Assembly: GCA_009841605.1 (NCBI GenBank)
Contig: VXLM01000139.1
Span: 4,257 to 68,256 of the forward strand
Origin: Dehalococcoidia bacterium
Lineage (GTDB): Bacteria > Chloroflexota > Dehalococcoidia > Lucifugimonadales > VXLM01
Length of the DNA: 64,000 nt
Reading direction: 5' to 3'
Shown here: positions 1 to 64,000 of the stretch, piece by piece
Position numbering within the stretch: position 1 is the first letter of the stretch
How the letters are laid out: the number at the start of each line of letters is the position of its first letter
Made by a program: the position numbers and the translations under genes
The notes under the pieces: generated by a model
Database searches by the model: none
What the model was told of the DNA's origin: nothing
Seen by the model: only the letters and a program-made list of their open reading frames with translations

Positions 1-43
1 CTGTTGAGACCCAGATTGGAGCTCCGTCTTTAGAAGGGGTCGC

Positions 44-1594
44 ATGAGTAAGCATTACGACCACATTATCGTCGGTGCGGGCTCGGCAGGAGCCGTGCTC
101 GCGGCTCGTCTTTCCGAAGACCCTCACCGGTCGGTCTTGCTTCTCGAGGCAGGCGGAGACTACTCCTCGCCGGAGCGTATGCCTGAGCCATTGAGATACG
201 CCTACGGGACCGGAACGGCTATCTGGGACAGCGAACACATGTGGCGCTTTCGAGCGAGGGCCACGGACGAGGCCGACATCGACATCCCTCGCGGCAAGGT
301 CGCCGGCGGCTCCAGCGCCGTCAACGACGCTCAGTTCCTAAGAGGTATGCCGGACGATTTCGATAGGTGGGCGGAGTGGGGCAACAGCGAGTGGCGGTAC
401 GAAAAGCTCCTGCCATACATGCGAAAGCTGGAAGCGGATCGGGATTTTACAGGGAAATTTCATGGTTCTGACGGCCCCATAATCTGCCGCAGGCACCAAC
501 CCGATGAGTGGGGGCCTCAGCAGCACGCCTTCTATCAGGCGTGTCGAGACGCAGGGTTCACCGACTGCCCGGACCACAATCTACCGGGCTCCACCGGCGT
601 GGGGCCTCTGCCCTTCAACATCGACGGCCGCGTGCGAGTGAGCACGGCAATAGGCTACCTCGATCCCGCCCGAGACCGACCGGGACTGACTATCAGGCCC
701 CACACCCTTGTTCTTGAGATCATCTTCGAGGGACACAGGGCAATAGGGCTGCGCGTAGTCAGCGGTGAGGACGAGTTTTCCGTCTACGGCGACGAGGTCA
801 TCCTCTGCGCCGGCGCCATTGGATCGCCGCACATCCTCGCTCTGTCAGGTATCGGCCCCGCGGAACAACTGCGGCAGTTGGACATACCCGTAGTACACGA
901 CCTCCCCGGAGTTGGGCGCAATCTTCGAGACCACCCGGACGTGCCCATGGCATGGCGCACCCGCGAGGGTTTTCCTTTGAACACCGAGCAGGTCACGACC
1001 GGAACCGTCACGCTGCGGTTCACGGCCTCCGGCTCGCCCTTCAAGAACGACCTTGTCATCTACATGGGCAACTACTCTGCAGAGAGGCCCATGAGAGGGT
1101 CGGACCACGAAAGCCCGGTAGGCGTGGGGGTGAGCCTATGCCTGTACCTGGCCCTGAGCCAGGGCGAACTGCGAATCCAGTCCCGCGACCCCCGGCAGCC
1201 GCCGTATCTCGACTTCAATCTCCTGGACGACCCCTACGACAGAGAACGTCTCCGTGAAGGTCTCCGGGTCTGCGCCGACCTGCTCAGGCATGAGGCCTTC
1301 GATGAGATTATCGAGGAGCGGTTCGCGCCATCGGACGACGTATTAGACAGCGACGATGCCCTGGATGCGTGGATGAGGCGGGAGGTAGTCACCGCACACC
1401 ACGTGTCGAGCACCTGCAAGATGGGACCCTCGAGTGACCCGTTTGCCGTGGTGGACCAGTACGGACAGGTCTATGGCGTCGATGGGCTGCGAATCGTCGA
1501 CGCCTCGATAATGCCCGACACGGTCCGGGCGAATCTTAACCTCACGGTAATTGCCATGACGGAGCGGGCAGCCGACTTCATCAAGGCAAGCTGA
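44..1594 (+). CDS. GMC-family FAD-dependent oxidoreductase (choline/alcohol dehydrogenase-like)
   Basis: 516-aa ORF. N-terminal dinucleotide fold IIVGAGSAGAVLAARL, GKVAGGSSAVN block and C-terminal HHVSSTCKMG...DASIMP block typical of GMC enzymes. Purine-rich SD upstream of the ATG. Confidence 0.9.
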   Translation: MSKHYDHIIVGAGSAGAVLAARLSEDPHRSVLLLEAGGDYSSPERMPEPLRYAYGTGTAIWDSEHMWRFRARATDEADIDIPRGKVAGGSSAVNDAQFLRGMPDDFDRWAEWGNSEWRYEKLLPYMRKLEADRDFTGKFHGSDGPIICRRHQPDEWGPQQHAFYQACRDAGFTDCPDHNLPGSTGVGPLPFNIDGRVRVSTAIGYLDPARDRPGLTIRPHTLVLEIIFEGHRAIGLRVVSGEDEFSVYGDEVILCAGAIGSPHILALSGIGPAEQLRQLDIPVVHDLPGVGRNLRDHPDVPMAWRTREGFPLNTEQVTTGTVTLRFTASGSPFKNDLVIYMGNYSAERPMRGSDHESPVGVGVSLCLYLALSQGELRIQSRDPRQPPYLDFNLLDDPYDRERLREGLRVCADLLRHEAFDEIIEERFAPSDDVLDSDDALDAWMRREVVTAHHVSSTCKMGPSSDPFAVVDQYGQVYGVDGLRIVDASIMPDTVRANLNLTVIAMTERAADFIKAS

Positions 1595-1692
1595 CCCGGT
1601 CAACGTGTATCTGGCGCGTCTCAGTGCGTCCGGGTGTAGACAACCGGAGATCGTGCTAAGGCTCAGAATATAAGAACCCGGCAGTAAGCGAT

Positions 1693-1734
1693 TTATCCCC
1701 TCTCCCGTCGTGGGAGAGGGCTAGGGTGAGGGTG
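1693..1734 (+). repeat. Family A hairpin repeat (CCCTCTCCC-gtcgt-GGGAGAGGG + CTAGGGTGAGGGTG tail)
   Basis: 9-bp stem and conserved tail, read directly. Lies between the convergent genes ending at 1594 and 1774. Confidence 0.9.
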
Positions 1735-1773
1735 ATTTGTAATAGCAAAACTATGTTTTGACTATGTACTGGT

Positions 1774-3015
1774 TCACAATTCCGTCTTGGGACGCTCCTT
1801 GGTCGGGTCGACGAACGGCACCCGCACCACCTCGGCATCCACAACGCCGTCCTTGGGCAGCTGGACCTTCACCCTGGTCCCCCGTCGCCAGTGAGATCGG
1901 GGCATGACTGCCAGCGCTATGTTCGACTCCAGGGTCGGCGACCAGAAGGCGCTGGTCACGTATCCCACGTCGTCGCCGGAGTCGCTGTCCTTGACCAGAT
2001 AGAAATCTTCGTTGTACCAGACAATCGACTCTCCTCCCACCTTCAGGCCGACCAGACGCTGCTGGACTCCCTCTTCCTTGATCCTGGCGAGGGCCTGCTT
2101 CCCTATGAAGTCATCCTTGCTCAGGTCCACTTGCCAGCCAAGCCTGACCTCATAAGGATTGTTTTCTATGTCCATGTCCTGGCCGTAGGACAGAATGCCG
2201 GCCTCCAGTCGGCGGATGTGGCTGGGGGCGATGACGCCCAGATTGAACTCCTCCCCCTGCTCCAGGATGTAAGGCCAGACATCGTCCGCATTGAGCATGG
2301 CGTCGTGCAGGTAGATCTCGAACCCGACTTCGGCGGAGAAGCCCGTGCGGGAAATCGTAACGTCATGGCCGTTCAGCGTGTCGTGAATTATGTGGTAGTA
2401 AGGGATGTCCCTCACGTGGGGACCAAACATCTTTTCCATCAAGGATGCCGACTTGGGTCCCTGTATCTGTACCGGGGACACGTCGATCTCGTGGATGTCC
2501 ACGTTGAACGCGCCGGATGAGTTGACTCCCTGTGCCCACAGGAGGACATCGGAGTCGGAGATGCTGAACCAGAACTCATCGTCGGCCACTCGTAGCAGGA
2601 CAGGGTCGTTGATGACGCCGCCATACTGATTGCAGAGGATGACGTACCGGGCCTGCATCGTCGGCAGCAGGGTGTGCACGTCGCGGGTGATCAGCTTGTT
2701 TACGAAGTCGGCTGCGTCGGGACCCTTGATTCTGATCTGGCGCTCGACCGCCACGTCCCACATGCTGACATGCTCGGTCAGGAACTTATACTCCGCCATC
2801 AGCCCTCCATCCTCGGGCTTGATGTACGATCGTGGGTGATACATGTGGTTGTACGTTGTATAAGCCCGGCACCCGGCTGCCTTGGACATGTGCCACCACG
2901 GTGACTTTCGGACGCGGGTGGAGATCAGCATTCGGGCGTCGCTATTGCCGCTTTGCCGGAGGTTAATGGGCAGTTTCCGCCGTTTGAGATTCTCGATTAC
3001 AAGAGTCTGAGTCAT
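1774..3015 (-). CDS. aminomethyltransferase-family (GcvT/DmdA-like) folate-binding protein
   Basis: About 413 aa with GcvT-fold blocks (MWDVAVERQIRIKGPDAADFV, GFSAEVGFEIY, RLEAGILSYGQD). GGAGG SD precedes ATG 3015; TTG 3018 is an alternative start. Confidence 0.8.
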   Translation of the reverse strand: MTQTLVIENLKRRKLPINLRQSGNSDARMLISTRVRKSPWWHMSKAAGCRAYTTYNHMYHPRSYIKPEDGGLMAEYKFLTEHVSMWDVAVERQIRIKGPDAADFVNKLITRDVHTLLPTMQARYVILCNQYGGVINDPVLLRVADDEFWFSISDSDVLLWAQGVNSSGAFNVDIHEIDVSPVQIQGPKSASLMEKMFGPHVRDIPYYHIIHDTLNGHDVTISRTGFSAEVGFEIYLHDAMLNADDVWPYILEQGEEFNLGVIAPSHIRRLEAGILSYGQDMDIENNPYEVRLGWQVDLSKDDFIGKQALARIKEEGVQQRLVGLKVGGESIVWYNEDFYLVKDSDSGDDVGYVTSAFWSPTLESNIALAVMPRSHWRRGTRVKVQLPKDGVVDAEVVRVPFVDPTKERPKTEL

Positions 3016-3500
3016 CAATGAACCTCCGTCTCCAAGTGTTGCAAGCAGTTTACGCTTATCCTCATTCGTGAGACAACGCCAATCCGGGTAGCGCCTTAGT
3101 GTGCGGAAATCGCTAACCCGGCATGCTTCTGCATACTTTGGAAGCCGTCAAAATTGGGGTAACGAGCGTGAGAAACTGTCTGAACATGGCCTGCAATCTT
3201 AGCTAGGTTCGATTCCCCTGCAATCTTGTGACGGCCTACAACTGGTCCAAATCTCGCCAGACCACACAATCCTCTGAGCTGCGAATCGCCAGAACCGTCT
3301 GGCCTCACGCCTCCTGACCCTTTTCTGGCGCAGATCGTTGTAAACATGAAGTGGTACAGACGTCGTGGGCAGGTCATCGGCGATCGGCGTCAACACCTCT
3401 GACAACGTGCTATAACGAACGCCCTGACAGGCCAACAGTTTACGGAAGAACGACTACACGAGAGCGAAAGCGACCAGACCGTCAAGGAGGTGATCGCCCC

Positions 3501-3632
3501 ATGAGAGACAGACGTGATCCTCAGGCAAAGATCGTGGGTGTTCCTGTACATGGAGGAGCGAGTCCCGAAGAACAACCCACTCTGAACCGTCAATGCAGTG
3601 ACCGTCGAAGCGCTGGAACAACTTTCCCCTGA
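3501..3632 (+). CDS. candidate small ORF (43 aa), unknown function
   Basis: Near-perfect SD AAGGAGGTG ends 8 nt before ATG 3501. No recognisable domain. Lies in an otherwise unassigned 740-bp spacer. Confidence 0.2.
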   Translation: MRDRRDPQAKIVGVPVHGGASPEEQPTLNRQCSDRRSAGTTFP

Positions 3633-3758
3633 ATTCGGCGGGACATGCGCGACCCTGTGGTTCAATCTCAGATTCACAAATGGCGAGGCTGTCGGCGTCT
3701 TGAAGATGCAGTCACAACAGTTACCCCACCTCTCGGTGGAGACAAAGGAGGTCCCAAT

Positions 3759-4841
3759 ATGGAGTGGTCGATTACGGCCGATGATCTGGCTTCCCGCGAC
3801 GTGACCGGTGTCGAGAGTCTGATCACTCGGATGGAAAGAGAGCTTCGGGGGACAGGTCCTCCGATCGAAGGGTTCCGTTTCCTGAACTCTACTACACAGA
3901 TGTTGGAGTTCAGCCGGGAGATCGAAACCGAAGTGCAAGCTAATCCGACGGATGCGGATCTGTATGTGGGTTTTCAGAAGGCTGACAAGCTCCAGGGAGA
4001 ATTGAGGCGCTACCGTAGACTCCAACAGGCCGGGGTGCGGCTGGCCGCCTACGGAGAGGGCTCCCTGCCGGAGACGCTGACTGACTTTGAAGATTTGTGG
4101 ACGCCCTTGAGCCGGAACATTCATGCCCTTGAAAACCAATGGTTCCTCGTATCCTCGTCCCCGTCACCTATCGCCTTCGTTGGGTGGGAGATCTCCTCCA
4201 AATCAGTATTTGGAATCGGGGGGCTCTCGGCGCCGGGCAAGGAGTTCAAAGGCTTCGTGACCGACGACCGCAGAATCGTTCACCCCATCATCGCTCATCT
4301 GGAATCGGTCCGCGCCGGAACTGCCCCTGCTCCTGAACCACCGCACGCCGGACGGATCATGGCGGTAACCATTGTTGACGATTCCCCGGAGTATGCGGTC
4401 CTGCGGTCTCGAGCTGCCGACCTGGCGGAGGAAGGCGGTGGCGAAGTGGTGCTCTTCGAGTTGTCCGCCGCGTCTTATCTGGTTAGCCCCTACCCCGAGG
4501 AGAACCGTCGCAAGTGGGTTCGTGTGTTGGGGGAAAGAGAGATGCTGATTTTCGGGCGGGCTTCGCTGGCCCGGCAGCTCGAATGCCTACGGTCTCGTGG
4601 AGTGGGGGCCGGGATCATTCTTCCCACAGCCCACGGCTTCCGGCACTTGGCTGAGTGGGTCGAGCGCGAGAACATCAGCATGATTCTCATACCGGCATCT
4701 ATGGCCAATCCGAGCCTGCTAGACCGGTTGCGCGGATACCGTCTGGATGGGCTCCTTGAGCACACAGACCGTCCGGTAATGCTGGTGGAACCGGATGGCT
4801 CAATACGCCGTGCCCTTCGCTCCGCTCTTGACAATTACTAG
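3759..4841 (+). CDS. hypothetical protein, tentatively DICT-like N-terminal domain plus USP-like C-terminal domain
   Basis: Strong SD AAGGAGG 7 nt before ATG 3759; the ORF track start 3645 has no SD. The LYVGFQKADKL...RYRRLQQAGVRLAAYGEG...NQWFLV block resembles DICT. The C-terminal half has USP-like alternating beta/alpha blocks. Confidence 0.6.
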   Translation: MEWSITADDLASRDVTGVESLITRMERELRGTGPPIEGFRFLNSTTQMLEFSREIETEVQANPTDADLYVGFQKADKLQGELRRYRRLQQAGVRLAAYGEGSLPETLTDFEDLWTPLSRNIHALENQWFLVSSSPSPIAFVGWEISSKSVFGIGGLSAPGKEFKGFVTDDRRIVHPIIAHLESVRAGTAPAPEPPHAGRIMAVTIVDDSPEYAVLRSRAADLAEEGGGEVVLFELSAASYLVSPYPEENRRKWVRVLGEREMLIFGRASLARQLECLRSRGVGAGIILPTAHGFRHLAEWVERENISMILIPASMANPSLLDRLRGYRLDGLLEHTDRPVMLVEPDGSIRRALRSALDNY

Positions 4842-4994
4842 GACATCTTCAAGACTCTCTACTGATATCCTGTGTCACAAGCACGTCGGCAAGAGTTACG
4901 CAGAGCATGTCAACGAAAAACGCCATAACGTTTGGGGTGGTCTAAGTAGCAAGCCTGCCTTGCTCAACGGTGGATTTAGCCAAGAGGAGCTGAC

Positions 4995-6989
4995 ATGAAT
5001 ATGTACAAAGCCAAGCGATTTGCCGTCTCAGCCGTTGTATTGCTGCTGATGCTCCAACTGGGGTGCGTCGTAAGGGAGGTCGTCGTGACGCCCACTCCGG
5101 GGCCGGCGGACACCCCCGAACCCAGCGCTGCCGCAACTCCCGTGCCGCAAGAGTCGGTTGAAGAAACCACAAAACCTGCGGAAGCTAGTCCCACGCAGGA
5201 AGAACGAGTTTATCAGCTTGGAATTACCGCGGACTTGACCACCACCAATTTCTGGGCCTATCTCGGCCCGGATGGGACCACGTGGAACCAGTACGTCCTA
5301 TCGGGCACCCAGCCCTCTCTCTACGCTTACTCCGACCAGAGATTCGACTGGGTACCCTCCCTCGCTGCAGACTTTCCGTCGCCGCTCCAAGAGGAAACTG
5401 TGGGAGACCAGACCCTCTGGAGCACAGAGGTCGATCTGAAGCAGGGGGTGAAGTGGAGCGACGGCAACGATGTTACGGCAGATGACTTCGTCTTCACGGC
5501 TCACACCGCGACCGAATTGCAACTCACAGGGAACTGGCCTTCCATAGTAGACCCCGAATTCTTTGACCACGCGGAAGCGCTCGATCCCTACAAGCTGAAG
5601 ATATACTTCAAGAAGAAGCCCGGCTTGGCGCGCTGGCAATTCGGTCTGGCATTCATGTCCATATTCTCGAAAACGTATTGGGAGCCGGTGGTGGCCGAGG
5701 CGAAGAAGGGCGGAGACATCACAGAGCAGCAAAAGCTGCTGTATTCCCATGTTCCCGATAACGAGCCCTCCGCCGGCCCCTTCCTCTTCGACAAGTGGGA
5801 GCAGGGAGCCTTCGCGGAGAAGGACAGGAACGTCGACTTCTATTTCACGGGCAGCGAAGTCACTCAATACGCCAGCGGAGCCTATGCCGAATCCAAGCCG
5901 GGCGTGTATGAGTTCTCCGCCTACGGAGCGCCCGGTGAAGACAAGACGCTCGAATACACGGTAGGTCCGCACGCCGATAGCGCCATTTACTCAATCTATG
6001 GCAGTCAGGATGCGACCGTGCTCGCCCTCAAGAAGGGTGACATCGATTTCATGCTCAACCCGTTGGGGCTGTCCAAGGGGCTTCAGGAGCAACTGGAGGG
6101 GCAGGAAGGGCTGGCTACCATCGAGAACTCCTCTTCCGGAGTTCGCTACCTTGGCTTTAACTTCCGCAAGCCCCCCATGGACAATAAGGCCTTTCGGCAG
6201 GCGGTCGCTACGCTCATCGACAAGGAATTCCTGACGGAGACCGTTCTTCAGGGCGTGGCGATTCCCGTGTACACCATGGTGCCTGAAGGCAACAAGGTCT
6301 GGCACAACGGCGACGTGCCCATGATCGGTCGCGACATGACAAGGGGAGAACGAGTAGAGAGAGCTATAGAGCTTCTCAAGGGGGCAGGGTTCACCTGGGA
6401 CACCGAACCTCGCGTGAGCGAAGACGGTAGGTTCATCGAGCAGCAGGGAGAGGGACTGAAAATGCCGAACGGTGATCCCGTTCCATCCATGAGTCTCATT
6501 GCTCCCAGCGCGGGATACGATCCGCTGCGGTCCACCTTCGCCATTTGGATCGAAAGGTGGATGAGTGAAATGGGCATACCGCTGAGGGCCGATCTAACCG
6601 GTTTCAATCTGATTGTGGAAAAGGTCTTCAACCGGCAAGAATTCGACATGTGGATTCTGGGTTGGGGCCTCACACTCTTCCCCGACTATCTCGAGTCCTT
6701 CTTCCACAGCCGACACTCCGGCCTAGAGGGACACAATCCGGGTGGATACAATAACCCCGAATTCGACCGCCTTGCCGACGATCTCCTCGCGGAGACGGAG
6801 TTGGAAGCGGCTCGGCAGCAGGCCTTCCGAATGCAGGAATTCCTCGCAGACGATCTGCCCTACGTTGTGCTCTTTACCACACCGATAGTCGAGACATACC
6901 GGAGTGACCGGATCGAGTTCCCCTATACCGAAACTCTGGGGGGACTCCAAGAGGCTTTGGGTTTGCCGACTATCGTCAACTTCAAGTGA
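4995..6989 (+). CDS. ABC transporter substrate-binding protein, family 5 (peptide/nickel type)
   Basis: 664 aa. N-terminal hydrophobic anchor, Pro/Thr/Glu-rich tether, then SBP_bac_5-like blocks (VKWSDGNDVTADDFVF, VRYLGFN, MWILGW). First gene of a 5-gene ABC operon. Confidence 0.9.
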   Translation: MNMYKAKRFAVSAVVLLLMLQLGCVVREVVVTPTPGPADTPEPSAAATPVPQESVEETTKPAEASPTQEERVYQLGITADLTTTNFWAYLGPDGTTWNQYVLSGTQPSLYAYSDQRFDWVPSLAADFPSPLQEETVGDQTLWSTEVDLKQGVKWSDGNDVTADDFVFTAHTATELQLTGNWPSIVDPEFFDHAEALDPYKLKIYFKKKPGLARWQFGLAFMSIFSKTYWEPVVAEAKKGGDITEQQKLLYSHVPDNEPSAGPFLFDKWEQGAFAEKDRNVDFYFTGSEVTQYASGAYAESKPGVYEFSAYGAPGEDKTLEYTVGPHADSAIYSIYGSQDATVLALKKGDIDFMLNPLGLSKGLQEQLEGQEGLATIENSSSGVRYLGFNFRKPPMDNKAFRQAVATLIDKEFLTETVLQGVAIPVYTMVPEGNKVWHNGDVPMIGRDMTRGERVERAIELLKGAGFTWDTEPRVSEDGRFIEQQGEGLKMPNGDPVPSMSLIAPSAGYDPLRSTFAIWIERWMSEMGIPLRADLTGFNLIVEKVFNRQEFDMWILGWGLTLFPDYLESFFHSRHSGLEGHNPGGYNNPEFDRLADDLLAETELEAARQQAFRMQEFLADDLPYVVLFTTPIVETYRSDRIEFPYTETLGGLQEALGLPTIVNFK

Positions 6990-7039
6990 GCCATCGTAGG
7001 CCCACCTGGGACCCGCACTGAAATCGGGAGAGAGGCCAT

Positions 7040-8191
7040 ATGCTCGGCTATCTGTTTCGCCGCACATGGCAAATGGCCCTCACCCTATTTCTGATACTCA
7101 CTGTGACCTTCCTGCTGGTGCAGGCCCAGCCGGGTGACTACGCCTCCTTCTATGCCCTCAACCCCGATCTTCCTCCCGACATAAGAGAGCAGCTTAGAGC
7201 GACATTCGGTCTGGATAGGCCCCTTTGGCAACAGTACCTCATTCACATGAGGAACACGCTCACGGGAGACTTCGGCGTTTCCTTCGGTCATTTCCCACGC
7301 CCGGTCATGGAGGTCTTGGCGGAACGGCTGCCCCGGACCCTCGTGCTCTTCGTCACGGCAACCGCGGCCTCATTCTACATAGGCTTCCTGCTGGGAAAGG
7401 CCATCGCCTGGCGACGAGGGGGTTTCCTGGAGTATGCCGCCACGATTACGGGGACGACCTTGTTCACTGTATTCACCCCGGCATTCGCGCTCATGATGAT
7501 CTGGATCTTTGCCTTCAGGCTCGGATGGTTTCCGGTTGGCAAATTCCTGGACCCGCTGGTGTGGAGAAACTCCGACGTAACCGCCAACTCGGTATTCACT
7601 CTGATGCTGATTACCGCCGTTGCATTCATCGCCTTTGCTTTCTGGGTAATGTTCACCTTGAGAAGGTCTGACCGGATAGGAATGAGGCGACTGGCCGTCC
7701 CCATCATCATGGTGGGAGCGTTGGTCATCCCGCTGGTCTGGTCTCTGTCGGGCATCGGTTTTCTGGCATCGGACATCCTCAAGCACATGGTCTTGCCCAT
7801 TGCCACGCTCACCCTCATATCCTTCGCCGGCACGATGCTGTTGACGCGCAACAGCATGTTGGAGACCGTTCGAGAAGACTACGTGATGGCTGCTCGCGCC
7901 AAGGGACTGCCGGAAAAGCAGGTCCGCGACCGGCACGCCGCCCGAAATGCTCTTCTGCCGGTGGTCACGAGCCTCATCTACAGCCTCATCTTTGCCATAG
8001 ACGGCAGCGTGATCGTGGAGAGCGTCTTCTCCTGGCCCGGCACCGGCATGACTCTCCTCGAGGCGGTGCGGACGGAAGACCTCCCTCTAGTCATGGGTGC
8101 AATCGTCTTCATCGGCCTGCTGTCCCTGCTTGCCCACCTCATAGTGGACGTGCTCTACGTCTATCTCGATCCGAGGATACGGTACCGATGA
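7040..8191 (+). CDS. ABC transporter permease (DppB/OppB-like)
   Basis: 383 aa, multi-TM. Carries the EAA-type loop AARAKGLPEKQVRDRHAARNALLP typical of BPD-type permeases. SD gggagag upstream. Confidence 0.9.
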   Translation: MLGYLFRRTWQMALTLFLILTVTFLLVQAQPGDYASFYALNPDLPPDIREQLRATFGLDRPLWQQYLIHMRNTLTGDFGVSFGHFPRPVMEVLAERLPRTLVLFVTATAASFYIGFLLGKAIAWRRGGFLEYAATITGTTLFTVFTPAFALMMIWIFAFRLGWFPVGKFLDPLVWRNSDVTANSVFTLMLITAVAFIAFAFWVMFTLRRSDRIGMRRLAVPIIMVGALVIPLVWSLSGIGFLASDILKHMVLPIATLTLISFAGTMLLTRNSMLETVREDYVMAARAKGLPEKQVRDRHAARNALLPVVTSLIYSLIFAIDGSVIVESVFSWPGTGMTLLEAVRTEDLPLVMGAIVFIGLLSLLAHLIVDVLYVYLDPRIRYR

Positions 8192-9192
8192 ATCTGCCTA
8201 CCCCTGCCAGTCGCGCAGTGCCCGGCGCTTCCCCTGAACCGCCCCGGGTCGACTTGGGCCGCGGAAGATTCCGGCTGATGCAGGCCAGGACGCGGCTGGC
8301 GCTGCGTTCCTTCGAGAGCGGGTGGACCGTGTTCGTCGAGAGCCGCATCGGCCTCGTGTCGCTGATAACCATAGTTGTCTTCGCCCTGATGGCGCTCTCT
8401 CACCCCATACTCATGGCTACCGTCTGGGACGCCGAAACTTACGATCCGGTCACCGGGTACGCCTTCGACGAAACGGAGCAGCCTGCCCCGCCCAGTTGGA
8501 GACACCCATTGGGTACGGACCCCTTGGGGCGGGATGTTCTCAGCCAACTCCTTTCAAGCACAGGGTCGGAGTTCATCCTTGGGATAACCGCCGCGCTGGT
8601 GACGGTGATCATCGCAACGACCGTCGGTGCCGTTGCAGCCTATTACGGCGGCCTGATCGACGCGTTCTTCATGAGGCTCGCGGACCTCATCATCGCGCTA
8701 CCGAGCATCTCCCTGCTCATCGTCTTGAGCGCGCTCTTCGAGCTCAATCTCTTCTACCTTGCCCTCTTGATCGGCGTGCTCGGAGGCTTCGGCGGCACTG
8801 CGATAGTCTTGAAGTCCCAGGCGCTGAGCATCAAGGTCAAGCCCTATATCGAGGCGGCGCGGGTGGCCGGCGGCAGCCAGTTCCGAATCATTTTCGTACA
8901 CATCGTCCCGAACCTGCTGCCTCTCTCCCTGCTCTACATGATGTTCACTGTCACGAGCGCAATCTTTGCCGAGGCGGTCCTGTCGTTCCTCGGTCTGCTC
9001 GACCTGAGAATGAGTTGGGGAATCATGATCCACACCGCGAATGCCGGGGGATACCTGCTGGGCGGGACGAAGTACTGGTGGCTGGTTATTCCGGCCGGAG
9101 CTTCCATTTCGCTCCTTTGCAGCGCCTTCTACCTCGCGGGACGAGCCCTCGACGAAGTCGTAAATCCGCGATTGAGCCGTCGAGATGACTGA
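8188..9192 (+). CDS. ABC transporter permease (DppC/OppC-like)
   Basis: ATGA start/stop overlap with the upstream permease. HPLGTDPLGRDVLS motif and EAARVAGGSQFRIIFVHIVPN loop typical of OppC/DppC. Confidence 0.9.
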   Translation: MNLPTPASRAVPGASPEPPRVDLGRGRFRLMQARTRLALRSFESGWTVFVESRIGLVSLITIVVFALMALSHPILMATVWDAETYDPVTGYAFDETEQPAPPSWRHPLGTDPLGRDVLSQLLSSTGSEFILGITAALVTVIIATTVGAVAAYYGGLIDAFFMRLADLIIALPSISLLIVLSALFELNLFYLALLIGVLGGFGGTAIVLKSQALSIKVKPYIEAARVAGGSQFRIIFVHIVPNLLPLSLLYMMFTVTSAIFAEAVLSFLGLLDLRMSWGIMIHTANAGGYLLGGTKYWWLVIPAGASISLLCSAFYLAGRALDEVVNPRLSRRDD

Positions 9193-9210
9193 TCGCACCA
9201 GGTGGGTCGC

Positions 9211-10224
9211 ATGGCAGTAGATCAGACCGGTCCCGTCCTGAGGGTAGTCGACCTTGCGCTACGCTATTCGACGCGACAGGGCGAGGTCAAAGCGATCCAG
9301 GATGTGAGTTTCGATCTGGCGCGTGGGCAGTCGCTGGGACTGGTGGGCGAGTCCGGCTGCGGAAAGACGTCCCTCGCCAACTGCCTGATGAGGCTCCTGC
9401 CCGACAACGCCCGGCTGGTCGGGGGACAGGTCTTCCTTGACGGCCAGGACCTCTTGCCTCTGTCCGAAGAGGAGATCAGGAAGGTGCGGTGGCGTCGGAT
9501 ATCCATGGTGTTTCAGGCCGCGATGAACTCACTCGACCCCGTATACAAGGTCGGGCAGCAAGTCGTCGATGCCATTGAAACGCACGGTGTCGAGACGACG
9601 GTTGCCGATGCCCGGGAACGAGTTGCCCGCCTCTTTCGGATGGTTGGCCTCGACCCTCAGTTGATGGAGCGGTACCCCCACGAATTCAGCGGCGGAATGC
9701 GCCAGCGAGCGGTCATCGCCATGGCCCTGTCCTGCGATCCCGACATAATCATTGCCGACGAACCGACGACCGCTCTGGACGTGATTGTGCAGGACCGCAT
9801 CCTCAGGGAACTCAAGGGTATTCAGGAAGAACTCCGCATGAGCATCATCTACATCACCCACGACATAGCCGTGGTGGCGGAAGTGACCGACCGGATCGGG
9901 GTGATGTACGCGGGAAATCTCGTCGAGCTGGGAGACACGACCGACGTATTTCGCTCCCCCTTGCATCCCTACACAGAGTCCCTGATGTCGTCCTTCCCCA
10001 GCGTCAGCGGTGAAAAGCGTCCCCTTGCCTCCCTCTCCGGTGAACCGCCCAACCTGGCCAACTTGCCTTCCGGCTGTACATTCCACCCAAGGTGCGCCTA
10101 CGCCACTGACATATGCCGTCAGGAACGCCCGCCCCGCGTAGGTCGAGGCAACCAATGGGCCGCGTGTTGGCACCCCTTGGATGCAAGCCTGTCTCCCCCA
10201 ACCGAGAACGATGCCTCAAAATAG
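9211..10224 (+). CDS. ABC transporter ATP-binding protein (DppD/OppD-like)
   Basis: Walker A GESGCGKT, signature FSGGMRQR, Walker [13 protein letters not shown], and the C-terminal HPYT...C..RC oligopeptide-type extension. GTG 9202 is an alternative start. Confidence 0.9.
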   Translation: MAVDQTGPVLRVVDLALRYSTRQGEVKAIQDVSFDLARGQSLGLVGESGCGKTSLANCLMRLLPDNARLVGGQVFLDGQDLLPLSEEEIRKVRWRRISMVFQAAMNSLDPVYKVGQQVVDAIETHGVETTVADARERVARLFRMVGLDPQLMERYPHEFSGGMRQRAVIAMALSCDPDIIIADEPTTALDVIVQDRILRELKGIQEELRMSIIYITHDIAVVAEVTDRIGVMYAGNLVELGDTTDVFRSPLHPYTESLMSSFPSVSGEKRPLASLSGEPPNLANLPSGCTFHPRCAYATDICRQERPPRVGRGNQWAACWHPLDASLSPPTENDASK

Positions 10225-11251
10225 TCATGCCATAGGGAATTCCGACCTTCCCCTTGTCGAGGTGGACGGGCTGACCAAGCTCTTCCCCGTTGCCGGGAAT
10301 CTGTTCCGAAAGCCCACCGGCTTTGTCCACGCCGTGGACGGTGTGTCGTTCCAACTTGCACCGGGAGAAAGCCTGGGCCTCGTCGGCGAGTCGGGCTGCG
10401 GCAAGACAACCGTAGGGAAACTGCTCCTCAAGCTGCTCGACCCGACGGCCGGCGGCATATCCTTCAATTTCCCCGGCGACTCCGAGGACGGGGCGCTCCA
10501 GGGACGTGTTGATGCGGCCACTCTGACCAGACGGCAAATGCGAGACTTCCGTCGTCATGTCCAGCTGATCTTCCAGGATCCCTACGAATCGATGAATCCC
10601 CGGCGGACGATCTACGACACCATCGCAGAACCCCTGTCGGTCCAGAAAATCGGGAATGTGCTCGACCGGGTGGACCGGGTTGCCGAAATCCTCACTCTGG
10701 TTGGACTCACCCCGGCGACGACGTTTCTGTTCCGATACCCCCATGAGCTTTCGGGAGGGCAGCGCCAGCGGGTCGCCATCGCTCGCGCACTCATCGTCGG
10801 CCCCTCGTTGGTGGTTGCGGACGAACCGACCTCCATGCTGGACGTGTCCAGCCGCACAGGCATCATGTCATTGATGCAGGAGCTTGCCCAGGGCATGGGA
10901 GTCGCCTACCTCTACATCACCCACGATCTGGCAGTCGCCAGGTACATGTGCGATCGGATCGCCGTGATGTACATGGGGAAGATAGTGGAAATGGCAGATA
11001 CGGAGGAGCTGCTGAGCAACCCCCTGCATCCCTACACCAAGGCCCTTCTCTCCGCGGTGCCGGTTCCCGATCCTGAGCACCATCGTGCCCCTCCGGAAAT
11101 CAGCGGCGAGGTGCCCGTCCCGGTAGACCCGCTCCCCAGATGCCGCTTCTTCGACAGGTGTCCGGCGGCAACCGCATTCTGCGAAGGCAACCCGCATCCT
11201 GAAATGGAAGAAAAATCTCCAAGGCACTATGCAGCTTGTTACGAGGCGTGA
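10211..11251 (+). CDS. ABC transporter ATP-binding protein (DppF/OppF-like)
   Basis: Walker [10 protein letters not shown], signature LSGGQRQR, Walker [14 protein letters not shown]-terminal HPYTKALL motif. Start is ambiguous (10181 or 10211); either overlaps the upstream gene. Confidence 0.88.
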
Positions 11252-12011
11252 CTATACACAACCAAGCAGAATTTTACTCCGCCCAACGATGGCGGCCCTG
11301 ATAGCCATCGTCTCGCTGGCGGTAGTCTCCGCGTGCTCGACCGGAGCGACCGAAGTTCCGCCAACGCAGGCTCCCGACGACGAGTTCGTGGCCGCGCGCA
11401 ATGCGATGGTCGACGCCTACGGGAACACCGACGAAATATCCGACCCTCTCGTCCTGACGGCGATGAGGACCGTTCGCCGCCAGGAGTTCGTCCTCCCGCG
11501 AGACAGGGGGCGGGCGTACCGCGAGATGGCGCTGGCCATCAACGCCGGACAGACCATATCCCAGCCCTTCGTGGTGGCCCTCATGACCGATCTGCTCGAT
11601 CTGCAGCCGGGCGAGCGAGTGCTGGAGATCGGAACCGGATCAGGGTACCAGGGAGCCGTGCTGGCCGAGATCACCGATCACGTCTACAGCATCGAGATCA
11701 TACCGTCGCTGGCCGCTGAGGTAGCGGACCGGCTGAACAGGCTCGGATACGGCGACATTGAGCTCAGGCAGGCCGACGGCTACTTCGGCTGGGAGGAGCA
11801 AGCGCCATTCGATGGCATCATCGTCACCGCTGCTCCCGACCACGTGCCTCCGCCTCTGCTCAGACAGCTTGCCGACGGAGGCAAAATGGTCATCCCCGTC
11901 GGTCCGCCGGGTGCCGTACAGACGCTCTGGCTCATCGAGCGCAAAGGTGACGACTACATACGAATCAACCAGGGCGCGGTGAGGTTCGTCCCATTCACCA
12001 GGGAGCCCTGA
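11229..12011 (+). CDS. pcm: protein-L-isoaspartate O-methyltransferase with N-terminal lipoprotein-type signal
   Basis: PCMT blocks GQTISQPFVVALMTDLL, VLEIGTGSGYQGAVLAE and DGIIVTAA. N-terminus MAALIAIVSLAVVSAC looks like a lipobox. ATG 11289 is an alternative start. Confidence 0.85.
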   Translation: MQLVTRRDYTQPSRILLRPTMAALIAIVSLAVVSACSTGATEVPPTQAPDDEFVAARNAMVDAYGNTDEISDPLVLTAMRTVRRQEFVLPRDRGRAYREMALAINAGQTISQPFVVALMTDLLDLQPGERVLEIGTGSGYQGAVLAEITDHVYSIEIIPSLAAEVADRLNRLGYGDIELRQADGYFGWEEQAPFDGIIVTAAPDHVPPPLLRQLADGGKMVIPVGPPGAVQTLWLIERKGDDYIRINQGAVRFVPFTREP

Positions 12012-12039
12012 TTAGAGGGATTCCAAAAGTGGGATCCCG

Positions 12040-12225
12040 TTCACCCTGAGCAGCGTTACGCCCCGGCACACCCACCGTAGGGGCAATCCCTTGTGGTTGC
12101 CCGTCCTCTCGTCCCTCCATTCACCCTGAGCAGCCTTATACCCCGGCTAACCCTTCGTAGGGGCAATCCCTCGTGGTTGCCCGTCCTCGTCCCTCCATTC
12201 ACCCTGAGCCTGTCGAAGGCTGACC
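12040..12225 (+). repeat. tandem repeat, about 2.3 units of 78-80 bp (family E half-site plus family F hairpin per unit)
   Basis: Units 12040-12119 and 12120-12197, plus a partial unit from 12198. Each begins TTCACCCTGAGC and contains GTAGGGGCAATCCCTTGTGGTTGCCCG. Confidence 0.88.
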
Positions 12226-12231
12226 AACAAA

Positions 12232-12270
12232 CCCCCTCTCCCGTCGTGGGAGAGGGCTGGGGTGAGGGTG
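12232..12270 (+). repeat. Family A hairpin repeat
   Basis: ccctctcccgtcgtgggagagggctggggtgagggtg, with one substitution in the tail. Confidence 0.9.
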
Positions 12271-12435
12271 ATGCCTTCACGTAGGAGCGAGCAGTTACTT
12301 GAAAGCAGCGTTACGCCCCGCGCACGGGCCCAGCAAGTGGAAGTAACTGCCGCTAAAACGACTTCTTTCCCTACTCTGCGCTCTCTGTGTTCTCTGCGGT
12401 GAATCTTCTTCTTGTTTTGAGCAGTTACTTGAAAG

Positions 12436-12485
12436 CCTGTCGAAGGGTCGTTCATGGTTCGACAAGCTCACCACGAACGTTTCGG
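12436..12485 (-). repeat. Family E variant (CGTTCGTGGTGAGCTTGTCGAACCATGAACG), inverted copy
   Basis: The reverse complement matches the cores at 16893-16922 and 57378-57407. This is the only inverted copy of any family core seen in the window, other than the H element's own inverted second arm. Confidence 0.8.
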
Positions 12486-12504
12486 CTGACTTGTCGGACA
12501 CCCT

Positions 12505-15087
12505 CTATGAGACCGCCTCGCGGTTTCCTGCCGCCCTTCGCTGCCATACGTGGGCGGCGAATGCGGCCAAGAGATACGCCACGGCTCCGCCCAGAATCAC
12601 CCAGGTGAAACCGAACGACAGCGCGAGAATCGTTGCGAGGATCGCGCTCACCACGGACGTCGACCCGTTGACCGCCCATGCCCACGGGACGAGCGCGGGG
12701 GCCTGCTCTCCCAGCACACGGACGGCACGGGGGAAGGGCACGCCCATTGCAGCGCCGAGCGGCCCCAGCAGCGCGACGCTGAGGGCGAGTCTGCCGGCGA
12801 GCGGCAGTCCCAGCGTCGCGTCGAAGACCGACGGCAGCCCGTAGGCGTAGAGCACCGACAGCGCCGCCACGACCGAGACCGCCACGGCCATGGGAACTCG
12901 CAGCCTGTCGGACGCCAGGCTGCCCACCCCCGACCATACCAGCACGCCGAAGAGCACCGTCGCAAAGGCGTACGCCGGTTGGTCCAAGTACAGGATGAAC
13001 CTCTGCAGCAAGGGAATCTCCACCCAGAGGAACCCCAGTCCTAGGCTGGCGAAGTAGACGAAGGGCCAGAGTCTCCCGATCGCGCCTGCCTGCGACCCGC
13101 CGCCGTTCGATGCATCCCTGCGGAAAAGGAGGGGAAGGAGGATGAATGCCCCGGCCGCAGCCACGGCCACCACTAGGCTGCCGAGCACAATGAGAAACCC
13201 TGCCCCGCCGAAGGGCTGAAAAGTCCTGCCAAGGCTCCTCAGTATCTCCGCCGTCTGGGACCACCTGAACAGGTGGTAGTAGAAGGGCCGATCGTCGCTG
13301 ACCGGAGAGATATCGTGGCTGTAGCCGGCATACAGCGCCTCCCTCGTCCGGGGATCCAGGATGGCCTTGACCGTGTCGTGGTATGCCGGAGTCGGGTGCA
13401 CGCTGAACCTGTTCACGTCCGAAGCCTCGATGCCGGGAAGGTGGACGAGGTCGTACTGGAGTCCTTCGGCGAACCCGCGCACGGCATCGATATCCGTGTC
13501 GTTGAGTGGAGAGTGCTTCACCACCAGCGTTATCGTCTGCAGGCTGCGAATGACGGCCATGTGCTCTGCCGGCTCGACTCCCAGACCCTCCAGTGCCTCG
13601 ACGGCGACGGAAACGACCCTGACCCCCTCGCTTGGCGGTGTCTGTGCCCACCGCGTCACGGACAGAAAACCGTCCGGGGCCAGGCGGCTGTAGTAGCTCT
13701 CGAACGCCTCCACCGTGTACAGGTAGTTCTCCGACACACCGTATGCCCCCGCAAGCACCGGTCTGAACGAGTCGGCGAGACTCACCTGGATGACATCGAA
13801 ACGCTCGTCGGTGCGATGCAGATAGCTCCTCGCTCCCTCATCGACGACGGTCACGCCCGACCTGCCGAGAATACCCGCCGCATGGTGCGCGAACCTCTCT
13901 CCCACGGCCTCGACCACCAACGGGTTCGAGATGACCGCCGTCACGGACTTCGCATCATTCCGCAGCGCGGTAAGCACGTCGAGCCCCCCGCCGGGCTCGA
14001 TCACGAGCGCCGTGGGGTGGTCCGCCAGCCGGTAGACCAGCGAGGTCGGCAGGTATTCGGTGAAGTCCGCGCCCTCCGGTGGGACCGCGCTCATCGGGCT
14101 CAGGTTGTCACCGTCGACAGCGAGCGCCGTCTGTGGCGGCAGCTCGCCTTGGTAGACGAAGCTGAGTCCTGGCGCCGCATGGATGCTGTCGCTCTCGATC
14201 ACTTCCACTAATGAGAATGCATTCCACCGGCTCCATGCCTTGGAGGCCCCTTCGTGCCTGAGCGCCTGGCTGACAGCCTTGTACGGCGACAACTTGAGAT
14301 CGGTGACGCCCAACACTATCGCGACCGCCACCACCCCCACGGCAAGAATGCCGGGAACCAGCCACGCGGGACGTATCAACTCCCTTCCGGCCATCGCCCC
14401 AGCTCCCATCAGTGCAATGACACCGGCGACGACGACCGATCCCGCAGCGCCGACGAAGAGCGGAAATACGACGGACAGGAGACATCCGATCCCCGCTCCG
14501 ACGAGGTTTGTCCCGTAGAGCACTCCCGCTTTGGTCGGGTGCTTCGCGAGACTGGCCCCGACTATCGAGCCCGCGAAGAAGAACGGCACTGCAAGCGCTA
14601 GGTAGTAGAGGGCCAAGTACGCGAGTTGGCTGGGCTCCCAAAGCAGAGTGTACGCGTCGAAGGGCAGAACGTTGGTCAGGTACAAGCCACCGGTGGACGT
14701 CACGGCGAATAGCAGCCCCGCTCCTGCCATCAGGGGCCTGATGTCCCGCGATGCCAGGGCCGGAACTATCGCCAGCGCGGTGCCGCTCGCCCCAAACCCC
14801 AACAGGGCGAGGCTGATTGCCAGAAAGGCGAAATGGTAGCCCTGGGTCACCGCGAAGATGCGCGTGAGGGCGATCTCGAAGAGCAGCGTCGCAGCGGAGA
14901 CCAGCAGCACGCAGGCATATAGCCCCGCGGTTGGGGCTGCGTTTTTCCGGGCCTCATGAGAGTACAATGTGGACAAGAAGCGACCCGCCCAATGAAACGG
15001 AGATGCTCTATGCCATACTACATACTCACGCTGATCCTTACACCCGAAGGCCGAGAGAACCTGCTGGCGGATTCTGAGAGCCTCCAC
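12505..15087 (-). CDS. polytopic membrane protein fused to a spermidine/spermine synthase-like domain
   Basis: Up to 860 aa. About 7 N-terminal TM helices, a central aminopropyltransferase-like block (ALVIEPGGGLDV...DVIQVSLADS) and about 6 C-terminal TM helices. The true start is probably TTG near 14967-14976. Confidence 0.75.
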   Translation of the reverse strand: MEALRIRQQVLSAFGCKDQREYVVWHRASPFHWAGRFLSTLYSHEARKNAAPTAGLYACVLLVSAATLLFEIALTRIFAVTQGYHFAFLAISLALLGFGASGTALAIVPALASRDIRPLMAGAGLLFAVTSTGGLYLTNVLPFDAYTLLWEPSQLAYLALYYLALAVPFFFAGSIVGASLAKHPTKAGVLYGTNLVGAGIGCLLSVVFPLFVGAAGSVVVAGVIALMGAGAMAGRELIRPAWLVPGILAVGVVAVAIVLGVTDLKLSPYKAVSQALRHEGASKAWSRWNAFSLVEVIESDSIHAAPGLSFVYQGELPPQTALAVDGDNLSPMSAVPPEGADFTEYLPTSLVYRLADHPTALVIEPGGGLDVLTALRNDAKSVTAVISNPLVVEAVGERFAHHAAGILGRSGVTVVDEGARSYLHRTDERFDVIQVSLADSFRPVLAGAYGVSENYLYTVEAFESYYSRLAPDGFLSVTRWAQTPPSEGVRVVSVAVEALEGLGVEPAEHMAVIRSLQTITLVVKHSPLNDTDIDAVRGFAEGLQYDLVHLPGIEASDVNRFSVHPTPAYHDTVKAILDPRTREALYAGYSHDISPVSDDRPFYYHLFRWSQTAEILRSLGRTFQPFGGAGFLIVLGSLVVAVAAAGAFILLPLLFRRDASNGGGSQAGAIGRLWPFVYFASLGLGFLWVEIPLLQRFILYLDQPAYAFATVLFGVLVWSGVGSLASDRLRVPMAVAVSVVAALSVLYAYGLPSVFDATLGLPLAGRLALSVALLGPLGAAMGVPFPRAVRVLGEQAPALVPWAWAVNGSTSVVSAILATILALSFGFTWVILGGAVAYLLAAFAAHVWQRRAAGNREAVS

Positions 15088-15369
15088 GGGATCACGTCAG
15101 AGGTGGAGACGGAGGACACAAAGGTGCTCGGCATGTACGCCGTCCTCGGTGAGTACGACTTCGTATGTATAGTCCAGTCTCCGAACAACGACGACGCGGC
15201 TCGTTTCTCACTCGAACTTGGCGTGAAGGCAGGTGCACATATACGCACCATGCCTGCAATCCCCATAGGAAGGCTCAGACCGGCGCAGCGGGACAGCAGC
15301 CCCTCAGACTTGGAGAGCGAAGTTACGCCGTCCAAAGGCAACGGCCCTGTGCACGAAAACAGCCCTTGA
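15010..15369 (+). CDS. GYD-domain protein
   Basis: MPYYILTLILTPEGRENL...GEYDFVCIV fits the GYD family pattern. GGAGA SD lies 8 nt before ATG 15010. Confidence 0.7.
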   Translation: MPYYILTLILTPEGRENLLADSESLHGITSEVETEDTKVLGMYAVLGEYDFVCIVQSPNNDDAARFSLELGVKAGAHIRTMPAIPIGRLRPAQRDSSPSDLESEVTPSKGNGPVHENSP

Positions 15370-15442
15370 AGACGGGCCGATACCGACGCATGTAGCGGAT
15401 CAACCGCATCGGCACCTGATTGCGCCGCTTCCCATTTGGCTT

Positions 15443-15555
15443 GTAACTATTCAGACTTCGTGGGAGTGTGCAAAGCGCACAGCCACCGTCATACCCGCGA
15501 AAGCGGGTATCCATAGGGGTGAGGGGTGTATGTCTCATTAACTCTGAACAGTTAC
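15443..15555 (+). mobile_element. Family C MITE-like element, uninterrupted (TIR GTAACTnTTCAGA... / ...TCTGAACAGTTAC, central ATACCCGC-GAAA-GCGGGTAT hairpin)
   Basis: 113 bp. Terminal inverted repeats and an 8-bp stem with a GAAA loop at 15491-15510, read directly. Confidence 0.8.
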
Positions 15556-15579
15556 TTCGGCTCCCCTATTCAGGCCCGC

Positions 15580-16785
15580 TCAGTGACGAACGACACCCAT
15601 CTCGTCGTGCATGATCGGAGCGGCGAGGAAGGCTTCCGTGTCGACGTTCCCGAACCGTGCCGGGCTGTATAGCTCGGAATTGATCCTCGTTCCGCCATCC
15701 ACCACGTGTTCGGCCAGAAGCAGCCCGGACACGGGATTGTAGGCGAATCCGCCTGAGTGAAAGTGGGCTCCCACGTACAGGCCGTCGACGCCGGGCACCG
15801 GGCCGATCACCGGTTTCACGTCGTACGCCAGGCTGATAAGCCCAACGGTGTGGTAGTCCCACCCCGCACCCTCGAGCATCGGCGCGCGTCTAACCAGGTT
15901 TTCCTTGAGGAAAGGCAGCGCTTCCGGGTGTGGGTCGAGTTCCGACACGTCGAAATCCGGCCCGTGCATCTCGTACGAGCCCAGGTTGTCGACGGACGTG
16001 CCCAGCAGTAGCCGGTTGTCGTCCGTGGGCCGCACGTAGCCGTTGAGAATGTGATCGTTGACGGCCGGCAGCCTGGGTGGCTCCGGGAACGGTTGAGTAA
16101 CGAACCTCTCGTGGACGAAGTTCTTGTACGGCGTGCGAAACCCGGCGAGCGAGAGCACGTGGTTCGTCCAGGCGTTGACTGCGCAGACCGCTGAGTCCGT
16201 CTCGATGGCGCCGCTGTCCGTCACCACGCCTTTCACGCGACCGTTGTGCAGATCAAAACCCACTACGGCCTCACGCTCCCTGATCTCGACGCCCATGTCC
16301 TCCAGTTTGTTCCTCAGGGCGGGGATGTACCTGTGCGGCTCTGAGTAACCTGACCTCAGGTCCAGCACGCCGATATCGCTCTCGTAGGCTGCAAGGTCAG
16401 GGAACCGCTCGCTGATCTCGCCGCCACGCAGCACCTCGAACCGGCCTCCGAGCCGCCGCCACATGTCCCGCAAGGGCGCGGCTCCGGCGAAAATTTTCTC
16501 CGTTGCGAGGTTCAGGCACCCGACTTGGTGGAAATGATACCCATCGAGGATTCGGCTGAACCGCTCGAAGAGGTCGAGGCTTATCGACCGGGCGCGCACC
16601 TCCGTCTCCGTGGGCATCAGCATGGTGATGATGCCACCCGCCTGGAGGCTGGAGCCGCCGCCAACGCTCCCCTTGTCCACTACTACGACACGCTCAACGC
16701 CCTTCTCGACAAGGTGGAACGCGGTGCTCAGGCCGGTTACCCCGGCCCCGATCACGACGACGGATTGCGGTCTGGAATGTGGCAC
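15580..16785 (-). CDS. FAD-dependent oxidoreductase (DAO / sarcosine-oxidase-beta-like family)
   Basis: 401 aa with N-terminal VVVIGAGVTGLSTAFHL dinucleotide fold and DAO-family length and layout. Confidence 0.88.
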   Translation of the reverse strand: MPHSRPQSVVVIGAGVTGLSTAFHLVEKGVERVVVVDKGSVGGGSSLQAGGIITMLMPTETEVRARSISLDLFERFSRILDGYHFHQVGCLNLATEKIFAGAAPLRDMWRRLGGRFEVLRGGEISERFPDLAAYESDIGVLDLRSGYSEPHRYIPALRNKLEDMGVEIREREAVVGFDLHNGRVKGVVTDSGAIETDSAVCAVNAWTNHVLSLAGFRTPYKNFVHERFVTQPFPEPPRLPAVNDHILNGYVRPTDDNRLLLGTSVDNLGSYEMHGPDFDVSELDPHPEALPFLKENLVRRAPMLEGAGWDYHTVGLISLAYDVKPVIGPVPGVDGLYVGAHFHSGGFAYNPVSGLLLAEHVVDGGTRINSELYSPARFGNVDTEAFLAAPIMHDEMGVVRH

Positions 16786-16861
16786 AGCGGGGTCATTCTA
16801 TGGCGCGGATACCCGCAGGCACAAGACCTTTCGTTAGGTTGTTTTCAGATATCCCACAAGG

Positions 16862-16975
16862 TTAAGGGAGTGTTTGCACAGTCTGCGTAAATCGTTCGTG
16901 GTGAGCTTGTCGAACCATGAACCGCCATTCGACAGGCTCAGGACGGATGTGAGTACCTCCGCAAACACCCTTTAA
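16862..16975 (+). mobile_element. Family X element (TIR TTAAGGGAGTGTTTGC / GCAAACACCCTTTAA) enclosing a family E palindrome
   Basis: 114 bp. The inner inverted pair is GTGAGCTTGTCGAA / TTCGACAGGCTCAG. Confidence 0.75.
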
Positions 16976-17029
16976 TCAAGATTCTCCTTTGATTCTTCGG
17001 AGTCAGCACTACCCTTTCGCGGGGTAGCA

Positions 17030-17141
17030 GTAACTGTCCCGTCTTCGTGAGCGTGCTCGACACACATAACCACCGTCATACCCGCGAAAGCGGGTATCCA
17101 CACGGGACAGAGTGTTCAGCTCATCAACTCTGAACACTTAC
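17030..17141 (+). mobile_element. Family C MITE-like element, uninterrupted
   Basis: 112 bp. gtaactgtcccgtcttcgtgagcg...ccaccgtcatacccgcgaaagcgggtatcc...aactctgaacacttac. Confidence 0.8.
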
Positions 17142-17157
17142 GGACGACTGCATCACC

Positions 17158-17186
17158 TTGACACTCCGTGGGGGTATTTGCATAAT
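17158..17186 (+). promoter_or_regulatory. candidate sigma-70-type promoter TTGACA-N17-CATAAT upstream of the antiporter gene
   Basis: Hexamers at 17158-17163 and 17181-17186, about 170 nt upstream of the start, just after a family C repeat. Called by sequence match only. Confidence 0.4.
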
Positions 17187-17357
17187 GGCGCGGACGCCTC
17201 GGCGATGCTCCCGCCGCTGTCAGTGGCGGTTCCATTGCAACCAGCACCCGAGAACCCCACGATAATATTTTGAGGATCACAAACGGCTGTCTGTTTGTTG
17301 CCTCTCCATTTGGCAGCGCTCCTAAACAACGCAGCCTGCTAGGGAGGACATTGCGGA

Positions 17358-19004
17358 TTGGAACTCCATGAAGCCCTTTTCGCGGTGGGTCTGCTCATCG
17401 TTGTCGCCAAGCTGCTGGAGGGCATATTCAAGCGGTTCGGCCTGAACTCGATCATCGCCTACGCAACTACAGGGGTTATCCTCGGCCCCGTGACCGGACT
17501 GGTGGAGTCGAGCTCCCAGGTCGAGACTATCCTCAGCATCGGCATCTTCATATTCTTCTTCCTCATCGGCTTGGAGGAACTGGATATTAGGGGCTTCTTG
17601 GCAGCGATGCGAGGCCGCCTCTTCCTGGCTGCCGTTTTGTCCGTGACCATATCGCTCTTGGTGTCCCTCGCGGTCACCACCGATACATTCTTCGACTTGC
17701 AGTTGGACCTCGACTTCACCCAAGCCTTGGGATTGGCCGGAGTGCTGTCGCTTTCCAGTCTGGGCGTAGTCGCCAAGGTGCTGATCGACGAAGGACGCCT
17801 GAAGGAGCCCGTGGGCGTTGAGATCTTCACTGCCGTAGTCATCGCCGAGCTGATTGCGCTGTTTGTAGTGGGATTCGCTCTCAGCGAACACTTTTACGCG
17901 GGGAGTCTCGGCCACGCTTTAGACCTGCTCAGCGTGTTGACCGTCATCGGACAAATCGTAGGCTTCACCATACTGACCTGGATATTTTCCACCAAAATAC
18001 TTCCCAAGATAATTGTCGTGCTGCATCACTTTCTGCAGGTGCCGCAGCTTTCATTCGGGTTGCTGCTGGGAGGACTCTTCCTGGTGGTTGTTGGAGCCGA
18101 ACAGGCAGGGCTTCACGGCTCTCTCGGAGCCCTGCTCTTTGGCGCCGCTCTGTCAATGCTGCCCTATCAGGTGAGACGGGACATTATGCCGGGAATGAAA
18201 GGTGCCGCCGAAGGGTTCTTTGTTCCCCTGTTCTTCGCCTCCGCAGGTTTGCATCTGAGCTTTGAATTCCTGAAATTGCCGCCGGAGACCATTCTGGCCC
18301 TCACCCTCGTGCCTCTGGCCGGAAAATTTGCCGGGTCGTTTATTAGCGCATACATCACCCGCCTCGACGCTCCCTTCGCCATAGCCACCGGTCTGATGGC
18401 CAAGGGGGTGGCGGAAATTGCGCTCCTTCTCTTACTCCTCCACACCGAGGCCATCGACAAGGGAGTTTTCTCCTTGTTGGTGCTCATAATGATCGGTTAC
18501 ATCCTGCTGACGCCTATGGGTATCAGTCTCGCGCTCAAAAGGCTCAAACACACCGATGCCGTTACTCCGCAGGGGCGCGTCCCGCCGTCACTTGTCCGCT
18601 TTGCCTTGGAAGATATCAGGGTGCAGGACATCTTGGACCGTTCGCGGAGCTACCCGGAACAGTCCCTGACAGTCAGGGCCTTCACGGAAACATGGCTCCT
18701 GCCGGAGCAGCACGACTACGTGGTTGTTGACCAGGGTAAGCTCGCTGGAATAGTGTCACTGAGTATGCTGCGCTACCTCCCACGCAGCGAGTGGGAACAC
18801 ACTCCCCTTGGCAGGGTGTTGCGCCACAACACGCCGTTTGCTTACGCCAACGAAATGGTCGAGGATGCCCTGCAGCGAATGACGGAAAATTCACTCACCG
18901 TCCTGCCCGTGGCGGACAAAGAAACCGGAGAGTTGATCGGGTCGGTTTCCAGTCATGAAATCCTGGAAATGGTCGTACTAACTGCCCAAGGGCACGAGAT
19001 CTGA
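17358..19004 (+). CDS. cation:proton antiporter (CPA family) with C-terminal CBS pair
   Basis: About 12 TM helices followed by two CBS-like modules (VRVQDILD... and ...LTVLPVADKETGELIGSVSSHEILEM). TTG start preceded by GGGAGG. Confidence 0.88.
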   Translation: MELHEALFAVGLLIVVAKLLEGIFKRFGLNSIIAYATTGVILGPVTGLVESSSQVETILSIGIFIFFFLIGLEELDIRGFLAAMRGRLFLAAVLSVTISLLVSLAVTTDTFFDLQLDLDFTQALGLAGVLSLSSLGVVAKVLIDEGRLKEPVGVEIFTAVVIAELIALFVVGFALSEHFYAGSLGHALDLLSVLTVIGQIVGFTILTWIFSTKILPKIIVVLHHFLQVPQLSFGLLLGGLFLVVVGAEQAGLHGSLGALLFGAALSMLPYQVRRDIMPGMKGAAEGFFVPLFFASAGLHLSFEFLKLPPETILALTLVPLAGKFAGSFISAYITRLDAPFAIATGLMAKGVAEIALLLLLLHTEAIDKGVFSLLVLIMIGYILLTPMGISLALKRLKHTDAVTPQGRVPPSLVRFALEDIRVQDILDRSRSYPEQSLTVRAFTETWLLPEQHDYVVVDQGKLAGIVSLSMLRYLPRSEWEHTPLGRVLRHNTPFAYANEMVEDALQRMTENSLTVLPVADKETGELIGSVSSHEILEMVVLTAQGHEI

Positions 19005-19041
19005 ATCACCGCATTTTCGGGGCCACCGCCATCAAATCCCC

Positions 19042-20016
19042 CTACGGCACTCCCCCCTGCAATATCTTCACCAGCTTGCTGCCGTCGATGTTCCCGCCTG
19101 ACACGATGCACGCCACTTTGCCCGTTCCCGCCTTGCCCGCCAGCGCTCCGGCCACGGACGCCGCGCCCGCTCCCTCCGCAATGACGTGGTTCCCATCCGC
19201 GATCAGCCGCACCGCCCCCGCAATCTCCTCCGGCGTCGATACCAGCGACCCGTCCAGCAGGCTCGACGCAAGCTCGAACATCTCATTGAAGACACGAGGA
19301 GCGCCAATGCCGTCCACGAAGGTCGGCTCATAGTCGATAACGACGGGACTCCCGTTCGCCAAGGATGCCGCAAACGGCGCGCCGGTCGAGACTTCAGCCG
19401 CGTACAGCTTGACTTCGGGCCTCAGCGCGCGAATCACCGAGGCGATGCCGCATGAGAGTCCTCCGCCCGCATAGGCAATGACCACGGCGTCCACGTCCGG
19501 CAGGTCTTCGAGGATCTCAAGGCCGATGGTCGCGTTCCCCGCCATAACCTCAGGGTCGCTGAACGGATGCACCATCATGCCCGACATCTCCGGGTGGCTC
19601 CGCGTCTCGAACGTCTCAACGAACTCCGAGAACGGCACCTTGTGATAGCGCGCGCCAAGCCGGCGAATCGCGTTCAGCTTGGCATCCGGCGCCACATCCG
19701 GTACCACGACCGCGCACGGCGCCCCCATCCTCCTCGCGTTCCAAGCCACGCCCTGCGCCATGTTCCCCGCGCTGCACGTCCACACCCCGTCCGACAGTTC
19801 CTCGGGAGCGATCTGCGCCATCTTGTTGGCCGCCCCCCGGAGCTTGAACGACCCAATGGGCTGGAGGTTCTCCAGCTTCAGATAGATTTCAGCCGGGGCA
19901 TCATGAACGTTCAGTCGAACGAGCGGTGTCCGAACCACCGCGCCCTTGATGCGCTCCACCGCCTCGCGGACCTTCTCAACGGGGATGGGTTCATATCTGA
20001 GTTCGGTAGGCGACAT
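19042..20016 (-). CDS. PLP-dependent threonine/serine dehydratase family enzyme
   Basis: 324 aa. PLP-lysine motif PIGSFKLRGA and glycine loop GGGLSCG, the fold-type II (beta family) layout. Confidence 0.88.
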   Translation of the reverse strand: MSPTELRYEPIPVEKVREAVERIKGAVVRTPLVRLNVHDAPAEIYLKLENLQPIGSFKLRGAANKMAQIAPEELSDGVWTCSAGNMAQGVAWNARRMGAPCAVVVPDVAPDAKLNAIRRLGARYHKVPFSEFVETFETRSHPEMSGMMVHPFSDPEVMAGNATIGLEILEDLPDVDAVVIAYAGGGLSCGIASVIRALRPEVKLYAAEVSTGAPFAASLANGSPVVIDYEPTFVDGIGAPRVFNEMFELASSLLDGSLVSTPEEIAGAVRLIADGNHVIAEGAGAASVAGALAGKAGTGKVACIVSGGNIDGSKLVKILQGGVP

Positions 20017-20169
20017 GGCTCATGCAGGACTCCAAGTTAGGGTGGCGCGTACCATAGCCTCGCGGCCCCGCACGGTCAAGGTTGCCGTATCACCCACCCG
20101 GTGCCAACGGTAGGGTAAACAACGTACGGAGCCCAGTTAGGCTCCCTCACCGATTATAAGGTTCAATGT

Positions 20170-20203
20170 CCGTTCACCCTGGAGCCTGTCGAAGGGTGAA
20201 CAA
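20170..20203 (+). repeat. Family E hairpin (GTTCACCCT-ggagcctgtcga-AGGGTGAAC)
   Basis: 9-bp inverted arms around the conserved GAGCCTGTCGAAGGG core. Confidence 0.85.
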
Positions 20204-20265
20204 CTCATTAGGCTTCGACGAGCCCATGACCAACGATCTCGGCTGGCTGATCTGGCGTCCCCCTC

Positions 20266-20529
20266 TCAGAAGAGTACCTCGATCTCCTTAACGGTATCTC
20301 CTTCAACCAGCTGCAGCCGGGAATTCCGTGCTCGCTGATCGAGAAACCAGTCATACAGCCGCAGCGCGTTGCGAACCACCTCCGCATTGGTGGCTGCCTC
20401 CGAACGCTCGCGTATCCGCATCAGCCGTTCGTGCGCCTCCGGCGAAAAGTCGATCTGCAGGCGGTGACGTTTGCCCGCCACCTCCTCTGTGGTTGTTCCG
20501 TTGCCCTGTAGTTCGGTCGTCATATCCAA
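20266..20529 (-). CDS. hypothetical protein, ribbon-helix-helix-like
   Basis: 87 aa. RLQIDFSPEAHERLMRIRERSEAATNAEVVRNALRLY resembles the strand-helix-helix of CopG/RHH proteins. Function unknown. Confidence 0.5.
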   Translation of the reverse strand: MDMTTELQGNGTTTEEVAGKRHRLQIDFSPEAHERLMRIRERSEAATNAEVVRNALRLYDWFLDQRARNSRLQLVEGDTVKEIEVLF

Positions 20530-20603
20530 AAACCTCCTTTCTCAGAATTCTCTTTCAGGGCGTCGTGGAACGAAGTTGAACGTTTCTCAAGCGCCCGTGT
20601 TTA

Positions 20604-20813
20604 TCAAATTACCTCGTCGTCGATCTTGTCTGCCTCTTCTTCGCTGTCCTCAGGCGTCAGGTCGACGCGCTCTATGGTTGCCGGTTCAGTGGTCACTGGC
20701 CTTGGTTCTACCCTCACGATCCGCGTCCGCAGCGGCTCCAAGTCGGTGACGATTCCACGTTCGACCACCTCGGCAAGAAATCGGTCTATTGTTGTCTCTA
20801 TGTTTGAGTGCAT
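20604..20813 (-). CDS. hypothetical small protein with acidic tail
   Basis: 69 aa counted from ATG 20813, which has an AGGAGA SD 8 nt upstream. C-terminus PEDSEEEADKIDDEVI. The ORF track extends to 20888 without an SD. Confidence 0.4.
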   Translation of the reverse strand: MHSNIETTIDRFLAEVVERGIVTDLEPLRTRIVRVEPRPVTTEPATIERVDLTPEDSEEEADKIDDEVI

Positions 20814-20997
20814 GTACAGTCGTCTCCTACGGGTATGGGGATCTTCCGGCGGTCGCCTCCAAGCTTGCCTGCGGTACGATGCCCACACGAAAAGGACGGA
20901 TTGATGATGTGCCTAATGTCCATTGAACTCCTCCTAAGGAAAGATTATGGGGTTATTATGGATTTCACCCGCCTGAGAGTCAAGGACATTCGCCAAT

Positions 20998-21026
20998 TTG
21001 ACCCATATCGACGACGAACATAGAAT
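20998..21026 (+). promoter_or_regulatory. candidate promoter TTGACC-N17-TAGAAT upstream of the Zn-ADH gene
   Basis: Hexamers at 20998-21003 and 21021-21026. The ATG is 19 nt downstream of the -10 element, with SD gagaggtga in between. Confidence 0.45.
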
Positions 21027-21044
21027 TGGCCGAGAGGTGAAACC

Positions 21045-22061
21045 ATGCGAGCAGCCGTCTACACAGGCAATAGCAAGCTGGATGTCCGCGACGTCCCGGT
21101 CCCAGAGATCGGGCCGAACGAGGTGCTCGTCGAGGTAGCCTGCTGCGCCATCTGCGGCACCGATGTCCATGCCGTCATGTACGATGTCGCGCCGCCGGGC
21201 ACCGTCCTCGGCCACGAATACAGCGGCAAGGTCGTGAAAGTCGGGAGTGACATAACCGGATGGCAGGTGGGTGACCGCGTCGTCGGAGGCGGCGGCAACC
21301 CCCCACCCGGCAAGGGTAAAGGATGGGACCTCGACCCACGCTACAACTACCGGTTGCACGGCTTCGATCCCGACAGGATGCGCGCCTATGCCGAATACGT
21401 CATCATGGAGGAGTGGGAGCCCATTCCCATCCCCGATGGCGTGTCCTATGAATCCGCCGCCCTGTGCGAACCAGCCGCGGTGGCCGTTCACGCCGTGAGG
21501 CTGTCGCAGCTGCGGCTGGGCGATACGGTAACCGTGATCGGCGCAGGCCCCATCGGTTTATTCACCATCCAAGCCGCCCGCGCCGCAGGCGCAACGAGCA
21601 TCCTCGTCTCGGAACCCTCAGCCACGAGGCGCGCCGCCGCCGAGGCCCTGGACGCGGACATCGTCATCGACCCCACGCAAGAAGACCCCGTCAAGGCTGC
21701 CGAGGACATGACCGGCGGCGCGGGAGTCCACGTCGTTTTCGACTGCGCAGGCATCAAGGGCACTCTCGATCAGGCCGCGAACATGGTGCGTCCGAGGGGC
21801 CAGGTTGTCCTGATAGCCGTGCCCTGGGAGCCTCTGCCCCTCGAACCGGCCGACTGGATGGCCCGTCACATCAACATCCAGACCATCTTCGGCCACGAGC
21901 CCGCGGACTGGCATACCGTTCTCAAGCTCATGCAGACCCGCAAGATCCTCGTCGAGCCGATGCTCCGGGAATCTGACTTCGTGCCGCTGGAAGACATCCA
22001 GTCGGCCTTCGAGTCCCTCTACACCCCCGGTGACCAGCTTCAGTTGGTCGTCAGGCCGTGA
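21045..22061 (+). CDS. zinc-dependent alcohol dehydrogenase (MDR superfamily, sorbitol/threonine-DH-like)
   Basis: 338 aa. Catalytic-Zn motif GHEYSGKVVKVG, CAICGTDVH, and NAD fold VIGAGPIGL. Confidence 0.9.
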   Translation: MRAAVYTGNSKLDVRDVPVPEIGPNEVLVEVACCAICGTDVHAVMYDVAPPGTVLGHEYSGKVVKVGSDITGWQVGDRVVGGGGNPPPGKGKGWDLDPRYNYRLHGFDPDRMRAYAEYVIMEEWEPIPIPDGVSYESAALCEPAAVAVHAVRLSQLRLGDTVTVIGAGPIGLFTIQAARAAGATSILVSEPSATRRAAAEALDADIVIDPTQEDPVKAAEDMTGGAGVHVVFDCAGIKGTLDQAANMVRPRGQVVLIAVPWEPLPLEPADWMARHINIQTIFGHEPADWHTVLKLMQTRKILVEPMLRESDFVPLEDIQSAFESLYTPGDQLQLVVRP

Positions 22062-22126
22062 AAGGAGCCGTTAGGTATAATGAAGACGGCCTGTGGATAT
22101 GACACCACAGTGACCGGGAGTCACGC

Positions 22127-22684
22127 ATGGTAACGGTCATCAAGAAACCTGCGACAGTGGCCGACCTCTACAAAGTCGCCAACGGTGGTAAGGCCGAGCT
22201 TGTCAGAGGAGAACTACGGCTTATGGCCCCAACGGGAGGCGATCCCAGTCTGTCTGGCGGGAACATTTTTGTCAGCTTACGACAATATGTGCTGGACGGG
22301 CGCCCCGGAATAGCCGTGCCAGACAACGCCGGGTTTATCGTCGACCTGCCAGACCGCCAGTCCTTCAGCCCCGATGTAGCGTACTTCACCGGGGAACGCC
22401 CGGGAATGAAATTCTTTCAAGGCGCACCGGTCTTCGCCGTAGAAATCCGAAGCGAGAACGACTACGGCCCCCCCGCCGAACGCGAGATGGCCGCCAAGCG
22501 CGCCGACTACTTTGCCGCTGGGACGCTCGTAGTTTGGGACGTCGACCTTCTCAGCAATGACACCGTCAAGGTCTTTCGCTCGTCCGACCCCAACACGCCA
22601 ACGATCTACCGACGCGGCGAAACTGCCGAAGCTGAGCCCGCCGTCCCTGAGTGGACAATGCCCGTGGACGAACTCTTCGCGTGA
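22127..22684 (+). CDS. Uma2-family (DUF820) putative endonuclease
   Basis: 185 aa. AELVRGELRLMAPTGG...PDVAYF...FAVEIRSEND matches the restriction-endonuclease-like Uma2 pattern. Confidence 0.8.
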   Translation: MVTVIKKPATVADLYKVANGGKAELVRGELRLMAPTGGDPSLSGGNIFVSLRQYVLDGRPGIAVPDNAGFIVDLPDRQSFSPDVAYFTGERPGMKFFQGAPVFAVEIRSENDYGPPAEREMAAKRADYFAAGTLVVWDVDLLSNDTVKVFRSSDPNTPTIYRRGETAEAEPAVPEWTMPVDELFA

Positions 22685-22702
22685 AACGGGTCTATTGGAA
22701 GA

Positions 22703-22730
22703 CCGTTCACCCTGAGCCTGTCGAAGGGTC
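22703..22730 (+). repeat. Family E repeat
   Basis: ccgttcaccctgagcctgtcgaagggtcg, between the convergent Uma2 and ALDH genes. Confidence 0.85.
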
Positions 22731-22780
22731 GCTCTAGGCACCCTATAGCAAGCTGCCGTGAGCCGTCTATTGCCCCTTCA

Positions 22781-24193
22781 CTACGGATGGAAGATGACCA
22801 TCTTCGTTTCCGTCATCTCCTCCACCGCGTACTTCGGCCCCTCCTTGCCCATGCCACTGTCCTTCAGCCCGCCGTAGGGCATGAGGTCCGCTCGCCACTG
22901 AGGGCCTGCATTGATCTGGATGTTCCCCGAATGCACCTGCTTGGCGTACTGCATCGCCCAATCCACGTTCTGCGTGAAGATTGCCGCGCTCAGTCCGTAG
23001 ATCGTGTCGTTGGCCGAAGCGATGGCCTCGTCGATGTCGTCGAATGACGAGACCGCAACCGCGGGCCCGAATATCTCGTCGCGCGATATCCGCATGTCGG
23101 GCTTCACGTCCACGACCACCGTCGGCTCGTGAAGCGCTCCCTCATACTCACCGCCCGTCGTCGTCCGTGCCCCCGCGCCGACCGCCTCCTGGATCCATGA
23201 GTTGACCCGCACAGCGTCCTCGCTCCGCACCATGGGCCCCATCTTGATCGACGCGTCGAGCTGGTCTCCGGTCGTCAGCCCCTGCACTCCCTCGGTGAGC
23301 GCGTCTACGAAGTCGCCGTAGATGTCGCTGCTCGCCATCACCCGCTGTGCCGAGATGCAGACCTGTCCGGCATTCGAGAATCCGCTGGATACGGTGCCCG
23401 CGATGACCTTGTCCATGTCCGCGTCGCTCATCACGATCAGCGGTGAGTTGGAGCCGAGCTCCATCGTCACCTTCTTCAGTCCCGCCGTCTTGCAGATGCG
23501 CTCGCCCACGTCGCGGCTGCCGGTAAACGTGACCTTCCGCACGCGCGGATCGGCCACAAGTGGGTCACCGATCCTGCTGCCTGAACCCGTTATGCACTGT
23601 ATCGACTCTGCCGGAGCGCCCGCCTCAAGGAGAATCTCTGTGAGCTTCAACGCCGAAAGAGGCGTGTCGGTCGCGGGCTTGATGATGACCGAGTTCCCCG
23701 CCGCCAGCGCAGGGCCGACCTTGTGCGCCACGAGGTTCAGCGGGAAGTTGAACGGGCTGATCGCCGCGACGACCCCCACGGGAACCCGCATCGTGAAGCC
23801 GTATTGACCAGTCCAGTTCGTCGCCCCGTCCAGAGGAATCGTCTCGCCATAGAGACGTTTGGCCTCCTCGCCCGAAAGCTCTATCGTCTGCTTCGCGCGC
23901 TCCGCCTCGGCGACGCCCTCGCCGATGATCTTCCCCTCTTCCATAGAGATCGTCCGACCAAGCTCATCCTGACGCTCCGTCATGATGTCCGCCGCGCGCC
24001 GCAGGATCTCGAAACGCCGGTAACCCGGCATGTTTCGCATCACCTCCGCCCCACGCACGGCGCTCGCCACAGCCGTTTCCAGATCATCAAAACTCCCGCT
24101 CGGCACCGTGTCGATCACCGAGCCGTTGTAAGGGTTAATCACATCGATCTTGCTGTCCCGGTCTACCCACTCTCCAGCTATATACATCTTCAT
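22781..24193 (-). CDS. NAD(P)-dependent aldehyde dehydrogenase
   Basis: 470 aa. ALDH motifs FTGSRDVG, catalytic-Glu block MELGSNSP, catalytic-Cys block FSNAGQVCIS. Confidence 0.92.
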   Translation of the reverse strand: MKMYIAGEWVDRDSKIDVINPYNGSVIDTVPSGSFDDLETAVASAVRGAEVMRNMPGYRRFEILRRAADIMTERQDELGRTISMEEGKIIGEGVAEAERAKQTIELSGEEAKRLYGETIPLDGATNWTGQYGFTMRVPVGVVAAISPFNFPLNLVAHKVGPALAAGNSVIIKPATDTPLSALKLTEILLEAGAPAESIQCITGSGSRIGDPLVADPRVRKVTFTGSRDVGERICKTAGLKKVTMELGSNSPLIVMSDADMDKVIAGTVSSGFSNAGQVCISAQRVMASSDIYGDFVDALTEGVQGLTTGDQLDASIKMGPMVRSEDAVRVNSWIQEAVGAGARTTTGGEYEGALHEPTVVVDVKPDMRISRDEIFGPAVAVSSFDDIDEAIASANDTIYGLSAAIFTQNVDWAMQYAKQVHSGNIQINAGPQWRADLMPYGGLKDSGMGKEGPKYAVEEMTETKMVIFHP

Positions 24194-24444
24194 GGACTCA
24201 TACCTCCTCGTTGCTGCTATATCCCTTTCAAGTTGGACAGATGCGTTCGTCTATCCGCCCCGTCTTCGTTGTCCGGTATCTCCCTTATGTGGAGCGGTAG
24301 TGTAGCACAATGACGTTCAAGCGCCGCGTCCTCAGTCTCAAACTCCATGGGAACTGGGCCGGTCGTCCCTCAATCCACTGTCCCGACAGCCGCATCATAG
24401 CACTGGCGAACCACGATTTCACCGCTTCATGCCCTGTAGGCAAA

Positions 24445-24474
24445 TTGACCCCTCTCAATTCCCGGTGCTACAAT
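24445..24474 (+). promoter_or_regulatory. candidate promoter TTGACC-N18-TACAAT upstream of the Kelch lipoprotein gene
   Basis: Hexamers at 24445-24450 and 24469-24474. Implies a leader of about 145 nt. Confidence 0.4.
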
Positions 24475-24625
24475 TTCGGCTGTCGGAAAACACGCTTCCC
24501 ACGACTCTTCCTAACCTATTCCCGCCGCTCCGCGTTGTGATACTACAGACACAGCCTGGATTCGCGAGCCTCGTCCGAGCTATGGAACCGAAGGGGCAAG
24601 CCCCGAACCGAGACACTGCCGAACC

Positions 24626-26887
24626 ATGACGACTACGCCTCCACTTTCAAAGTTTCTTGCCCTGCTCCTGGTGCTCGCGGCCGCAGCCGTATGGGCTTCT
24701 TGCGGGAGCGACACTACCTCCACTGAACCCACCGCGACGCCTCGCGTTGCGCCGTCATCCGGTCAGCCGGGAACAGCCTCGACCGCAAGGCAGACCACGA
24801 GCCGTCCTGCCTCCCTCGCGAAGACCAACCAGCGCAACATGAACGACCCACGCCAGGCATTCGGCGTGGTCAAGCTGGACAATGGCAAGGTACTCGTCAT
24901 CGGCGGCATCGGGCCCTACGGCTCCTTCCCCCTCGTGGAAGAATACGACCCCGCAACCGACACGTGGACGACCAAGGCGCGAATGCTGACCTCAAGGGCG
25001 TTCAGCCCGGCCATAGTGATGCAGGACGGTCGGATTCTGGTGATGGGCGGTTCGGGAGAGACGGAAAACCTCGACTCGGCCGAGTTATACGACCCCGATA
25101 CCGATACGTGGATTCAGGTCCGACGGATGATCGACAACCGTGGTCTCCACGACGCAATCCTCCTGGACGACGGCAAAGTGCTGGTGACCGGCGGGACGGG
25201 TCTAAGGGGCGGCGCCCTGAACACGGTCGAAGTCTACGACCCCGAAAAAGAGGACTGGTTCGAGCTTGCAAGCCTCCAGTTCCATCGCGGCTCCCACGGG
25301 TCCGTCCGGCTGCATGACGGGCGCATTCTCATCGCCGGAGGCGGAGACGGCGCAGGCACTCCTGTAGAGCAGGCGGAGATTTACGATCCCGCGACAGGTG
25401 AGTGGTCGTCGGGCGGCGTCATGACCACCGGGCGTGTCGCCCTCTCGCTGACCCTCCTCAACGATGGACGAGTTCTAGCATATGGAGGCGAGGAGTTCAG
25501 CAGCGCCGAGATATACGACCCCGAAACGAACACGTGGGCAGAACTGCCCGAACCCGGAGTGCCTCGCCAGGACCACACGGCCACCCTCCTGAACGACGGA
25601 CGAGTGTTGTTTGCCGGAGGAGGCCTCAAGCAAGGGACTACCGAAGACACCGCCGAGATTTTCGACCCCGAGACCGACCGGTTCGAGCCCGCCGGCAATA
25701 TGGACGCCGCGAGAGTTTCCCATCGCTCCGTCCTGCTCAACGACGGGCGAGTCATGGTCATCGGAGGCGCGCAGAGAACCGGCCCGTACGACACCGTCGA
25801 GTTCTACAATCCCGCGACGGAAACATGGGTCTCCGACCCGTTCCTCGGCTCATGGGAGAAGGCAGCCCCACTCGTGCAGCCGCGCGCCGGTCACACCACG
25901 ACGATTCTAGATGACGGCGCCCTGCTGATAGCGGGCGGAAGGGCGAGGCTCGACGAATCGGACATCCAGACACTCGTGGACTTCATCCCGGCCACCGAAA
26001 TATACAACCCGTCCACAGGCGAGTCCCGTGCCGTCGCAGATATGAACGACCCACGCGGCGGCCATATAGCGGCGGGGCTCCCGGGCGGGCGTGTGCTCGT
26101 CGCCGGCGGTAGGCAGTTGGTGATAGACGAAGAGGAAAGTAGAAAGATCACTTTCATCGGCACCGCTGAGATATACGACCCCGCCGACGATACGTGGACG
26201 CAGGTAGCCGACATGACCGTCGCCAGGTGGGCACACACCGGAATAGCGCTCGCGGATGGGACGGTCATGGTAGTCGGCGGCGAAAACGATGACGGCAAAG
26301 TCGCCACCGCCGAGGTCTATGATCCCGCCACGGACACTTGGACCGAGGTCTCTCGGATGGCCGACGGGCGCTCCGGCCACTCCATGGAACTTCTGCCGGA
26401 CGGTCGGCTCATGGTCGCTGGCGGCTCCGGTCCGACCGTCGAAGTGTACGACTTCGCCACGAGAACATGGTCGCTGCTGCCGAACTTGGACCAGCGCCTT
26501 CGTGATGCGGCCGTGGGTGTCCTGCAAGACGGCACCATCTTGGTCGCAGGCGGCTTCGGCTCACAGGGGCCGTCCAACTCGGCCCTGGTGCACGTATTGG
26601 GTACGACCCAGTGGGAGTACGTCGACCGCCTCCCGGAGGCCCGCGTAGGCTCGACTATGACACTGCTCGACAATGGTGGAATCCTCATGCTGGGCGGTAC
26701 GGGAACCACTAAGGCGTGGATATTCGACGGCACTGTCGGAGGATGGCTCTACGGCGGCAAGATGTTCGATTCTCGCAGAGACCACACCGCCACCCTGCTG
26801 CCGGACGGCAGGGTGATCACCATAGGCGGCGAGGCCAGAAACCGGGCCATCAACGACTCCGTCGAGATATACACGCCACCCCAGTAG
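24626..26887 (+). CDS. Kelch-repeat lipoprotein
   Basis: 753 aa. Signal plus lipobox (VWASCGS), Thr/Pro-rich tether, then about 14 repeats of the DGRVLV.GG...AEIYDP.T.TW type. Confidence 0.85.
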   Translation: MTTTPPLSKFLALLLVLAAAAVWASCGSDTTSTEPTATPRVAPSSGQPGTASTARQTTSRPASLAKTNQRNMNDPRQAFGVVKLDNGKVLVIGGIGPYGSFPLVEEYDPATDTWTTKARMLTSRAFSPAIVMQDGRILVMGGSGETENLDSAELYDPDTDTWIQVRRMIDNRGLHDAILLDDGKVLVTGGTGLRGGALNTVEVYDPEKEDWFELASLQFHRGSHGSVRLHDGRILIAGGGDGAGTPVEQAEIYDPATGEWSSGGVMTTGRVALSLTLLNDGRVLAYGGEEFSSAEIYDPETNTWAELPEPGVPRQDHTATLLNDGRVLFAGGGLKQGTTEDTAEIFDPETDRFEPAGNMDAARVSHRSVLLNDGRVMVIGGAQRTGPYDTVEFYNPATETWVSDPFLGSWEKAAPLVQPRAGHTTTILDDGALLIAGGRARLDESDIQTLVDFIPATEIYNPSTGESRAVADMNDPRGGHIAAGLPGGRVLVAGGRQLVIDEEESRKITFIGTAEIYDPADDTWTQVADMTVARWAHTGIALADGTVMVVGGENDDGKVATAEVYDPATDTWTEVSRMADGRSGHSMELLPDGRLMVAGGSGPTVEVYDFATRTWSLLPNLDQRLRDAAVGVLQDGTILVAGGFGSQGPSNSALVHVLGTTQWEYVDRLPEARVGSTMTLLDNGGILMLGGTGTTKAWIFDGTVGGWLYGGKMFDSRRDHTATLLPDGRVITIGGEARNRAINDSVEIYTPPQ

Positions 26888-26926
26888 CTCCACCTGAAGC
26901 GGACTCCACCCCGGGACGATTCCGTT

Positions 26927-26950
26927 GTAACTGTTCAGAGTCCGTGAGAA
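26927..26950 (+). repeat. solo left terminus of family C (gtaactgttcagagtccgtgagaa)
   Basis: Matches the left TIR of the family C elements. No right end or central hairpin follows. Confidence 0.6.
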
Positions 26951-27032
26951 CCCCTACAATTCCCCTCCCTCAATAGCACGACCATCAGCCCGTCGCGTAT
27001 AATGAAGGGGAAACTCGACCCGGTGGCCCTGC

Positions 27033-27911
27033 GTGCAAATCGGAGTAGTATTTCCTCAACTCGAAATCGGCAACGACCCGGTCGCAATCCGCGACTATGC
27101 TCAAGCCGCAGAGTCGCTCGGCTACGACCACCTCCTCGTCTACGACCACGTCCTGGGAGCCAATCGCGAGACCCACGAGTGGCTCCGAGGCCCCTATAGA
27201 CACCCGGACGCCTTCCACGAACCCTTCGTGCTGTTCGGCTACCTTGCCGGACTGACGCAGAAGATCGAGCTCGTAACCGGCATCCTCATCCTTCCCCAGC
27301 GTCAGACTGCCCTCGTCGCCAAGCAGGCCGCCGAGGTCGATGTTCTTTCCAAAGGCCGCCTCCGTCTCGGCATTGGCATAGGCTGGAACAGCGTGGAGTA
27401 CGAGGCGCTGAACGAAGACTTCTCGAACAGGGGCCGCCGCTCCGAAGAGCAGATCGAAGTGATGAGAGCGCTGTGGACGAACGACCTCGTCACCTTCAAG
27501 GGCCGCTGGCACGCCATCACCGACGCGGGCATCAACCCCCTGCCCGTCCAGAGGCCCATTCCGATATGGTTCGGCGGTTACGACGACCGCGTCCTCCGCC
27601 GTATCGGCAGGATCGGCGACGGCTGGATCATTGCGGGCGGAGGCAACACGCCCACGCAGAAGACCACCTCGGCGGTCGAGCGAGTCAAGGGATATACGCA
27701 AGACGCGGGTCGCGACCCTTCGGCAATGGGGTTCGAAAAAGTCATCGGCTACGGAGATGCAACCCTCGGCAAAGGTATCGAGACCGTCCGCGAATGGGAA
27801 GACGCTGGCGTGACACACCTGTCCCTGAACACAATGAACTCCGGCCTTGCCACCCCTTCCGATCACATAACCGCAATCCGACGATTCAGAGAAGCCTTGG
27901 TAGAGGAGTAG
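27033..27911 (+). CDS. LLM-class (luciferase-like) F420-dependent oxidoreductase
   Basis: 292 aa with a GTG start. GVVFPQ...RDYAQAAESLGYDHLLVYDHV...GRLRLGIGIGW matches the Rv2161c-like LLM family pattern. Confidence 0.85.
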   Translation: MQIGVVFPQLEIGNDPVAIRDYAQAAESLGYDHLLVYDHVLGANRETHEWLRGPYRHPDAFHEPFVLFGYLAGLTQKIELVTGILILPQRQTALVAKQAAEVDVLSKGRLRLGIGIGWNSVEYEALNEDFSNRGRRSEEQIEVMRALWTNDLVTFKGRWHAITDAGINPLPVQRPIPIWFGGYDDRVLRRIGRIGDGWIIAGGGNTPTQKTTSAVERVKGYTQDAGRDPSAMGFEKVIGYGDATLGKGIETVREWEDAGVTHLSLNTMNSGLATPSDHITAIRRFREALVEE

Positions 27912-27913
27912 CC

Positions 27914-29005
27914 TTGTCCGAACTGCTGACAACTCCGCTTCACCGCACACACGTCTCGATGGGCGCGCGCATGGTCCCCTTTTCCGGCTGGGACATGCCC
28001 GTCCAGTACGCCACCATTCTGGAAGAGGTGGATGCCGTCCGCGAGCGCGTGGGTATCTTCGACGTATCTCACATGGGCCGGCTCTTCATCAGCGGTCCGG
28101 GCGCCGGGGCGTTCGTGAGCCGGGTATTCAGCACCGACGTAACCAAGCTCCGGCGGGGACGCGCCAAGTACGGCGTGACATGCAACGAAGAGGGCGGAAT
28201 CATCGACGACAACATCGTCTACCGCCTCGGTGAGGAACGCTACCTGTACATCCCAAACGCGGGTAACCGTGACGCCGTCTCGGCCTGGCTCCACAGGTGG
28301 GCCCCGACCGACGGCTCCGTCGATATCGATGACGCCGCCGACCGCCTCGCCATGATCGCCATTCAAGGCCCTGCGGCAAAGTCCACCTTCTCCAAAATAG
28401 CCGGGGCCGCTCTCGACAAGATCCGCCCCTTCCGAATCGCGCCCGTCGACATAGACGGTGAGTCCGTCCTGGTCGCGCGGACCGGATACACCGGAGAGGA
28501 CGGCTACGAGATCATGCCCTCGTCCGACTCAGTCGTCTCCGTCTGGAATGCGCTTATCAATGCCAAGGCTATACCGTGCGGCCTCGCCTCCCGCGACCTG
28601 CTCAGACTCGAAGCGGCCTTTCTCCTGCACGGAAACGACATGGACACCTCGATCAATCCCTACGAAGCGGGACTCGACCGCTTCGTCGACCCCGACCGTG
28701 ATGACTACATCCCCGGCGAGGCCCTCAGGCGAATCCGCGACGAGGGTACGAGCCGAAAGCTGGTTGGCTTCGAGATGGTCGGAAGAGGCATCGCCAGGCA
28801 CGGATACGACATCACCCACGGCGAAAACAAGATCGGCGAGGTGTCCAGCGGCAGCGTCTCCTTCACGCTTGACAAGAATATCGGCTTCGGCTATGTTCCT
28901 ACGGATTTTTCGGCGCTTGGAACGCAGCTTTGGATACAAATCAGGCGTCGCAGCGTCGAGGCAGTCGTCAGACCCCTGCCCTTCTATTCGCGGAGAGCTT
29001 CATGA
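27914..29005 (+). CDS. gcvT: glycine cleavage system T protein (aminomethyltransferase)
   Basis: TTG 27914, 2 nt after the LLM stop, gives N-terminus (M)SELLTTPLHRTHVSMGARMVPFSGWDMPVQY, collinear with known GcvT N-termini. The upstream part of ORF 27473 is a shadow of the LLM gene. Confidence 0.9.
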   Translation: MSELLTTPLHRTHVSMGARMVPFSGWDMPVQYATILEEVDAVRERVGIFDVSHMGRLFISGPGAGAFVSRVFSTDVTKLRRGRAKYGVTCNEEGGIIDDNIVYRLGEERYLYIPNAGNRDAVSAWLHRWAPTDGSVDIDDAADRLAMIAIQGPAAKSTFSKIAGAALDKIRPFRIAPVDIDGESVLVARTGYTGEDGYEIMPSSDSVVSVWNALINAKAIPCGLASRDLLRLEAAFLLHGNDMDTSINPYEAGLDRFVDPDRDDYIPGEALRRIRDEGTSRKLVGFEMVGRGIARHGYDITHGENKIGEVSSGSVSFTLDKNIGFGYVPTDFSALGTQLWIQIRRRSVEAVVRPLPFYSRRAS

Positions 29006-29388
29006 ACTACCCGGACGACCTCAAGTACACCAAAGAGCACGAGTGGCTTCGTGTCGAGTCGGAAACCACCGTCGTGGTAGGCATCACCGAGTATGCCGCC
29101 GACGAGCTTGGCGACGTGGTATTCGTCGAGTTGCCGGACGTAGGGGCAGACGTTACGTCGATGGGCGTGTTTGGCGAGATCGAGTCGGTCAAGGCCGTGA
29201 GCGAACTCTACTCTCCGGTGAGCGGTACGGTCGTCGAGCGCAACGAGGAGCTTGACGATACCCCCGAACTGGTCAACGACTCAGCATACAGTGACGGCTG
29301 GATGATCAAGATCGAGCTGAGCGACCCGTCCCAGTTGGACGGCCTCATGTCCGCCGCCGACTACGAGCAGTTCCTGGCAACCCAATAG
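29002..29388 (+). CDS. gcvH: glycine cleavage system H protein
   Basis: MNYPDDLKYTKEHEWLRVE and lipoyl-lysine motif GEIESVKAVSELYSPVSG. The ATG overlaps the gcvT stop. Confidence 0.93.
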   Translation: MNYPDDLKYTKEHEWLRVESETTVVVGITEYAADELGDVVFVELPDVGADVTSMGVFGEIESVKAVSELYSPVSGTVVERNEELDDTPELVNDSAYSDGWMIKIELSDPSQLDGLMSAADYEQFLATQ

Positions 29389-29447
29389 CGGTGGTCCTAT
29401 AACCCCGCCGCACCATATTTACGCAAGGCTCCCACACGCACCAAGAT

Positions 29448-30791
29448 ATGCACGACCCGACCGTCACCTCCCACTATTCGCCGAATACCGATACGGACAG
29501 GGAGGCGATGCTGGCGGCGATAGGCGTGGAGTCCGCCGCCGAACTGTTCGACGACATTCCTGAAGATTTCCGGTTCCCCCCGCTGGATATACCGACCCCG
29601 CTCTCGGAATTCGAGTTGCGGCAGGAGCTCGGCGATCTCGCCGCTCAGAACGCGACTCCCGGCGACTTCGCCTGCTTCCTCGGCGCGGGATCATACCGCC
29701 ACCACGTCCCCGCAATCGTTCGCGCGCTGGCATTCCGCGGCGAGTTCCTCACCTCCTACACCCCCTACCAGCCCGAGGTCTCGCAGGGAACGCTTCAGGC
29801 GCACTACGAGTTCCAGACGCTCATCTGCCAGTTGACCGGCATGGACGTCGCCAACGCCGGCATGTACGACGGCGCTACCTCCCTTGCCGAGGCAGCCATG
29901 ATGGCCGCCCGCATCACCAAGCGCAATCGCATCGTCCTGGCCGAGACCGTCTCCCCCGGCTACCAGTCGGTCGTCCGCACCTACACGCAGGGCCACGACA
30001 ATCTCCAGGTCGACGTGATCGCCGCCAACGGCTCCGACATACCCGATGACGCCGCATGCGTTGTCGTCCAGCAGCCCGACTTCTTCGGCTCCCTCCACGA
30101 CCTCGAAGCGTTGGCCTCCCGCGTCCACGAGCTTGGCGCGCTTCTGATCGTCTCCGTGGACCTCGCATCGCTGGGAATGTTCAATCCTCCGGGCAGCTAC
30201 GACGCCGACATAGTAGTCGCCGAGGCCCAGACGCTCGGCGTGTCCCCGTCCTACGGCGGGCCATACGTCGGAGTCCTCGCCTGCAAGGGCGGCAGGGACT
30301 TCCTCCGCCAGCTCCCCGGTCGCATCGTCGGCCAGACCGTCGACACCGAGGGGCGCACCGGTTACGTCCTCACCCTCCAGACCCGCGAGCAGCACATACG
30401 CCGCGAGCGCGCAACCTCGAATATCTGCACCTCCGTCGGCCTGATAGCCCTCATGTCCGCCGTCTACATGGCCGCACAGGGCAAGCAGGGCCTCAAGCAC
30501 ACCGCCGAGCTCTGCTATCACAAAGCCCACTACCTCGCGTCACTCATCGAGGACATACCCGGCTACTCCCTGCCATTGCAGGGCACGTTCTTCCGCGAGT
30601 TCGTCGTCCAATGTCCTCTGCCGCCGTCCGAGGTCAACCGCAGACTTCTCGACCACAAGATAATCGGCGGCCTCGACGTGAGCGACCGCATCGAAAACGG
30701 GATGCTCCTCTGCTGCACGGACGTGAACACTCGCGAGGAGATCGAGGCATTGGCCTCCGCCCTGGCCGAGATCGGAGCCGACAACGTATGA
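29448..30791 (+). CDS. gcvPA: glycine dehydrogenase (decarboxylating) subunit 1
   Basis: 447 aa. TSYTPYQPEVSQGTLQ and ATSNICT blocks characteristic of P-protein subunit 1. Confidence 0.93.
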   Translation: MHDPTVTSHYSPNTDTDREAMLAAIGVESAAELFDDIPEDFRFPPLDIPTPLSEFELRQELGDLAAQNATPGDFACFLGAGSYRHHVPAIVRALAFRGEFLTSYTPYQPEVSQGTLQAHYEFQTLICQLTGMDVANAGMYDGATSLAEAAMMAARITKRNRIVLAETVSPGYQSVVRTYTQGHDNLQVDVIAANGSDIPDDAACVVVQQPDFFGSLHDLEALASRVHELGALLIVSVDLASLGMFNPPGSYDADIVVAEAQTLGVSPSYGGPYVGVLACKGGRDFLRQLPGRIVGQTVDTEGRTGYVLTLQTREQHIRRERATSNICTSVGLIALMSAVYMAAQGKQGLKHTAELCYHKAHYLASLIEDIPGYSLPLQGTFFREFVVQCPLPPSEVNRRLLDHKIIGGLDVSDRIENGMLLCCTDVNTREEIEALASALAEIGADNV

Positions 30792-32278
30792 CCGTCCCAG
30801 AGCGCTGGCTGGAAAAGCACAACCGCAAGCTCCTCATGGACCGCAGCGCGCCGGGACGCATAGGCGCGAGCCATGCCAAGCTGGACGTCCCGGAGTCGGA
30901 ACTGCCCGACGCCGCCATGCTCCGCGACAACCTCGACATGCCGGAGGTCTCAGAAAGCGAGATCGTCCGCTACTTCTCGCAGCTCAGCCACTACAACTTC
31001 TCCATCGACCACAACTTCTATCCTCTCGGCAGCTGTACGATGAAGTACAACCCGAAGATCAACGATGAGATGGCCGCGCTGCCCGGCCTGTCCGAGATAC
31101 ACCCCTTCCAGCCCGAGGAAACGGTGCAGGGCGCACTCAAGCTCGTCTGGCACCTGCAGGAGATCCTCGCCGAGGTCATGGGCATGGCCGGTACCAGCGT
31201 CTCCCCCAAGGCCGGAGCCGAGAGTGAGTTCGCCGGGATGCTCATGGCGCGCGCCTATCACCTCTCGCGCGGCGACGACAAACGCAAAAAGGTACTCATA
31301 CCCGACAGCGCGCACGGCACCAATCCTGCCTCTGCCGTCGTTGCCGGGTTCCACGTCGTTTCCCTCCCGACCAACGAGGAGGGCAACACCGACCTCGCCG
31401 CCCTCGAGGCCGCAGTCGGCGACGACCTCGCGGGCTTCATGCTCACCCAGCCGAGCACCCTCGGCATCTTTGACACCAACCTGTCGGACGTAATACGGAT
31501 AGTCCGCGACGCCGGCGGCATCATGTACGGCGACGGCGCGAACCTCAACGCCCTGCTCGGCAAGGTCAAGCTGGGCGAGCTTGGCTTCGATGTCGTTCAC
31601 TCCAACCTGCACAAGACCTTCACCCAGCCGCACGGCGGTGGCGGCCCCGGAGCCGGCTCCGTCATGGTCAGCGAGCGACTGCTTCCCTTCCTCCCAGAAC
31701 CTCACGTCACGCGGACTGAGGACGAGGACGGAGAGCGTTTCTCCCTCTCGACGCCCCCGCAGTCAATCGGCAAGCTCGGCCCTTTCCAGGGCAACTTCGG
31801 CGCTCTCGTCCGCGCCTATGCCTACATCCGCACGCTAGGCGACGTTGGCGTCTCCCAGATTAGCGAGGACGCCGTAATCAACGCCAACTACATCCTCAGC
31901 CAGCTGCGAGGCACCTTCGATCTTCCGCAGGACCGCCACTGCAAGCACGAGGTGGTCTTCTCCGCCAAGAACCTTAAGGACGAGTTTGGAGTCTCAGGCA
32001 AGGACGTGTGCAAGAGGCTCATCGACTACGGCATCCACCCGCCGACGATGTACTTCCCTCTCCCCGACGTGGTCGAGGAGTCGCTCCTCATCGAGCCGAC
32101 CGAGACGGAGAGTAAAGAGACCCTCGACCAGTTCATCGAGGTGATGAAGCTCATCGCGAAAGAGGCCGAAGAAGATCCCGATCTTCTCCTCAACGCCCCG
32201 CACAACACGCCCAACACCCGCCTCGACGAGGCCCTCGCGGCACGCAGGCCGGTGCTGCGTTGGCGCAGAGACGACTAG
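30788..32278 (+). CDS. gcvPB: glycine dehydrogenase (decarboxylating) subunit 2
   Basis: ATGA overlap with gcvPA. PLGSCTMKYNP and the PLP-lysine block NLHKTF. The upstream part of ORF 30056 is out-of-frame overlap with gcvPA. Confidence 0.93.
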   Translation: MTVPERWLEKHNRKLLMDRSAPGRIGASHAKLDVPESELPDAAMLRDNLDMPEVSESEIVRYFSQLSHYNFSIDHNFYPLGSCTMKYNPKINDEMAALPGLSEIHPFQPEETVQGALKLVWHLQEILAEVMGMAGTSVSPKAGAESEFAGMLMARAYHLSRGDDKRKKVLIPDSAHGTNPASAVVAGFHVVSLPTNEEGNTDLAALEAAVGDDLAGFMLTQPSTLGIFDTNLSDVIRIVRDAGGIMYGDGANLNALLGKVKLGELGFDVVHSNLHKTFTQPHGGGGPGAGSVMVSERLLPFLPEPHVTRTEDEDGERFSLSTPPQSIGKLGPFQGNFGALVRAYAYIRTLGDVGVSQISEDAVINANYILSQLRGTFDLPQDRHCKHEVVFSAKNLKDEFGVSGKDVCKRLIDYGIHPPTMYFPLPDVVEESLLIEPTETESKETLDQFIEVMKLIAKEAEEDPDLLLNAPHNTPNTRLDEALAARRPVLRWRRDD

Positions 32279-32291
32279 CGCCGTTTCAGAC

Positions 32292-32333
32292 TTATCCCCT
32301 CTCCCGTTTGCGGGAGAGGGCTAGGGTGAGGGT
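32292..32333 (+). repeat. Family A hairpin repeat (10-bp stem, loop tttg)
   Basis: ttatcccctctcccgtttgcgggagagggctagggtgagggt. Its tail overlaps the last codons and the stop of fabL on the opposite strand. Confidence 0.9.
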
Positions 32334-33091
32334 TGAGCCCCCAGCGTCGCCCCGCCGTCGACCAGCAATATCTGCCCTCGGATCATCTCGGCCTCCGGCG
32401 AACACAGGAACCCCACGGCGTTGGCGATATCCTCGACCGTGACCATCCTGCCCGTCACGGTCTTCTCCCCGTCCGCTAGCATCTGGTCCCTGTCCCTGAA
32501 GGCGCTGAGCGCGTCCGTATCGACGTAGCCACCCGACACGGCGTTCACCGAGATATTCTTCGATGCCAACTCGACGGCTAGATACCTTGTGATCGCCTCT
32601 AAAGCCGCCTTGGACGTCCCGACCGCGAAGTAGTTGGGCAGAACGTTGCGAGAACCCTCGCTCGTGATGTTGACGATGTGCCCGCCGTCGGCCATCAGTC
32701 GCGATGCCTCGATGGAGCACAGCCACGCCGCCTTGGCGTTGATGTCCATCGTCCAGTTCCAGTGCTTCTCGCCAAGCTCCGAGGCAGCTACGTTCACCCC
32801 AGACGCCGCGTTGTTGATCAGGACGTCGAGCCTGCCGTATTCCGTCTCCACCGTCTCGAACAGGCCGCGTATCTTCTCCGCGTCTCCCAGATGCGCCCGC
32901 GCCTTTACGCACCGCACGCCCAACGCCTCAACTTCTTGCTGCGCCTCATTCGCCGAGGTGTGGCTGCGGAGGTAGTTGAAGGCAATGTCAGCGCCCCGCC
33001 GTGCGAAGTGGAGCGCGATGGCCTTCCCAATTCCGCGCGACCCACCCGTGACCAGGACGACCTTCCCCGCAAACTCCTTGCCAGCACCCAT
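32321..33091 (-). CDS. fabL: SDR-family enoyl-ACP reductase, FabL-like
   Basis: Collinear with my recollection of B. subtilis FabL: TGGSRGIGKA, NNAASGV, HWNWTMDINAKA, SKAALEAITRYLAVEL, VNAVSGGYVDTDAL, MIRGQILLVDGG. Lies next to fabG and plsX. Confidence 0.72.
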   Translation of the reverse strand: MGAGKEFAGKVVLVTGGSRGIGKAIALHFARRGADIAFNYLRSHTSANEAQQEVEALGVRCVKARAHLGDAEKIRGLFETVETEYGRLDVLINNAASGVNVAASELGEKHWNWTMDINAKAAWLCSIEASRLMADGGHIVNITSEGSRNVLPNYFAVGTSKAALEAITRYLAVELASKNISVNAVSGGYVDTDALSAFRDRDQMLADGEKTVTGRMVTVEDIANAVGFLCSPEAEMIRGQILLVDGGATLGAQPSP

Positions 33092-33098
33092 GACGCCC

Positions 33099-33851
33099 CT
33101 AGACGGCCAGCCCGCCGTCCACCGAGATCACCTGCCCTGTTATGTACTTCGAGCTTGGAAGAGCAAGGAACGCTGCCACGTGCGCCACGTCATCGAGGTC
33201 TCCGAACCGGCCCATGGGCGTCCGCTCCTTCCAGTAGTCCTTCATCTCCTCTGTGAGAACGGATGTCGTCTCGGTCTCGAAGTACCCGGGCGTCACGACG
33301 TTGGCGGTGACGTTGCGGCTCGCAACTTCCTTGGCCAGCGCCTTGGTGAAGCCGATCACCGCCGCCTTGGATGCGGTGTAGTTCGTCTGCGTAGGATTCC
33401 CTCGCAGCCCAACGATAGACCCGATATTAATGACCCTGCCCCATCGCTTGGACATCATCTTCCGAATAGCCGCGCGGGTGCAGTAGAACGTCCCGTTCAG
33501 GTTTACGTCGATGACCCTGTGCCATGAGTCGTCGGACATCCGGATCAGATGACGGTCGTCGATGATCCCCGCGTTGTTCACTAGGATATCGACATTCCCC
33601 CATCGTCCTTCCACTTCCTTGAACATCGCCTTGACCTGATCGATGTCGGAAACGTCGGCCTGCACCGCGAACGCCTCAGCGCCGCTGTCGGTGAGCGTCT
33701 CCACCACCTCGCTCGCGGCGTCCGGCGAGGAGTTGTAGTTGACTGCTATCCTCGCGCCCTTCTCGGCCAGCCGGATGGCGATCTGCCGTCCTATCCCCTT
33801 CGACGCGCCGGTCACGAGGGCGCTCTTCCCTTCCAGTTCGTTTGTCTTCAC
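33099..33851 (-). CDS. fabG: 3-oxoacyl-ACP reductase
   Basis: GTG 33851 is preceded by GGAGG. TGASKGIGR, NNAGI, INIGSIVGLRGNPTQTNYTASKAAVIGFTKALAKE, ITGQVISVDGG. The ORF track N-terminal extension has no support. Confidence 0.85.
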   Translation of the reverse strand: MKTNELEGKSALVTGASKGIGRQIAIRLAEKGARIAVNYNSSPDAASEVVETLTDSGAEAFAVQADVSDIDQVKAMFKEVEGRWGNVDILVNNAGIIDDRHLIRMSDDSWHRVIDVNLNGTFYCTRAAIRKMMSKRWGRVINIGSIVGLRGNPTQTNYTASKAAVIGFTKALAKEVASRNVTANVVTPGYFETETTSVLTEEMKDYWKERTPMGRFGDLDDVAHVAAFLALPSSKYITGQVISVDGGLAV

Positions 33852-33876
33852 TTGGCCTCCGTTACGTACGATCCCG

Positions 33877-34902
33877 CTACTCTTCCACTCCGGCCCTGCT
33901 GCGCACTTCCGTAAGCGCCTCGCCGAGCTTGTCAATGACGCCGAGCCGGTGCCAGTTCTTCGCCTGTTCGATTGCCCGCTTGACCTCCTCACGCTTGCCG
34001 CGACCGTGTCCGATTACGCTCACGCCCTTGACGCCGAGCAGCGGACCTCCTCCGTGCGTACTCACGACGTTCGTCTTCTCGTAGAGTTCCCCGGTTATGG
34101 CCTCGATCTCGTCTTCCGACAGCTTGCCCGCCAAACGCCCCCGAACGAGGTCAACGGACGCCTGCCCGATGCCCTCTGTGAGCTTCATCACCACGTTCCC
34201 GACGAACCCGTCCGCGACTACCACGTCGACTTCTCCATGGACCATCTCGTTTGGCTCGACGTTCCCAACGAAGTTCAGACCGCTCTTGGCGAGCAGTTCC
34301 GATGTTTCCCGCACCTGCCTGTTCCCCTTGCCGAACTCCGCCCCAACGCTCAGGAGACCGATACTCGGATTCTCCACGTTCCAAAAGATACGCGCCCACA
34401 TATCACCGATGACCGCGAAGCTCAAGAGCTGCGACGGTCGACAATCGACATTGGTGCCGGCGTCGATGATGGAAGTCTTTGGAGCAAACCCTATAATCGG
34501 TCCTCCGAGGGCCGGACGTGAAATCCCCTCCATCATGCCCAGCACGACCGCCGCCGTTGCCATCGCCGCCCCGGTCGAACCCATCGTCACCGCCCCGTCG
34601 GCCATGCCCTTCTTAACAAGCCCCGTAGCGACGACAATCGACGCCTTGGGTTTCTGGCGGAGCGCCAGCGCGGGCTGCTCTCCCTCTCCGATAACTCCAT
34701 CCGACGGCACCGGCATAATCGGCAGCCTACTCGTATCGTACTTCGCCAGTTCCGCCTGCAGGACCTGTGGGTTCCCCACGAGACCGATCTGCACGTCGCC
34801 CTGCTTGGCCGCCTCTATCGCCCCGGCAACGACCTCCGTCGGCGCATAGTCGCCGCCCATTGCGTCCACGGCTATTCGTACCATCCCATTAGCTTGCGTC
34901 AA
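33877..34902 (-). CDS. plsX: phosphate acyltransferase PlsX
   Basis: 341 aa. RIAVDAMGGDYAP at the N-terminus and the GNVEPNE...DVVVADGFVGNV block. Confidence 0.92.
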   Translation of the reverse strand: MTQANGMVRIAVDAMGGDYAPTEVVAGAIEAAKQGDVQIGLVGNPQVLQAELAKYDTSRLPIMPVPSDGVIGEGEQPALALRQKPKASIVVATGLVKKGMADGAVTMGSTGAAMATAAVVLGMMEGISRPALGGPIIGFAPKTSIIDAGTNVDCRPSQLLSFAVIGDMWARIFWNVENPSIGLLSVGAEFGKGNRQVRETSELLAKSGLNFVGNVEPNEMVHGEVDVVVADGFVGNVVMKLTEGIGQASVDLVRGRLAGKLSEDEIEAITGELYEKTNVVSTHGGGPLLGVKGVSVIGHGRGKREEVKRAIEQAKNWHRLGVIDKLGEALTEVRSRAGVEE

Positions 34903-34925
34903 TGCCTGCCTCGATTCCTCAATCT

Positions 34926-35330
34926 CTAGGTTGATACCACGACCGTAGCGTTGCCGGTAATGGCATCATCCCCCTTGTCTGTACGTACGCCGACCGAGCA
35001 CGTGAGTCTGACTCCCTCTTCCACCTCGCGGGCGCGCGACACCTCGCAGTGCGCCGTCACCGTGTCACCCGGCTTCACCGGAGAACGAAAGCGTATCTTG
35101 AGCTGCCCTGTCTCCACCCAATCGTCGGCGAACTCAGCGGCCATCAGCTCCGAGAGCATCGCCGCTATCATCATGCCATGCGCTATCGTCCCCCCGAACC
35201 GCGTCGCCCGCGCGAACTCCTCGTCGATATGTATCGGATTGAAGTCCCCCGACGCCTCCGCATACGCAGAGATATTCGCCTGCTCGACCATGCGTGTGAT
35301 CGACCGTAGCTCTGTGCCAACCTCCATCAT
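34926..35330 (-). CDS. MaoC-like (R)-specific hot-dog hydratase/dehydratase, catalytic subunit
   Basis: 134 aa. Hydratase-2 core SGDFNPIHIDEEFA plus IAHGM. ATGA overlap with the upstream hot-dog gene. Confidence 0.8.
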   Translation of the reverse strand: MMEVGTELRSITRMVEQANISAYAEASGDFNPIHIDEEFARATRFGGTIAHGMMIAAMLSELMAAEFADDWVETGQLKIRFRSPVKPGDTVTAHCEVSRAREVEEGVRLTCSVGVRTDKGDDAITGNATVVVST

Positions 35331-35731
35331 GCCGGCACCAGTATCGTACTCTTGCCGGTCATCACCTGCCTGTCTTGCCCATCGTGTACTTCCATGCCGA
35401 CGGCAAGGAGCCGGTAACCCGTTCTCACCGCGTTCTGCGATATCACCGCCTTGCAGCTCAACTCCTCGCCCGTCACCACCGCGCCGAGAAACGCCATCTC
35501 CTGCCCCACGTGAAGCGTCCCCTCCGGTATCCCGAGGTCGTTCAGCACTCCCCGAAGGGCAAACGTCGCCACCGCCATCGGAGGGACCGTCGGCGATTCT
35601 TCAGTAGGGTCGAACACGCCCGATTCGTCCCGCACCGCCGCCGCGTACTTCCCCACTCCGTCGAGACCGAGCGGAAACGTCCGGTCGGATATCACATCCC
35701 CCACAGCCAAGGCCGCGTAGTCACGAGCCAT
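35327..35731 (-). CDS. MaoC-N/FAS1-dehydratase-like hot-dog protein lacking the hydratase motif
   Basis: 134 aa counted from ATG 35731 (SD ggtgaggg). No D/H hydratase motif. The ORF track extension to 36088 reads through an intergenic repeat (NHKGCPYNG). Confidence 0.6.
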   Translation of the reverse strand: MARDYAALAVGDVISDRTFPLGLDGVGKYAAAVRDESGVFDPTEESPTVPPMAVATFALRGVLNDLGIPEGTLHVGQEMAFLGAVVTGEELSCKAVISQNAVRTGYRLLAVGMEVHDGQDRQVMTGKSTILVPA

Positions 35732-35901
35732 GAATCCCTCACCGCCCAATTCAAGTCGGACGATTATAGAACGCAGCCGCCGTCCGCGCAATTCAGCGAT
35801 AGGACTCGTTGCTGTACCCACTTGGTGGAAAGTCCACCCCCACAGAAGGTTTGCAGTCGCCCCATTTTCATTCCTCTGAAAACAAACCCCGACAAACCCG
35901 T

Positions 35902-35927
35902 TGTAGGGGCAACCCTTGTGGTTGCCC
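35902..35927 (+). repeat. Family F hairpin (GTAGGGGCAACC-cttgt-GGTTGCCCG)
   Basis: 8-bp stem. The same unit occurs at 12077, 12157 and 56592. Confidence 0.85.
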
Positions 35928-36102
35928 GCCTCCGGTCCGCTCCCTCTTTCATTCCAGGTGGTGAGGATGGCAATCCTCATGAAATACAGAGTCTGACTTG
36001 GCGCGAAGGTACATACGCCCATTTGAACCAGTCTCGACTTACAACCGACAAGCTCGAAAGCTTCCCCTTGCGTGGGATAAAATGTCACTGGGAGGAACCA
36101 CC

Positions 36103-37089
36103 ATGACCAGAAATTCTATCGTTGACCGGCTTGGAAATGGCGACATGCTCCTGATGGACGGAGGAACCGGCTCTGAGCTGCAGCGTCGAGGGGCAGATGT
36201 GCTCAAGGACGCGGAGGACCGGCTCAAGGCATGGTCGGCAACGGCGAATATCGAGTACGCCGAGGTGGTGCAGCAGGTGCACTCCGACTATCTGCGTGTC
36301 GGGGCCGATATCATCATCAGCAACAACTTCTGGACGACCCCCACTCGCCTCGAAAGGATCGGCGAGCAGGACAACTGGCGCACGTACGCTACCGCGGCGA
36401 TCCGCAACGCCGTTCAGGCGCGCGATGCCATGAACCCCGACGCATACGTTGCTGGAGGCATAGCCGCGCCAAGCCTACAGGGTGGCCTCCCTCCCGTCCA
36501 CAACCCGGCCTCCGATACGCAGCAGATGGGAGTCGAGGCATACCGGAAGGAGTGGTCCGACCACGCCAAGCTCCTTGCCGACGAGGGAGCCGACGTGATG
36601 CTGCCGGAATACGTGGGCTTCATCGAGGACTGCGTTGTCGCCGTGGACGGTTGCGCGGAGGCGGAACTGCCGGTGTTTCTGGGTGTACGGCATATCATGG
36701 ATGACGGCACGATGAACTATGGCGAGAACCTGACCGACCTTGCCGGCGCGCTCGAAGGCCACCCCGTCGACGCCGTCCTGATCATGTGCAGCAACCCGGA
36801 GAATATTTCTAAAGGGCTTCCAATCCTGCGGGAGGCGTTCGCGGGGCCCGTCGGGGCTTATCCGAACATCGGCTACAACCCGACCGGCCCCATCGTGAAC
36901 GCGCCCATGCTCACGAACCAGAAGCCGAGCGCGGGCGAGGACATCCTGCAGAACGCCGATTACTACCCCTCGCGTCTCGCGGAGTTCGTCACTGAATGGA
37001 AGGGCATGGGCGCGCAGATCATCGGCGGATGCTGCGCCGCGGGCCCGGAGCACATCCAGGCCATGCGTCCTGTCGTGAAGGAGTGCTAG
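36103..37089 (+). CDS. homocysteine S-methyltransferase family protein
   Basis: GGAGGAACCACC then ATG 36103. MDGGTGSELQRRG, IISNNFWTTP, and the C-terminal Zn-site block IIGGCCAAGPEHI. Confidence 0.85.
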   Translation: MTRNSIVDRLGNGDMLLMDGGTGSELQRRGADVLKDAEDRLKAWSATANIEYAEVVQQVHSDYLRVGADIIISNNFWTTPTRLERIGEQDNWRTYATAAIRNAVQARDAMNPDAYVAGGIAAPSLQGGLPPVHNPASDTQQMGVEAYRKEWSDHAKLLADEGADVMLPEYVGFIEDCVVAVDGCAEAELPVFLGVRHIMDDGTMNYGENLTDLAGALEGHPVDAVLIMCSNPENISKGLPILREAFAGPVGAYPNIGYNPTGPIVNAPMLTNQKPSAGEDILQNADYYPSRLAEFVTEWKGMGAQIIGGCCAAGPEHIQAMRPVVKEC

Positions 37090-37164
37090 GCAAGGTTCTA
37101 TTGACGCTTCCGCGCGGCGTTGCTACCCTACATCGACACTTGAGCGTTGCAACCTAGTGAGACT

Positions 37165-38184
37165 ATGGCGAAACTTCTCGAAGTCAACAATCTGACGACT
37201 CACTTCTACACCGACAACGGCGTCGTGGAGGCCGTCGACGGCATCTCATACTCGGTGGACGAGGGAGAGATCGTCGGCATCGTCGGAGAGAGCGGCTGCG
37301 GCAAGAGCGTCAGCGCCCTCTCCATCATGGGCCTGATACCCGACCCGCCCGGCAAGATCGTGGACGGCGAGGTCATCTTCGACGGGCAGGACCTCCTGCA
37401 ACTCTCCAACGCGCAGATGCGCAAGGTGCGCGGCAACGACATCGGTATGGTCTTCCAGGAGCCGATGACGTCGCTCAACCCGGTGCTCACCATCGGCAGG
37501 CAGCTCACTGAGACCCTCGAACTCCACCTGAACATGTCGGCAAGTGCGGCGAGCCAGCGCGCGGCGGAGCTTTTGAGTCTCGTCGGCATTCCCGACGCCG
37601 AGCGGCGACTGAAGGACTACCCCCACCAGATGAGCGGCGGAATGCGCCAGCGCGTGATGATCGCCATGGCCGTTAGCTGCAACCCGAAGCTCATCATCGC
37701 GGACGAGCCCACCACGGCGCTGGACATGACGATTCAGGCTCAGATTCTCGAGCTCATGCAGCGCCTCTCGAACGAGTTGGGGACAGCGATGATACTCATC
37801 ACCCACAACCTCGGCGTTGTCGCGCGGTACGCCAGTCGCGTCATCGTTATGTACGCCGGCTCCATCATCGAGGAGGGCACCGCTAAGCAGATCTACTACA
37901 ACCCCAGGCATCCGTACACGCTCGGACTGCTGCGCTCGGTCCCGAGGCTCGACGGAGAGGAGGGCGTCAAGCTCGAACCGATCGAGGGCCTCCCGCCAAA
38001 CCTCATCGGTCTCGGCGGCAGCTGCAACTTCGCGCCGAGATGTCGCTACGCGATTGATCAGTGCCTCACCGAAACTCCGATGCTCCAAGCTATCAGAGAA
38101 GAAACCCCGCCGCACCACGCGGCGTGCTGGCGGTCCGAGGACCTTCCCAACTTGGTCGGCTCGCCCGCGGCGGCAGGAGGATAG
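37165..38184 (+). CDS. ABC ATP-binding protein, OppD/DppD-like (no adjacent permease)
   Basis: Walker A GESGCGKS, signature MSGGMRQR, Walker [13 protein letters not shown]-terminal HPYTLGLL...C.F..RC. Confidence 0.9.
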
Positions 38185-38186
38185 AT

Positions 38187-39206
38187 TTGGTCGAGTCGAA
38201 CGGTTCAAGGCCCCTGATCGAGGTCAGGGACGTCAGGATGTACTTCCCCGTCACGTCGGGGATCGTTTTTCAGCGCAAGGTCGCGGAGGTCAAGGCGGTC
38301 GACGACGTCTCCATCACCATCAACAAGGGTGAGGTGCTCGGCCTCGTCGGCGAGAGCGGAAGCGGCAAGACCACGCTCGGCCGGGTGATCCTCCAGCTTC
38401 AACGCCAGACATCGGGCGACGTGTTCTACGACGGGGAGCGCCTCAACACCCTCAGCAACAAGGAGTTGAGGCCCATCCGCCGCAAGATGCAGGTCATCTT
38501 CCAGGACCCCTACGGCTCCCTCAACCCTCGCATGACGTGTGGCGACATCGTGGGCGAGCCGCTCTCGGTGCACAAGCTGACCGCCAGCAAGGGCGAATAC
38601 CAGGACCGCGTCGCGGAGCTCCTCCAGACCGTGGGTCTCAACCCGTTCATGGCCGACCGGTACCCGCACGAGTTCTCCGGCGGACAGCGTCAGAGAATCG
38701 GCATCGCGCGGGCGCTGGCGGTGAACCCCGACTTCATCGTCTGCGACGAGCCGGTCTCCGCGCTCGACGTGTCGATTCAGGCCCAGATCATCAACCTGCT
38801 TGAAGAGCTCAAGGAAAAGCTCCAGCTTACCTACCTCTTCATCGCCCACGACCTCTCCGTCGTGCGGCACATCAGCGACCGCGTGGCCGTCATGTATCTC
38901 GGCCACATTGTCGAGGTCGCCAGCCGCCAGGAGCTCTACGACAACCCCCTCCACCCGTACACGAGGGCGCTCCTCTCGGCCATTCCGATCCCCGACCCCG
39001 ACATGGAGGAGCAGCGCGAGCGCATCATCCTCCACGGCGAGCTGCCCAGCCCCATGTCCCCGCCCGAAGGCTGCGTCTTCCACACTCGTTGCCCCGTCAT
39101 GGTCGAGGAGTGCAAAGACGAGATGCCCCAGCTCCGCGAGGTTAGCCCCAACCACTGGGTCGCCTGCATCCGCGCCGACGGCTACGAGACCGCCCTGACG
39201 GCGTAA
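38187..39206 (+). CDS. ABC ATP-binding protein, OppF/DppF-like (no adjacent permease)
   Basis: TTG 38187 lies 2 nt after the upstream stop. Walker [10 protein letters not shown], signature FSGGQRQR, Walker [20 protein letters not shown]. Confidence 0.88.
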
Positions 39207-39290
39207 GGGTCTTCTTTTCTGCCCTAGCTCGGACATCTGCTCTTCACTTGTGTTTTCCCGTTCCTACCTCAGAGGGGTGCCCAACCTCAA

Positions 39291-39324
39291 GTCCGTTCGA
39301 CCTGAGCCTGTCGAAGGGCAATTC
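39291..39324 (+). repeat. Family E repeat
   Basis: gtccgttcgacctgagcctgtcgaagggcaattc. Confidence 0.85.
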
Positions 39325-39390
39325 ATGATTCGGAATGACATACTAACGGGTCCCACGCTAATCTGGCACAGGTCTTGGCCCGGGAATTCG

Positions 39391-39419
39391 TTGACGACCC
39401 CACGCATTAGTCATATCAT
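39391..39419 (+). promoter_or_regulatory. candidate promoter TTGACG-N17-TATCAT of the phd-vapC operon, with direct repeats
   Basis: Hexamers at 39391-39396 and 39414-39419. CATTAG occurs twice, within the spacer and overlapping the -10 element, and GCTAATCTG occurs at 39358 and 39422. Confidence 0.4.
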
Positions 39420-39448
39420 TAGCTAATCTGATCCCAAAGGAGCGGGCA

Positions 39449-39682
39449 ATGGTAACGGTGAACGTCCACGAAGCGAAGACCCACCTGTCACGTCTGCTGG
39501 CGCAGGTCGAGGCGGGAGAGGAGGTCATCATCGCCCGAAACGGCAAGCCCGTCGCCCAGCTCGTGCGCTGCAAAAAGCGCGGCAAGCGGCAATTCGGCTC
39601 GATGAAGGGCCTGATAAGCATCGACGACCGCTTTTTTGAGCCGCTGTCGGAAGAAGAGTTGGCCGCCTGGGAGGGCGGCTGA
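39449..39682 (+). CDS. type II antitoxin, Phd/YefM family
   Basis: 77 aa. VNVHEAKTHLSRLLAQVEAGEEVIIARNGKPVAQLV is the classical Phd/YefM N-terminal fold pattern. Sits 3 nt upstream of a PIN gene. Confidence 0.85.
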   Translation: MVTVNVHEAKTHLSRLLAQVEAGEEVIIARNGKPVAQLVRCKKRGKRQFGSMKGLISIDDRFFEPLSEEELAAWEGG

Positions 39683-39685
39683 TCG

Positions 39686-40072
39686 TTGCGGCTGCTACTA
39701 GACACCCACGCATTCATTTGGTGGTTTGCCGGAAGCGAGCAGTTGCCCCAATCCGCCCGGCGGTTGATAGAAGCTGACGACAACGACGTGCTGATAAGCG
39801 CGGCGTCGGCATGGGAGATCGCAACCAAGCACCGAAAGGGCAAACTCCCGGAAGCGGATCCCCTGGTCCGCGACATGACCGGCGCCATAGCCGACCAGGA
39901 CTTCGAGGAGTTGTCCGTCACCGTGGACGACGCCGCGCGCGCCGGAGCGCTTCCCGGACCTCTCCGCGATCCCTTCGACCGAATGCTCATAGCGCAGGCG
40001 CTGTCGCGCAACCTCGTTCTCATTTCGAACGAGTCCCTCTTCGACCGCTACGACGTCCGTCGCTTGTGGTGA
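39686..40072 (+). CDS. vapC: type II toxin, PIN-domain ribonuclease VapC
   Basis: 128 aa with a TTG start. LLLDTHAFIWW, SAASAWEIA and RDPFDRMLIAQA supply the acidic PIN residues. Confidence 0.85.
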   Translation: MRLLLDTHAFIWWFAGSEQLPQSARRLIEADDNDVLISAASAWEIATKHRKGKLPEADPLVRDMTGAIADQDFEELSVTVDDAARAGALPGPLRDPFDRMLIAQALSRNLVLISNESLFDRYDVRRLW

Positions 40073-40080
40073 CACGCGGT

Positions 40081-40191
40081 CACCCTCACCCCTCCGGCAA
40101 GTAGGGGCGATTCGCGAATCGCCCCTTATCCCCTCTCCCGTCGTGGGAGAGGGCTAGAGCCTGCCCCGTACTTGATACGGGGGTGAGGGTG
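40081..40191 (+). repeat. composite: family G 24-nt perfect palindrome, plus family A hairpin interrupted by a family I hairpin, bounded by CACCCTCACCCC / GGGGTGAGGGTG
   Basis: AGGGGCGATTCGCGAATCGCCCCT at 40103-40126. The A hairpin starts at 40126 and its tail is split by CCCCGTA-cttga-TACGGGG (40164-40182). The outer 12-nt inverted arms are at 40081-40092 and 40180-40191. Confidence 0.85.
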
Positions 40192-40210
40192 TAAGGAACC
40201 TACCTATCAC

Positions 40211-43200
40211 CTACCCCAACTCCCCGATGCGGAGGATACGCGCGAGCGAGAGCCGCCGGATGAGCATGATCAGGGCCAGCGTGATGACGGCGAAGATCAC
40301 GAGCATCACCGCGTAGGTGATGGCCAGCGCGCCCCAGTCTATGACCATCACGAACGGCGGAACGACCTTACCCCCAAAGTCGTCGTGGCCGAGGAACGGC
40401 ATGATCGTCGCGCCGAGCCTGCTCCCCATCCACGTGCCGAGGGCGAGTCCCACGGCTATGATCACCGTCTGTTCCAGCCACATCAGCATCATAAGCTGAC
40501 GCCCGGACAGCCCGGTCGTGCGCATGATGGCGAACTGCACCTGTCTGCTGCGGAACGACGAGTAGGCGTGTACGAGGAAGCCGAGGCAGCTCAGCAGCAG
40601 CACGGCGGAGAAGGCGATGAAGAGCAGCGCCCTCCAGCCCGCCTCCACGAGAGGATCGACGCTGGCGTCCTTCGCCCGGAACCGCTCTTCCCGGTCGAGC
40701 ACGGTGACCGAGCCGAATCCCTCGAGGGAACCGACGGTCTCCAACAGGCTCTCTCTCGGAGCGCCCGTGGTCGACGAAGCGATCCACAGGTCCTCCGGCA
40801 GGAAGGGCTGGTCGGCGACCCCGCTCGTAGCGAACGCGTTGAGGGCCGAGATGTCGGCGATCAAATAGGGTTTCAGATCGCTCGAAATGGTGGGGAACAG
40901 CTCCACCGACCCGACGATGGATATCGGAATCCGGGCGCGGTCGACCGATACCTCGAACTCGTCTCCGACACGGTGGTTCTCCCTGTTCAGGAACGCCTCG
41001 CTGGCCAGCACCTTGATCGGTGGCGGATCATCGCCGGCGAAGATGCCCCGAGGCGTCAGTGGCTCGCCCTTCGCCCACGTGAACACCGCCGCGCCGGGCA
41101 CGTTCTCGAAGACTTCCGAGGACGACTTTAGCTCGTCGCTGATGGAGTTTTCCGTGGTCTTGAGGAGCGACCAGTTGTCGATGGAATCGAACCCGTCGAG
41201 CAGCACCTGCAGTCCGTCGCTCATGGTCACGTGAACGTCGTCGAACAGCACCGTCCCGGGCTTGAGCGATACGCTGAGATTGGACTGCTCGACGTAGACC
41301 GCGCTCAGCTTGATCGGTCCGTTGGCAAGAAAGTCCTCTCGACCCTGCTCCGCCAGCGGTACATCGAGGCTGGTCCAGTCGCTCGAACTCACGAATCCCA
41401 GCTTGTAGGCCGCCTGCTGGTCGATTGCGTTCGTAAGGCGGGCTACTACCTGAAGCGTGGGCTGAATCCTGTCCGACTTGATTCTCGCGCCGATGGACAC
41501 GGCGTCGGGCGGCAACTCGATCCCGCCGCCCTTATAGACGGATTCGTCCGGGCGTATCCGTGCCAGCAACTCCTCGATCGGCTCGTCGGTGAAGTCGTCG
41601 CGGAACCACGCCACGTTATCGAAGTTGGAGCTGTTCAGACCGATCAGCTCGAACGAGCCGCCCTGCTGTCGTGTCAGGTCGCGCCCTGCCCGCTTGAGAA
41701 CCGCGCTGGCAGTATCCACGCCGGGTATGCGCTCATAGGCGATCTCTTCGGCGAACCGATTGCCTGTCATAAGCGCCTCATCGTCGGACGTTGACGTTCG
41801 GTTGACGCCGACGATCCGCACGTCGCTGCCGGAGACGTGAAGGATGCGCTCCTCGAAGCTGCGCTGGAGGGTCGTGCCGAAGCTCGACGCGAAGATGCCC
41901 AGCCCTGCCGTGAGGATCAGCAGGAGCGAGAGTCGGGAGTAGTGCGTCGGCTGGCGGGACATCTGCCACACGGTCATGGCGGCCGCCACCGGCAACACCT
42001 TGGCGAAGAGCTTGCTGATGAGGTTCATCGCCAACGGGAAGAGCCTGAGCAGCACCATCGCCGATGCCACGAGCACCAGTCCCGGCACTGCCAGCAGAAG
42101 CTCATCGGCCACCGCCGCCCCGAACACGTCGCGGGCCACCACCGATCCCTGCTCCGTGAGCTGGCGGAAGAGGAAGATCGCGATCAGAAGCAGCAGAACG
42201 TCAAGATAGTACCGCTGGAAGACGGGCAGTGCGTTTGGTCGGGACGACTGTTGCCGTTGCTGGGTGATTCCGAAGCGAGAAGCCTGAATCGCGGGAATCA
42301 GGAGCGCCACGAATCCCAGCACGCCGCCGAGTACACTCAGTGCATAGGCGGATGGCGATATCTCGACCGACAGCAGCCCACCGCCCGTCAGTCCGAAGAA
42401 AGCGGGCGTCAGGCCCAGCAGGCTGATGGTGAACGCCGCGATGATGGGCGCGACGATTGCCGCGAGGACGGCTATGGTCGCTCCTTCCAGGATGAACACC
42501 ATGAGTATCTGCGACGTGTCGGAGCCCCGGCTGCGGAACTGCGCCACCTCCGACCGCTGGTTCTCCACCAGCAACGACGACATGGTCGCCACGTAGTACA
42601 GGATCACGAAGGCGATGAGTATGAGCACGATGAACATGGGCAGCCTGCTGAAGAACAACCGCTGGTCGTACTCGATAAGGGCGTCGTCGAGGCCCGTCGT
42701 CTGGGACACCGTCTGCAGGGAGGCCACGGAGCGGCTGGCCATCACCTGGATGTTGGCGACGGTCAATTGCGCGTTATCGGCGTTTATCAGGCTCGGATCG
42801 GTCTTGAGATACCAGTAGTAGCCCGCGGACATGCTCCCTATGGACGGGCCGAGAGCCTCCAGGAACGCCTGCCGCGAGATGAAGAACGGCATCAGGCGAA
42901 GGTCGGTCGTCATCGTCTGGGTCTGGAGGGATTTCTCCGTGAAGTGAACCAGCTCGGCGTCATTGGTGTCTTCCCAGTCGAATGCGCCGGAGATCGTCAC
43001 GTACACGTGTGGGATGTCCGAGGAGATGGTCGGCACCGCGGCGAACCGGTCTCCCACCTGGGCCCCAAGCTCCTGCATCGCCTCGAGAGGAACAAGCGCC
43101 TCCAACTCCAGCGGCTGACCGCGCCCGACTGCCGTGCCGACGCTGGGCTGAGCGCCTTCAATCAGGGGTATGCGCTCTTCAAGGTCGTCGATGTATGCGA

Positions 43201-43630
43201 AGAACGTGCGGTCATCGCCGTCTGAGGCGGACTCCTCGCTTCCGGGGCTGCCAAGGTAGAAGGTGGGAGTGCGTGCGGCGTGGACGGAGTCCCGCAGCAT
43301 CCACGAGACGTGCCGGTTCACGAGCGGCACGATGACATTACTGACCTTGCCGTACTCCTCGTTATTGGTCGGGCCCCTGCTGGCGCGGACGGTGATGTTG
43401 AGCTGTTCCTGCGTGCGCCTTTCGAGAGAGTTCTTGAGGGCCAGCTCGCGGAGAGCCTCGAAGTAGATAACCGTGCCAGAAAGGATGGCCGACGCCAGCA
43501 CCACGCCGATCACGACGTACGAGAGCAGCCGCCAATGAGCAAGCGCGCGCTTGGCGACAAGCTGCCACGTCGCGATTATCCCGTAGGCGATCGCGTTCAG
43601 CCGCTCGTTTATGGTCTTCTTGTTCGTCAT
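40211..43630 (-). CDS. giant double-FtsX-domain membrane protein (YbbP/MacB-type permease architecture)
   Basis: 1139 aa. TM1 at about residues 35-57, ECD1 about 58-330, FtsX module about 331-450, central TM bundle, ECD2 about 590-998, second FtsX module about 999-1125. Confidence 0.8.
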   Translation of the reverse strand: MTNKKTINERLNAIAYGIIATWQLVAKRALAHWRLLSYVVIGVVLASAILSGTVIYFEALRELALKNSLERRTQEQLNITVRASRGPTNNEEYGKVSNVIVPLVNRHVSWMLRDSVHAARTPTFYLGSPGSEESASDGDDRTFFAYIDDLEERIPLIEGAQPSVGTAVGRGQPLELEALVPLEAMQELGAQVGDRFAAVPTISSDIPHVYVTISGAFDWEDTNDAELVHFTEKSLQTQTMTTDLRLMPFFISRQAFLEALGPSIGSMSAGYYWYLKTDPSLINADNAQLTVANIQVMASRSVASLQTVSQTTGLDDALIEYDQRLFFSRLPMFIVLILIAFVILYYVATMSSLLVENQRSEVAQFRSRGSDTSQILMVFILEGATIAVLAAIVAPIIAAFTISLLGLTPAFFGLTGGGLLSVEISPSAYALSVLGGVLGFVALLIPAIQASRFGITQQRQQSSRPNALPVFQRYYLDVLLLLIAIFLFRQLTEQGSVVARDVFGAAVADELLLAVPGLVLVASAMVLLRLFPLAMNLISKLFAKVLPVAAAMTVWQMSRQPTHYSRLSLLLILTAGLGIFASSFGTTLQRSFEERILHVSGSDVRIVGVNRTSTSDDEALMTGNRFAEEIAYERIPGVDTASAVLKRAGRDLTRQQGGSFELIGLNSSNFDNVAWFRDDFTDEPIEELLARIRPDESVYKGGGIELPPDAVSIGARIKSDRIQPTLQVVARLTNAIDQQAAYKLGFVSSSDWTSLDVPLAEQGREDFLANGPIKLSAVYVEQSNLSVSLKPGTVLFDDVHVTMSDGLQVLLDGFDSIDNWSLLKTTENSISDELKSSSEVFENVPGAAVFTWAKGEPLTPRGIFAGDDPPPIKVLASEAFLNRENHRVGDEFEVSVDRARIPISIVGSVELFPTISSDLKPYLIADISALNAFATSGVADQPFLPEDLWIASSTTGAPRESLLETVGSLEGFGSVTVLDREERFRAKDASVDPLVEAGWRALLFIAFSAVLLLSCLGFLVHAYSSFRSRQVQFAIMRTTGLSGRQLMMLMWLEQTVIIAVGLALGTWMGSRLGATIMPFLGHDDFGGKVVPPFVMVIDWGALAITYAVMLVIFAVITLALIMLIRRLSLARILRIGELG

Positions 43631-43655
43631 CGGTTGATCGGATTATAGCAATTCA

Positions 43656-44645
43656 CTATTTTGATTCCGGCAGTCGGATGGCGTACAGGGATCCGTCCGT
43701 CGACCCCACGTACACGACTCCGTCGGCCACCGTGGGTGACGAAGAAACGGGGCCCTCCGTCGCGTATTGCCAGAGCAGTTCCCCCGTCTCTGCGGATGCC
43801 GCGTAGAGATTGTGGTCGAACGATCCGAAGTACACCACGCCCTCGGCTATGGCCGGAGACGACTCGACCCGGCCGCCGGTAGGGAGTCGCCATCGAAGCG
43901 ACCCAACTTCCGCGTCCAACGCATAGAGATGACCGTCCCTCGATCCCACGTACACGACTCCTTCCGCTACCGCCGGTGATGAGACCACCCAGTCATTGGT
44001 GCGATATCGCCATCTCTCCACGCCGGTGTTTGCGTCAACGGCGTAAACATGACCGTCCCAAGAGCCGAAGTACACGTACCCGTTCCCGACAGCGGGTGAG
44101 GAAAACACAACGTTGTCCGCCTTCGCGCGCCACATGATGGTCCCCGTCCCGGCGTCCAGTGCGTACAGGTGCCCATCATTCGATCCGACGTACACCACGC
44201 CGTCGACAACGCGAGGTGATGACATAATCCAGTCTTCCGTGCCCGAGCGCCAGACGATTTCGCCCGTCGCGGCCTCCAGCGCGTAGACGTGATGATCGGT
44301 GGAGCCGACGTACACTATCCCATTGACGACCGCCGGGGACGAAAATACGCCCTCCCCAAGCCGGCTGCGCCAGACCACTTCGCCCGACGATGCGGCAAGT
44401 GCATACACATACCCGTTCCACGAGCCGACGTACACAACTCCCTCGGTCACACGCGGCGATGAATAGACCTTGTCGCCTGAGTCGAACGACCAGCGCTGCT
44501 CTCCGAGCTCGGCGTCCAGCGCCAGCAGACTGCCGTCCTCCGAGCCGACGAATACCACCCCATCAGCTACGGTAGGGCTGGACGATACGGCGTCTCCGGT
44601 CTTGTGCCGCCGGATGAGATGTGCTTCTTTCAACGTCTGTTGCAT
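43656..44645 (-). CDS. eight-bladed PQQ-like beta-propeller repeat protein without signal peptide
   Basis: 329 aa made of 8 units of about 40 aa, SSP.V.DGVVYVGS.DG.LYALDA.TGE..W. Starts 5 nt after the upstream FtsX gene stop. N-terminus MQQTLKEAHLIRRHKTGD is not hydrophobic. Confidence 0.85.
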   Translation of the reverse strand: MQQTLKEAHLIRRHKTGDAVSSSPTVADGVVFVGSEDGSLLALDAELGEQRWSFDSGDKVYSSPRVTEGVVYVGSWNGYVYALAASSGEVVWRSRLGEGVFSSPAVVNGIVYVGSTDHHVYALEAATGEIVWRSGTEDWIMSSPRVVDGVVYVGSNDGHLYALDAGTGTIMWRAKADNVVFSSPAVGNGYVYFGSWDGHVYAVDANTGVERWRYRTNDWVVSSPAVAEGVVYVGSRDGHLYALDAEVGSLRWRLPTGGRVESSPAIAEGVVYFGSFDHNLYAASAETGELLWQYATEGPVSSSPTVADGVVYVGSTDGSLYAIRLPESK

Positions 44646-44650
44646 ACGAA

Positions 44651-47600
44651 CTACTCGCCGAAACGTGATATTGCCCGCAGGTCAAGCTGGCCCACTCCCC
44701 TGTTGAGCAGAACGAGTGCGGCGACGAACAGGAGACCCAGCGCGACGTAGGTGGTCCCCATGATGAGCCAGTCGGTCGAAAGGATGAAGGGCGGCGTGAC
44801 CGGAAGTCCGGTCTCGGTAATCGCTAATGGCGAGACCGTGAGACGGCTCATCTGGAATCCGGCCCAAGTACCGAGACCGAGACCGATCGCGGCCACCGCC
44901 AGATGCTCGAAGCCCAGGAGCCTGAGCAGTTGGCCTCTGGTGAGACCCAGGGTCCGCAACGAACCGATCTCGACTGCGCTCTTCTTGGCGAAGAGCAGGA
45001 GATACGTGACATACCCGACAGCGGCGGCAAAGACCGCTATTGCCGGAGAGAGTATCGTCATCGGCTGCCAACCTGCCGCGACGAAGGGATTGATCTGCAG
45101 ACTTTCGAGACGGCCCTGCCCGTCGCGGACGGACCCACCCTGCGGGCCGAGTATCTCAACCACGGCCTCCCCGACTCGCTCGTGCGAGCCCGGCTTGAGA
45201 TCGTAGTACAGGTCCAGTGCTCGTATTCGATGGTGATTGAGAAGCACGTTGGCGCGGTCCAGCAGGCTGTTCAAATCGGTCAGAATCAGCCCGCCCTGGC
45301 TCGGATCGTGTGTCGGGAAGAAGTCGACCACTTCCACCACCCTCATGCGGAGCCAGCGCAGGCCCACCAAGGCGATGAAGGTGCTCCCCTCCTGCCGGTC
45401 GGGACGAACGAGAGACGAGTCTATCACCACGGGCAGAGGACCCGGAACGGATGTCGGGTAGAAACCTCGCAGCCCCTGCGTGGTCTGCCCGCTGAAAGTG
45501 TAGGCTATTGCCTTCGAGCCGTTTCGCACCTCGTTCGCGGAGAACTCGACCACCTCTGTAGATGCCGCCGACGTCAGGATCGCCTCCCACTTGAGATCGG
45601 CTCCCTCGAAGTCGTCGAGCACCAGCTCTTCGTTCTCAAAGCCCACCGTGGCGATGATGTCGTCGATGTAGAGCGTGCCCGGCGTCACGGGGGAGGCATC
45701 AAGACCTGCGTTAGGATCGCCCCCCGGCTCGAACATGTGGATCGAGACAAGCGAGAACGGAGGTTTGACGTGGTCGGGAATATTGCCGATCACGAACTGC
45801 CAGTCTTCCGTGCGAAGCGTGTTGAAGATGACGGTCTGTAGCTCACCCCGCTCGTTTTCGATTTGCGCGTACAGGTCGAGTCCTGGAATGAACGGATCGG
45901 GCTTTACCCACAGGCCGATGCCGTTCGTGTCGTCGGGCAGAGGTATCCTTCCCGTCGGCGCATTGGGATTGAGCCGGTCCATCAGTTGTGGCAGCGTGCT
46001 GTCCGAAAAGTCGTCGCGATACCACGCGACATCGGCGAAGCCCGACGTGTCCACGGCGAGTACCTCCGCGGTGGAACCGCCGGCCGTACCGCGCTCTCGG
46101 AGCCCTCGTACCACGTTCTCGACATCCTCAAGCTCCTGGGACTTGCGATGAACTTCCTGCACGCCTCCTTGGGCGAGCAGAGAGGCGGTGACCCGCAGAT
46201 CGGCCCCTTCCTCGAAGAGGACGCGCTCGATCTGGCTGCGTTCCAGCGTGCCGCCGACCGTTGTCGCCAGGATGCCGAGACCGGTCGCGAGGACGAGCAG
46301 CAGGATGAGCCACGTGTATTGGAGCGGGTTGCGCGACATGTGGAGCAGACCGATCTCCAGCCACACCGGCGTCACGCGGCTGAGACCGGTGAATAAGACG
46401 AACAGCAGCTGCGCCGGTACCACGGCAATGAGCCCCCATGTCGGGACGGTCAGCAGATCGCCGGACACCGGAGGCCGCAGGACGACGAATCCAGCGACGA
46501 GCAGCGCCTGTACGACGAGCCCGGCGTATCTGCGCTTTCGGTCGTGCCAGTAGCGTTTCGTCGCCCAGAAGGCGATGAGGACCGCCAACGCCAACGCTCC
46601 CGGCAGCAGCCAGTCAAGCGTCTCATTCCCACGTTCGCGCCAGTAGACCCCAACGACGGATGCGACGACCGACGCCGCCACCAGCAGGTCCACGATGCGG
46701 CTCGACTCGCCGCTGATGTACCGGACGATCATCGGGAAGAACCGCATGAACACCAGCGTCACGACGATCAGGAAGAGAACGGGCGCGACGAGGAGCACCT
46801 CGTTGACCTCGGTCTCCTCGAAGTAGCCGCTGTAAACGAACTGTCCGCGCTTCTGGAGCTCCCAGTAGATCAGGCCCCCGAAGACGAGGATGCCGATGTC
46901 TAGATTGAATCTCTGGAGGAAGGGGAGTCCAAGCGGACGTGATGTCTGAAGCCGGCGTAGGAGCACGCCTCCCTGCGCGCTGAGCACGTTGGGCACAACG
47001 AAAATCGCAAGGCAGAGCAAGCCGACCCCCAGTGAGATGATGAAGGGAGTGGCGGCTAGGCGTATCGGCATGAGATTGCCCTGGTTCATCTCCTCGAAGA
47101 AGGGCAGCACTCCCGAAACGGCGACCATTCCGTAGGCCAGGAACGGGGTCACGATCACGGCTGTCGCGACCATCACGAGACCTTCGGTCATGTATATCCG
47201 GGTCAGCTGCGAGAGAGTCGCCCCGAGGGTCTTGAGGAGCGACGCGTCGCCTTCCCTGCTCTGCGTCAGGTACGAAACGAGAATGCCGAGGAAGAACAGC
47301 ACGGTCAGCAAAATCACCGTGAGCAACAGCAGCATCGGTATCTTGGCGTAGAAGTTGCGTAGCTGTCCCGACTCCGTCAGGTTCTCCACGAACTCCGTGG
47401 TAGCGTCGGCGTCGGGAAGCTCGGAGGTAATGGCGTCGGAGAAGGCGCTGAATCGCTCCCTGGCCTCTGCCGCCGACCACTCTTTGAGTCGCTCCGGGTC
47501 GATCTTGACCACCCATTGAGGGCTTACCACTGCGCCGGGGTAGGTCTCCGAGAGAAGCTGCGCCATAACCTCCGGCGCGACGATGATCGGAATGTTTGAG

Positions 47601-48910
47601 AGGGAATTGTCCGACAGGACGAGGAACGGCGTGTCCTGCCGTTGAGGATCGAGGCTCAGCAGCGCGCCGGTGGAGCGCCAGTACGGCGAGTTCTTGTCGT
47701 CCTCTTCGTAATAGCCCACTACCCGCACCGTGATGATTTCACGCTCACCAAGTTCCGGTGAGAAGTAAAATTCGTCCCCGATCTCGGTCTGCGTCCGCAG
47801 GGATACGCCGCGATGCACGATAGCTTCGATCATGGGGCCGCGCGGGCCTTGTGTGATTTCCGTGCTCGCCGTTCCGCCCTGCTCGAACACGATGTTGTCC
47901 TCGAAATTCGAGAGCGACACGAGGAATCCCAGGCGCGCGATGATGCCCTGACCTGTACTTACCGGAAGATTATTGTTCGGCGTGCTGACCAGCATAGGCA
48001 CGCCCTTGACGTACGTCTCCTGTCCGAGGAAGGTCGTCTCCGCGACGAGGTCCTGCAGGGCGACACGCATGGCCGTCTCGTCGGCGAAGAGGGTTAGAGG
48101 AGTTTCCCCGGGTCTCTGAACCGTCAAGTACGGCGCGGGAGTTTCGATGACGGGCGGACTGAGCGCCTCGCCGTTCGAACCCCACACACGGGCTTCCGGG
48201 TCCAGCGGCTCGAAGATGCCGGTGATGACGATGCCGATGCCCGGTGGCCCGACCGGTATCGGAGCCGGCGTCGAATCGAGAAGCTCCGCGAGTTCGTCAT
48301 CGTCCTCACCCTCGTCCGTAGCCGTCGATACCGCTCTCTGAGCCAGGAGATCGGCGGCGAGAATGACCTCGTCGTCGACTTCGAGCTCGAAGCGCTCAGC
48401 CATTTCCGACGAAACCACGGCCTCGATAACCGCTCCGAACGTGCCGCTGTCGATCGTGCCGGAAGCCATCTCCCCCTTGACGAACCTCACGTGCGACGGC
48501 AGGTTCGAGAGGTGCTGGAGATAGCCCCGCGAGACGTAGATGCCCTCTCCTGTCCCCTCAGGCAAGGGTAAGTCCGGCGTTCCTATGATGGCGACACGGC
48601 TCTTGATGAATTGTTCATGCCCGTCGTACACGTCCGCAATGTGCTCTTCGATGGCGTCCGTGACGACCTGATCGGCGTGCCTGAGCGATTTCTCGGTCGC
48701 CACCACTTCCGCGCCGAAGACATCGATCTTCGGCTCGTCGATCCGGTCAAGCGCGGCGTTGAACGAAAGCTGGTCGAGGGATTCGAGGTATATCGGCGTG
48801 CCCGCGCCGATGGTCGTGGCAATCAGTATGCCGATGAACACCGTCAGCAGAAGCTTCCAGTCGTCGGCGATGCGCCGAACGATTACCCTTGTTAGCGAGA
48901 GATTCTTCAT
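44651..48910 (-). CDS. giant double-FtsX-domain membrane protein (paralog of 40211-43630)
   Basis: 1419 aa. TM1 at about residues 19-42, ECD1 about 43-523, FtsX module about 524-645, about 6-7 central TMs, ECD2 about 890-1283, FtsX module about 1284-1405. Shares VAW(Y/F)RDDF(S/T)D and other collinear motifs with the paralog. Confidence 0.8.
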   Translation of the reverse strand: MKNLSLTRVIVRRIADDWKLLLTVFIGILIATTIGAGTPIYLESLDQLSFNAALDRIDEPKIDVFGAEVVATEKSLRHADQVVTDAIEEHIADVYDGHEQFIKSRVAIIGTPDLPLPEGTGEGIYVSRGYLQHLSNLPSHVRFVKGEMASGTIDSGTFGAVIEAVVSSEMAERFELEVDDEVILAADLLAQRAVSTATDEGEDDDELAELLDSTPAPIPVGPPGIGIVITGIFEPLDPEARVWGSNGEALSPPVIETPAPYLTVQRPGETPLTLFADETAMRVALQDLVAETTFLGQETYVKGVPMLVSTPNNNLPVSTGQGIIARLGFLVSLSNFEDNIVFEQGGTASTEITQGPRGPMIEAIVHRGVSLRTQTEIGDEFYFSPELGEREIITVRVVGYYEEDDKNSPYWRSTGALLSLDPQRQDTPFLVLSDNSLSNIPIIVAPEVMAQLLSETYPGAVVSPQWVVKIDPERLKEWSAAEARERFSAFSDAITSELPDADATTEFVENLTESGQLRNFYAKIPMLLLLTVILLTVLFFLGILVSYLTQSREGDASLLKTLGATLSQLTRIYMTEGLVMVATAVIVTPFLAYGMVAVSGVLPFFEEMNQGNLMPIRLAATPFIISLGVGLLCLAIFVVPNVLSAQGGVLLRRLQTSRPLGLPFLQRFNLDIGILVFGGLIYWELQKRGQFVYSGYFEETEVNEVLLVAPVLFLIVVTLVFMRFFPMIVRYISGESSRIVDLLVAASVVASVVGVYWRERGNETLDWLLPGALALAVLIAFWATKRYWHDRKRRYAGLVVQALLVAGFVVLRPPVSGDLLTVPTWGLIAVVPAQLLFVLFTGLSRVTPVWLEIGLLHMSRNPLQYTWLILLLVLATGLGILATTVGGTLERSQIERVLFEEGADLRVTASLLAQGGVQEVHRKSQELEDVENVVRGLRERGTAGGSTAEVLAVDTSGFADVAWYRDDFSDSTLPQLMDRLNPNAPTGRIPLPDDTNGIGLWVKPDPFIPGLDLYAQIENERGELQTVIFNTLRTEDWQFVIGNIPDHVKPPFSLVSIHMFEPGGDPNAGLDASPVTPGTLYIDDIIATVGFENEELVLDDFEGADLKWEAILTSAASTEVVEFSANEVRNGSKAIAYTFSGQTTQGLRGFYPTSVPGPLPVVIDSSLVRPDRQEGSTFIALVGLRWLRMRVVEVVDFFPTHDPSQGGLILTDLNSLLDRANVLLNHHRIRALDLYYDLKPGSHERVGEAVVEILGPQGGSVRDGQGRLESLQINPFVAAGWQPMTILSPAIAVFAAAVGYVTYLLLFAKKSAVEIGSLRTLGLTRGQLLRLLGFEHLAVAAIGLGLGTWAGFQMSRLTVSPLAITETGLPVTPPFILSTDWLIMGTTYVALGLLFVAALVLLNRGVGQLDLRAISRFGE

Positions 48911-49046
48911 GTCACGAAAACATGCAGGAGATCGTCGGCTGCTTGATGAGACCCACTTTCGTTAGCCCTAATCCCAAATGAAGGACAACGCCCCCGATAG
49001 TCTTAAACGTCGTTCACGCATGGGTGTTAGCCGTCCCACGTGAACA

Positions 49047-49177
49047 CTAAGGAACTATCTCAAAATACGCTTCGACACGTTTTCTCCACACGCGGGCTCA
49101 GAGAACAATACGTTCGCCCTGAGCTTGTCGAAGGGCAATTCTTGGCCAACAAACATAGTTTTAAGATAGTTTCCAAG
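49047..49177 (+). mobile_element. Family Y element (degenerate TIR CTAAGGAACTATCTC / GATAGTTTCC) with a family E core
   Basis: About 131 bp, collinear with 53830-53956. Confidence 0.7.
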
Positions 49178-49259
49178 CCTAGCTGCACCTCTTGGAAATC
49201 TAATGATAGTCCCGTCCAGTTCGCGTATCAACCGCTTGGGCTCGTCGAAGTTCCGCCGT

Positions 49260-49523
49260 GTAGCTGCTCAGAGACCGTGAGCGCGCTCGACACACACAGC
49301 CACCGTCATACCCGCGAAGAGCTTCCCCCGTACCCCGATACGGGAGAGACCTTTGCATAACCCCTGATGGGAGCCTGGAAATCCCTTCCCCCTTGATGGG
49401 GGAAGGTTAGGATGAGGGTGAAATTCGCGCCACTAAGGCAATACCTGGAGGTTATGCAAATGTCACCGAAAGCCCGGAATCCGCAGGGGCGAGGCATTCC
49501 CCTCGCCAACTCTGAACACTTAC
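49260..49523 (+). mobile_element. Family C element with nested insertions (family I hairpin plus 112-bp family Z unit carrying an A-variant hairpin)
   Basis: Outer ends gtagctgctcagagaccgtgagcg / aactctgaacacttac. The C hairpin is split after catacccgcgaag. Z unit at 49350-49461. Confidence 0.8.
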
Positions 49524-49539
49524 CGAGCCGTCAGCCCGG

Positions 49540-49568
49540 TTGACGCCTCGCCCCCTGACGACTATCCT
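49540..49568 (+). promoter_or_regulatory. candidate promoter TTGACG-N17-TATCCT positioned for a leaderless ygfZ mRNA
   Basis: The -10 element ends 6 nt before ATG 49575 and no SD is present. Confidence 0.3.
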
Positions 49569-49574
49569 CGAAAT

Positions 49575-50582
49575 ATGGGACCTGTAGCAAATCTCCATGC
49601 CGAAGTTCTCCTCGATGGATCCTTGACCGCAGAGGAGCAATACCGCGCCCTGACTTCGGGCGTCGCGGTGCTGGACCGTTCCGACGCTGGGCGACTAGCC
49701 CTCACGGGCGATGACGCGCTCGACCTCCTGAACCGCCTTTCCACCAACGAGCTCGCGACCCTCGAAGTCGGCGCAGGTGCTGCCACCGTCCTGACGACGA
49801 ACAAGGGACGTATCGTTGACTTGCTTCACGTCCACCGGAGCGAAGACCGGTTGGTGGTATTCACCTCCCCGGAGAATCAGCAGCGCGTGGCCGAGTGGAT
49901 TGACTTCTATACCTTTGTTGAGGATGTGGAGATCGAAGACGTAACTAGCGAGACGGCTATGCTCTCGCTCACCGGCCTCGATTCGACGAAATTCTTGGAC
50001 GAGCTCACGGACGGCCAGGCATCGTTGTTAGCGACCTATGAACGATTGAGCACACAGATTTCCGATGTCACTGCCGAGGTGTACCGCAGCGACTTCCTGG
50101 GGCCGCCTTCATTCGACATCGTCTTCGACGCCGAACACAGGGATAACCTCTTCGGAGTACTCACAGACAATGGCGCGACACCCGCTGGCCCGGACGTGAT
50201 CGAGGCCCTTCGAGTCCAGCGCGGCATCCCCGCGTTCGGCAAGGAGTTGACCGAGGACTACAACCCGCATGAGGCCAACCTCGTCCACCACGTGAGCTTC
50301 TCGAAGGGATGCTACATCGGGCAAGAGGTAATCGCCCGGCTCCAGACCTACAAGAAAGTCAGTAAGTACCTCGTCGGCCTTCGGTGGGACGGCGACGGCC
50401 CTGCACCGGGCTCCTTCCTGACGCACGACGGCAAGCGGATGGGCATAGTCACGTCCGTGGCCCGCCTGCCCCATACCGGAGCAAACGTCGGTCTTGCCTA
50501 CGTCCGCAAGCAGTTCGTCGACGACGGCACGACGGTTGTCGACGAGACCGGAATCGAGATCACGATCAAGGTCCTCATCTAG
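49575..50582 (+). CDS. ygfZ: YgfZ/GcvT-like folate-binding protein
   Basis: 335 aa. GcvT-fold N-terminal half and the family signature KGCYIGQE. Confidence 0.8.
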   Translation: MGPVANLHAEVLLDGSLTAEEQYRALTSGVAVLDRSDAGRLALTGDDALDLLNRLSTNELATLEVGAGAATVLTTNKGRIVDLLHVHRSEDRLVVFTSPENQQRVAEWIDFYTFVEDVEIEDVTSETAMLSLTGLDSTKFLDELTDGQASLLATYERLSTQISDVTAEVYRSDFLGPPSFDIVFDAEHRDNLFGVLTDNGATPAGPDVIEALRVQRGIPAFGKELTEDYNPHEANLVHHVSFSKGCYIGQEVIARLQTYKKVSKYLVGLRWDGDGPAPGSFLTHDGKRMGIVTSVARLPHTGANVGLAYVRKQFVDDGTTVVDETGIEITIKVLI

Positions 50583-51454
50583 CCCGCCATCTCGTCGAAC
50601 ACAATGCGCGATATCCGCGCCAGCTTCGGATCGAGGTCGGTGCTGTCTGTTATCCGCTTCGCCATGATCGCCACGGCGTACGGCCCGCTCGGTCCCCACA
50701 CGATTCCCACGTCGCAGCGGACGCTGTAGACGCCTCCCGTCTTGTGGGCCGCGATGACGTCCGGGGGCAGGTAGTACGGGATGATGCTCCTGAGCTTCTG
50801 GCGCTTGAGAATATGGAGCATTCCGTCCCGTGACCCCTCCGACAGGAAATCGCCGTTGTGGACGATCTCCAGCAGGCGCACCATGTCGGCAGGCGACGAG
50901 ACGTCGGACTTCTCCTCGTTCAGCGCGTCGCAGTCGGGCGACAGCCCACGGTATCCCTGCTCCACCCGGTCGGATACCTCCCAGAAATCGTCCAGCGACT
51001 CGCTGACCGTGAGTCCCGCCAGGCTGAAGAGAAGATCGCGGCACGACATCGGCAGCTTGGTCTTGTTGAGGCCGAGATCCCCCATCGTGCGATTCAGGTC
51101 GTCCTTCCCCACGGTGTGATACAGGATGTCGGTGGCGAGGTTGTCGCTCACGATGATCATCAGCATCGCGAGATCGTGCAGATTCGGAGCCAGGCCATTC
51201 CCAAGCTCTCTCAAGACCCCTGAGCCCGGCACTCGGAGGATGTCGGTCAGCTCGACACGCTGCGAGAGATCGAGCGTGCCCGCATCGACCTGGCGATAGA
51301 GCTCCGCCAGTATGGGCACCTTGAAGGTGCTCGCGGTGAAGAACACCTCATCGGCGTTGTGCTCGATCGTCTTCCCCGTCTCGAGGTGTCGCGCGGCCAC
51401 GCCCACCACGCCGGGAACTTCGGAGACGGCCTCTGAAATTGTCGTCATGTTCAA
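50579..51454 (-). CDS. class-A beta-lactamase-like serine hydrolase, no signal peptide
   Basis: 291 aa. S-x-x-K (STFK), S-D-N (VSDNLATD) and K-T-G (HKTGG) motifs in class-A order. The N-terminus lacks a hydrophobic leader. Confidence 0.8.
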   Translation of the reverse strand: MNMTTISEAVSEVPGVVGVAARHLETGKTIEHNADEVFFTASTFKVPILAELYRQVDAGTLDLSQRVELTDILRVPGSGVLRELGNGLAPNLHDLAMLMIIVSDNLATDILYHTVGKDDLNRTMGDLGLNKTKLPMSCRDLLFSLAGLTVSESLDDFWEVSDRVEQGYRGLSPDCDALNEEKSDVSSPADMVRLLEIVHNGDFLSEGSRDGMLHILKRQKLRSIIPYYLPPDVIAAHKTGGVYSVRCDVGIVWGPSGPYAVAIMAKRITDSTDLDPKLARISRIVFDEMAG

Positions 51455-51505
51455 TACCTAATCTCTGGAGTTGGACAGGATTATACGGCTGTCCCTTCGT
51501 GTTAA

Positions 51506-51649
51506 CTAGTGTCCTGTGTCAGAGATTCAACGAACAAAACAGCGGGTGATTTATCCTCTCTCCCTTGATGGGAGAGGGCTAGGGTGAGGGTGACTCCCCG
51601 GAACGCACCTATCTGATTTATACAACGAACTTCAAATGCAGGACACTAG
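51506..51649 (+). mobile_element. Family W element (11-bp TIR CTAGTGTCCTG / CAGGACACTAG) carrying a family A hairpin
   Basis: TIRs at 51506-51516 and 51639-51649. The A copy at 51551-51592 has loop ttgat. Confidence 0.7.
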
Positions 51650-51699
51650 GGGGTTCAGATTTCTAGGAGTGTACAGTGACGAGACATTGACCTCGTAGA

Positions 51700-51718
51700 G
51701 GCGGGTTTGAAACCCGCC
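51700..51718 (-). terminator. candidate stem-loop terminator downstream of the ADP-ribosylglycohydrolase gene
   Basis: GGCGGGTTT-g-AAACCCGCC near-perfect palindrome about 60 nt after the stop. There is no U-tract, so intrinsic termination is uncertain. Confidence 0.3.
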
Positions 51719-51780
51719 CTGTCGTGCCTACAACGAGACGCGCCGCCGCTGATTTCGGTCTTCTTTACCTCTCCTAGCCT

Positions 51781-52806
51781 TCACTCCGCCGACTCCAACA
51801 ACCCGTCCGCCACACCTTCAATCCGATCCCGCTCTGGTACCACATCCAGCCACCGCCCCGGAATCGCCGATCCCCCGTATCGCGCGCCAAGAACTGCCCC
51901 TGCCACAGCCCCGTTCGTGTCGGTATCTCCCCCGGCCTCCACCACCTGACGCAACGCCTCCGCAAACCCCAGCGGCGTAACCGCCGCCCACAATCCCGCC
52001 TGCAGTGCAATCAACGTATGCCCGATAAGCCTCTGGTCCCTCCGCAGCCAGGAACAGTCCTCCGCCACGGGAACCCCACTCGCAATGCTCTCCAACACCT
52101 CCGACGGGATCCCGTCCCCCATCGCCGCCCCAAGCATATCGGGACATCCGTCCGCTGATGCTGCTGCCATCAGCGCCGACAGGTCCGTCTCAATCCCCTC
52201 CAGCAGTAATGCGATCACGGCGTTGATGACGATGCACGACCACTGCGAAGTGGGCGCATAGTGAGTCACGACACACGTCGCGGCGCTGTCCCTGACCAAC
52301 CTCTCCGGCTCCCGAAAACGCGCTAGGGCGACCGGTGCGCAGCGCATCACGCCCCCGTTCGGAGCAATGGGATGTCCTTCATACACGGTCCGCGCCGCGT
52401 CCGGCGGTCGATGCCCGCCCTCCAACACGCCGATGACACGGTCTGTCGTAATCCCAATTCCTCGCCCGTTCTCTCGCCTCCAGGCAACCAGCCGTCTGCC
52501 GAATTCTCCGACATAGTCTCCTCCCCCCAACAACACCTCTCCCAGGTCCACAGCCTGCGCCAAGTCGTCGTCCATCGGACGGTGCGCCTCACTCGCGTCG
52601 ATATCGCGCACCCCATCGGGATACCACCGATCAATCTCGCGATAAGACCAACCCTCCATCGGCAGTCCCAGCAGATTCCCAACCGCCAACCCCAACATCA
52701 CCCCGCGAGCGCGGTCCCGCAGACCCTCCTCACATCTCACGGTGCCTTCCAGCAAAGCAGAGACGTTCGGCGCTACTACAACAACGTTGAGATCGTTCAT
52801 CTCCAC
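51781..52806 (-). CDS. ADP-ribosylglycohydrolase family protein
   Basis: 341 aa. N-terminal RGVMLGLAVGNLLGLPMEG and C-terminal GGDTDTNGAVAGAVLGARYG metal-site blocks. Confidence 0.85.
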   Translation of the reverse strand: MEMNDLNVVVVAPNVSALLEGTVRCEEGLRDRARGVMLGLAVGNLLGLPMEGWSYREIDRWYPDGVRDIDASEAHRPMDDDLAQAVDLGEVLLGGGDYVGEFGRRLVAWRRENGRGIGITTDRVIGVLEGGHRPPDAARTVYEGHPIAPNGGVMRCAPVALARFREPERLVRDSAATCVVTHYAPTSQWSCIVINAVIALLLEGIETDLSALMAAASADGCPDMLGAAMGDGIPSEVLESIASGVPVAEDCSWLRRDQRLIGHTLIALQAGLWAAVTPLGFAEALRQVVEAGGDTDTNGAVAGAVLGARYGGSAIPGRWLDVVPERDRIEGVADGLLESAE

Positions 52807-52824
52807 CTCCCGGCACCTAATCTG

Positions 52825-52852
52825 CGTAGGGGCGATTCGCGAATCGCCCCTA
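52825..52852. repeat. Family G 28-nt perfect palindrome GTAGGGGCGATTCGCGAATCGCCCCTAC
   Basis: Read directly. The same palindrome occurs at 40101-40126 and, degenerate, at 60759-60786. Confidence 0.9.
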
Positions 52853-52860
52853 CTTCCATA

Positions 52861-53086
52861 GTATCTGTTCAGACTTCGTGAGAGCCCTCAGCATACACAG
52901 CCACCGTCATACCACCTTTGCACAATCCCTGATGGGAGCCTGGAAATCCCTTCCCCCTTGATGGGGGAAGGTTAGGATGGGGGTGAAATTCGCGACGCTA
53001 AGGCATAACTGGAGGTTACGCAAAGGTCTCCGAAAGCGGGTATCCACAGGGGGAGGGTGTTCCTCTCATCAACTCTGAACAGTTAC
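52861..53086 (+). mobile_element. Family C element with a nested 112-bp family Z unit (four structural layers)
   Basis: Outer TIRs. The C hairpin is split into 52901-52913 and 53032-53045. Z unit at 52915-53026 with ends cctttgcacaa / ttacgcaaagg. Inner hairpin ccttccccc-ttgat-gggggaagg. Confidence 0.85.
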
Positions 53087-53239
53087 CTTTCATGTTTCGC
53101 GGTGAGGGCAAAACCCTCCTGAGATTCTCTGAAAAAGTTGCGTCCCGACAGATTAGCCCACTCCCTCCGACTGGACGAAGGTAGGCGTAAACCAGAAACG
53201 CGCGCCTCCTCAACCCAACATAACCCTACGCCAGTAAGA

Positions 53240-53797
53240 TCAATCGGAAGCTACGGACTCAGCCAGTTCGCTCAACACCTGCCGGAGCATCTCCAACGTC
53301 GCCCCGTCGTTGATATTGCCCTCGGAGTCGACCAGCCCAGCAGCCTCCTTGACCGGATGCGTGCCCCCCAAAACCCGCGCCCTTGCGCTCTTCAACACCG
53401 TGATGGTGGTCTCCTGAGACAACTGAGCCCCAAACCTCGACGGACTGGCCCCGACCACCGAAACCGGCTTGTCGGTAAACGAAGACTGGCCGTACGGGCG
53501 GGATGCCCAGTCGATCAGGTTCTTCAGCACGCCGGTGATGCTGTTGTTGTACTCCGGAGCGGCGATCAGCACCGCGTCGGCTGAACGAATCCTCTCCCGC
53601 AACTCCAGGACAACCTGTGGGGTCAAGTCCCCCTCCGAATCCTGGTTGAACAACGGTATCTTGATTCCGTCTTCATAGATTTCGACCTCAATAGCCTCAG
53701 GCGCTTCACGCTTCGCCGCCTCAAGCAGCGCCCTGTTGTACGAGGCCTTCCTCAGACTGCCGGGTATCGCCAAAATACGTATATGTCGTTCTTTCAA
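53240..53797 (-). CDS. NADPH-dependent FMN reductase family protein
   Basis: 185 aa. ILAIPGSLRKASYN and LIAAPEYNNSITGVLKNLIDW blocks. Confidence 0.88.
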   Translation of the reverse strand: MKERHIRILAIPGSLRKASYNRALLEAAKREAPEAIEVEIYEDGIKIPLFNQDSEGDLTPQVVLELRERIRSADAVLIAAPEYNNSITGVLKNLIDWASRPYGQSSFTDKPVSVVGASPSRFGAQLSQETTITVLKSARARVLGGTHPVKEAAGLVDSEGNINDGATLEMLRQVLSELAESVASD

Positions 53798-53829
53798 TCT
53801 GGACTCTTCCTAGATGGGCTGGGAAAGCT

Positions 53830-53956
53830 TGGAAGCTGTCTCAAAACACACTCCGACGAATCTTTCCCACACACACGCTCAGAAAATCACGTTCGCCCTG
53901 AGCCTGTCGAAGGGCAATCCTCCGCCAGCGCACATAAAATGGAGATAGTTCCTTAG
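53830..53956 (+). mobile_element. Family Y element, second copy
   Basis: ggaagctgtctcaaaaca...cgttcgccctgagcctgtcgaagggcaat...ggagatagttccttagg, collinear with 49047-49177. Confidence 0.7.
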
Positions 53957-54097
53957 GCGTACTTAAACGGCATTTACTGGATCAGGAGTCTTAATTCTTC
54001 GAGCACGTGTCAATTGGGTCGTGACAGGATAGGCGTCTCCCGCAAGTCGGTCAACCATCCGGTTCCCCACTCCCCCTACTCACTACGGGCCCACGCA

Positions 54098-54169
54098 CTT
54101 CTCCCTTCTTTCTCCTTCCCTCTTTCTTCCTTTCCTCCCCCCTCTTTCTTCTTTCCTCTTTCTTCCCCC
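54098..54169 (+). repeat. 72-nt purine-free (C/T only) tract
   Basis: No A or G between 54098 and 54169. Ends 44 nt before the ATG of the DSD1-like gene. Related in sequence to 58204-58290. Confidence 0.9.
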
Positions 54170-54213
54170 ATATGCTATTCTCCCCAATGCTTACGACCTA
54201 CAAGGAGCCCCGA

Positions 54214-55323
54214 ATGGAACGACCGATCTTCAAACCCATCGGAACCCCGACCGAACAGCTCGACACCCCATCCCTCATCGTCGACGTGGACGCCCTCGAA
54301 CACAACATCTCCACCGTGGCCGAATTCTTCGAGAGCAACGCCGCCAAGCTCCGACCGCACGTCGAGTCGCACAGGACGCCCGCCATCGCGCACAAGCAGT
54401 TGGCAGGTGGCGGTCACGTCGGCGGAATCGCCGTATCAAGCATCGGCCAGGCCGAGGTCTTCGTTCCCAACGGCTTCACCGACGTATTCGTGGCGAACCT
54501 CGTCGTGACGCCGCAGAAGATCACTCGCCTCTGCGCCCTCGCCCGGCAGGCCAAAATCGGCGTCGCCGTCGACAGCCCAGCAAACGTAGCCGACCTATCC
54601 GACGCCGCAGTCGCCAACGGCGTCTGCCTCGAAGTGGTCGTCTATGTCAACACTCGCCTCGGACTCTACGGCGTGGAACCCGGCCGACCCGCCATCGACC
54701 TAGCGGAGGCCGTCGTTGACGCTCCCGGTCTCGATTTCGCCGGGATAATGACCCAGGAAGGCAGCATCCTCTCCGACGACCCCGACGATGCCGCCACCGA
54801 GTCACGTTCGGCCATTCAACCGCTCCTCGACACGCGCCAGGACCTCGAGTCCGCCGGAATCGCCGTCCGAGTCGTGAGCGCCGGAAATACATCGAACTAC
54901 CAAGTCGTCGGAGCCATCGACGGCGTGACGGAGGTCCCCGCCGGTACCTACGCCCTGCTCGATGCCCAGCACGCGCCACATCTGCCCCACCTCAAGACCG
55001 CCGGCCGTGTCATGTCAACCGTCACCAGCAGGCCGGAGCCGGGCTACATGATTACCGACGGCGGCCAGAAGGCCATCGGGGCCGACACCGGTTTCCCATC
55101 GGTCGACAACCTGCCGAACCCCTCGGTCAAGGGCCTCAGCGCTGAGCACGGCAGCATCTACTTCGACGCTTCCGATGGCGCCGACCCTCAACTCGGCGAA
55201 AAGATCTGGTGTACCCCCTGGGACGCCGCCACCTGCGCCAACCTCCACGACTACATATTCGCCGTCCGAAACGATTCCCTCGAAGCCGTTTGGGAAGTCT
55301 CCGCCAGGGGACGATACCGTTAG
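54214..55323 (+). CDS. D-threonine aldolase / DSD1-like (alanine-racemase-fold) paralog lacking the PLP lysine
   Basis: AGGAG SD then ATG 54214. DTPSLIVDVDALEHNI...LRPHVESHRTPAIAHKQL aligns with the family motif RPH.KTHK, but Glu (54364-54366) replaces the Schiff-base Lys. Confidence 0.8.
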   Translation: MERPIFKPIGTPTEQLDTPSLIVDVDALEHNISTVAEFFESNAAKLRPHVESHRTPAIAHKQLAGGGHVGGIAVSSIGQAEVFVPNGFTDVFVANLVVTPQKITRLCALARQAKIGVAVDSPANVADLSDAAVANGVCLEVVVYVNTRLGLYGVEPGRPAIDLAEAVVDAPGLDFAGIMTQEGSILSDDPDDAATESRSAIQPLLDTRQDLESAGIAVRVVSAGNTSNYQVVGAIDGVTEVPAGTYALLDAQHAPHLPHLKTAGRVMSTVTSRPEPGYMITDGGQKAIGADTGFPSVDNLPNPSVKGLSAEHGSIYFDASDGADPQLGEKIWCTPWDAATCANLHDYIFAVRNDSLEAVWEVSARGRYR

Positions 55324-55408
55324 CACAGAGACCGCAAGTTCGGATCACATACGCCAAAGGAAACGCGCGCCGGAACGCTCGCTGAGCGTGAACCGGTCGG
55401 AGGAAAAC

Positions 55409-56509
55409 ATGGACAACACCCCCCGCGAACGCGGCACCCCCCTCGGAGACCTGGAAACCCCATGCTTCATCGTTGAGGTGGACGCCCTCGAAAGCAACTA
55501 CCGTGTCGTCTCGGACACCTACCGCGACACCGTCTGCAAGATGCGCCAGCACACCAAGAACATCAAGAGCCCCTTCCTTGCCAAGATGCAGATGGACATC
55601 GGAGGCTCCAACGGCGGCGTCTGCACCGCCAAGGTCGCCGAGGCCGAGATCATGGTGGAGGGCGGCATCACCGACATACTCATCCCCAACCAGGTCGTCA
55701 CCGATGACAAGCTCGACCGTGTATGCGCCCTCGCACGACACGGCGACATCAAGCTGTGCGTCGACAGCGTTGAAAACGTTCGTGCCATCTCCGATGTCGC
55801 CTCCCGGAACGGTGTCGAGGTCGGTGTCCTCATCGAGGTCGATACGTCCATGGCTCGAGCGGGAGTCCGCAGCCCCGAACAAGGCGTGGAGATCGCCAGG
55901 GCCGCTGTAAGCCTCCCCGGCGTCGCCTTCCGGGGCGTCATGAGCCACCAGAACGTCGGCGAGGCGTTCAGCAAGGAAGACCGCTACCTTCGCGGCAAAG
56001 AGACCATCGACATCTGCCTACAGGTCAAGGACGCCGTCGAGGACGCGGGCATCCCGGTCGAGATTGTCTCCAGCGGCGAGACCTTCTGCTACGACGTCGC
56101 GGCGACAATTCCCGGCGTCACCGAGGTCGAAGGCGGCTCGTACGCCCTCATGTCGACCGGATACGGTTACATGACGGAGTTCCAAATAGCCGGCAAGGTG
56201 CTCGGCACCGTCGTCAGCACCCCCCGCCCGGGAGTAGCCATCGGCGACGTTGGAATGCACTCCATAGCCGCCCCGGGTGGCGTCCTCCCGACCGTCGACG
56301 ATATCCCCGGCGTCGAAGTCGAGTCCCTCCACGACGACCATATCGTCCTCACCGGCGACGGTTCAATGCCCCTGAGCGTCGGCGACAAGTTCAAGCTCCT
56401 GCCCGCCCACCAGGACATGCTCGTCAACCGCTGGGACCAGTACGTGGCCATCCGTGACGGGGTCGTCGAAGACATATGGGATATCCCCGGACGCGGCTGC
56501 TATCACTAG
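55409..56509 (+). CDS. D-threonine aldolase / DSD1-like (alanine-racemase-fold) PLP enzyme
   Basis: ATG 55409. ETPCFIVEVDALESNY...MRQHTKNIKSPFLAKMQM retains the motif Lys (55556-55558). Same length and layout as the upstream paralog. Confidence 0.8.
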   Translation: MDNTPRERGTPLGDLETPCFIVEVDALESNYRVVSDTYRDTVCKMRQHTKNIKSPFLAKMQMDIGGSNGGVCTAKVAEAEIMVEGGITDILIPNQVVTDDKLDRVCALARHGDIKLCVDSVENVRAISDVASRNGVEVGVLIEVDTSMARAGVRSPEQGVEIARAAVSLPGVAFRGVMSHQNVGEAFSKEDRYLRGKETIDICLQVKDAVEDAGIPVEIVSSGETFCYDVAATIPGVTEVEGGSYALMSTGYGYMTEFQIAGKVLGTVVSTPRPGVAIGDVGMHSIAAPGGVLPTVDDIPGVEVESLHDDHIVLTGDGSMPLSVGDKFKLLPAHQDMLVNRWDQYVAIRDGVVEDIWDIPGRGCYH

Positions 56510-56591
56510 GTATTTTGAAACTCCCGGCAATCTCAACGTCAACTCGGACAAAACCGTCATCGCCATGAAAATGGGCCACGCCAAATCCGTC

Positions 56592-56617
56592 GTAGGGGCA
56601 ACCCTTGTGGTTGCCCG
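56592..56617 (+). repeat. Family F hairpin
   Basis: gtaggggcaacccttgtggttgcccg. Confidence 0.85.
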
Positions 56618-56697
56618 TTCGCGGCGGCAATGCACTTTCATCCCCTTCTGTGTCCTGTGCAGGTCCGGAGTGGTGTCCGCTAATGGTGGCCCATGAA

Positions 56698-56737
56698 TAT
56701 CCCCTCTCCCGTCATGGGAGAGGGCTAGGGTGAGGGT
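56698..56737 (+). repeat. Family A hairpin repeat (loop gtcat)
   Basis: tatcccctctcccgtcatgggagagggctagggtgagggt. Confidence 0.9.
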
Positions 56738-56799
56738 ATCTTGAGGAAGCTGCCAAAATCATATGGAACCGGTACGAGATATTGTTGGTGGACAAGGCT

Positions 56800-57351
56800 A
56801 TGAGTCGGTTGTCACTCCTTCTGGGCGCCCTTACCCTCCTCCTCGCAGCCTGTGGCACCGGCGAAGACCCTACCCTGCTCCCTGAGCAGACAGGACCGGC
56901 TCCGTCGCTGGAAGCCCTTCGCAGCAGGGCAACCGACGCGACCCTGGCCTTGAACGAAGACCGATGGCTCGACTTTTACGAGTTCAAGAGCCCCCGCTCT
57001 GTCAGACCTCGCCTCCCATACGGGCTGCCGGCCGTGCAGCTCTGCACCCAGGAGCAGTTCATCTTCGACACTGGAACGAGGCTCGCAAAGATAAGGGCCC
57101 TTGCCGGACTCTACCGTGATGAGAAGCTAACGTGGGAAATCGTCGACGTGACCACAAAGGAAGACCGTGACCGCATCGGCGTCGTCCGGCTCGATATCTT
57201 CCACCAAGGCGAGCTCGTCACGAACGAGTTCCACGACTACCGCGGCGAAGTGGAAGAGGGCGAGCGGTGGGTCTACATCGACGGCGAATGGTGGATAGAG
57301 CCGGAAAACTGGGACGAGGGTTGCCACGAAAACACCTTATTCGGCCTCTAA
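56800..57351 (+). CDS. hypothetical lipoprotein
   Basis: MSRLSLLLGALTLLLAACGTG is a signal peptide with a lipobox. No recognisable domain. Confidence 0.6.
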   Translation: MSRLSLLLGALTLLLAACGTGEDPTLLPEQTGPAPSLEALRSRATDATLALNEDRWLDFYEFKSPRSVRPRLPYGLPAVQLCTQEQFIFDTGTRLAKIRALAGLYRDEKLTWEIVDVTTKEDRDRIGVVRLDIFHQGELVTNEFHDYRGEVEEGERWVYIDGEWWIEPENWDEGCHENTLFGL

Positions 57352-57375
57352 GTTGGTGTCGAAAACTCGCCGAAA

Positions 57376-57440
57376 CCGTTCGTGGTGAGCTTGTCGAACC
57401 ATGAACGGCGCACCGACCTTTCGAAAGGCTCAGCGTCTCC
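57376..57440 (+). repeat. Family E variant / X-core repeat
   Basis: ccgttcgtggtgagcttgtcgaaccatgaacgg followed by cctttcgaaaggctcag, collinear with the interior of 16862-16975. Confidence 0.8.
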
Positions 57441-57485
57441 CGCGTACTTGGTGCGGAGGTGCGCGGAATTCCTTTAACGCACGCT

Positions 57486-58118
57486 CTAGTTGGACGTTGA
57501 GCTGCCCATCCTCTCCCGCAGCCGCTCCTTCAACTCCGCCGACTCCTCGTTCAGCAACCTCAGCGCAAGCCGGAGCGCGTTCGAGACATCGTCCGCCTCT
57601 AGGATGCCCTGCTTCCCAATGACCTCCCCCTGAAGCTGCGAACCCACCACGTACCATAGCTGCACAGGGTCCGTCGGCATAACGGGCTGCTCAATCCACT
57701 CGCCCCGCAGAGCCATGAACATCTGTACATGCTGCTTCGCGGCCTGTCTCACCTCCGCAACCAGACCCTCGTCCACAGCTGGAGAATCATCGTCCTCCAG
57801 TGGAAGCACTTCTGCTGTGATATACGGCAGCTGCTCGACGATCTCCACAATCCGAAAACGCCGCTCCCCTTTGACACCGATCAGCATCCGCCCGTCATCG
57901 AGCGTCCTCACCTCGTCGATCACCGCAATCGTCCCGACCGTCTCCGGCACCGCCGGATCGCCCACATCCGACCCTGAACTGATGAGCACCACTCCGAAAC
58001 GCCTGTCGCCTTCAAGGCAATGCCGCATCATCAGCCGGTACCGCTCCTCAAAAATGTGCAGCGGCAAATACCCACCCGGAAACAACACGACATTCAACGG
58101 AAACAACGGCAAACGCAT
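57486..58118 (-). CDS. LON N-terminal (substrate-binding) domain protein
   Basis: MRLPLFPLNVVLFPGGYLPLHIFEERYR is the canonical LON_N start. About 210 aa with no AAA or protease domain. Confidence 0.8.
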   Translation of the reverse strand: MRLPLFPLNVVLFPGGYLPLHIFEERYRLMMRHCLEGDRRFGVVLISSGSDVGDPAVPETVGTIAVIDEVRTLDDGRMLIGVKGERRFRIVEIVEQLPYITAEVLPLEDDDSPAVDEGLVAEVRQAAKQHVQMFMALRGEWIEQPVMPTDPVQLWYVVGSQLQGEVIGKQGILEADDVSNALRLALRLLNEESAELKERLRERMGSSTSN

Positions 58119-58203
58119 GAACCTGACAACCACCTCGTTATATGTAATTCTCCAAAAGGATAAAACGTCCCGCATTTACCGTAAAGCCAACCTCTTTGCT
58201 TGT

Positions 58204-58290
58204 CCTCTCCCTTCTTTCCTCTTTCTACTTTCTCCGCCCTTCTTTCTTCTTCCCTCTTTCTCCCTTCTTCCCCAATCCTCTCCCATCCTG
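58204..58290 (+). repeat. 87-nt polypyrimidine tract (5 purines)
   Basis: Shares ctcccttctttc, ccctctttct and cttcttcccc blocks with 54098-54169. Ends 46 nt before ATG 58336 of infC. Confidence 0.85.
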
Positions 58291-58335
58291 CCGACAATTG
58301 TCATTGTCTTGCACCTTAGGCGTGTGCTATATTCG

Positions 58336-58971
58336 ATGGTGCCGTCCAATTCGGACGGACTGTTTATTTGGAGAGGTGTCGGCATACCACGAGACTATCG
58401 TGTCAATGACCGGATTCGCATAGCGGAAGTCCGGTTGATCGACGAAGCGGGCAAGCAGCTTGGCGTAATGCCCACGCGCCAGGCTCTGATATTTGCGCAG
58501 GAACGAGGTCTCGACCTCGTCGAGGTCGCGCCGGGCAGCAGGCCGCCCGTCTGCCGCCTGATGGACTACGGCAAATTCAGGTATGAGGCCACGCGCAGAG
58601 AGCGGGAGGCTCGAAAAGCCCAGCGAAGCAAGACAACCAACGAGTTGCGCGAAGTCCGGCTCGAAGGACGTATCGGCGATCACGATCTCGAAACGAAAAT
58701 CCGTCAGGTGAAGCGCCTTCTTGGAGAGGGATCGAAAGTACGGGTGTCGGTCCGCTTCCGCGGTAGGGAGATAACCCACCCGGAGATCGGAATGGCCCTC
58801 CTTAGACGAGTCGCCGAGAGCCTCGTCGAGGACGCGGGAATGGAAAAGGCCCCCTCGTTCGAGGGCCGGTTCCTCGCCATGATCCTGGCCCCCATAAGCA
58901 CCGGCGGCAAGAGTTCCAAACCGAAAGACGAACCAGCACAGCAGACCGAAAAGGAGAAGACGCGTGCCTAA
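58336..58971 (+). CDS. infC: translation initiation factor IF-3
   Basis: RVNDRIRIAEVRLIDEAGKQLGV...PPVCRLMDYGKFRYE...RFRGREITHPEIG is collinear with E. coli IF3. The start is uncertain: ATG 58336, or the atypical ATT 58366 often used by infC. Confidence 0.9.
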   Translation: MVPSNSDGLFIWRGVGIPRDYRVNDRIRIAEVRLIDEAGKQLGVMPTRQALIFAQERGLDLVEVAPGSRPPVCRLMDYGKFRYEATRREREARKAQRSKTTNELREVRLEGRIGDHDLETKIRQVKRLLGEGSKVRVSVRFRGREITHPEIGMALLRRVAESLVEDAGMEKAPSFEGRFLAMILAPISTGGKSSKPKDEPAQQTEKEKTRA

Positions 58972-59170
58972 GCTCAAGACCCACAAGGGAGCAGCCGCGC
59001 GGTTCAAGTTCACCAAGACCGGCAAACTTCTTCGCATGAAGGGACGGCAGGGACACTTTCGCCGTCGGAAGCCCAAGCGAGTAAAGCGCCAGATGCGGCA
59101 GACTATGGCCGGCAGCGCCTCCGACGCCAAGAACGTCCGCGCCGTACTCCCCTACGGCTCCACCAAGTAA
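58964..59170 (+). CDS. rpmI: 50S ribosomal protein L35
   Basis: (M)PKLKTHKGAAARFKFTKTGKLLR. GTG start overlapping the infC stop. Confidence 0.95.
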   Translation: MPKLKTHKGAAARFKFTKTGKLLRMKGRQGHFRRRKPKRVKRQMRQTMAGSASDAKNVRAVLPYGSTK

Positions 59171-59185
59171 CACGAGGATCATCAA

Positions 59186-59554
59186 GTGACACGAGTCAAA
59201 CGAGGATACATAAGGCGTCGACGCCACAAGAAGATCGTCAAGATGGCCTCCGGCCACCAGAGCGGACGCTCCCGCGTCTTCAAGCAGGCCAACGAGTCCG
59301 TCATGCACGCGCTCAGGTACGCCTACTTCCACCGGCGCGAGAAGAAGGGCGACATGCGCCGCCTATGGAACATCCGCATCAACGCCGCCGCCCGCGCCAA
59401 CGGCCTCTCCTACAGCAAGCTCATCCACGGCCTCAAGCTCGCAGGCGTAGACGTCAACCGCAAGATGCTCGCCGAGCTAGGCGCCACCGACCCCGAGGCC
59501 TTCTCCGCCATCGCCGAAACCGCCAAGGCGCAGCTGGCCTCCGAAGCGGCTTAA
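59186..59554 (+). CDS. rplT: 50S ribosomal protein L20
   Basis: (M)TRVKRGYIRRRRHKKIVKMASG...RRLWNIRINAAAR. GTG start. Confidence 0.95.
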   Translation: MTRVKRGYIRRRRHKKIVKMASGHQSGRSRVFKQANESVMHALRYAYFHRREKKGDMRRLWNIRINAAARANGLSYSKLIHGLKLAGVDVNRKMLAELGATDPEAFSAIAETAKAQLASEAA

Positions 59555-59625
59555 CCCCCTCACCTTTGAAGGGTTGACAGGGGTATGTAAAACGGTTTTC
59601 AGCTACGATCCGGCCCCGCCGCACT

Positions 59626-59799
59626 GTCATTCCGAGCGCAGCGAGAAATCTAAAGTCCTTCACCGCAAGACCGGATAGTCAGTGCCGCGCTTCTATCGTG
59701 ACGAAGAGTGAAAACCGCGGAAGAATTTTCCATATCAGCCTTACGTTGTGACAGACACTTTTAGATTCTTCGACTCCGCTGCGCTTCGCTCAGAATGAC
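59626..59799. repeat. Family H inverted-repeat pair (GTCATTCCGAGCGCAGCGAG..AATCTAAAG) flanking about 100 bp
   Basis: Left arm 59626-59655. Right arm 59758-59799 is its imperfect reverse complement with a short internal insertion. Confidence 0.75.
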
Positions 59800-59822
59800 G
59801 GTGCGGAGCTACTTCCTCGTCA

Positions 59823-60107
59823 ATGGAGCCCCTGACAGACTTGCGCATCCTCGCCTCGCAGCGCTTCTGGACAACTGTGAAGTTGCTGGAAGTTCCCCAC
59901 CTGAAAGCGCGGGAGATGGTTGTGGACGTACACGATCCCGCACGCGGAGACTACTGGATAATCGGATGCCCGATAAAGGATGAGGGTAACGACGTTGAGG
60001 TTCGACCGCCGCCCCTGCTCGACTAGGATTCGGAAGAGGTGCTTACCGATCTGCTGGGAATGAGCCGCGAGGAGATCGAAGCGTTGCCGGACGCAGGAGT
60101 AGTCTGA
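59823..60107 (+). pseudogene. remnant of a family III (CaiB/BaiF) CoA-transferase gene
   Basis: Only about 94 codons. PLTDLRIL resembles the family N-terminus and HLKAREMVVDVHDP...IGCPIK...RPPPLLD*DSEEVLTDLLGMSREEIEALPDAGVV resembles the C-terminus. In-frame TAG at 60024-60026. The roughly 300-aa core is absent. Confidence 0.55.
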
Positions 60108-60571
60108 TGAAAAAAGAAGAGGTCATCACCCGCGTAAAGACCGAGCGCAGTCGCTGGAGCGACATCATCGCCCAGATGGACGACGATATGATGCTGAAAC
60201 CCGGAGTCGAGGGGCACTGGTCCGTCAAGGATGTCCTCGCCCACGTAGTCTGGTACGAGCGAGAGATAGTCGGAGTGCTCAGAGCACGCGCCTTCGTCGG
60301 CTCCGATCTCTGGGCGTTGCCGCTGGACGAACGCAACGCCGGAGTCTATGAGGAGACCAGGAACATGACTCTGGAGGAAGTCCGCGCCGAGTCCGCGAGA
60401 GTGTTCCCCCAGCTTTTGGAACAACTCGAAGCTCTCCCCGAAGACGCCTACGGCAACGCCGCCTGCTTCCCAGGAATGCCCGCTGAATGGGAGCCGTGGT
60501 TCATAATCGCCGGCAACACCTTCAACCACTACCCGGCTCACACCCAGTCCCTCAAACAGTTGCTGGAGTAG
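60107..60571 (+). CDS. DinB-superfamily / ClbS-like four-helix-bundle protein
   Basis: 154 aa. HWSVKDVLAHVVWYERE and a C-terminal NHYPAH histidine-rich pattern typical of DinB-like folds. Family assignment is tentative. Confidence 0.65.
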   Translation: MKKEEVITRVKTERSRWSDIIAQMDDDMMLKPGVEGHWSVKDVLAHVVWYEREIVGVLRARAFVGSDLWALPLDERNAGVYEETRNMTLEEVRAESARVFPQLLEQLEALPEDAYGNAACFPGMPAEWEPWFIIAGNTFNHYPAHTQSLKQLLE

Positions 60572-60686
60572 CTGGGGCTGGGATGCGTCATCATCCCCTC
60601 ATTCTGGCGCCTCCCTAAACCTTACACCTGACCCCTTTGCCCTCGATAACGGGCAATTCCCTTTTGACTTTAGGCCACCCCCACGC

Positions 60687-60735
60687 CGTCATTCCGGCGA
60701 AGGAACGTCACCCCGCACCACGATACGGGGCGGAA
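60687..60735 (+). repeat. C-like hairpin (gtcattccggcgaagg...cggaaatcc) interrupted by a family I hairpin
   Basis: The intact version is gtcattcccgcgaaggcgggaatcc at 61904-61928. Here ccccgcaccacgatacgggg is inserted right after the loop. Confidence 0.7.
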
Positions 60736-60758
60736 ATCCATGCCCCGGCCAACCTCCC

Positions 60759-60786
60759 GTAGGTGTGATTCACGAATCGCCCCCTA
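60759..60786. repeat. Family G palindrome, degenerate copy
   Basis: gtaggtgtgattcacgaatcgcccctac. Its right arm contains the stop codon of the SCO1 gene (opposite strand). Confidence 0.75.
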
Positions 60787-61512
60787 CCCATCCTCCCCCA
60801 ACAACGCCCGCACATCCCCCACCACGTCCTCAGGCTCGATCGGCAGCGTGTGGAGCACCCGCACCCTCCCCTGCCTATCAATCAGATACACCGGTGCCTG
60901 GTGCGCCACCGTATACCGTGACGCGATGTCGCGACTCAACGCATCGACCCCTCGCACCCTGTCGACCTTCCACTCCTCCGGCACGTCTGCGACTCGTCCC
61001 TCCTCGTCCACTGCCGCGACCACGTAGTACGCCTCCCAGACCGGGCTGAGGTCCTCCTCGCTTCCAACGAGATACCTCCAGTTCTCGGCCATCCCCCACG
61101 CCTCCGAGTACTCCAGCGCCCGCTCGACCGTGTCCCGCTCCGGGTCCACGCTCACGACCACGATGGATACCTCCGCCGCATCATCCCCCAGCCTCTCGGA
61201 CATCGCCTTCACATGGTGCGCCACGATGGGACAGATATCGGGACAGTACGTGTACAGAAAAGTGAGGACGACGACCCTGTCCTCATTCAACTGACCGAGC
61301 GAGACCGGTCGCCCGAACTGGTCCGTCAGCCGGAAGTCCTGCGTCTCTCGTCGGTCCTCGATGACCGTTCCCGAAAACTCCGCGTCCCCACCGCCCGTCG
61401 AGCATCCAGCGAGAATAAGGGGAAAAAGAATGACCGCCGCCTGCCATGTCGCGAGGATTACCAGACCCGTTCGTGCTGAGCCTGTCGAAGCGCGATGCGT
61501 CAAATCACTCAA
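60784..61512 (-). CDS. SCO1/SenC-family copper chaperone (thioredoxin fold), lipoprotein-type leader
   Basis: CxxxC motif in VVLTFLYTYCPDICP plus a downstream His. Leader ...ILFPLILAGCS. Next to cytochrome oxidase genes. Confidence 0.88.
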   Translation of the reverse strand: MSDLTHRASTGSARTGLVILATWQAAVILFPLILAGCSTGGGDAEFSGTVIEDRRETQDFRLTDQFGRPVSLGQLNEDRVVVLTFLYTYCPDICPIVAHHVKAMSERLGDDAAEVSIVVVSVDPERDTVERALEYSEAWGMAENWRYLVGSEEDLSPVWEAYYVVAAVDEEGRVADVPEEWKVDRVRGVDALSRDIASRYTVAHQAPVYLIDRQGRVRVLHTLPIEPEDVVGDVRALLGEDG

Positions 61513-61574
61513 AGACTTGAAATGCCGACTAGCACTGTTCCCGTTTGGATGTAACAGCTAAGCCGAGAGCCGAT

Positions 61575-61615
61575 TTATCCCCTCTCCCGTCGTGGGAGAG
61601 GGCTAGGGTGAGGGT
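61575..61615 (+). repeat. Family A hairpin repeat
   Basis: ttatcccctctcccgtcgtgggagagggctagggtgagggt. Confidence 0.9.
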
Positions 61616-61653
61616 ATTCTTCGAACAATCAGCCAAAATAAATGGACCCGCGA

Positions 61654-61869
61654 TTAGCCTTCCATCTTCCGTTCGAGATAGGCGGCGACGGCCGGGACTC
61701 CGACTACGAGCAAAATACCTAAAATGATAACCCCCCACTGCTTCCACTCGGTGTTCACGTAGAGGGTCGTGAATACCACACCCAGTCCAATTGCGAAGAG
61801 GCCAACGCAGAACACCGAGGCAGCCGGTATCCAAATCGCGTCCCATAATCGACGTTTTTCTCTGTCCAT
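61654..61869 (-). CDS. small two-TM membrane protein, unknown function
   Basis: 71 aa with two clear hydrophobic helices. Lies between ctaG and the SCO1 gene on the same strand. Confidence 0.45.
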   Translation of the reverse strand: MDREKRRLWDAIWIPAASVFCVGLFAIGLGVVFTTLYVNTEWKQWGVIILGILLVVGVPAVAAYLERKMEG

Positions 61870-61892
61870 ACTGCTGTCCTCTCTGCTATGAA

Positions 61893-61956
61893 TTTACATA
61901 ACCGTCATTCCCGCGAAGGCGGGAATCCAATCGCCTCGTCTCCTGAGTTATGTAAA
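61893..61956 (+). mobile_element. Z-like shell (TTTACATAAC / GTTATGTAAA) carrying a C-like hairpin ATTCCCGC-gaag-GCGGGAAT
   Basis: The 10-bp TIRs differ by one base from the Z ends (tttgcataac / gttatgcaaa), but the cargo is a different hairpin family. Confidence 0.7.
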
Positions 61957-61962
61957 AGTCTC

Positions 61963-62829
61963 CTATGCGGTGCTCAAAAGATTGTCTTCGTCCGGGGAAA
62001 AGCGGTGGGGACTCAACCGCCGCTTCTCGTCCTGTGTGCGCCGCTCTTCGTCGTTGTACCACTTGAAGAAGGCGATCACGATGAGCGTCAGGAACAGTAG
62101 GCTCCCGCCGACCTTCATGATGATGCCCCCGATCTGCTGGTCCACTAGGGGGGAAAGTGTCCAGATCTGCGGGGCCTTCTCGTACCATTCATACAGCGGC
62201 TGCTTCGAGAACGTCACGAACGCAAACACGAATATCTGCGTTATCGAAAGCGCGAACAGGTAGACCATCTGCAGCGAGTATGACAGACGAGGCAGCTCCG
62301 GCATCGAGCTCGTCAGAGGCCACCACATCAGCATCGCCGCCCCGATGAACATCAGGTGCTCGGTGACGTGTACGGCGTGCACCGTAACCGACAGGTTGTA
62401 CAGGTCCGGCACGTGCCACAGCGCGAACACTAGATTGAATACCACCACCGCGACCACCGGACGCGTCGCGAAGCGCCACACGTAGAAGCTCAGGTTGGGC
62501 CGGAGCAGCGGACGTATCAGCCAGTCCGGCGTGCCCAGTATCAGCAGCGGCGGCGCCACCAGCGTCAGCAGCACGTGCTGCGTCATGTGAGCGCTGAACA
62601 GGTAGTGGTCGCCCAGGATGTGGAGCGGCGAGAGCAGCGAGAAGAATATCACCAGCACGCCTGCCGTGAACGTCGCGATCTTCTTCGGATCGATGTCGTC
62701 CGCGAGGTTCCACCGCTCGCGCAGGGGACCTACGCCGAACAGGTACGCGCCTTCCAGCAACGCAAGGCCGACTACCACTTCGACGTGGCCGTGCCAGTGT
62801 GTCCAAATGGGGCGAATGGACTCTTCCAC
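61963..62829 (-). CDS. ctaG: cytochrome c oxidase assembly factor CtaG (caa3-type)
   Basis: 288 aa polytopic protein. HMTQHVLLTLVAPPLLILG matches the Caa3_CtaG signature. Confidence 0.8.
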   Translation of the reverse strand: MEESIRPIWTHWHGHVEVVVGLALLEGAYLFGVGPLRERWNLADDIDPKKIATFTAGVLVIFFSLLSPLHILGDHYLFSAHMTQHVLLTLVAPPLLILGTPDWLIRPLLRPNLSFYVWRFATRPVVAVVVFNLVFALWHVPDLYNLSVTVHAVHVTEHLMFIGAAMLMWWPLTSSMPELPRLSYSLQMVYLFALSITQIFVFAFVTFSKQPLYEWYEKAPQIWTLSPLVDQQIGGIIMKVGGSLLFLTLIVIAFFKWYNDEERRTQDEKRRLSPHRFSPDEDNLLSTA

Positions 62830-62862
62830 GTCCTGGACCCGTCTCCTTCCGTCCCGCGCGTC

Positions 62863-63192
62863 CTATACGAAGAACTTGAACAGCGCCAGCAGGGATATGC
62901 CTACCCCGAAGGCCAGCACCAGCCCGCCGACGAAAAGCGCCGAAAAGAGCTTGGCGTCATACCGCAGGTGCATGTAGAACATCGCCACGAGAGCGAACTT
63001 CGCGCCCGACAGGATCACCAATACGGGAATGATGCCGTGCTTCAACCCCTCCAGGTAGAAGACGCCGACCTCGATCGCCGTGATCACCGACAGGATCATC
63101 GCCACCGTAAAGTAGGTGCGCGCCGTCGGGTGACCCGTATCTACGTTTGAATGAGTGTTATCGTCGCTTGGTCCGTGTGCCATTTCCCGCAC
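62863..63192 (-). CDS. ctaF: cytochrome c oxidase subunit IV (bacterial COX4_pro type)
   Basis: About 106-109 aa with three TM helices. HP..RTYFTVAMILSVITAIEV pattern. Immediately downstream of subunit III. ATG 63183 is an alternative start. Confidence 0.75.
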   Translation of the reverse strand: MREMAHGPSDDNTHSNVDTGHPTARTYFTVAMILSVITAIEVGVFYLEGLKHGIIPVLVILSGAKFALVAMFYMHLRYDAKLFSALFVGGLVLAFGVGISLLALFKFFV

Positions 63193-63207
63193 CTTGCCTT
63201 AATCCCG

Positions 63208-63942
63208 CTAGTCGAACCCTGGGAACACGCCGAACAGATACACCACCGTGAAGATGATAATCCACACTATATCGACGAAGTGCCAGTACAGTGCCGCCAG
63301 GTCGATCTCCTCGTGCTTCGCCGGTGTGATCCCGCCCTTCCTCAACGAGAAGAAGAATATCGACAGCAGCCATATCACCCCGATCGTCACGTGCCCCCCG
63401 TGGAAGCCCGTTAACGTGAAGAACGTCGTCCCGAACAGGTTCGTCCTCGGTGTCAGTCCCGCGTCCACCGACACGTAATCTTTCGTGCCGTCGCACCGGT
63501 CGACGAACGTCGCCTCGAAGTCCGTCAACTCTTCGACGTTCAGATTCTTGCAGTCGAGCTCGAAGTGGTAGTTCACGAACTCATTGAACTCGAACACCTG
63601 GAACGCCAGGAACGTCGCTCCCATGATGCACGTCGAGAGCAGCCATATCCGAAAGCCCTTCATGTTCCCGCGAGTCAGCGCGCTGTACGCCAGCACCATG
63701 CTCATGCTGCTCATCAGAAGCACGAACGTGCTCGTCGACGTCGTCAGAATGTCGAACACGTCCTCCGGGAACGGCCCGACCTGGCTCCGGTTCTTATATA
63801 CCAGGTACGTCGCGATGAACGTCCCGAAGAACATGCAGTCCGAGCCCAGGAAGGCCCACATGAGCAACTTCTTGTGGCTCAGACCCGTCGTCGTATCGTG
63901 TTCTTCGTGCCCGCCCGTATGGGCGACTTCTGCGTTTGCCAC
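63208..63942 (-). CDS. ctaE: cytochrome c oxidase subunit III
   Basis: 244 aa with a GTG start after GGAGA. FHGGHVTIGVIWL and ALYWHFVDIVWI signatures. Confidence 0.9.
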   Translation of the reverse strand: MANAEVAHTGGHEEHDTTTGLSHKKLLMWAFLGSDCMFFGTFIATYLVYKNRSQVGPFPEDVFDILTTSTSTFVLLMSSMSMVLAYSALTRGNMKGFRIWLLSTCIMGATFLAFQVFEFNEFVNYHFELDCKNLNVEELTDFEATFVDRCDGTKDYVSVDAGLTPRTNLFGTTFFTLTGFHGGHVTIGVIWLLSIFFFSLRKGGITPAKHEEIDLAALYWHFVDIVWIIIFTVVYLFGVFPGFD

Positions 63943-63954
63943 GTACTTCTCCGT

Positions 63955-64000
63955 TTAGACTCTATCCTTCAGAATACGTTCGTCATGAGCAGCCCTACGC
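63955..64000 (-). CDS. 3' end of an upstream ORF truncated by the window edge (possibly cytochrome oxidase subunit I)
   Basis: The frame ending ...RRAAHDERILKDRV-TAA stops 12 nt before ctaE. The call rests on operon logic only and the fragment is too short to verify. Confidence 0.2.
   Translation of the reverse strand, partial: RRAAHDERILKDRV

Follow-up and report, generated by a model that had tools for sequence, protein, structure and literature searches.

Co-orientation of the repeats in the window

The window, the 64-kb stretch of DNA analysed here, raises the question of why several repeat families should all point in one direction among genes that lie on both strands. The original prediction placed every copy of families A, C, E and F on the + strand and estimated the chance of this at 0.004 for the nine copies of family A. 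When the window was compared with itself by blastn, about 40 non-coding repeat pairs were observed, and the only inverted ones were pairs of the E2 hairpin (orientation 2:1 overall) and the palindromes at 40101-40126 and 52826-52853. The shared direction is therefore real.

For family A, a 23-mer search recovered six copies on the + strand and a repeat finder and fuzzy scan recovered the rest, giving the expected seven copies and two variants, all on +. The asymmetric internal core of family C, CACAGCCACCGTCATACC, was found on + at 15478, 17065, 49295 and 52896, consistent with the four elements predicted, and a fifth, partial left end was also on +. The four family F hairpins (12077, 12157, 35903 and 56592) were likewise all on +. 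The claim of nine + strand cores in family E held for seven of them (Table 1). With up to two mismatches to the core CTGAGCCTGTCGAAGG allowed, two further matches lay on the - strand at 16926 and 57418, where they form the distal arms of E2 two-armed hairpins; these had been overlooked, and the E2 element at 12431-12485 is thus not the sole site of an inverted core, as had been stated.

Some of these copies do not count separately. The F hairpins at 12077 and 12157 are not independent because both sit in an 80-bp tandem duplication, and the C and A-variant orientations at 49260 and 52861 are not independent events because the two composites are paralogous. With independent copies counted as A 7, E 7, C 5 and F 3, there were 18 of 18 within-family agreements, for which the chance is ~4e-6, far beyond the earlier estimate. 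In other assemblies of the same population, negative GC skew and co-orientation extended past the left end of the window by 4 kb and past its right end by ~10 kb. We considered whether local history or chance could produce the pattern with no chromosome-level cause, through regional duplications, block-copied composites and nested insertion into oriented targets. The tandem units and paralogous composites are of this kind, the small hairpins K and K2 inherit the orientation of their host hairpins, and E abuts A. However, the 18 agreements persist without the non-independent copies, the copies are separated by unrelated genes, and the pattern recurs in 43 other genomes, where it tracks GC skew and flips with it. 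This explanation is already largely refuted, and we regard it as very improbable.

Table 1. Positions, strands and characteristics of the repeat features in the window
Feature	Position	Strand	Characteristics
BoxC	1693..1735	+	CCCTCTCCC-GTCGT-GGGAGAGGG-CTA-GGGTGAGGG; inside a 105-nt element 88% identical to L020; convergent neighbours, GMC oxidoreductase (+) and GCV_T (-)
Two 80-bp tandem units	12037..12188	+	each with the 5' half of E and an F hairpin (12077-12102; 12157-12182)
E core	12196..12220	+	CGTTCNCCCTGAGCCTGTCGAAGGG type; core match at 12204
BoxC	12229..12271	+	directly 3' of E core; convergent genes either side
E2 two-armed hairpin	12431..12485	-	opposite orientation; sole truly discordant family member
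Family C	15443..15555	+	113 nt; inverted ends GTAACTNTTCAGA/TCTGAACAGTTAC; central CGTC hairpin CGTCATACCCGC-GAAA-GCGGGTA
E2 two-armed hairpin	16889..16945	+	E-variant arm +, E arm - (16926-16941); fold -12.8 kcal/mol
Family C	17030..17141	+	C element
E core	20172..20197	+	core match at 20180
E core	22704..22728	+	core match at 22712
C left end, solitary, partial	26927..26949	+	
BoxC	32290..32334	+	6-nt loop; in 42-nt gap of convergent genes
Family F	35903..35927	+	GTAG, 8-bp stem GGGCAACC/GGTTGCCC, 5-nt loop CTTGT
E core	39294..39318	+	core match at 39302
Palindromic GTAG-REP	40101..40126	.	GTAGGGGCGATTCGCGAATCGCCCC(TAC); no orientation; second copy 52826-52853
BoxC	40126..40191	+	interrupted after CTAG by 24-nt hairpin K
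K, 24-nt mobile hairpin	40158..40181	+	AGCCTGCCCCGTACTTGATACGGG; sits in BoxC loop 2
E core	49111..49135	+	core match at 49119
Family C composite	49260..49523	+	central hairpin broken by K-like hairpin and X with BoxC variant
BoxC variant	49379..49420	+	CCCTTCCCCC...GGGGGAAGG-TTA-GGATGAGGG; nested in X (49349-49463), within C element
BoxC	51551..51593	+	middle of 144-nt element (51506-51649) with inverted ends CTAGTGTCCTG...CAGGACACTAG; two - strand genes flank
Other GTAG-tagged hairpin	51695..51721	+	GTAGAGGCGGG-TTT-GAAACCCGCC; fits REP definition
Family C composite	52861..53086	+	paralogue of 49260-49523, 125 nt at 92%
BoxC variant, second	52944..52985	+	same kind of nested composite; X = 52914-53027
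E core	53890..53914	+	core match at 53898
Family F	56592..56616	+	REP-like hairpin
BoxC	56697..56739	+	two + strand genes flank; 56698-56778 93% identical to L039
E2 two-armed hairpin	57373..57433	+	oriented like E2 at 16889
H element	59626..59799	+	long inverted arms (GTCATTCCGAGCGCAGCGAG...), ~85-nt spacer; downstream of rplT
CGTC-tagged hairpin	60686..60739	+	CCGTCATTCCGGCGAAGG...CGGAAATCC; 27-nt K2 hairpin (60704-60730) in loop
E core	61468..61492	+	core match at 61476; overlaps SCO1 ORF 5' end as called
BoxC	61575..61617	+	empty site of the K insertion that strain L243 has at 61607
CGTC-tagged hairpin	61902..61928	+	CCGTCATTCCCGC-GAAG-GCGGGAATCC; empty site of 27-nt K2, filled in L243 at 61920

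Identity of the repeat families

Judged by its sequence, family A is the BoxC/PIT/TM-ECO motif, a putative intrastrand triplex. Six intact copies fit the consensus of Holder et al. 2015 (PMC4666352), 5'-CCCTCNCCC N3-6 GGGNGAGGG N3 GGGNGAGGG-3', with no more than one substitution per arm. The seventh (40126-40191) fits after removal of its 24-nt insert, and the two variants (matches at 49383 and 52948) keep the Y-R-R architecture with different arms. Identity to the E. coli BoxC, in 5409 of 5426 E. coli genomes, was 88-92% over 40 nt. Every copy was intergenic, between Pfam-supported genes, and the density in the window was about one per 7 kb. The predicted fold was a 9-bp hairpin only (-10.5 kcal/mol), triplex formation being putative here; triplex folding of PIT/BoxC has been addressed by CD or NMR (PMC4666352). 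The cluster at 40081-40191 as a whole gave a fold of -37 kcal/mol (z = -7.4).

Family F is REP-like under the published definition (PMC6006769), which calls for a GTAG or GTGG tag placed 0-2 nt 5' of a hairpin whose basal stem is fully paired over 7-20 nt and whose loop spans 2-5 nt. At 35903 and 56592 the gap is 0, the stem 8 and the loop 5; the other two copies, at 12077 and 12157, contain a single bulged base. The F stem is perfectly Watson-Crick, such that either strand folds equally and the asymmetry is limited to the tag and the loop. There were four copies in the 64 kb and nine in 61 related 8-kb loci. GTAG repeats are known from Chloroflexi (Nunvar 2010; Ton-Hoang 2012, PMC3333891; Di Nocera 2013, PMC3733652; Quentin 2018, PMC6006769). 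The cores of C and H are CGTC-tagged hairpins, a class of palindromic repeat in which a short stem-loop has CGTC at its 5' foot (Di Nocera 2013, PMC3733652). Hairpins that fit this description were found at 15487, 17074 and 61903, all on + and none on -.

Recent mobility of the 24- to 27-nt hairpins

The hairpins K and K2, the latter starting with AACGTCA followed by a hairpin, were polymorphic between strains. In strain L243 (94-95% identity), loop 2 of a BoxC carries a 24-nt insert and the loop of a CGTC hairpin carries one of 27 nt, each at a position identical to that of the filled paralogue within the window. Comparison of empty and filled sites revealed no target duplication and a junction ambiguity of at most 1 nt. 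The insertion targets were CTAG^GG, TCAG^GG and GAAGG^CGG in hairpin loops, in three or four events only, and similar inserts were observed in other genomes (L040 and L097). Because the strain polymorphism shows insertion into the loops of other repeats without target duplication, the 24-27-nt hairpins are recently mobile, and they entered these loops in a fixed orientation.

The original prediction had also pointed to HUH and REP systems, and this lead stood in part. The fit of F to the REP definition and the duplication-free insertion into hairpin loops favour it, as do RAYT-like Y1 ORFs containing F in 2 of 120 F-bearing metagenome loci (L173 and L198). F lies in frame within these RAYT-like reading frames, and with the insert removed they matched NF047646 with E values of 5e-18 and 5e-20, scoring 65-72 bits where the curated cut-off is 80. 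Against the lead, neither the window nor the 61 Chloroflexota loci described below yielded a Y1/HUH gene. A plain IS200 TnpA was present in another metagenome locus, L236.

Orientation in other Chloroflexota genomes

The generality of the pattern was assessed in 61 independent loci of 43 Chloroflexota genomes; these loci have no genes in common with the window. Elements more than 300 nt from the seed BoxC had the same orientation as the seed in 45 cases and the opposite in 4 (p = 8e-10). By family, co-orientation with the seed was 17:1 for E, 11:1 for the A variant, 22:4 for A and 9:0 for F, and GTAGGGGC in general was co-oriented with BoxC 36:10. The G-rich arm of BoxC lay on the C-rich strand in 44 of the 60 loci with a single orientation and on the other strand in 16 (p = 4e-4); the ratio was 29:5 where |skew| exceeded 0.04 and 30:13 when counted per genome. 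The same link to skew was 9:0 for F and 13:0 for the A variant. In four complete chromosomes with several loci each (OY764155, OZ220720, OY762634 and OZ241888), skew sign and orientation changed together. The proposal that orientation tracks chromosome-scale strand asymmetry was thus borne out by the link to skew and by these joint flips. About a quarter of the Chloroflexota loci were discordant. Metagenome loci of mixed taxa seeded with F exhibited a weak skew link (42:26, p = 0.07), and in E. coli and other Proteobacteria no such orientation bias was observed.

The direction of neighbouring genes, by comparison, had no such relation to orientation. In the window, the Pfam-checked neighbours of the nine A copies occur in all arrangements: four pairs are convergent, one is divergent, three are tandem on - and one is tandem on +, in keeping with the claim that neighbouring genes lie on both strands. 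In the Chloroflexota loci the flanking contexts were ++ 16, -- 15, +- 18 and -+ 8, the element-strand coding fraction was 0.50, and the skew of the element strand was negative whether the genes were co-directional (39:13) or anti-directional (39:12), so the further expectation that orientation does not track the adjacent gene strand was also upheld. Transcription could in principle set the orientation if the repeats were RNA elements, such as 3' stabilisers or terminators, that follow the upstream gene. REPs do lie mostly downstream of ORFs (Di Nocera et al., PMC3733652), and the four convergent A copies would fit. However, relative to the genes on either side, three A copies run antisense and one runs sense, ++ and -- flanks are balanced in the loci, coding is evenly divided between the strands, and an Rfam search gave no matches. 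We regard this explanation as scarcely probable at all.

Selection on structure was considered as another source of the link to skew. Copies would enter both ways, and those whose harmful fold forms on the single-stranded lagging-strand template would stall forks and be purged. The G-arm of BoxC, GGG-AGA-GGG-CTA-GGG-TGA-GGG, is both a triplex former and a G4 motif, PIT elements stop polymerase in vitro (PMC4666352), and, as this model predicts, the G-arm is found on the inferred leading-strand template, the C-rich strand. Nevertheless, the F, E and CGTC hairpins are equally or more polarised, including F with its strand-symmetric stem. Moreover, BoxC is unbiased in E. coli, with copies at 13+/10- (solo copies 8:5, as we counted them from Table 1 of Holder et al., PMC4666352), and in Proteobacterial loci, where no bias of BoxC with skew was found (10:16). 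Such selection is in our view unlikely.

Alternatively, the repeats might be a polar signal of chromosome architecture like KOPS/SRS or Chi, with selection holding their orientation relative to ori and dif. In the window, the density of BoxC and its almost complete polarity are much like those of KOPS, and GGGNGAGGG is similar to the KOPS motif GGGNAGGG. On the other hand, the same G-rich 8-9-mers outside BoxC had no such polarity (GGGTGAGGG 14:10, GGGAGAGGG 15:24), the G-rich motif lies on the C-rich strand, the reverse of every known KOPS, SRS or Chi motif, each element contains one BoxC arm in both orientations, and the polarity is common to unrelated families. We consider a role of this kind highly improbable.

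Replication polarity and a possible mechanism

The explanation that we judge best, and on balance probable, is that strand-specific processing of single-stranded DNA, coupled to replication, sets the polarity of the repeats. The window would be part of one replication arm of a sponge-associated, Dehalococcoidia-like Chloroflexota chromosome, whose intergenic spaces appear to have been colonised by BoxC, GTAG-REP-like hairpins, CGTC hairpins (the cores of C and H, and K2), the E hairpin and nested composites. In Chloroflexota these repeats are mostly single copies rather than inverted pairs and are polarised relative to the replication-associated strand asymmetry, with the 5'-GTAG hairpin, the 5'-CGTC hairpin, the E core and the G-rich arm of BoxC all placed on the C-rich strand. 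Replication direction was inferred from GC and AT skew under the rule that the leading strand has G>C (PMC8941118), which would make the C-rich strand the lagging strand and hence the leading-strand template. Every family thus has one direction within an arm, irrespective of the neighbouring genes. Against this explanation, the infC-rpmI-rplT operon lies on +, so that a lagging + strand would place it head-on to replication.

The polarity would be set at the fork by a sequence-specific enzyme that acts on single-stranded DNA, with a RAYT-like HUH Y1 nuclease or an equivalent as the candidate. We favour an enzyme over structure because F folds equally on both strands yet is fully polarised. For BoxC, E and C, we know of no mobilising enzyme. 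The bias might arise either through strand-biased insertion or through strand-biased excision that removes a copy when its active strand falls on the exposed lagging-strand template. In the IS608 model, the active (top) strand is on the lagging-strand template, which is G-rich. With the G>C leading rule, and with the tagged strand taken as the active one, the tagged strands here lie on the C-rich strand, opposite to the IS608 expectation, and strand-biased excision would explain this opposite polarity.

A broader reading, which is possible but doubtful, is that in Chloroflexota, and apparently Planctomycetota, a replication-coupled, strand-specific single-stranded DNA system moves or prunes BoxC, the GTAG- and CGTC-REPs and the 24-27-nt loop-invading hairpins. 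As the copies occur singly, the polarity of the genome would directly reveal how this system works. If true, this would be the first natural evidence of BoxC as a mobile element, and it would tie REP spread at the fork to a single template strand, possibly via strand-biased excision. That repeat direction follows a replication-type asymmetry and not genes offers a new clue to the spread of these widespread, unexplained repeats.

Comparison with known systems

BoxC is known from Bachellier (1990s), Hoyne and Maher (2000) and Holder et al. (2015; PMC4666352), the last of whom described it as without association with mobile elements. In E. coli neither orientation is favoured, and between a third and a half of the copies occur as inverted A+B pairs, whereas in the window and other Chloroflexota the copies are mostly single, have CTA as loop 2, are polarised with skew, often lie inside larger inverted-end elements and are targets of the 24-nt mobile hairpin.

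In tiny size and nesting, the window repeats are like the SDRs of heterocystous cyanobacteria, although the sequences and the phylum differ. Elhai et al. reportedly described the SDRs in 2008 as hairpin-like mobile elements of ~21-27 nt that nest in each other or in other repeats. We know of no report of replication polarity for them.

The C core and the hairpin at 61902 resemble CGTC repeats in their CGTC tag followed by A, a 7-8-bp stem and a 4-nt loop, and in being intergenic. Likeness to REP/RAYT systems lies in the intergenic F element, with its GTAG, perfect 8-bp stem and 5-nt loop, and in the occurrence of F-containing RAYT-like genes in metagenomes; there the REP is inside the RAYT reading frame, whereas in known RAYT systems REPs typically flank the gene. 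Most Proteobacterial REPs form inverted doublets (BIME/REPIN; 500 of 584 in K-12), which mask strand polarity, while polarised single copies dominate in the window.

The IS200/IS605 elements (IS608, ISDra2; Ton-Hoang 2010; Gomez 2014, PMC3971601) provide a precedent for an orientation bias tied to replication direction. The window elements further resemble them in hairpin dependence, and K and K2 in inserting beside a short specific sequence without target duplication. Unlike them, the window elements are 24-150 nt long, non-autonomous and inserted into hairpin loops, and their tagged strand lies on the C-rich side, in contrast to the bias of IS200 towards the leading (G-rich) strand.

Co-orientation of the repeats within the window

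The original prediction was that the repeat families are co-oriented over 60 kb regardless of gene strand. For family A, assigned below to BoxC, a 23-mer search of the window gave six matches with at most one mismatch, all on the + strand and compared with none in shuffled sequence. Together with the copies added by a repeat finder and a fuzzy scan (Table), this bears out the predicted seven copies and two variants, all on the + strand. The asymmetric core of family C, an element with a CGTC-tagged hairpin, was likewise + in four of four elements, as were the hairpins of family F (GTAG-tagged, REP-like) in four of four copies. For family E, a small hairpin core expected to be + in all nine copies, seven + cores were borne out, and two further cores, each matching with one or two mismatches, were found on the - strand as second arms of E2, a hairpin combining an E-variant arm with an inverted E arm. 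The element at 12436-12485 is therefore not the sole inverted copy, as had been thought. The E2 element at 12431-12485 is inverted relative to the other two, making E2 (2:1) the sole discordant family in the window.

An unbiased self-comparison of the window by blastn returned approximately 40 non-coding repeat pairs; apart from two true palindromes and the pairs of E2, all were direct. A family-blind scan of the window found intergenic GTAG- or CGTC-tagged perfect hairpins on the + strand and no asymmetric ones on the - strand. Copies in the 80-bp tandem (12037-12188) and in two paralogous composites (49260 and 52861) are not independent events; once these were discounted, within-family comparisons agreed in 18 of 18 cases, with a chance probability of about 4e-6. 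The Pfam-checked genes around the nine A copies were convergent in four cases, divergent in one, tandem on the - strand in three and tandem on the + strand in one; with every flanking arrangement present, orientation was independent of gene strand, as predicted. Other assemblies from the same sponge-metagenome population, which end at repeats (29-kb scaffolds), lengthened the region by 4 kb on the left and about 10 kb on the right; the further copies of H, E and A found there had the same orientation, and these flanks the same sign of GC skew, as the window.

Table. Positions of repeat copies and genes (window coordinates unless a locus is named)
Feature	Position	Strand	Detail
Family A, extra copy	40126-40191	+	split by 24 nt; repeat finder, fuzzy scan
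Family A, variants	49379, 52944	+	repeat finder, fuzzy scan
Family C, solitary left end	26927	+	fifth copy
E2 two-armed hairpins	16889-16945, 57373-57433		- strand cores at 16926 and 57418 are the second arms
Further GTAG hairpins	51695, 40101, 52826
RAYT-like ORF	L173:195-792	+	HUH and Y..NP motifs
RAYT-like ORF	L198:62-739	-	HUH and Y..NP motifs
Metabolic genes	1774-3018, 27473-29005, 29448-32278, 49575-50582		three GCV_T-family aminomethyltransferase genes, gcvPA/PB, two oligopeptide ABC systems, caa3 oxidase cluster

Identity and nesting of the repeats

Judged by its fit to the published consensus, CCCTCNCCC-N3-6-GGGNGAGGG-N3-GGGNGAGGG (PMC4666352), family A is the BoxC/PIT/TM-ECO element. 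Searched against 5426 complete E. coli genomes, a 43-nt BoxC copy from the window had matches of 88-92% identity in 5409, at a median of 15 places per genome, and the exact BoxC 22-mer GGGAGAGGGCTAGGGTGAGGGT was found in Dehalococcoidia, cyanobacteria, Pirellulales, Pseudomonas, Archangium and others. Both this 22-mer (genome stretches L003-L121) and the exact F 25-mer (metagenome loci L122-L241) span many phyla, on contigs of 37-70% GC; such unchanged non-coding 22- to 25-mers imply either strong constraint or frequent horizontal spread. In family F the GTAG tag abuts a perfect 8-bp stem with a 5-nt loop; with this tag, stem and short loop, F is a REP by the operational definition (PMC6006769). 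Di Nocera et al. (PMC3733652) described a class of CGTC-tagged hairpins, to which belong the one at 61902, the one at the centre of C and the H arms. The elements themselves are known kinds. Rfam at gathering thresholds gave no match in the window, and neither tRNA nor transposase genes were found there.

The repeats are nested. Elements of 105-150 nt with inverted ends hold BoxC centrally (for example, 51506-51649), and pieces of them were 88-93% identical to loci in other genomes, while their flanking genes gave no matches. In the C copies at 49260 and 52861 a further element is inserted, and this itself bears a BoxC variant. Pairing of CACCCTCACCCC on the left (40081-40092) with the third BoxC arm on the right (40180-40191) closes the cluster at 40081-40191 into one fold of 111 nt (-37 kcal/mol, z = -7.4), inside which lie a palindromic REP, the BoxC hairpin and the 24-nt hairpin K. 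A further repeat motif, CTCTGTGTYCTCTGCG(G/A)TGAATC, at 12340-12420 is shared with locus L025, and two strain assemblies differ by a related 21-nt piece (L243:9873), which one has and the other lacks.

Repeat orientation and GC skew in Chloroflexota

Scanning a genome collection with the BoxC 22-mer yielded 119 sequences, each at most 8 kb long, of which 61 came from 43 Chloroflexota genomes. Relative to the seed BoxC, the other repeats in these Chloroflexota loci were strongly co-oriented (E, 17:1; BoxC variant, 11:1; further BoxC, 22:4; F, 9:0), as were the elements more than 300 nt from the seed (45:4, p = 8e-10). The few mixed-orientation loci were mostly BoxC inverted pairs. Orthology between the loci and the window would inflate these statistics; only the repeats themselves matched.

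The G-rich arm of BoxC lay on the strand of negative GC skew in 44 of 60 Chloroflexota loci (p = 4e-4), in 29 of the 34 with |skew| > 0.04, and in a ratio of 30:13 when counted per genome. The + strand of the window, with negative skew in 15 of 16 bins, follows the same rule. Transcription-linked orientation was rejected as an explanation, since the coding share on the element strand was 0.50, the flanking contexts were ++ 16, -- 15, +- 18 and -+ 8, and the element-strand skew was negative both in co-directional genes (39:13, mean -0.045) and in anti-directional genes (39:12, mean -0.064). The skew is thus not a by-product of gene direction. On four complete chromosomes with several loci, orientation and skew sign changed together: in OY764155.1 the element was - at 72 kb and + at 512, 624, 1000 and 1392 kb, and OZ220720.1, OY762634.1 and OZ241888.1 behaved similarly. 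As far as 8-kb samples and a skew proxy reach, neither roughly equal orientations within a replichore nor tracking of the gene strand was observed. As a guide to leading and lagging strands, tRNA direction gave two tRNAs only in the 60 loci, one each way. The F-seeded metagenome loci, intended as an independent test, showed a weak association with skew (42:26), the F 25-mer being cross-phylum.

BoxC polarity is specific to some lineages. In Planctomycetota the G-arm was on the C-rich strand in a ratio of 10:0 (L017-L019, L027, L063, L065, L072, L074, L075 and L108; a small sample). The Proteobacteria, also a small sample, gave 10:16 overall and 3:10 where the skew was clear, tending the opposite way, and no polarity was seen in the cyanobacterial and Myxococcota loci. 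For E. coli K-12, 13 + and 10 - BoxC copies have been reported with "no bias" (Holder et al., PMC4666352); from the positions in their Table 1, taken relative to oriC and ter, 8 of the 13 solo copies were leading and 5 lagging. Proteobacterial REPs mostly occur as inverted doublets (500 of 584 in K-12; PMC3333891), an arrangement that masks any strand preference.

Mobility of the 24- and 27-nt hairpins

L243, a scaffold of a sister sample with 94-95% identity to the window, is set apart from it by two clean insertions. The first, 24-nt AGCCTGCCCCGTACTTGATACGGG (L243:12365-12388), occupies loop 2 of the BoxC at 61575-61617, following CTAG at window position 61607; the second, 27-nt AACGTCACCCCGTACTCCGATACGGGG (L243:12025-12051), occupies the loop of the CGTC hairpin at 61902-61928, following GAAGG at 61920. 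Filled paralogues are present in the window at 40158-40181 (24 nt) and 60704-60730 (27 nt), and other genomes have these inserts too: in L040 the site is loop 1 of a BoxC, in L097 the loop of a CGTC hairpin. With at most one ambiguous base at the junctions, the insertions arose without target duplication. Presence or absence between strains, combined with the occurrence of these inserts elsewhere, shows that the 24- to 27-nt hairpins are mobile, target hairpin loops and enter in a fixed orientation, which is how a process working on folded single-stranded DNA is expected to behave. Although nesting spreads co-orientation between families within one cluster, it can account neither for the agreement of clusters that lie kilobases from one another nor for the link to skew.

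Association of family F with RAYT-like genes

The metagenome scan with the F 25-mer gave 120 loci (37-70% GC), two of which (L173 and L198) contain RAYT-like ORFs carrying F in frame between the HUH and catalytic Tyr (Y..NP) motifs, where it encodes the peptide VGATLVVA. In the L173 ORF, an inverted REP of another type comes after F. The two ORFs matched NCBIfam NF047646 (REP-associated tyrosine transposase) with E values of 3e-14 and 3e-16, improving to 5e-18 and 5e-20 over the full domain when the insert was removed (65-72 bits, below the 80-bit equivalog cut-off). More REP-like repeats were seen just upstream and downstream of both genes. Somewhere in nature, therefore, F is linked to RAYT-type enzymes. 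The HUH-type insertion originally proposed thus gains from F being a REP and from these metagenomic ORFs, but no Y1 gene was found in the window or the Chloroflexota loci, where a six-frame regex for the HUH-Y1 signature gave false positives only.

Other features of the window

Pure pyrimidine (CT) tracts on the + strand at 54098-54169 (72 nt) and 58203-58273 (24 + 37 nt), partly alike, lie just upstream of + strand genes (a D-serine dehydratase-like gene and infC) and could form H-DNA. A - strand gene at 43656-44645 (329 residues) contains eight in-register 120-nt (40-residue) repeats at 43693-44582; it had no Pfam match and is situated between two very large FtsX-like membrane proteins of 1139 and 1419 aa. 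The small ORF and PIN-domain gene (39686-40072, E = 6e-17) at 39395-40072 are likely a VapBC-type toxin-antitoxin pair and adjoin the densest repeat cluster, 40081-40191. Gene content around the metabolic regions (Table) is ordinary metabolism without mobile-element genes.

Discussion

Few non-coding repeats of bacteria are as widespread as REPs and BoxC, the latter described since the 1990s. We know of no function or mobilising enzyme for BoxC. A lineage with single copies, strongly polarised with a replication-type asymmetry, makes the manner in which BoxC and REPs spread a testable question: polarity can be mapped on complete chromosomes, young and old insertions can be compared, and the empty and filled sites of strains provide defined substrates for biochemistry. 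In the literature searched, we found no description of replication-type polarity of single BoxC, GTAG or CGTC hairpins, of phylum restriction of hairpin or BoxC polarity, or of loop-invading 24- to 27-nt hairpins in Chloroflexota. A literal search with six repeat sequences returned nothing relevant, and keyword searches for replichore-polarised REP or BoxC returned only work on IS200/IS605 and the symmetric REP arrays of SBW25, in which tandem arrays are mirrored about the origin (Bertels and Rainey).

The best-supported reading is that the window would lie in one replication arm and that orientation would be set at the fork by a sequence-specific, strand-specific process on single-stranded DNA. 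The perfect stem of F folds equally on both strands, its only asymmetric parts being the GTAG tag and the loop, yet F is fully polarised, which favours an enzyme over simple structural selection. A KOPS-like oligomer signal was also considered. GTAGGGGC (36:10) and GTCGAAGGG (20:7) were co-oriented with BoxC; the signal was rejected because the G-rich 8-9-mers of BoxC were not polarised outside BoxC (14:10 and 15:24).

By the G>C rule for assigning the replication strand (PMC8941118), with GC skew as the proxy for direction, the tagged strands would be on the lagging strand. The + strand location of infC-rpmI-rplT is a small point against this replication direction. IS200/IS605 elements also have a replication-linked orientation bias, but in the direction opposite to that of the tagged strands here (PMC3971601). 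Possibly the skew rule, or the choice of the "active" strand, fails in these genomes; the enzyme may instead work on the leading-strand template; or copies with the active strand exposed on the lagging-strand template may be preferentially excised, leaving survivors of the opposite orientation.

Follow-up and report, generated by a model that had tools for sequence, protein, structure and literature searches.

Tandem giant double-FtsX permeases of a SAR202 lineage whose locus lacks an ATPase gene

Gene order and boundaries of the locus

The window, meaning the whole 64,000-nt stretch of DNA analyzed here, comes from a Dehalococcoidia bacterium of the marine Chloroflexi group SAR202 (assembly GCA_009841605.1, contig VXLM01000139.1, positions 4,257–68,256). 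Members of SAR202 abound in the deep ocean and in sponges, and a large part of their membrane proteome has no annotation. Three co-directional genes lie on the minus strand of the window. Gene A (44651..48910) encodes a 1419-aa fused double-FtsX permease, gene B (43656..44645) a bare eight-blade PQQ-like β-propeller of 329 aa, and gene C (40211..43630) a YbbP-like fused double-FtsX permease of 1139 aa. These assignments come from the open reading frames and Pfam, with hydropathy for the two permeases, the repeats for B, and an AF2 model and Foldseek for C. The gene coordinates confirm the spacing given in the original prediction, 5 nt between A and B and 25 nt between B and C, and the 5-nt gap suggests translational coupling.

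The B-C spacer holds a candidate extended −10-like motif, TGCTATAAT (43642..43650, minus strand), 11 nt 5′ of the ATG of C. This motif, a sequence match only, is kept in both propeller-bearing subclades of the locus and is missing wherever the propeller is missing. Upstream of A, the best σ70-like match (TTGATA-17-TATCAT, 49203..49231, minus strand) is likewise no more than a candidate promoter, as the count of such matches in this region equals the shuffle expectation. The spacer upstream of A (48911–49574) had been described as filled with repeats, but a search for tandem repeats there found none. Its longest exact direct repeat is 9 nt and its longest inverted repeat 11 nt; repeats at least as long turn up in 54 and 17% of dinucleotide shuffles, respectively. 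A search for a glycine riboswitch or other RNA upstream of gcvT in this spacer gave no Rfam match at E ≤ 0.1.

On the other side, a Phd antitoxin and PIN toxin cassette (39449..40072, plus strand) is convergent with C, as had been predicted, and marks a boundary outside the system. The cassette is conserved in the window's clade and sits where paralogous operons hold their two ATPase genes. In two related loci (L008 and L016), a relic copy of the last ∼58 codons of C is retained beyond it. No LolD-type ATPase is encoded within the 64-kb window; all four of its ABC ATPases carry the oligo_HPY domain of the Opp/Dpp type, in line with the original prediction. The Opp/Dpp-type ATPases at 37147–39206 (plus strand) are the nearest to A and C, and their synteny is conserved across the clade, so one could imagine that they power the two permeases. 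We regard this as extremely improbable, however: they belong to a convergent Opp/Dpp importer operon, they share only 30–37% identity with the cognate ATPases of the permease family, and, to our knowledge, nucleotide-binding subunits of ABC systems match their own permease class.

Fold and topology of the permeases

Both A and C match the Pfam FtsX domain (PF02687) in two stretches each, at 43.7 bits for A and 38.4 bits for C against a gathering cutoff of 25.5. Together with hydropathy, these matches bear out the double-FtsX layout first read from the sequence. The companion check by sequence for MacB_PCD gave nothing in either protein. NCBIfam LolC/E models match the first FtsX module of both A and C, a motif of the type E-x-x-x-x-R-x-x-G is conserved in all four modules, and the two proteins are paralogs (27% identity, E 3e-53). 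Hydropathy gives about 10 TM helices in C, with extracytoplasmic domains (ECDs) between TM1-2 (ECD1, residues 61–322) and TM7-8 (ECD2, residues 589–993) and coupling helices between TM2-3 and TM8-9 (at about residues 357–372 and 1027–1046). In A, which has about 14 predicted TM helices, ECD1 (residues 43–516) contains an internal duplication (E 1e-14) and is followed by FtsX module 1, a central bundle that includes four additional TM helices, ECD2 (residues 890–1282), and FtsX module 2.

Structure prediction had been proposed for each protein and for their complex; it covered C and returned a YbbP-like fold. A Foldseek search with the AF2 model of C (pLDDT 79.7) ranked Escherichia coli YbbP first, with a match across the whole protein (9ge6_A, E 5e-19; 9ge7_A, E 1e-15), ahead of MacB, LolC/E, and BceB. 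The model places a short helix at residues 359–367, between TM2 and TM3. ECD2 of C (pLDDT 86.9) matches the periplasmic domains of LolE and MacB (E 9e-5 to 1e-4, probability 1.0) and is thus predicted to be a MacB/LolE-like periplasmic domain with a β-sandwich insert; local PLAT-like fold matches in ECD2 are weak (E about 1e-3). With FtsX matches above the gathering score in both proteins, and an ECD of the MacB/LolCE (Porter/Sabre) fold and a coupling helix between TM2 and TM3 in the model of C, A and C are FtsX/MacB-type (type VII ABC) permeases. C is YbbP-like in that a single chain carries 10 TM helices, two pseudo-symmetric FtsX halves joined by TM5-6, and two ECDs, and A departs from this plan in its number of TM helices.

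Gene family, ATPase linkage, and selection

The original prediction had treated this architecture as unrecognized, but it proves to belong, as one branch, to a large SAR202 family of paired giant permeases whose common form has an ATPase pair downstream. The family, found in Dehalococcoidia/SAR202, forms at least 1206 clusters when grouped at 50% identity, and the few members with a source name all go under the bare label "ABC transporter permease." In 40 of the 83 loci with a C-like gene, the permease pair is followed immediately 3′ by two LolD-type ATPase genes. The products of these paralog-linked genes score best against LolD, YbbA, FtsE, and MacB models, and their Walker A, Walker B, and signature motifs are intact; an AbrB/SpoVT domain seen by eye in the C-terminal tail of the first ATPase found no support in Pfam. 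The premise that FtsX/MacB-type permeases normally have a LolD/MacB-type ATPase alongside holds, the common form of this family being tandem permease genes followed by two distinct LolD-type ATPase genes. This four-gene core of two fused double-FtsX permeases and two LolD-type ATPases is unusual. The family has expanded by gene duplication and has so far been undescribed: the literature yielded no paper joining SAR202 with FtsX, LolD, or MacB and only passing mentions of a duplicated orphan permease.

The adjacent cognate ATPase is indeed missing at this locus, as first noted, and in every close relative as well. The window's orthologous clade numbers 14 loci at 70–97% identity, and in none of the 14 is a LolD-type ATPase found within 10 kb. 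The absence is therefore not a one-off loss in this genome. The clade has 100% bootstrap support, and its sister is an ATPase-linked locus (L041, 87%). Other ATPase-less clades have 99–100% support each, and no replicate of 100 unites all ATPase-less loci as one group. ATPase linkage has been lost in the window's lineage and independently in at least three other clades, at least four times in total. Nine genomes hold both an ATPase-less ortholog and an ATPase-linked paralog, and in the two closest complete chromosomes the two lie ∼110–130 kb apart. Some complete chromosomes, such as OY762633.1 and OZ220672.1, show only ATPase-less loci among the 80 loci retained out of 152 matches. The paralogous operons that share a genome with these orthologs were searched for a second ATPase pair, and each proved to have one pair only. 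ATPases 5 kb upstream in loci of the L023 type (30–38% identical) were considered as a replacement and rejected as part of a BPD_transp_1 importer operon.

Could A and C be decaying remnants of an operon stripped of its ATPases? The ATPase genes are missing, a toxin-antitoxin cassette has been inserted at the 3′ end of C, and A has been lost in one genome (L011). Against this reading, the frames of A and C are intact and full-length in each of 13 loci, among which dS is as high as about 1.5, and dN/dS is 0.06–0.15 for A and C across dS 0.2–1.5 (0.07–0.13 for A alone). A and C are under strong purifying selection, and because of this selection analysis we take decay to be refuted.

The four coupling helices are 86–96% identical within the window's clade, at or above the protein averages, and all four carry fixed clade-specific substitutions. 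The first coupling helix of C reads ENQRSEVAQFRSRGSD in this clade versus E[DE]RRxEVALLRSRGA in the family consensus, and that of A reads LLKTLGAT versus LL[RK][TS]RG[VA]G, with loss of a family-conserved Arg. In the other ATPase-less clades, the coupling helices keep the ATPase-linked consensus. The substitutions thus argue against simple sharing of a paralog's ATPases and fit another partner, whether or not it is a dedicated ATPase. They also lend some weight to the idea that A and C are an ATPase-independent derivative acting as a passive scaffold, as a receptor or sensor, or with another cytoplasmic partner on re-tuned coupling helices, as does the absence of a LolD-type ATPase from the window and the flanks of its orthologs. 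Unlinked duplicated FtsX permeases also have a named precedent, the ADOP family (TIGR03434, NCBIfam). Yet C retains the coupling-helix core E-x-x-x-x-R-x-x-G, its fold is unchanged from that of the ATP-driven YbbP, no other partner gene is conserved among the neighbors across the clade, and the same genomes contain LolD-type ATPases. On this balance, we consider an ATPase-independent derivative unlikely.

The gene between the permeases encodes a PQQ-like β-propeller (PF13570, 341.6 bits versus a cutoff of 133; PF13360, 206.2 versus 27.6), and eight repeats of ∼40 aa can be read in its sequence. Sequence and hydropathy reveal no signal peptide, lipobox, TM helix, or hydrophobic N terminus, and an export signal is absent from every B ortholog, so the description of an eight-bladed, cytoplasmic-looking propeller stands. 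The closest relatives of B, by comparison, usually carry export or anchor signals. B is not BamB (TIGR03300, 223 versus a cutoff of 285.2; PRK11138, 219.6 versus 423; no lipoprotein signal), and it scores far below the cutoffs of PQQ dehydrogenase models. A search for its homologs was flooded by generic PQQ-repeat proteins at 35–57% identity, a result uninformative on its origin, and a metagenome scan for orthologs returned nothing above 52% identity and no further contexts.

The neighborhood comparison upheld the permease pair without an ATPase throughout the clade but not the triad as a conserved unit, because B is present in only seven of the 15 assessable orthologous loci (the window, L004, L005, L009, L010, L012, and L032). 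It is missing in the other eight (L003, L006, L007, L008, L011, L014, L015, and L016), where A and C are spaced by 35–70 nt except in L011, which also lacks A. This pattern bears on the proposal that the propeller stands in for the ATPase as the cytoplasmic partner in a true functional triad. The position of B directly behind A, its lack of an export signal, and purifying selection on it (dN/dS 0.13–0.20) would all suit such a role. However, B is missing from L006 and L007 even though their permeases are 95% identical to those of the window, the presence of B makes no difference to the coupling helices, B evolves at about twice the rate of A and C, and a β-propeller is no energy source. The proposal is largely refuted by the presence and absence pattern, and we hold it to be improbable. 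B is a lineage-specific, variable accessory gene, an optional extra to the permease pair.

Energy supply and comparison with known systems

We favor the view that A and C work as a type VII ABC permease pair, drawing their power from ATPases encoded at other sites, and that B is a dispensable accessory. Each permease would be one chain whose two FtsX modules mimic a MacB/LolCE dimer, offering two cytoplasmic coupling helices on which two nucleotide-binding subunits could dock and two large extracytoplasmic domains on helical stalks. By analogy with YbbAP, two ATPases would serve one permease (PMC12646458). The window's lineage has lost both ATPase genes from the locus, where the toxin-antitoxin cassette now abuts C. 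A and C would remain functional, most likely driven by LolD-type ATPases from elsewhere in the genome, either those of an ATPase-linked paralogous operon resident in the same genome or a dedicated pair at an unlinked site. Binding and hydrolysis of ATP would then set the stalk helices and extracytoplasmic domains in motion, a mechanotransmission that would perform work on the outer side of the membrane. The motion might plausibly extract or expel a hydrophobic or envelope-bound substrate, a class suggested by analogy with YbbAP and LolCDE and by the weak PLAT-like fold matches. B may have been inserted between A and C as a cytoplasmic accessory particular to this lineage.

The locus now has a place in a family, large and so far undescribed, whose members are tandem giant YbbP-like type VII ABC permeases. 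At least four losses of linkage under strong purifying selection raise the question of whether type VII permeases share ATPases in trans or work without them. In the weaker reading, one ATPase pair could serve several paralogous giant permease pairs in trans. Some sugar importers share ATPases in this manner; we know of no description of it for type VII systems. A bolder and unlikely reading is that A and C are uncoupled from ABC ATPases altogether, their four coupling helices re-tuned and frozen for another cytoplasmic partner. If true, they would be the first FtsX-type mechanotransmitter to be driven, or read out, by a partner that is not an ABC ATPase. For annotation, when an FtsX permease in these genomes looks like an "orphan," the likeliest explanation is that it is a paralog of an ATPase-linked operon elsewhere in the genome.

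The closest known system is YbbAP(-TesA), a type VII ABC transporter with a fused double-FtsX permease (PDB 9GE6, 9GE7, and 9GE8), in which E. coli YbbP has 10 TM helices, ECDs between TM1-2 and TM7-8, coupling helices between TM2-3 and TM8-9, and a TM5-6 linker (PMC12646458). YbbP is the best full-length structural match of C and shares all of these features with it, and the YbbA model gives good scores to the ATPases encoded in the paralogous operons. The sequence identity to YbbP is only 11–12%, however, and both proteins are longer, C by about 340 aa and A by about 620 aa. A β-sandwich is inserted in ECD2, and A is set further apart by about four additional TM helices and by the duplication of a subdomain in ECD1. 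Where YbbAP has one permease and one ATPase gene, the family has two tandem permeases with two different ATPase genes, and the window's locus has no ATPase gene. No TesA-like gene was found among the conserved neighbors of the clade's loci.

BceAB of Bacillus subtilis (PDB 7TCG and 8G4C) is similar in its 10-TM single-chain permease with two FtsX-type halves, which binds two ATPase subunits. The fold match of BceB to C is significant (E 4e-8 to 1e-7), but BceAB has its ATPase gene adjacent and pairs with the BceRS two-component system, which has no equivalent here. BceB has one extracytoplasmic domain. MacB, LolCDE, and FtsEX share the FtsX Pfam domain, the Porter/Sabre-like ECD fold, the coupling helix, and presumed mechanotransmission but are built from dimerizing 4-TM subunits, whereas A and C fuse two modules per chain. 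The ADOP proteins (TIGR03434), a family of duplicated FtsX permeases from Acidobacteria that seldom have an ATPase gene next to them, resemble A and C in their duplicated FtsX architecture and in having no ATPase gene alongside. Membership in that family is ruled out by a score of 16.4 bits against a cutoff of 622.3. ADOP also differs in phylum and in size, and in the family described here the ATPase-linked ancestral state is visible in sister loci.

Gene order around the operon

The open reading frames bear out the three closely spaced, co-directional genes of the original prediction. All lie on the minus strand: A (44651-48910, 1419 aa), B (43656-44645, 329 aa), and C (40211-43630, 1139 aa), with gaps of 5 nt between A and B and 25 nt between B and C. 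The two FtsX modules expected in each large protein are likewise supported, as Pfam FtsX matches two stretches of A (43.7 bits) and two of C (38.4 bits), above the gathering score of 25.5. NCBIfam LolC/LolE models match the first module of each protein, and the two proteins are paralogous, aligning over 639 residues at 27% identity (E 3e-53).

The toxin-antitoxin pair predicted downstream is a Phd/PIN pair (39449-40072) convergent with C, beyond which lie two convergent Opp/Dpp-type ATPase genes. This cassette is found directly 3' of C throughout the orthologous clade, which comprises the window locus and its closest relatives, and occupies the slot held by ATPase genes in paralogous operons. 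In two orthologous loci (L008, 13507-14378; L016, 13692-14566), a second, relic copy of the last ~58-61 codons of C follows the cassette; the cassette appears to have inserted within the 3' end of C, bringing or duplicating a replacement end.

Upstream of A, a 664-nt spacer leads to a divergent gcvT-like gene. This spacer was described as repeat-filled, but it has no tandem repeats, its short repeats are at chance level only, and an Rfam search of it returned no match. Just upstream of the operon region, the gcvT-like gene faces a convergent class A beta-lactamase-family gene (50579-51454, minus strand; PF13354, E 4.5e-61), and glycine-cleavage-related genes are present at 30056-32278 and 49575-50582. 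All four ABC ATPases of the window carry an oligo_HPY domain, in agreement with their predicted Opp/Dpp type, and are at most 37% identical to the cognate ATPases of the permease family. Their genes form two separate sets in the 64 kb (4995-11251 and 37147-39206), the first preceded, judging by ORF layout, by a putative binding protein and two permeases.

The ATPase-linked form and its repeated loss

Full-length homologues of C number in the hundreds; few are named, and these come from Chloroflexi or the SAR202 cluster and are annotated as "ABC transporter permease" or "FtsX-like permease". When all 1.84 billion representatives were scanned with phmmer, 1206 clusters were obtained at E <= 1e-30, many aligning end to end with C (26-49% identity, 1083-1553 aa); named members among the clusters sampled are from SAR202/Dehalococcoidia only. 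Of 152 loci matched in GTDB species representatives, 80 were analysed; they come from 60 Dehalococcoidia/SAR202 genomes, which often have two or three each. In nearly all of the 80, A-like and C-like genes are adjacent on the same strand.

Two ATPase genes directly follow the C-like gene in 40/83 loci. These ATPases score highest against LolD, YbbA, FtsE, and MacB models, and the two of a paralogous operon are 45% identical to each other, with catalytic motifs intact in both. In its common form, then, the system has a core of four genes, for two fused double-FtsX permeases and two distinct LolD-type ATPases. To our knowledge, a type VII system of this composition has not been described, and none was found in the literature on SAR202.

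The first paralogue ATPase (L002, 13407-14291) is extended at its C-terminus by ~65 aa, and the second ends in a Pro/Asp-rich tail. The extension resembles an AbrB/SpoVT domain by eye, an assignment for which Pfam gave no support. This first ATPase is ~91% conserved between loci, compared with ~69% for the adjoining permeases. In the paralogous ATPase-linked clade, the A-like gene is preceded on its own strand, at a distance of 76-353 nt, by a gene for a conserved ~465-aa protein (L002, 4588-5988, and 13 other loci); inspection by eye suggests a cytoplasmic protein, and neither Pfam nor NCBIfam gave a match. In another paralogous clade, a Pfam-confirmed acyl-CoA dehydrogenase gene precedes the A-like gene in the same orientation (L070, 5189-6313, and 17 other loci), at 20-170 nt in most of the 18, and locus L001 has SDR and enoyl-CoA hydratase genes just 3' of its ATPases. 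In a further clade (L044, L046, L053, L056, L064, and L076), C-like genes have neither a detectable adjacent A-like partner nor an ATPase; the gene adjacent upstream in L044 is RNase D-like (3'-5' exonuclease plus HRDC), and a homologue is likewise placed in the other five loci.

The missing ATPase of the original prediction is real and extends well beyond this genome. Among the window's orthologues (L003, L004, L006-L012, L014-L016, and L032; C identity 70-97%), none has a LolD-type ATPase within 10 kb, and synteny includes Opp-type ATPases and glycine-cleavage genes. Absence is thus fixed in the window clade and is not the simple local loss that had been the competing explanation. One orthologue, L011 (5693-9866; C 83% identical), has no A upstream and carries instead genes for a ricin-lectin-domain protein (808 aa) and a methyltransferase.

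A distance-based neighbour-joining tree (100 bootstrap replicates) places the window clade (100%) as sister to an ATPase-linked locus, L041 (87%). Three further ATPase-less clades have 99-100% support, one of them sister to ATPase-linked L040 (100%), and the ATPase-less loci formed a single group in 0/100 replicates. This scattering indicates that linkage was lost at least four times.

Propeller B is a dispensable accessory

B is a PQQ-like beta-propeller (PF13570, 341.6 bits) with eight ~40-aa repeats and an N-terminus lacking a hydrophobic stretch, consistent with the cytoplasmic-looking, eight-bladed protein first described. No export signal was found in any orthologue of B, and its closest relatives elsewhere (50-57% identity) have signal peptides, lipoboxes, or anti-sigma-plus-TM anchors. 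A search of metagenome contigs yielded no closer relatives.

The idea that the three genes form a conserved unit fails, as B is missing from eight orthologous loci (L003, L006, L007, L008, L011, L014, L015, and L016). The loci that carry it fall into two groups: the window with L004 and L005 (90% identity), and L009, L010, L012, and L032 (70%). Loci without B have an unrelated 35-70-nt spacer between A and C, except L011, which also lacks A. Because the two B-bearing groups are not sisters in the tree, their distribution requires two or more gains or losses. The B-C spacer holds a perfect extended -10 motif, TGCTATAAT (43642-43650, minus strand), 11 nt before the ATG of C; both propeller-bearing subclades conserve it, and loci that lack B lack it too. 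This shared motif favours one insertion of B followed by losses, and it may be an internal promoter giving a near-leaderless C transcript. B is under purifying selection (dN/dS 0.13-0.20), and its evolutionary rate is about double that of A and C. Variable across orthologous loci yet selected, B is therefore a real but dispensable accessory.

Coupling helices, proposed mechanism, and fold

A and C are not decaying, as their dN/dS against six orthologous loci is 0.06-0.15 (dS 0.2-1.5). Their four coupling helices, the ATPase-docking elements CH1 and CH2 of each protein, are 86-96% identical inside the window clade, which argues for a conserved cytoplasmic contact. The main unexplained observation is that this clade has fixed, clade-specific substitutions in these helices. 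CH1 of C reads ENQRSEVAQFRSRGSD (family consensus E[DE]RRxEVALLRSRGA), CH1 of A reads LLKTLGAT (consensus LL[RK][TS]RG[VA]G), and CH2 of A reads EIGSLRTLGLTR (consensus ExGFLQSLGLSR). Other ATPase-less clades retain the ATPase-linked consensus.

The most economical explanation is that ATPases are supplied in trans. An ATPase-less orthologue and an ATPase-linked paralogue occur together in nine genomes (with 80 of the 152 matching loci covered), and the two loci are ~112 and ~130 kb apart in the two closest complete chromosomes having both (C 95% identical to that of the window). Closed chromosomes of the window clade include OZ220720.1, OY763089.1, OY762443.1, and OZ244722.1. Among the 80 loci, chromosomes OY762633.1 and OZ220672.1 are represented by ATPase-less loci only. 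The partners could be the pair of the paralogous operon, shared between systems, or a dedicated unlinked pair. Each paralogous operon has one ATPase pair only. A dedicated unlinked ATPase accounts for the clade-specific coupling helices better than simple sharing does, and a non-ABC partner would also be compatible with them. With ATPases provided in trans, and by analogy with YbbAP and BceAB, A and C would each dock two nucleotide-binding subunits on their two coupling helices. ATP-driven closure would then pass through stalk helices to the extracytoplasmic domains (ECDs), which would do work on a substrate on the membrane's outer face.

With low confidence, three features point to a hydrophobic or envelope-bound substrate: the LolE/MacB/YbbP-like ECD, a weakly PLAT-like insert, and the conserved genes next to some paralogous pairs, which encode acyl-CoA dehydrogenase, enoyl-CoA hydratase, and SDR proteins. 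Modelled alone (pLDDT 86.9), ECD2 of C matches the periplasmic domains of LolE and MacB (E ~1e-4). Its insert is a beta-sandwich with weak local likeness to PLAT/LH2 lipid-binding domains (E ~1e-3, ~100 residues), a hint and not a finding. ECD1 of A contains an internal tandem duplication (residues ~102-222 and ~301-422, 33% identity, E 1e-14), to which much of its additional length over the A-like proteins found in other clades can be attributed.

Overall, the absence of the ATPase is real, holds across the clade, and recurs within a large uncharacterised SAR202 family, and the system is a type VII ABC system of the YbbP-like kind. By hydropathy, C has ten TM helices, with ECD1 between TM1-2 (residues 61-322) and ECD2 between TM7-8 (residues 589-993); A follows the same plan with about four additional central helices and a longer ECD1. 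Structure prediction, which covered C and its ECD2, supports a YbbP-like fold. The best whole-length matches of the AlphaFold2 model of C (65 homologues; pLDDT 79.7, pTM 0.60) are to Escherichia coli YbbP (9ge6_A, E 5e-19; 9ge7_A, E 1e-15), followed by MacB, LolC/E, and BceB. TM-scores are modest (0.33-0.45), as expected from the extra domains and flexible domain arrangement. YbbP has 10 TM helices, of which TM5-6 serve as a linker; its periplasmic domains sit between TM1-2 and TM7-8 and its coupling helices between TM2-3 and TM8-9, and each YbbP binds two YbbA (PMC12646458). This published topology is the plan found in C.

Follow-up and report, generated by a model that had tools for sequence, protein, structure and literature searches.

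Positions 49260-49523 of the window, by which we mean the whole 64,000-nt stretch of DNA that was analysed, are best read, with a probability of about 0.6, as a three-layer nest of short repeats. According to this reading, an inner element (I) is a MITE that targets hairpin loops and has entered the central hairpin (R) of an outer element (H), with a very small hairpin (S) lying beside it. The census of I, its single orientation, the loop letters repeated at its borders and its copies outside H all led us to conclude that I behaves as such a MITE.

The window has a GC content of ~61%, its nearest public relatives are Dehalococcoidia MAGs, and the sequencing runs holding its sequence are sponge metagenomes, no run being clearly of RNA. 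A repeat search of the window revealed intergenic DNA crowded with short hairpin repeats. The nest under study, built on the interrupted H copy A, lies inside a 664-nt spacer between divergently oriented genes for an FtsX-like permease and a GcvT-like protein, and a second interrupted copy, B, is located between an ADP-ribosylglycohydrolase gene and an FMN-reductase gene; a Pfam scan of the seven genes flanking the loci detected no transposase among them. Loci used for comparison are L001 and L005 from the complete chromosome OZ220720.1, L002 (with copies a, b and c) and L004 from isolate S25_171, L006, L007 and L008 from three ENA metagenome contigs, and L031-L150 from JGI contigs, L140 being MKWU01010637.1. 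Locus L004 (DAOUIN010000314.1) is 95.3% identical to window positions 44323-50960 over 6.6 kb, and L002 and L001 are syntenic at 87-91% identity. An assembly artefact was rejected as the source of the nest, the same three layers being found at the orthologous locus of an independent MAG (L004), and junctions of the nest are also crossed by contigs from other sponge metagenome runs, among them run X3. Repeats break short-read assemblies exactly at nest sites. A Holophagaceae locus (L003) was discarded as a chance match in coding sequence.

Other repeats of the window were recorded alongside. Two diverged direct-repeat arrays, one of eight copies with a 120-nt period (43693-44582) and one of seven copies with periods near 144-147 nt (25071-26349), look like coding sequence and not like mobile DNA. 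A dispersed family, CGTTCGCCCTGAGCCTGTCGAAGGGC, whose reverse complement translates as PFDRLRANG, recurs at 12196, 12423, 22704, 39294, 49111, 53890 and 61468, one of its copies (49102-49171) sharing the spacer of copy A. In addition, a palindrome, GTAGGGGCGATTCGCGAATCGCCCC(TAC), stands at 52826-52853, 7 nt upstream of the left end of copy B, and again at about 40101-40125, where it abuts a repeat of the D5 type starting at 40126.

Table 1. Positions of the nested elements, their reference copies and the bordering genes (window coordinates, unless another locus is named; a slash marks a junction).
Feature	Position	Strand	Remarks
FtsX-like permease gene	44651-48910	minus	borders the spacer of copy A
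H, copy A, interrupted	49260-49523		inverted repeats at 49260-49273 (left, GTAGCTGCTCAGAG) and 49510-49523 (right, CTCTGAACACTTAC)
Left R arm CGTCATACCCGC and left tetraloop copy GAAG, copy A	49304-49319	+	compared with intact R
S in copy A, 25 nt, AGCTTCCCCCGTACCCCGATACGGG	49320-49344	+	between left loop copy and I
I in copy A, 123 nt	49345-49467	+	left end 49345-49362; right end 49450-49467
Parts of I in copy A	core hairpin 49382-49406; G-rich tail 49407-49421	+	core invariant
Right tetraloop copy GAAA and right R arm GCCCGGAATCC, copy A	49468-49482	+	compared with intact R
GcvT-like gene	49575-50582	plus	borders the spacer of copy A
H, copy B, interrupted	52861-53086		I at 52914-53031
H, uninterrupted, 113 nt	15443-15555		empty-site reference
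H, uninterrupted, 112 nt	17030-17141		empty copy
Second S of the window, 24 nt	40158-40181	+	precise insertion in a D5-type repeat, GGGCTAG/S/GGTGAGGGTG
X, two copies	L001 3878-4147; L005 771-1040	opposite orientations	loop of the I core hairpin

The outer element H is 112-113 nt long and bounded by terminal inverted repeats of 13-14 bp (GTAACTGTTCAGA/TCTGAACAGTTAC), with these ends present in nine copies. Its copies are 68-92% identical pairwise, and the intact ones fold beyond shuffled controls (z -4.0 and -5.5). Across six loci, the octamers on either side of H agree at 32 of 48 positions (p=1.7e-7), which makes H a classical MITE whose target duplication measures 8 bp; the match is 5/8 in copy A (TCCGCCGT and CGAGCCGT), 6/8 in copy B (CTTCCATA and CTTTCATG) and 8/8 in L001. 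We take its GTAA start and 8-bp duplication to recall the IS66 family. At L001 3638-4252, two H copies are arranged in tandem with CCAC between them, one carrying I and a further element, X, and the other empty, and a perfect 8-bp repeat (GTGGAAAC) brackets both; in S25_171, the ortholog (L002 3376-3626) is a single H with I and S.

The REP-like hairpin R at the centre of H follows the pattern CCGTCATACCCGC-GAAA-GCGGGTATCC and reads CATACCCGC-GAAA-GCGGGTAT in the intact copies, at 15490 and 17077. Like a REP, it is a short GC-rich hairpin whose structure is kept through compensatory changes, its stems being CCCGC/GCGGG or CCGGC/GCCGG, closed at the base by T/A or A/T, and its tetraloops GAAA, GAAG, GCAG, GTAC or GAAT, the first four of them in empty hairpins. 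R-type hairpins also exist outside H. For instance, a 64-nt element at 61893-61956, with inverted ends TTTACATAAC/GTTATGTAAA and the R hairpin CATTCCCGC-GAAG-GCGGGAAT at its centre, represents a second, shorter family built around R, and an R-type hairpin at 60687-60739 (CGTCATTCCGGCGAAGG...GGAAATCC) has its loop filled by a variant hairpin resembling S (CCCCGCACCACGATACGGGG) without the AGCCTG tail.

The consensus of the inner element I is 123 nt long, is bounded by 18-bp inverted ends (GGAGACCTTTGCATAACC...GGTTACGCAAAGGTCTCC) that match at 17/18 positions, and contains a core hairpin, TCCCTTCCCCC-TTGA-TGGGGGAAGG, followed by TTAGGATGGGGGTGA. In copy B, the first 4-5 nt of I are missing. Individual copies are 91-96% identical to their own consensus (86% for one truncated copy), making I, as a family, more homogeneous than H, and the inner units fold beyond shuffled controls (z -4.2 and -2.65); the repeat search of the window paired the two interrupted copies over 92 nt at 95%. 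The only open frame running through I is spurious, on the minus strand, with 67 aa at 49306-49509 and 46 aa at 52907-53047, and translations of the repeat are already deposited in public collections as predicted proteins (P0001-P0003). A protein search with the 67-aa frame returned only three matches, which gave loci L006-L008. A reading of the R arms as an extension of the inverted ends of I, forming a 31-nt repeat, was rejected, the loop letters being direct and not inverted repeats and R alone being far more widespread than I.

The segment formed by the core hairpin and the G-rich tail (49382-49421) is almost invariant in 10 copies of I, as would also be expected if I, or this segment of it, were a selected structured RNA or DNA motif, neither younger than its host nor mobile and better conserved through constraint. 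Related units combining a hairpin with GGGTGAGGG are very abundant and widespread, and pairs of loci in which both layers are of the same age also lean towards a better conserved I. We nevertheless regard this explanation as highly improbable. No Rfam family matched the whole window at the gathering threshold, and a search of the locus at E<=1 yielded only CRISPR-DR57, at 17 bits where its gathering score is 39; none of the 32 base pairs predicted for I by RNAalifold carried a compensatory change in 10 copies. Moreover, copies of I tolerate 9-10, 24 or 270 nt of inserted sequence within or beside the core, as well as truncated ends (B, L002a), and inverted ends with flanking duplications are features of transposons.

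The core of I is also a variant of the D5 unit, ATCCCCTCTCCC-GTCG-TGGGAGAGGG-CTAGGGTGAGGGTGA, of which repeats of about 45 nt each occur at 1693, 12229, 40126, 51551, 56697 and 61575. The 3' half of this unit (GGGAGAGGGCTAGGGTGAGGG) is a G-quadruplex-type motif of four G3 runs separated by 3-nt spacers, the two leading runs pairing with the C-rich arm upstream, and the word depth of D5 in sponge metagenomes reaches 80-1000x single copy.

Combining one species-representative genome scan, the spurious-ORF protein search and contig look-ups, the census recovered eleven copies of I, from the window (two), S25_171, OZ220720.1 and the three ENA metagenome contigs. All eleven abut the left arm of a hairpin, in one orientation throughout, and five of them lie outside H: four in plain R (L002a, L006, L007 and L008), and L002c, which is preceded by a different hairpin-like sequence and ends at the contig end. 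Loci L002a and L007 read CATTCCCGC-GTAG/I/(T/A)TAG-GCGGGAAT, and L006 and L008 read CATTCCCGC-G(A/T)AG/S/I/GAAA-GC(G/A)GGAAT, which is the architecture of copy A. The inner unit of the original prediction is thus supported as a separable element by the 18-bp inverted ends and by the copies in plain R, and paralogous empty hosts are seen in H at 15443 and 17030 and in an R2 host at L002 position 4992. Among the loci compared, no orthologous locus differing by I alone was seen; the only filled-versus-empty case is the whole R-plus-I unit of L002a, missing from the corresponding site of OZ220720.1.

The borders of these copies provide the target information. In copy A, loop letters occur on both sides of the insert, as had been noted from the sequence, with CGCGAAG ending at 49319 and GAAAGCCCGG starting at 49468. 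The same is seen in L004, L002a, L006, L007 and L008, mostly as imperfect 4-mers: GTAG...TTAG in L002a, GTAG...ATAG in L007 and GAAG...GAAA in A and L006. The two flanking copies co-vary, TA with TA and AA with AA, as expected from target duplication in hairpins with different loops, and a normal R hairpin, CCCGC-GNAR-GCGGG, is regained in A, L002a, L006, L007 and L008 once I and a single loop copy are excised. The length of the duplication, 2-4 bp, is ambiguous because G residues are common to the loop and the ends of I. The suggested target duplication may apply to most copies; in B, L001 and L002b, the loop copy at the left of I is absent.

At the community scale, I in the R loop without S was found in sponge metagenomes, in 3-6 contigs per run reading CCGTCATTCCCGCGAAAG/GAGACC (left side GAAAG/GAGACC). 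The arms of I show a word depth of roughly 5-50x single copy and the core hairpin alone 300-1000x, I being therefore a small family around a very abundant core motif. By word depth the family amounts to about 10 genome-equivalents, and each genome showed 2-4 copies, so that the sample is thin. Three copies fall within 5.3 kb in L002 1-5334 (546-665, 3430-3570, and 5288 to the contig end) and two within 3.6 kb in the window, a spacing that suggests local clustering. A 24-mer spanning the core and flank of I had 0 matches in the JGI metagenomes, and the family therefore appears absent from that collection; in viral_contigs, the core hairpin retrieved only unrelated D5-like units in other bacteria, and a single match to the inverted end of I, in an AT-rich phage, was rejected as a chance match. 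A search of ~0.95 Mb covering 151 loci, collections that are very incomplete for this purpose, revealed no autonomous partner with ends of the I type, and the only longer element with such ends among these loci is the gene-less mosaic of L140 described below.

Comparison of the two nests of the window provides a second line of evidence, on the relative history of the layers. Copies A and B align end to end save for a 36-nt block present in A alone. About nine differences had been counted by eye between the inner units 49350-49461 and 52915-53026, and alignment returned 8 substitutions and 1 indel. Likewise, the host had been described as the more diverged layer, and per-layer pairwise identities agree, host and insert being not equally diverged: 109/118 positions (92.4%) are identical in I (49345-49467 vs 52914-53031) against 75/95 (78.9%) in H, split central hairpin excluded (Fisher p=0.008), and 105/115 against 91/115 with slightly different boundaries (p=0.015). 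The further step, from better conserved to younger, is weaker. The greater homogeneity of I is confirmed, but same-age controls lean in the same direction (H/I identities of 93.7/97.6 for A-L004, 91.5/90.8 for L001a-L002b and 84.2/90.7 for B-L001a; pooled, 89.8% for H vs 93.1% for I, p=0.15). The gap between layers in A vs B is 13.5 points, four times that of these controls.

Whether A and B represent separate insertions depends on their junctions, of which the right one is identical, with the same orientation of I, and the left ones differ. In B, the left junction reads CATACC/ACCTTTG, without left R arm, left loop copy or S, and the right loop copy and right arm occupy 53032-53045. This junction is derivable from that of A by a 36-nt deletion between two ACC triplets. 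A single nesting, or very few, followed by copying of the composite by H, with B descending from an A-type nest through this ACC...ACC deletion, would account for the shared right junction and orientation, and the lean of the same-age pairs towards a better conserved I is in line with it. In addition, the B-type junction recurs at another locus in L001 (OZ220720.1) and L002b (S25_171), whose H+I composites each have their own 8-bp H target duplication, from which we conclude that H+I composites have been copied as units. Judging from this recurrence, the outer layer H was still active after I had nested, and the picture of an old host with a young mobile insert is too strong as a whole, H having moved with I in place.

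Composite copying is however rather unlikely as the general explanation of the nests. It sits poorly with the A vs B gap between layers, fourfold that of same-age pairs, and with the host of B, which has its nearest match in the empty H of L007 (88%, vs 79% to the host of A). The same three junction forms are also found in plain R without H (L002a, L006, L007 and L008), and the right R arm of copy A is itself of the plain-R type. The independent nesting put forward by the original prediction finds partial support. It is favoured by the gap between layers, the host of B, the differing left junctions and the plain-R right arm of A, and disfavoured by the shared right junction, the shared orientation, the derivability of the junction of B by deletion and the copying of whole composites, and the balance tips slightly towards A and B having acquired I separately.

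The constant orientation of I calls for the same caution. A cut-and-paste transposase working on inverted repeats would not usually produce it, and it would arise just as readily if R+I composites were propagated whole; taken with the short duplication, it fits hairpin targeting, composite spread or conversion between R hairpins. If the cassette loop-S-I-loop were copied between R hairpins by recombination or gene conversion, I itself not transposing, the fixed orientation would be automatic. Copy A has a left R arm of the H type (CATACC) and a right arm of the plain-R type (AAT; GGAATCC) instead of the H type (TAT; GGTATCC), as a tract from an R(S+I) donor like L006 or L008 would leave, and A, L006 and L008 share one arrangement of S and I. 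The homology arms would however measure only about 10-14 nt, and the arm evidence amounts to a single nucleotide that could be a point mutation. Moreover, conversion leaves unexplained the co-varying loop copies, the 18-bp inverted ends of I and the presence of an I-type element in a quite different hairpin (L140), and we consider it improbable. Insertion of I into hairpin loops thus remains our preferred reading.

The third layer of the nest, S, is a hairpin of 24-25 nt with the form AGCYTNCCCCGTAC-N(2-4)-GATACGGG or, for the 24-nt hairpin, AGCCTGCCCCGTAC-NNN-GATACGGG. An extra hairpin had been reported between the split arm and the inner unit, and it is indeed in place in copy A, where the hairpin part of S reads CCCCGTACCCCGATACGGG at 49326-49344. 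It had been attributed to the decoration of the host, an interpretation that we abandon, S behaving as a third mobile layer that is found in other repeats. It forms precise insertions without duplication at AG^G in four hosts, namely the D5 unit, the I core, the R loop and a GACAGGCTCAG^GGCGAACG repeat. In L002b, S sits inside I itself (GGTTAG/S/GATGGGGG) and the orthologous I copy of L001 is without it, and one metagenome contig has S alone in the R loop of H (R-left arm, GAAG, S, GCGGGTATCC). The elements I, S and H thus occur both separately and mixed, with regular targets.

An exact-pattern scan retrieved S from at least 120 unrelated JGI metagenome contigs. Among the matches listed, these contigs span 36-67% GC and the recurrent hosts are R-type hairpins, D5-type units and the GACAGGCTCAG^GGCGAACG repeat; over 125 distinct contexts among these matches, the letters before the CCTG of S are AG at 85% and 96% and the letter after S is G at 98%. 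The R-type host reads GTCATTCCGGGCTTGAC-TA-S-GGAATCC, and both orientations of S occur in R-type hairpins (~57 forward and ~7 reverse among the matches listed). Based on this recurrent AG^G context and on these hosts, S acts like a very small element that obeys a target rule of its own. In JGI contigs L079, L080 and L106, the CGTTCGCCCTGAGCCTGTCGAAGGGC-family repeat is interrupted by S. More tentatively, S may be a mobile element shared by many bacterial lineages, inserted by a putative enzyme at AG^G without duplication, mostly in hairpin repeats and in either orientation. If so, the nests of the window would be a local outcome of a general system whose landing pads are hairpin loops.

Cyanobacterial SDR, as studied by Elhai and colleagues in 2008, are reportedly hairpins of 21-27 nt that insert precisely, without duplication, inside other repeats, and that are said to be present or absent between orthologous sites. 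By its size, its precise insertion without duplication, its location inside repeats and its polymorphism between orthologous sites, S shares the traits of these small dispersed repeats. In contrast to them, its sequence is different, its AG^G target is clear and its hosts recur (R-type hairpins and D5-type units), and the wide GC range of its contigs, among the matches listed, points beyond one phylum. A literature search found no paper containing the sequence of S.

Hairpin loops of this lineage host further insertions. X is a 270-nt inverted-repeat element, with ends CTGACAGGGGYAGGCA and boundary sequence CTGACAGGGGTAGGCA, that occupies both I copies of OZ220720.1. These X copies reach 90% identity only when one of them is reverse-complemented, and thus result from two independent insertions at one site, the copy of L005 keeping a 10-bp duplication (CCCTTGATGG); loop-targeted insertion is therefore active in this lineage. 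At the H+I locus shared by L002 and L001, S is found in S25_171 only, and X and the second, tandem H in OZ220720.1 only, so that S and X both differ as filled versus empty between orthologous loci. Solo X-type ends were observed in L006, in L007 and at window position 8195. In L140, a 418-nt mosaic (2787-3206) with I-type inverted ends of 23 bp occupies the loop of a D5-like hairpin, CTCTTCCC-AGG/.../TGG-GGGAGAGGG, and includes two reversed S copies together with further partial I-type ends.

From these observations, a simple mechanism can be proposed. Having no gene, I would probably be mobilised in trans by a putative transposase recognising the R hairpin or its cruciform, and it best fits, in our analysis, a gene-less derivative of a hairpin-recognising insertion sequence. 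S would be a separate, very small element following its own target rule. The order of events in copy A may most simply have been I first, then S at an AG^G made at the junction between the loop and I, after which the outer layer could have copied the nested composite with its own machinery.

Each ingredient of these nests, be it MITEs, nested repeats or hairpin-targeted insertion, is already known, and no new mechanism is involved. Like the bacterial MITEs reviewed so far (Nezha, Chunjie, Correia/NEMIS, RUP and MITEAba12; PMC3184786), H and I are non-coding, intergenic elements of 110-125 nt with inverted ends and flanking direct repeats, present in multiple diverged copies and folding as long hairpins. 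Unlike these, I is confined to the loops of hairpin repeats, in one orientation, with a duplication of only 2-4 bp made of the loop itself, and a parent insertion sequence of H or I is putative. A literature search found no paper on MITEs or such elements in Dehalococcoidia.

A closer parallel is offered by the insertion sequences of five families that target REP hairpins and whose removal reconstitutes the REP, including IS1397 and ISKpn1 (IS3), IS621, ISPpu9/10 and ISPa11 (IS110), and others of the IS4, IS5 and IS256 families (PMC1525189). As in these systems, I stands inside a repeated extragenic hairpin that is restored on its removal, and its target is set by the hairpin repeat and not by the genomic neighbourhood. 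In contrast, the inserts described here are gene-less miniatures, their targets are part of other mobile repeats, the nests reach three to four layers, and the host belongs to the Dehalococcoidia and is not a proteobacterium.

Small hairpin systems provide additional points of comparison. R resembles REP and REPIN (PMC3116915, PMC3333891) in that it is an extragenic hairpin, short and rich in GC, whose stem changes are compensatory and whose flanking letters are conserved, and both S and R are single hairpins of REP size, S, unlike REPIN, giving no sign of inverted doublets. For the TnpA-REP of E. coli, a conserved 5' GTAG and a C/T cleavage rule have been described (PMC3116915, PMC3333891). 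The insertion of S without duplication beside a fixed dinucleotide recalls the hairpin-guided HUH enzymes (PMC3333891), and a single-stranded-DNA, hairpin-guided mechanism like that of RAYT (Y1/HUH) systems, which would explain insertion without duplication, is a possibility for S. Very small hairpin repeats likewise invade intergenic DNA in the mitochondria of sponges and fungi, as do the GC clusters in the mitochondrial DNA of yeast, and repeated insertion gives rise to tandem or compound hairpins among them (PMC2800124); these elements are organellar and differ in sequence and composition, and the likeness is one of analogy only.

The novelty of the nests lies in their unusually clean multi-layer arrangement, and the least expected result is the wide distribution and strict target of S. 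Three elements, I, X and the I-like mosaic, were found in the loops of three hairpins, and a fourth, S, follows a strict AG^G rule. Such layered and regular repeats constitute a compact natural record of target choice and provide testable substrates for how gene-less elements recognise DNA hairpins. They also extend the targeting of REP hairpins, so far mainly proteobacterial, to Chloroflexota symbionts of sponges. Finally, with spurious proteins derived from such repeats already present in databases, the annotation of symbiont MAGs would gain from repeat masking.
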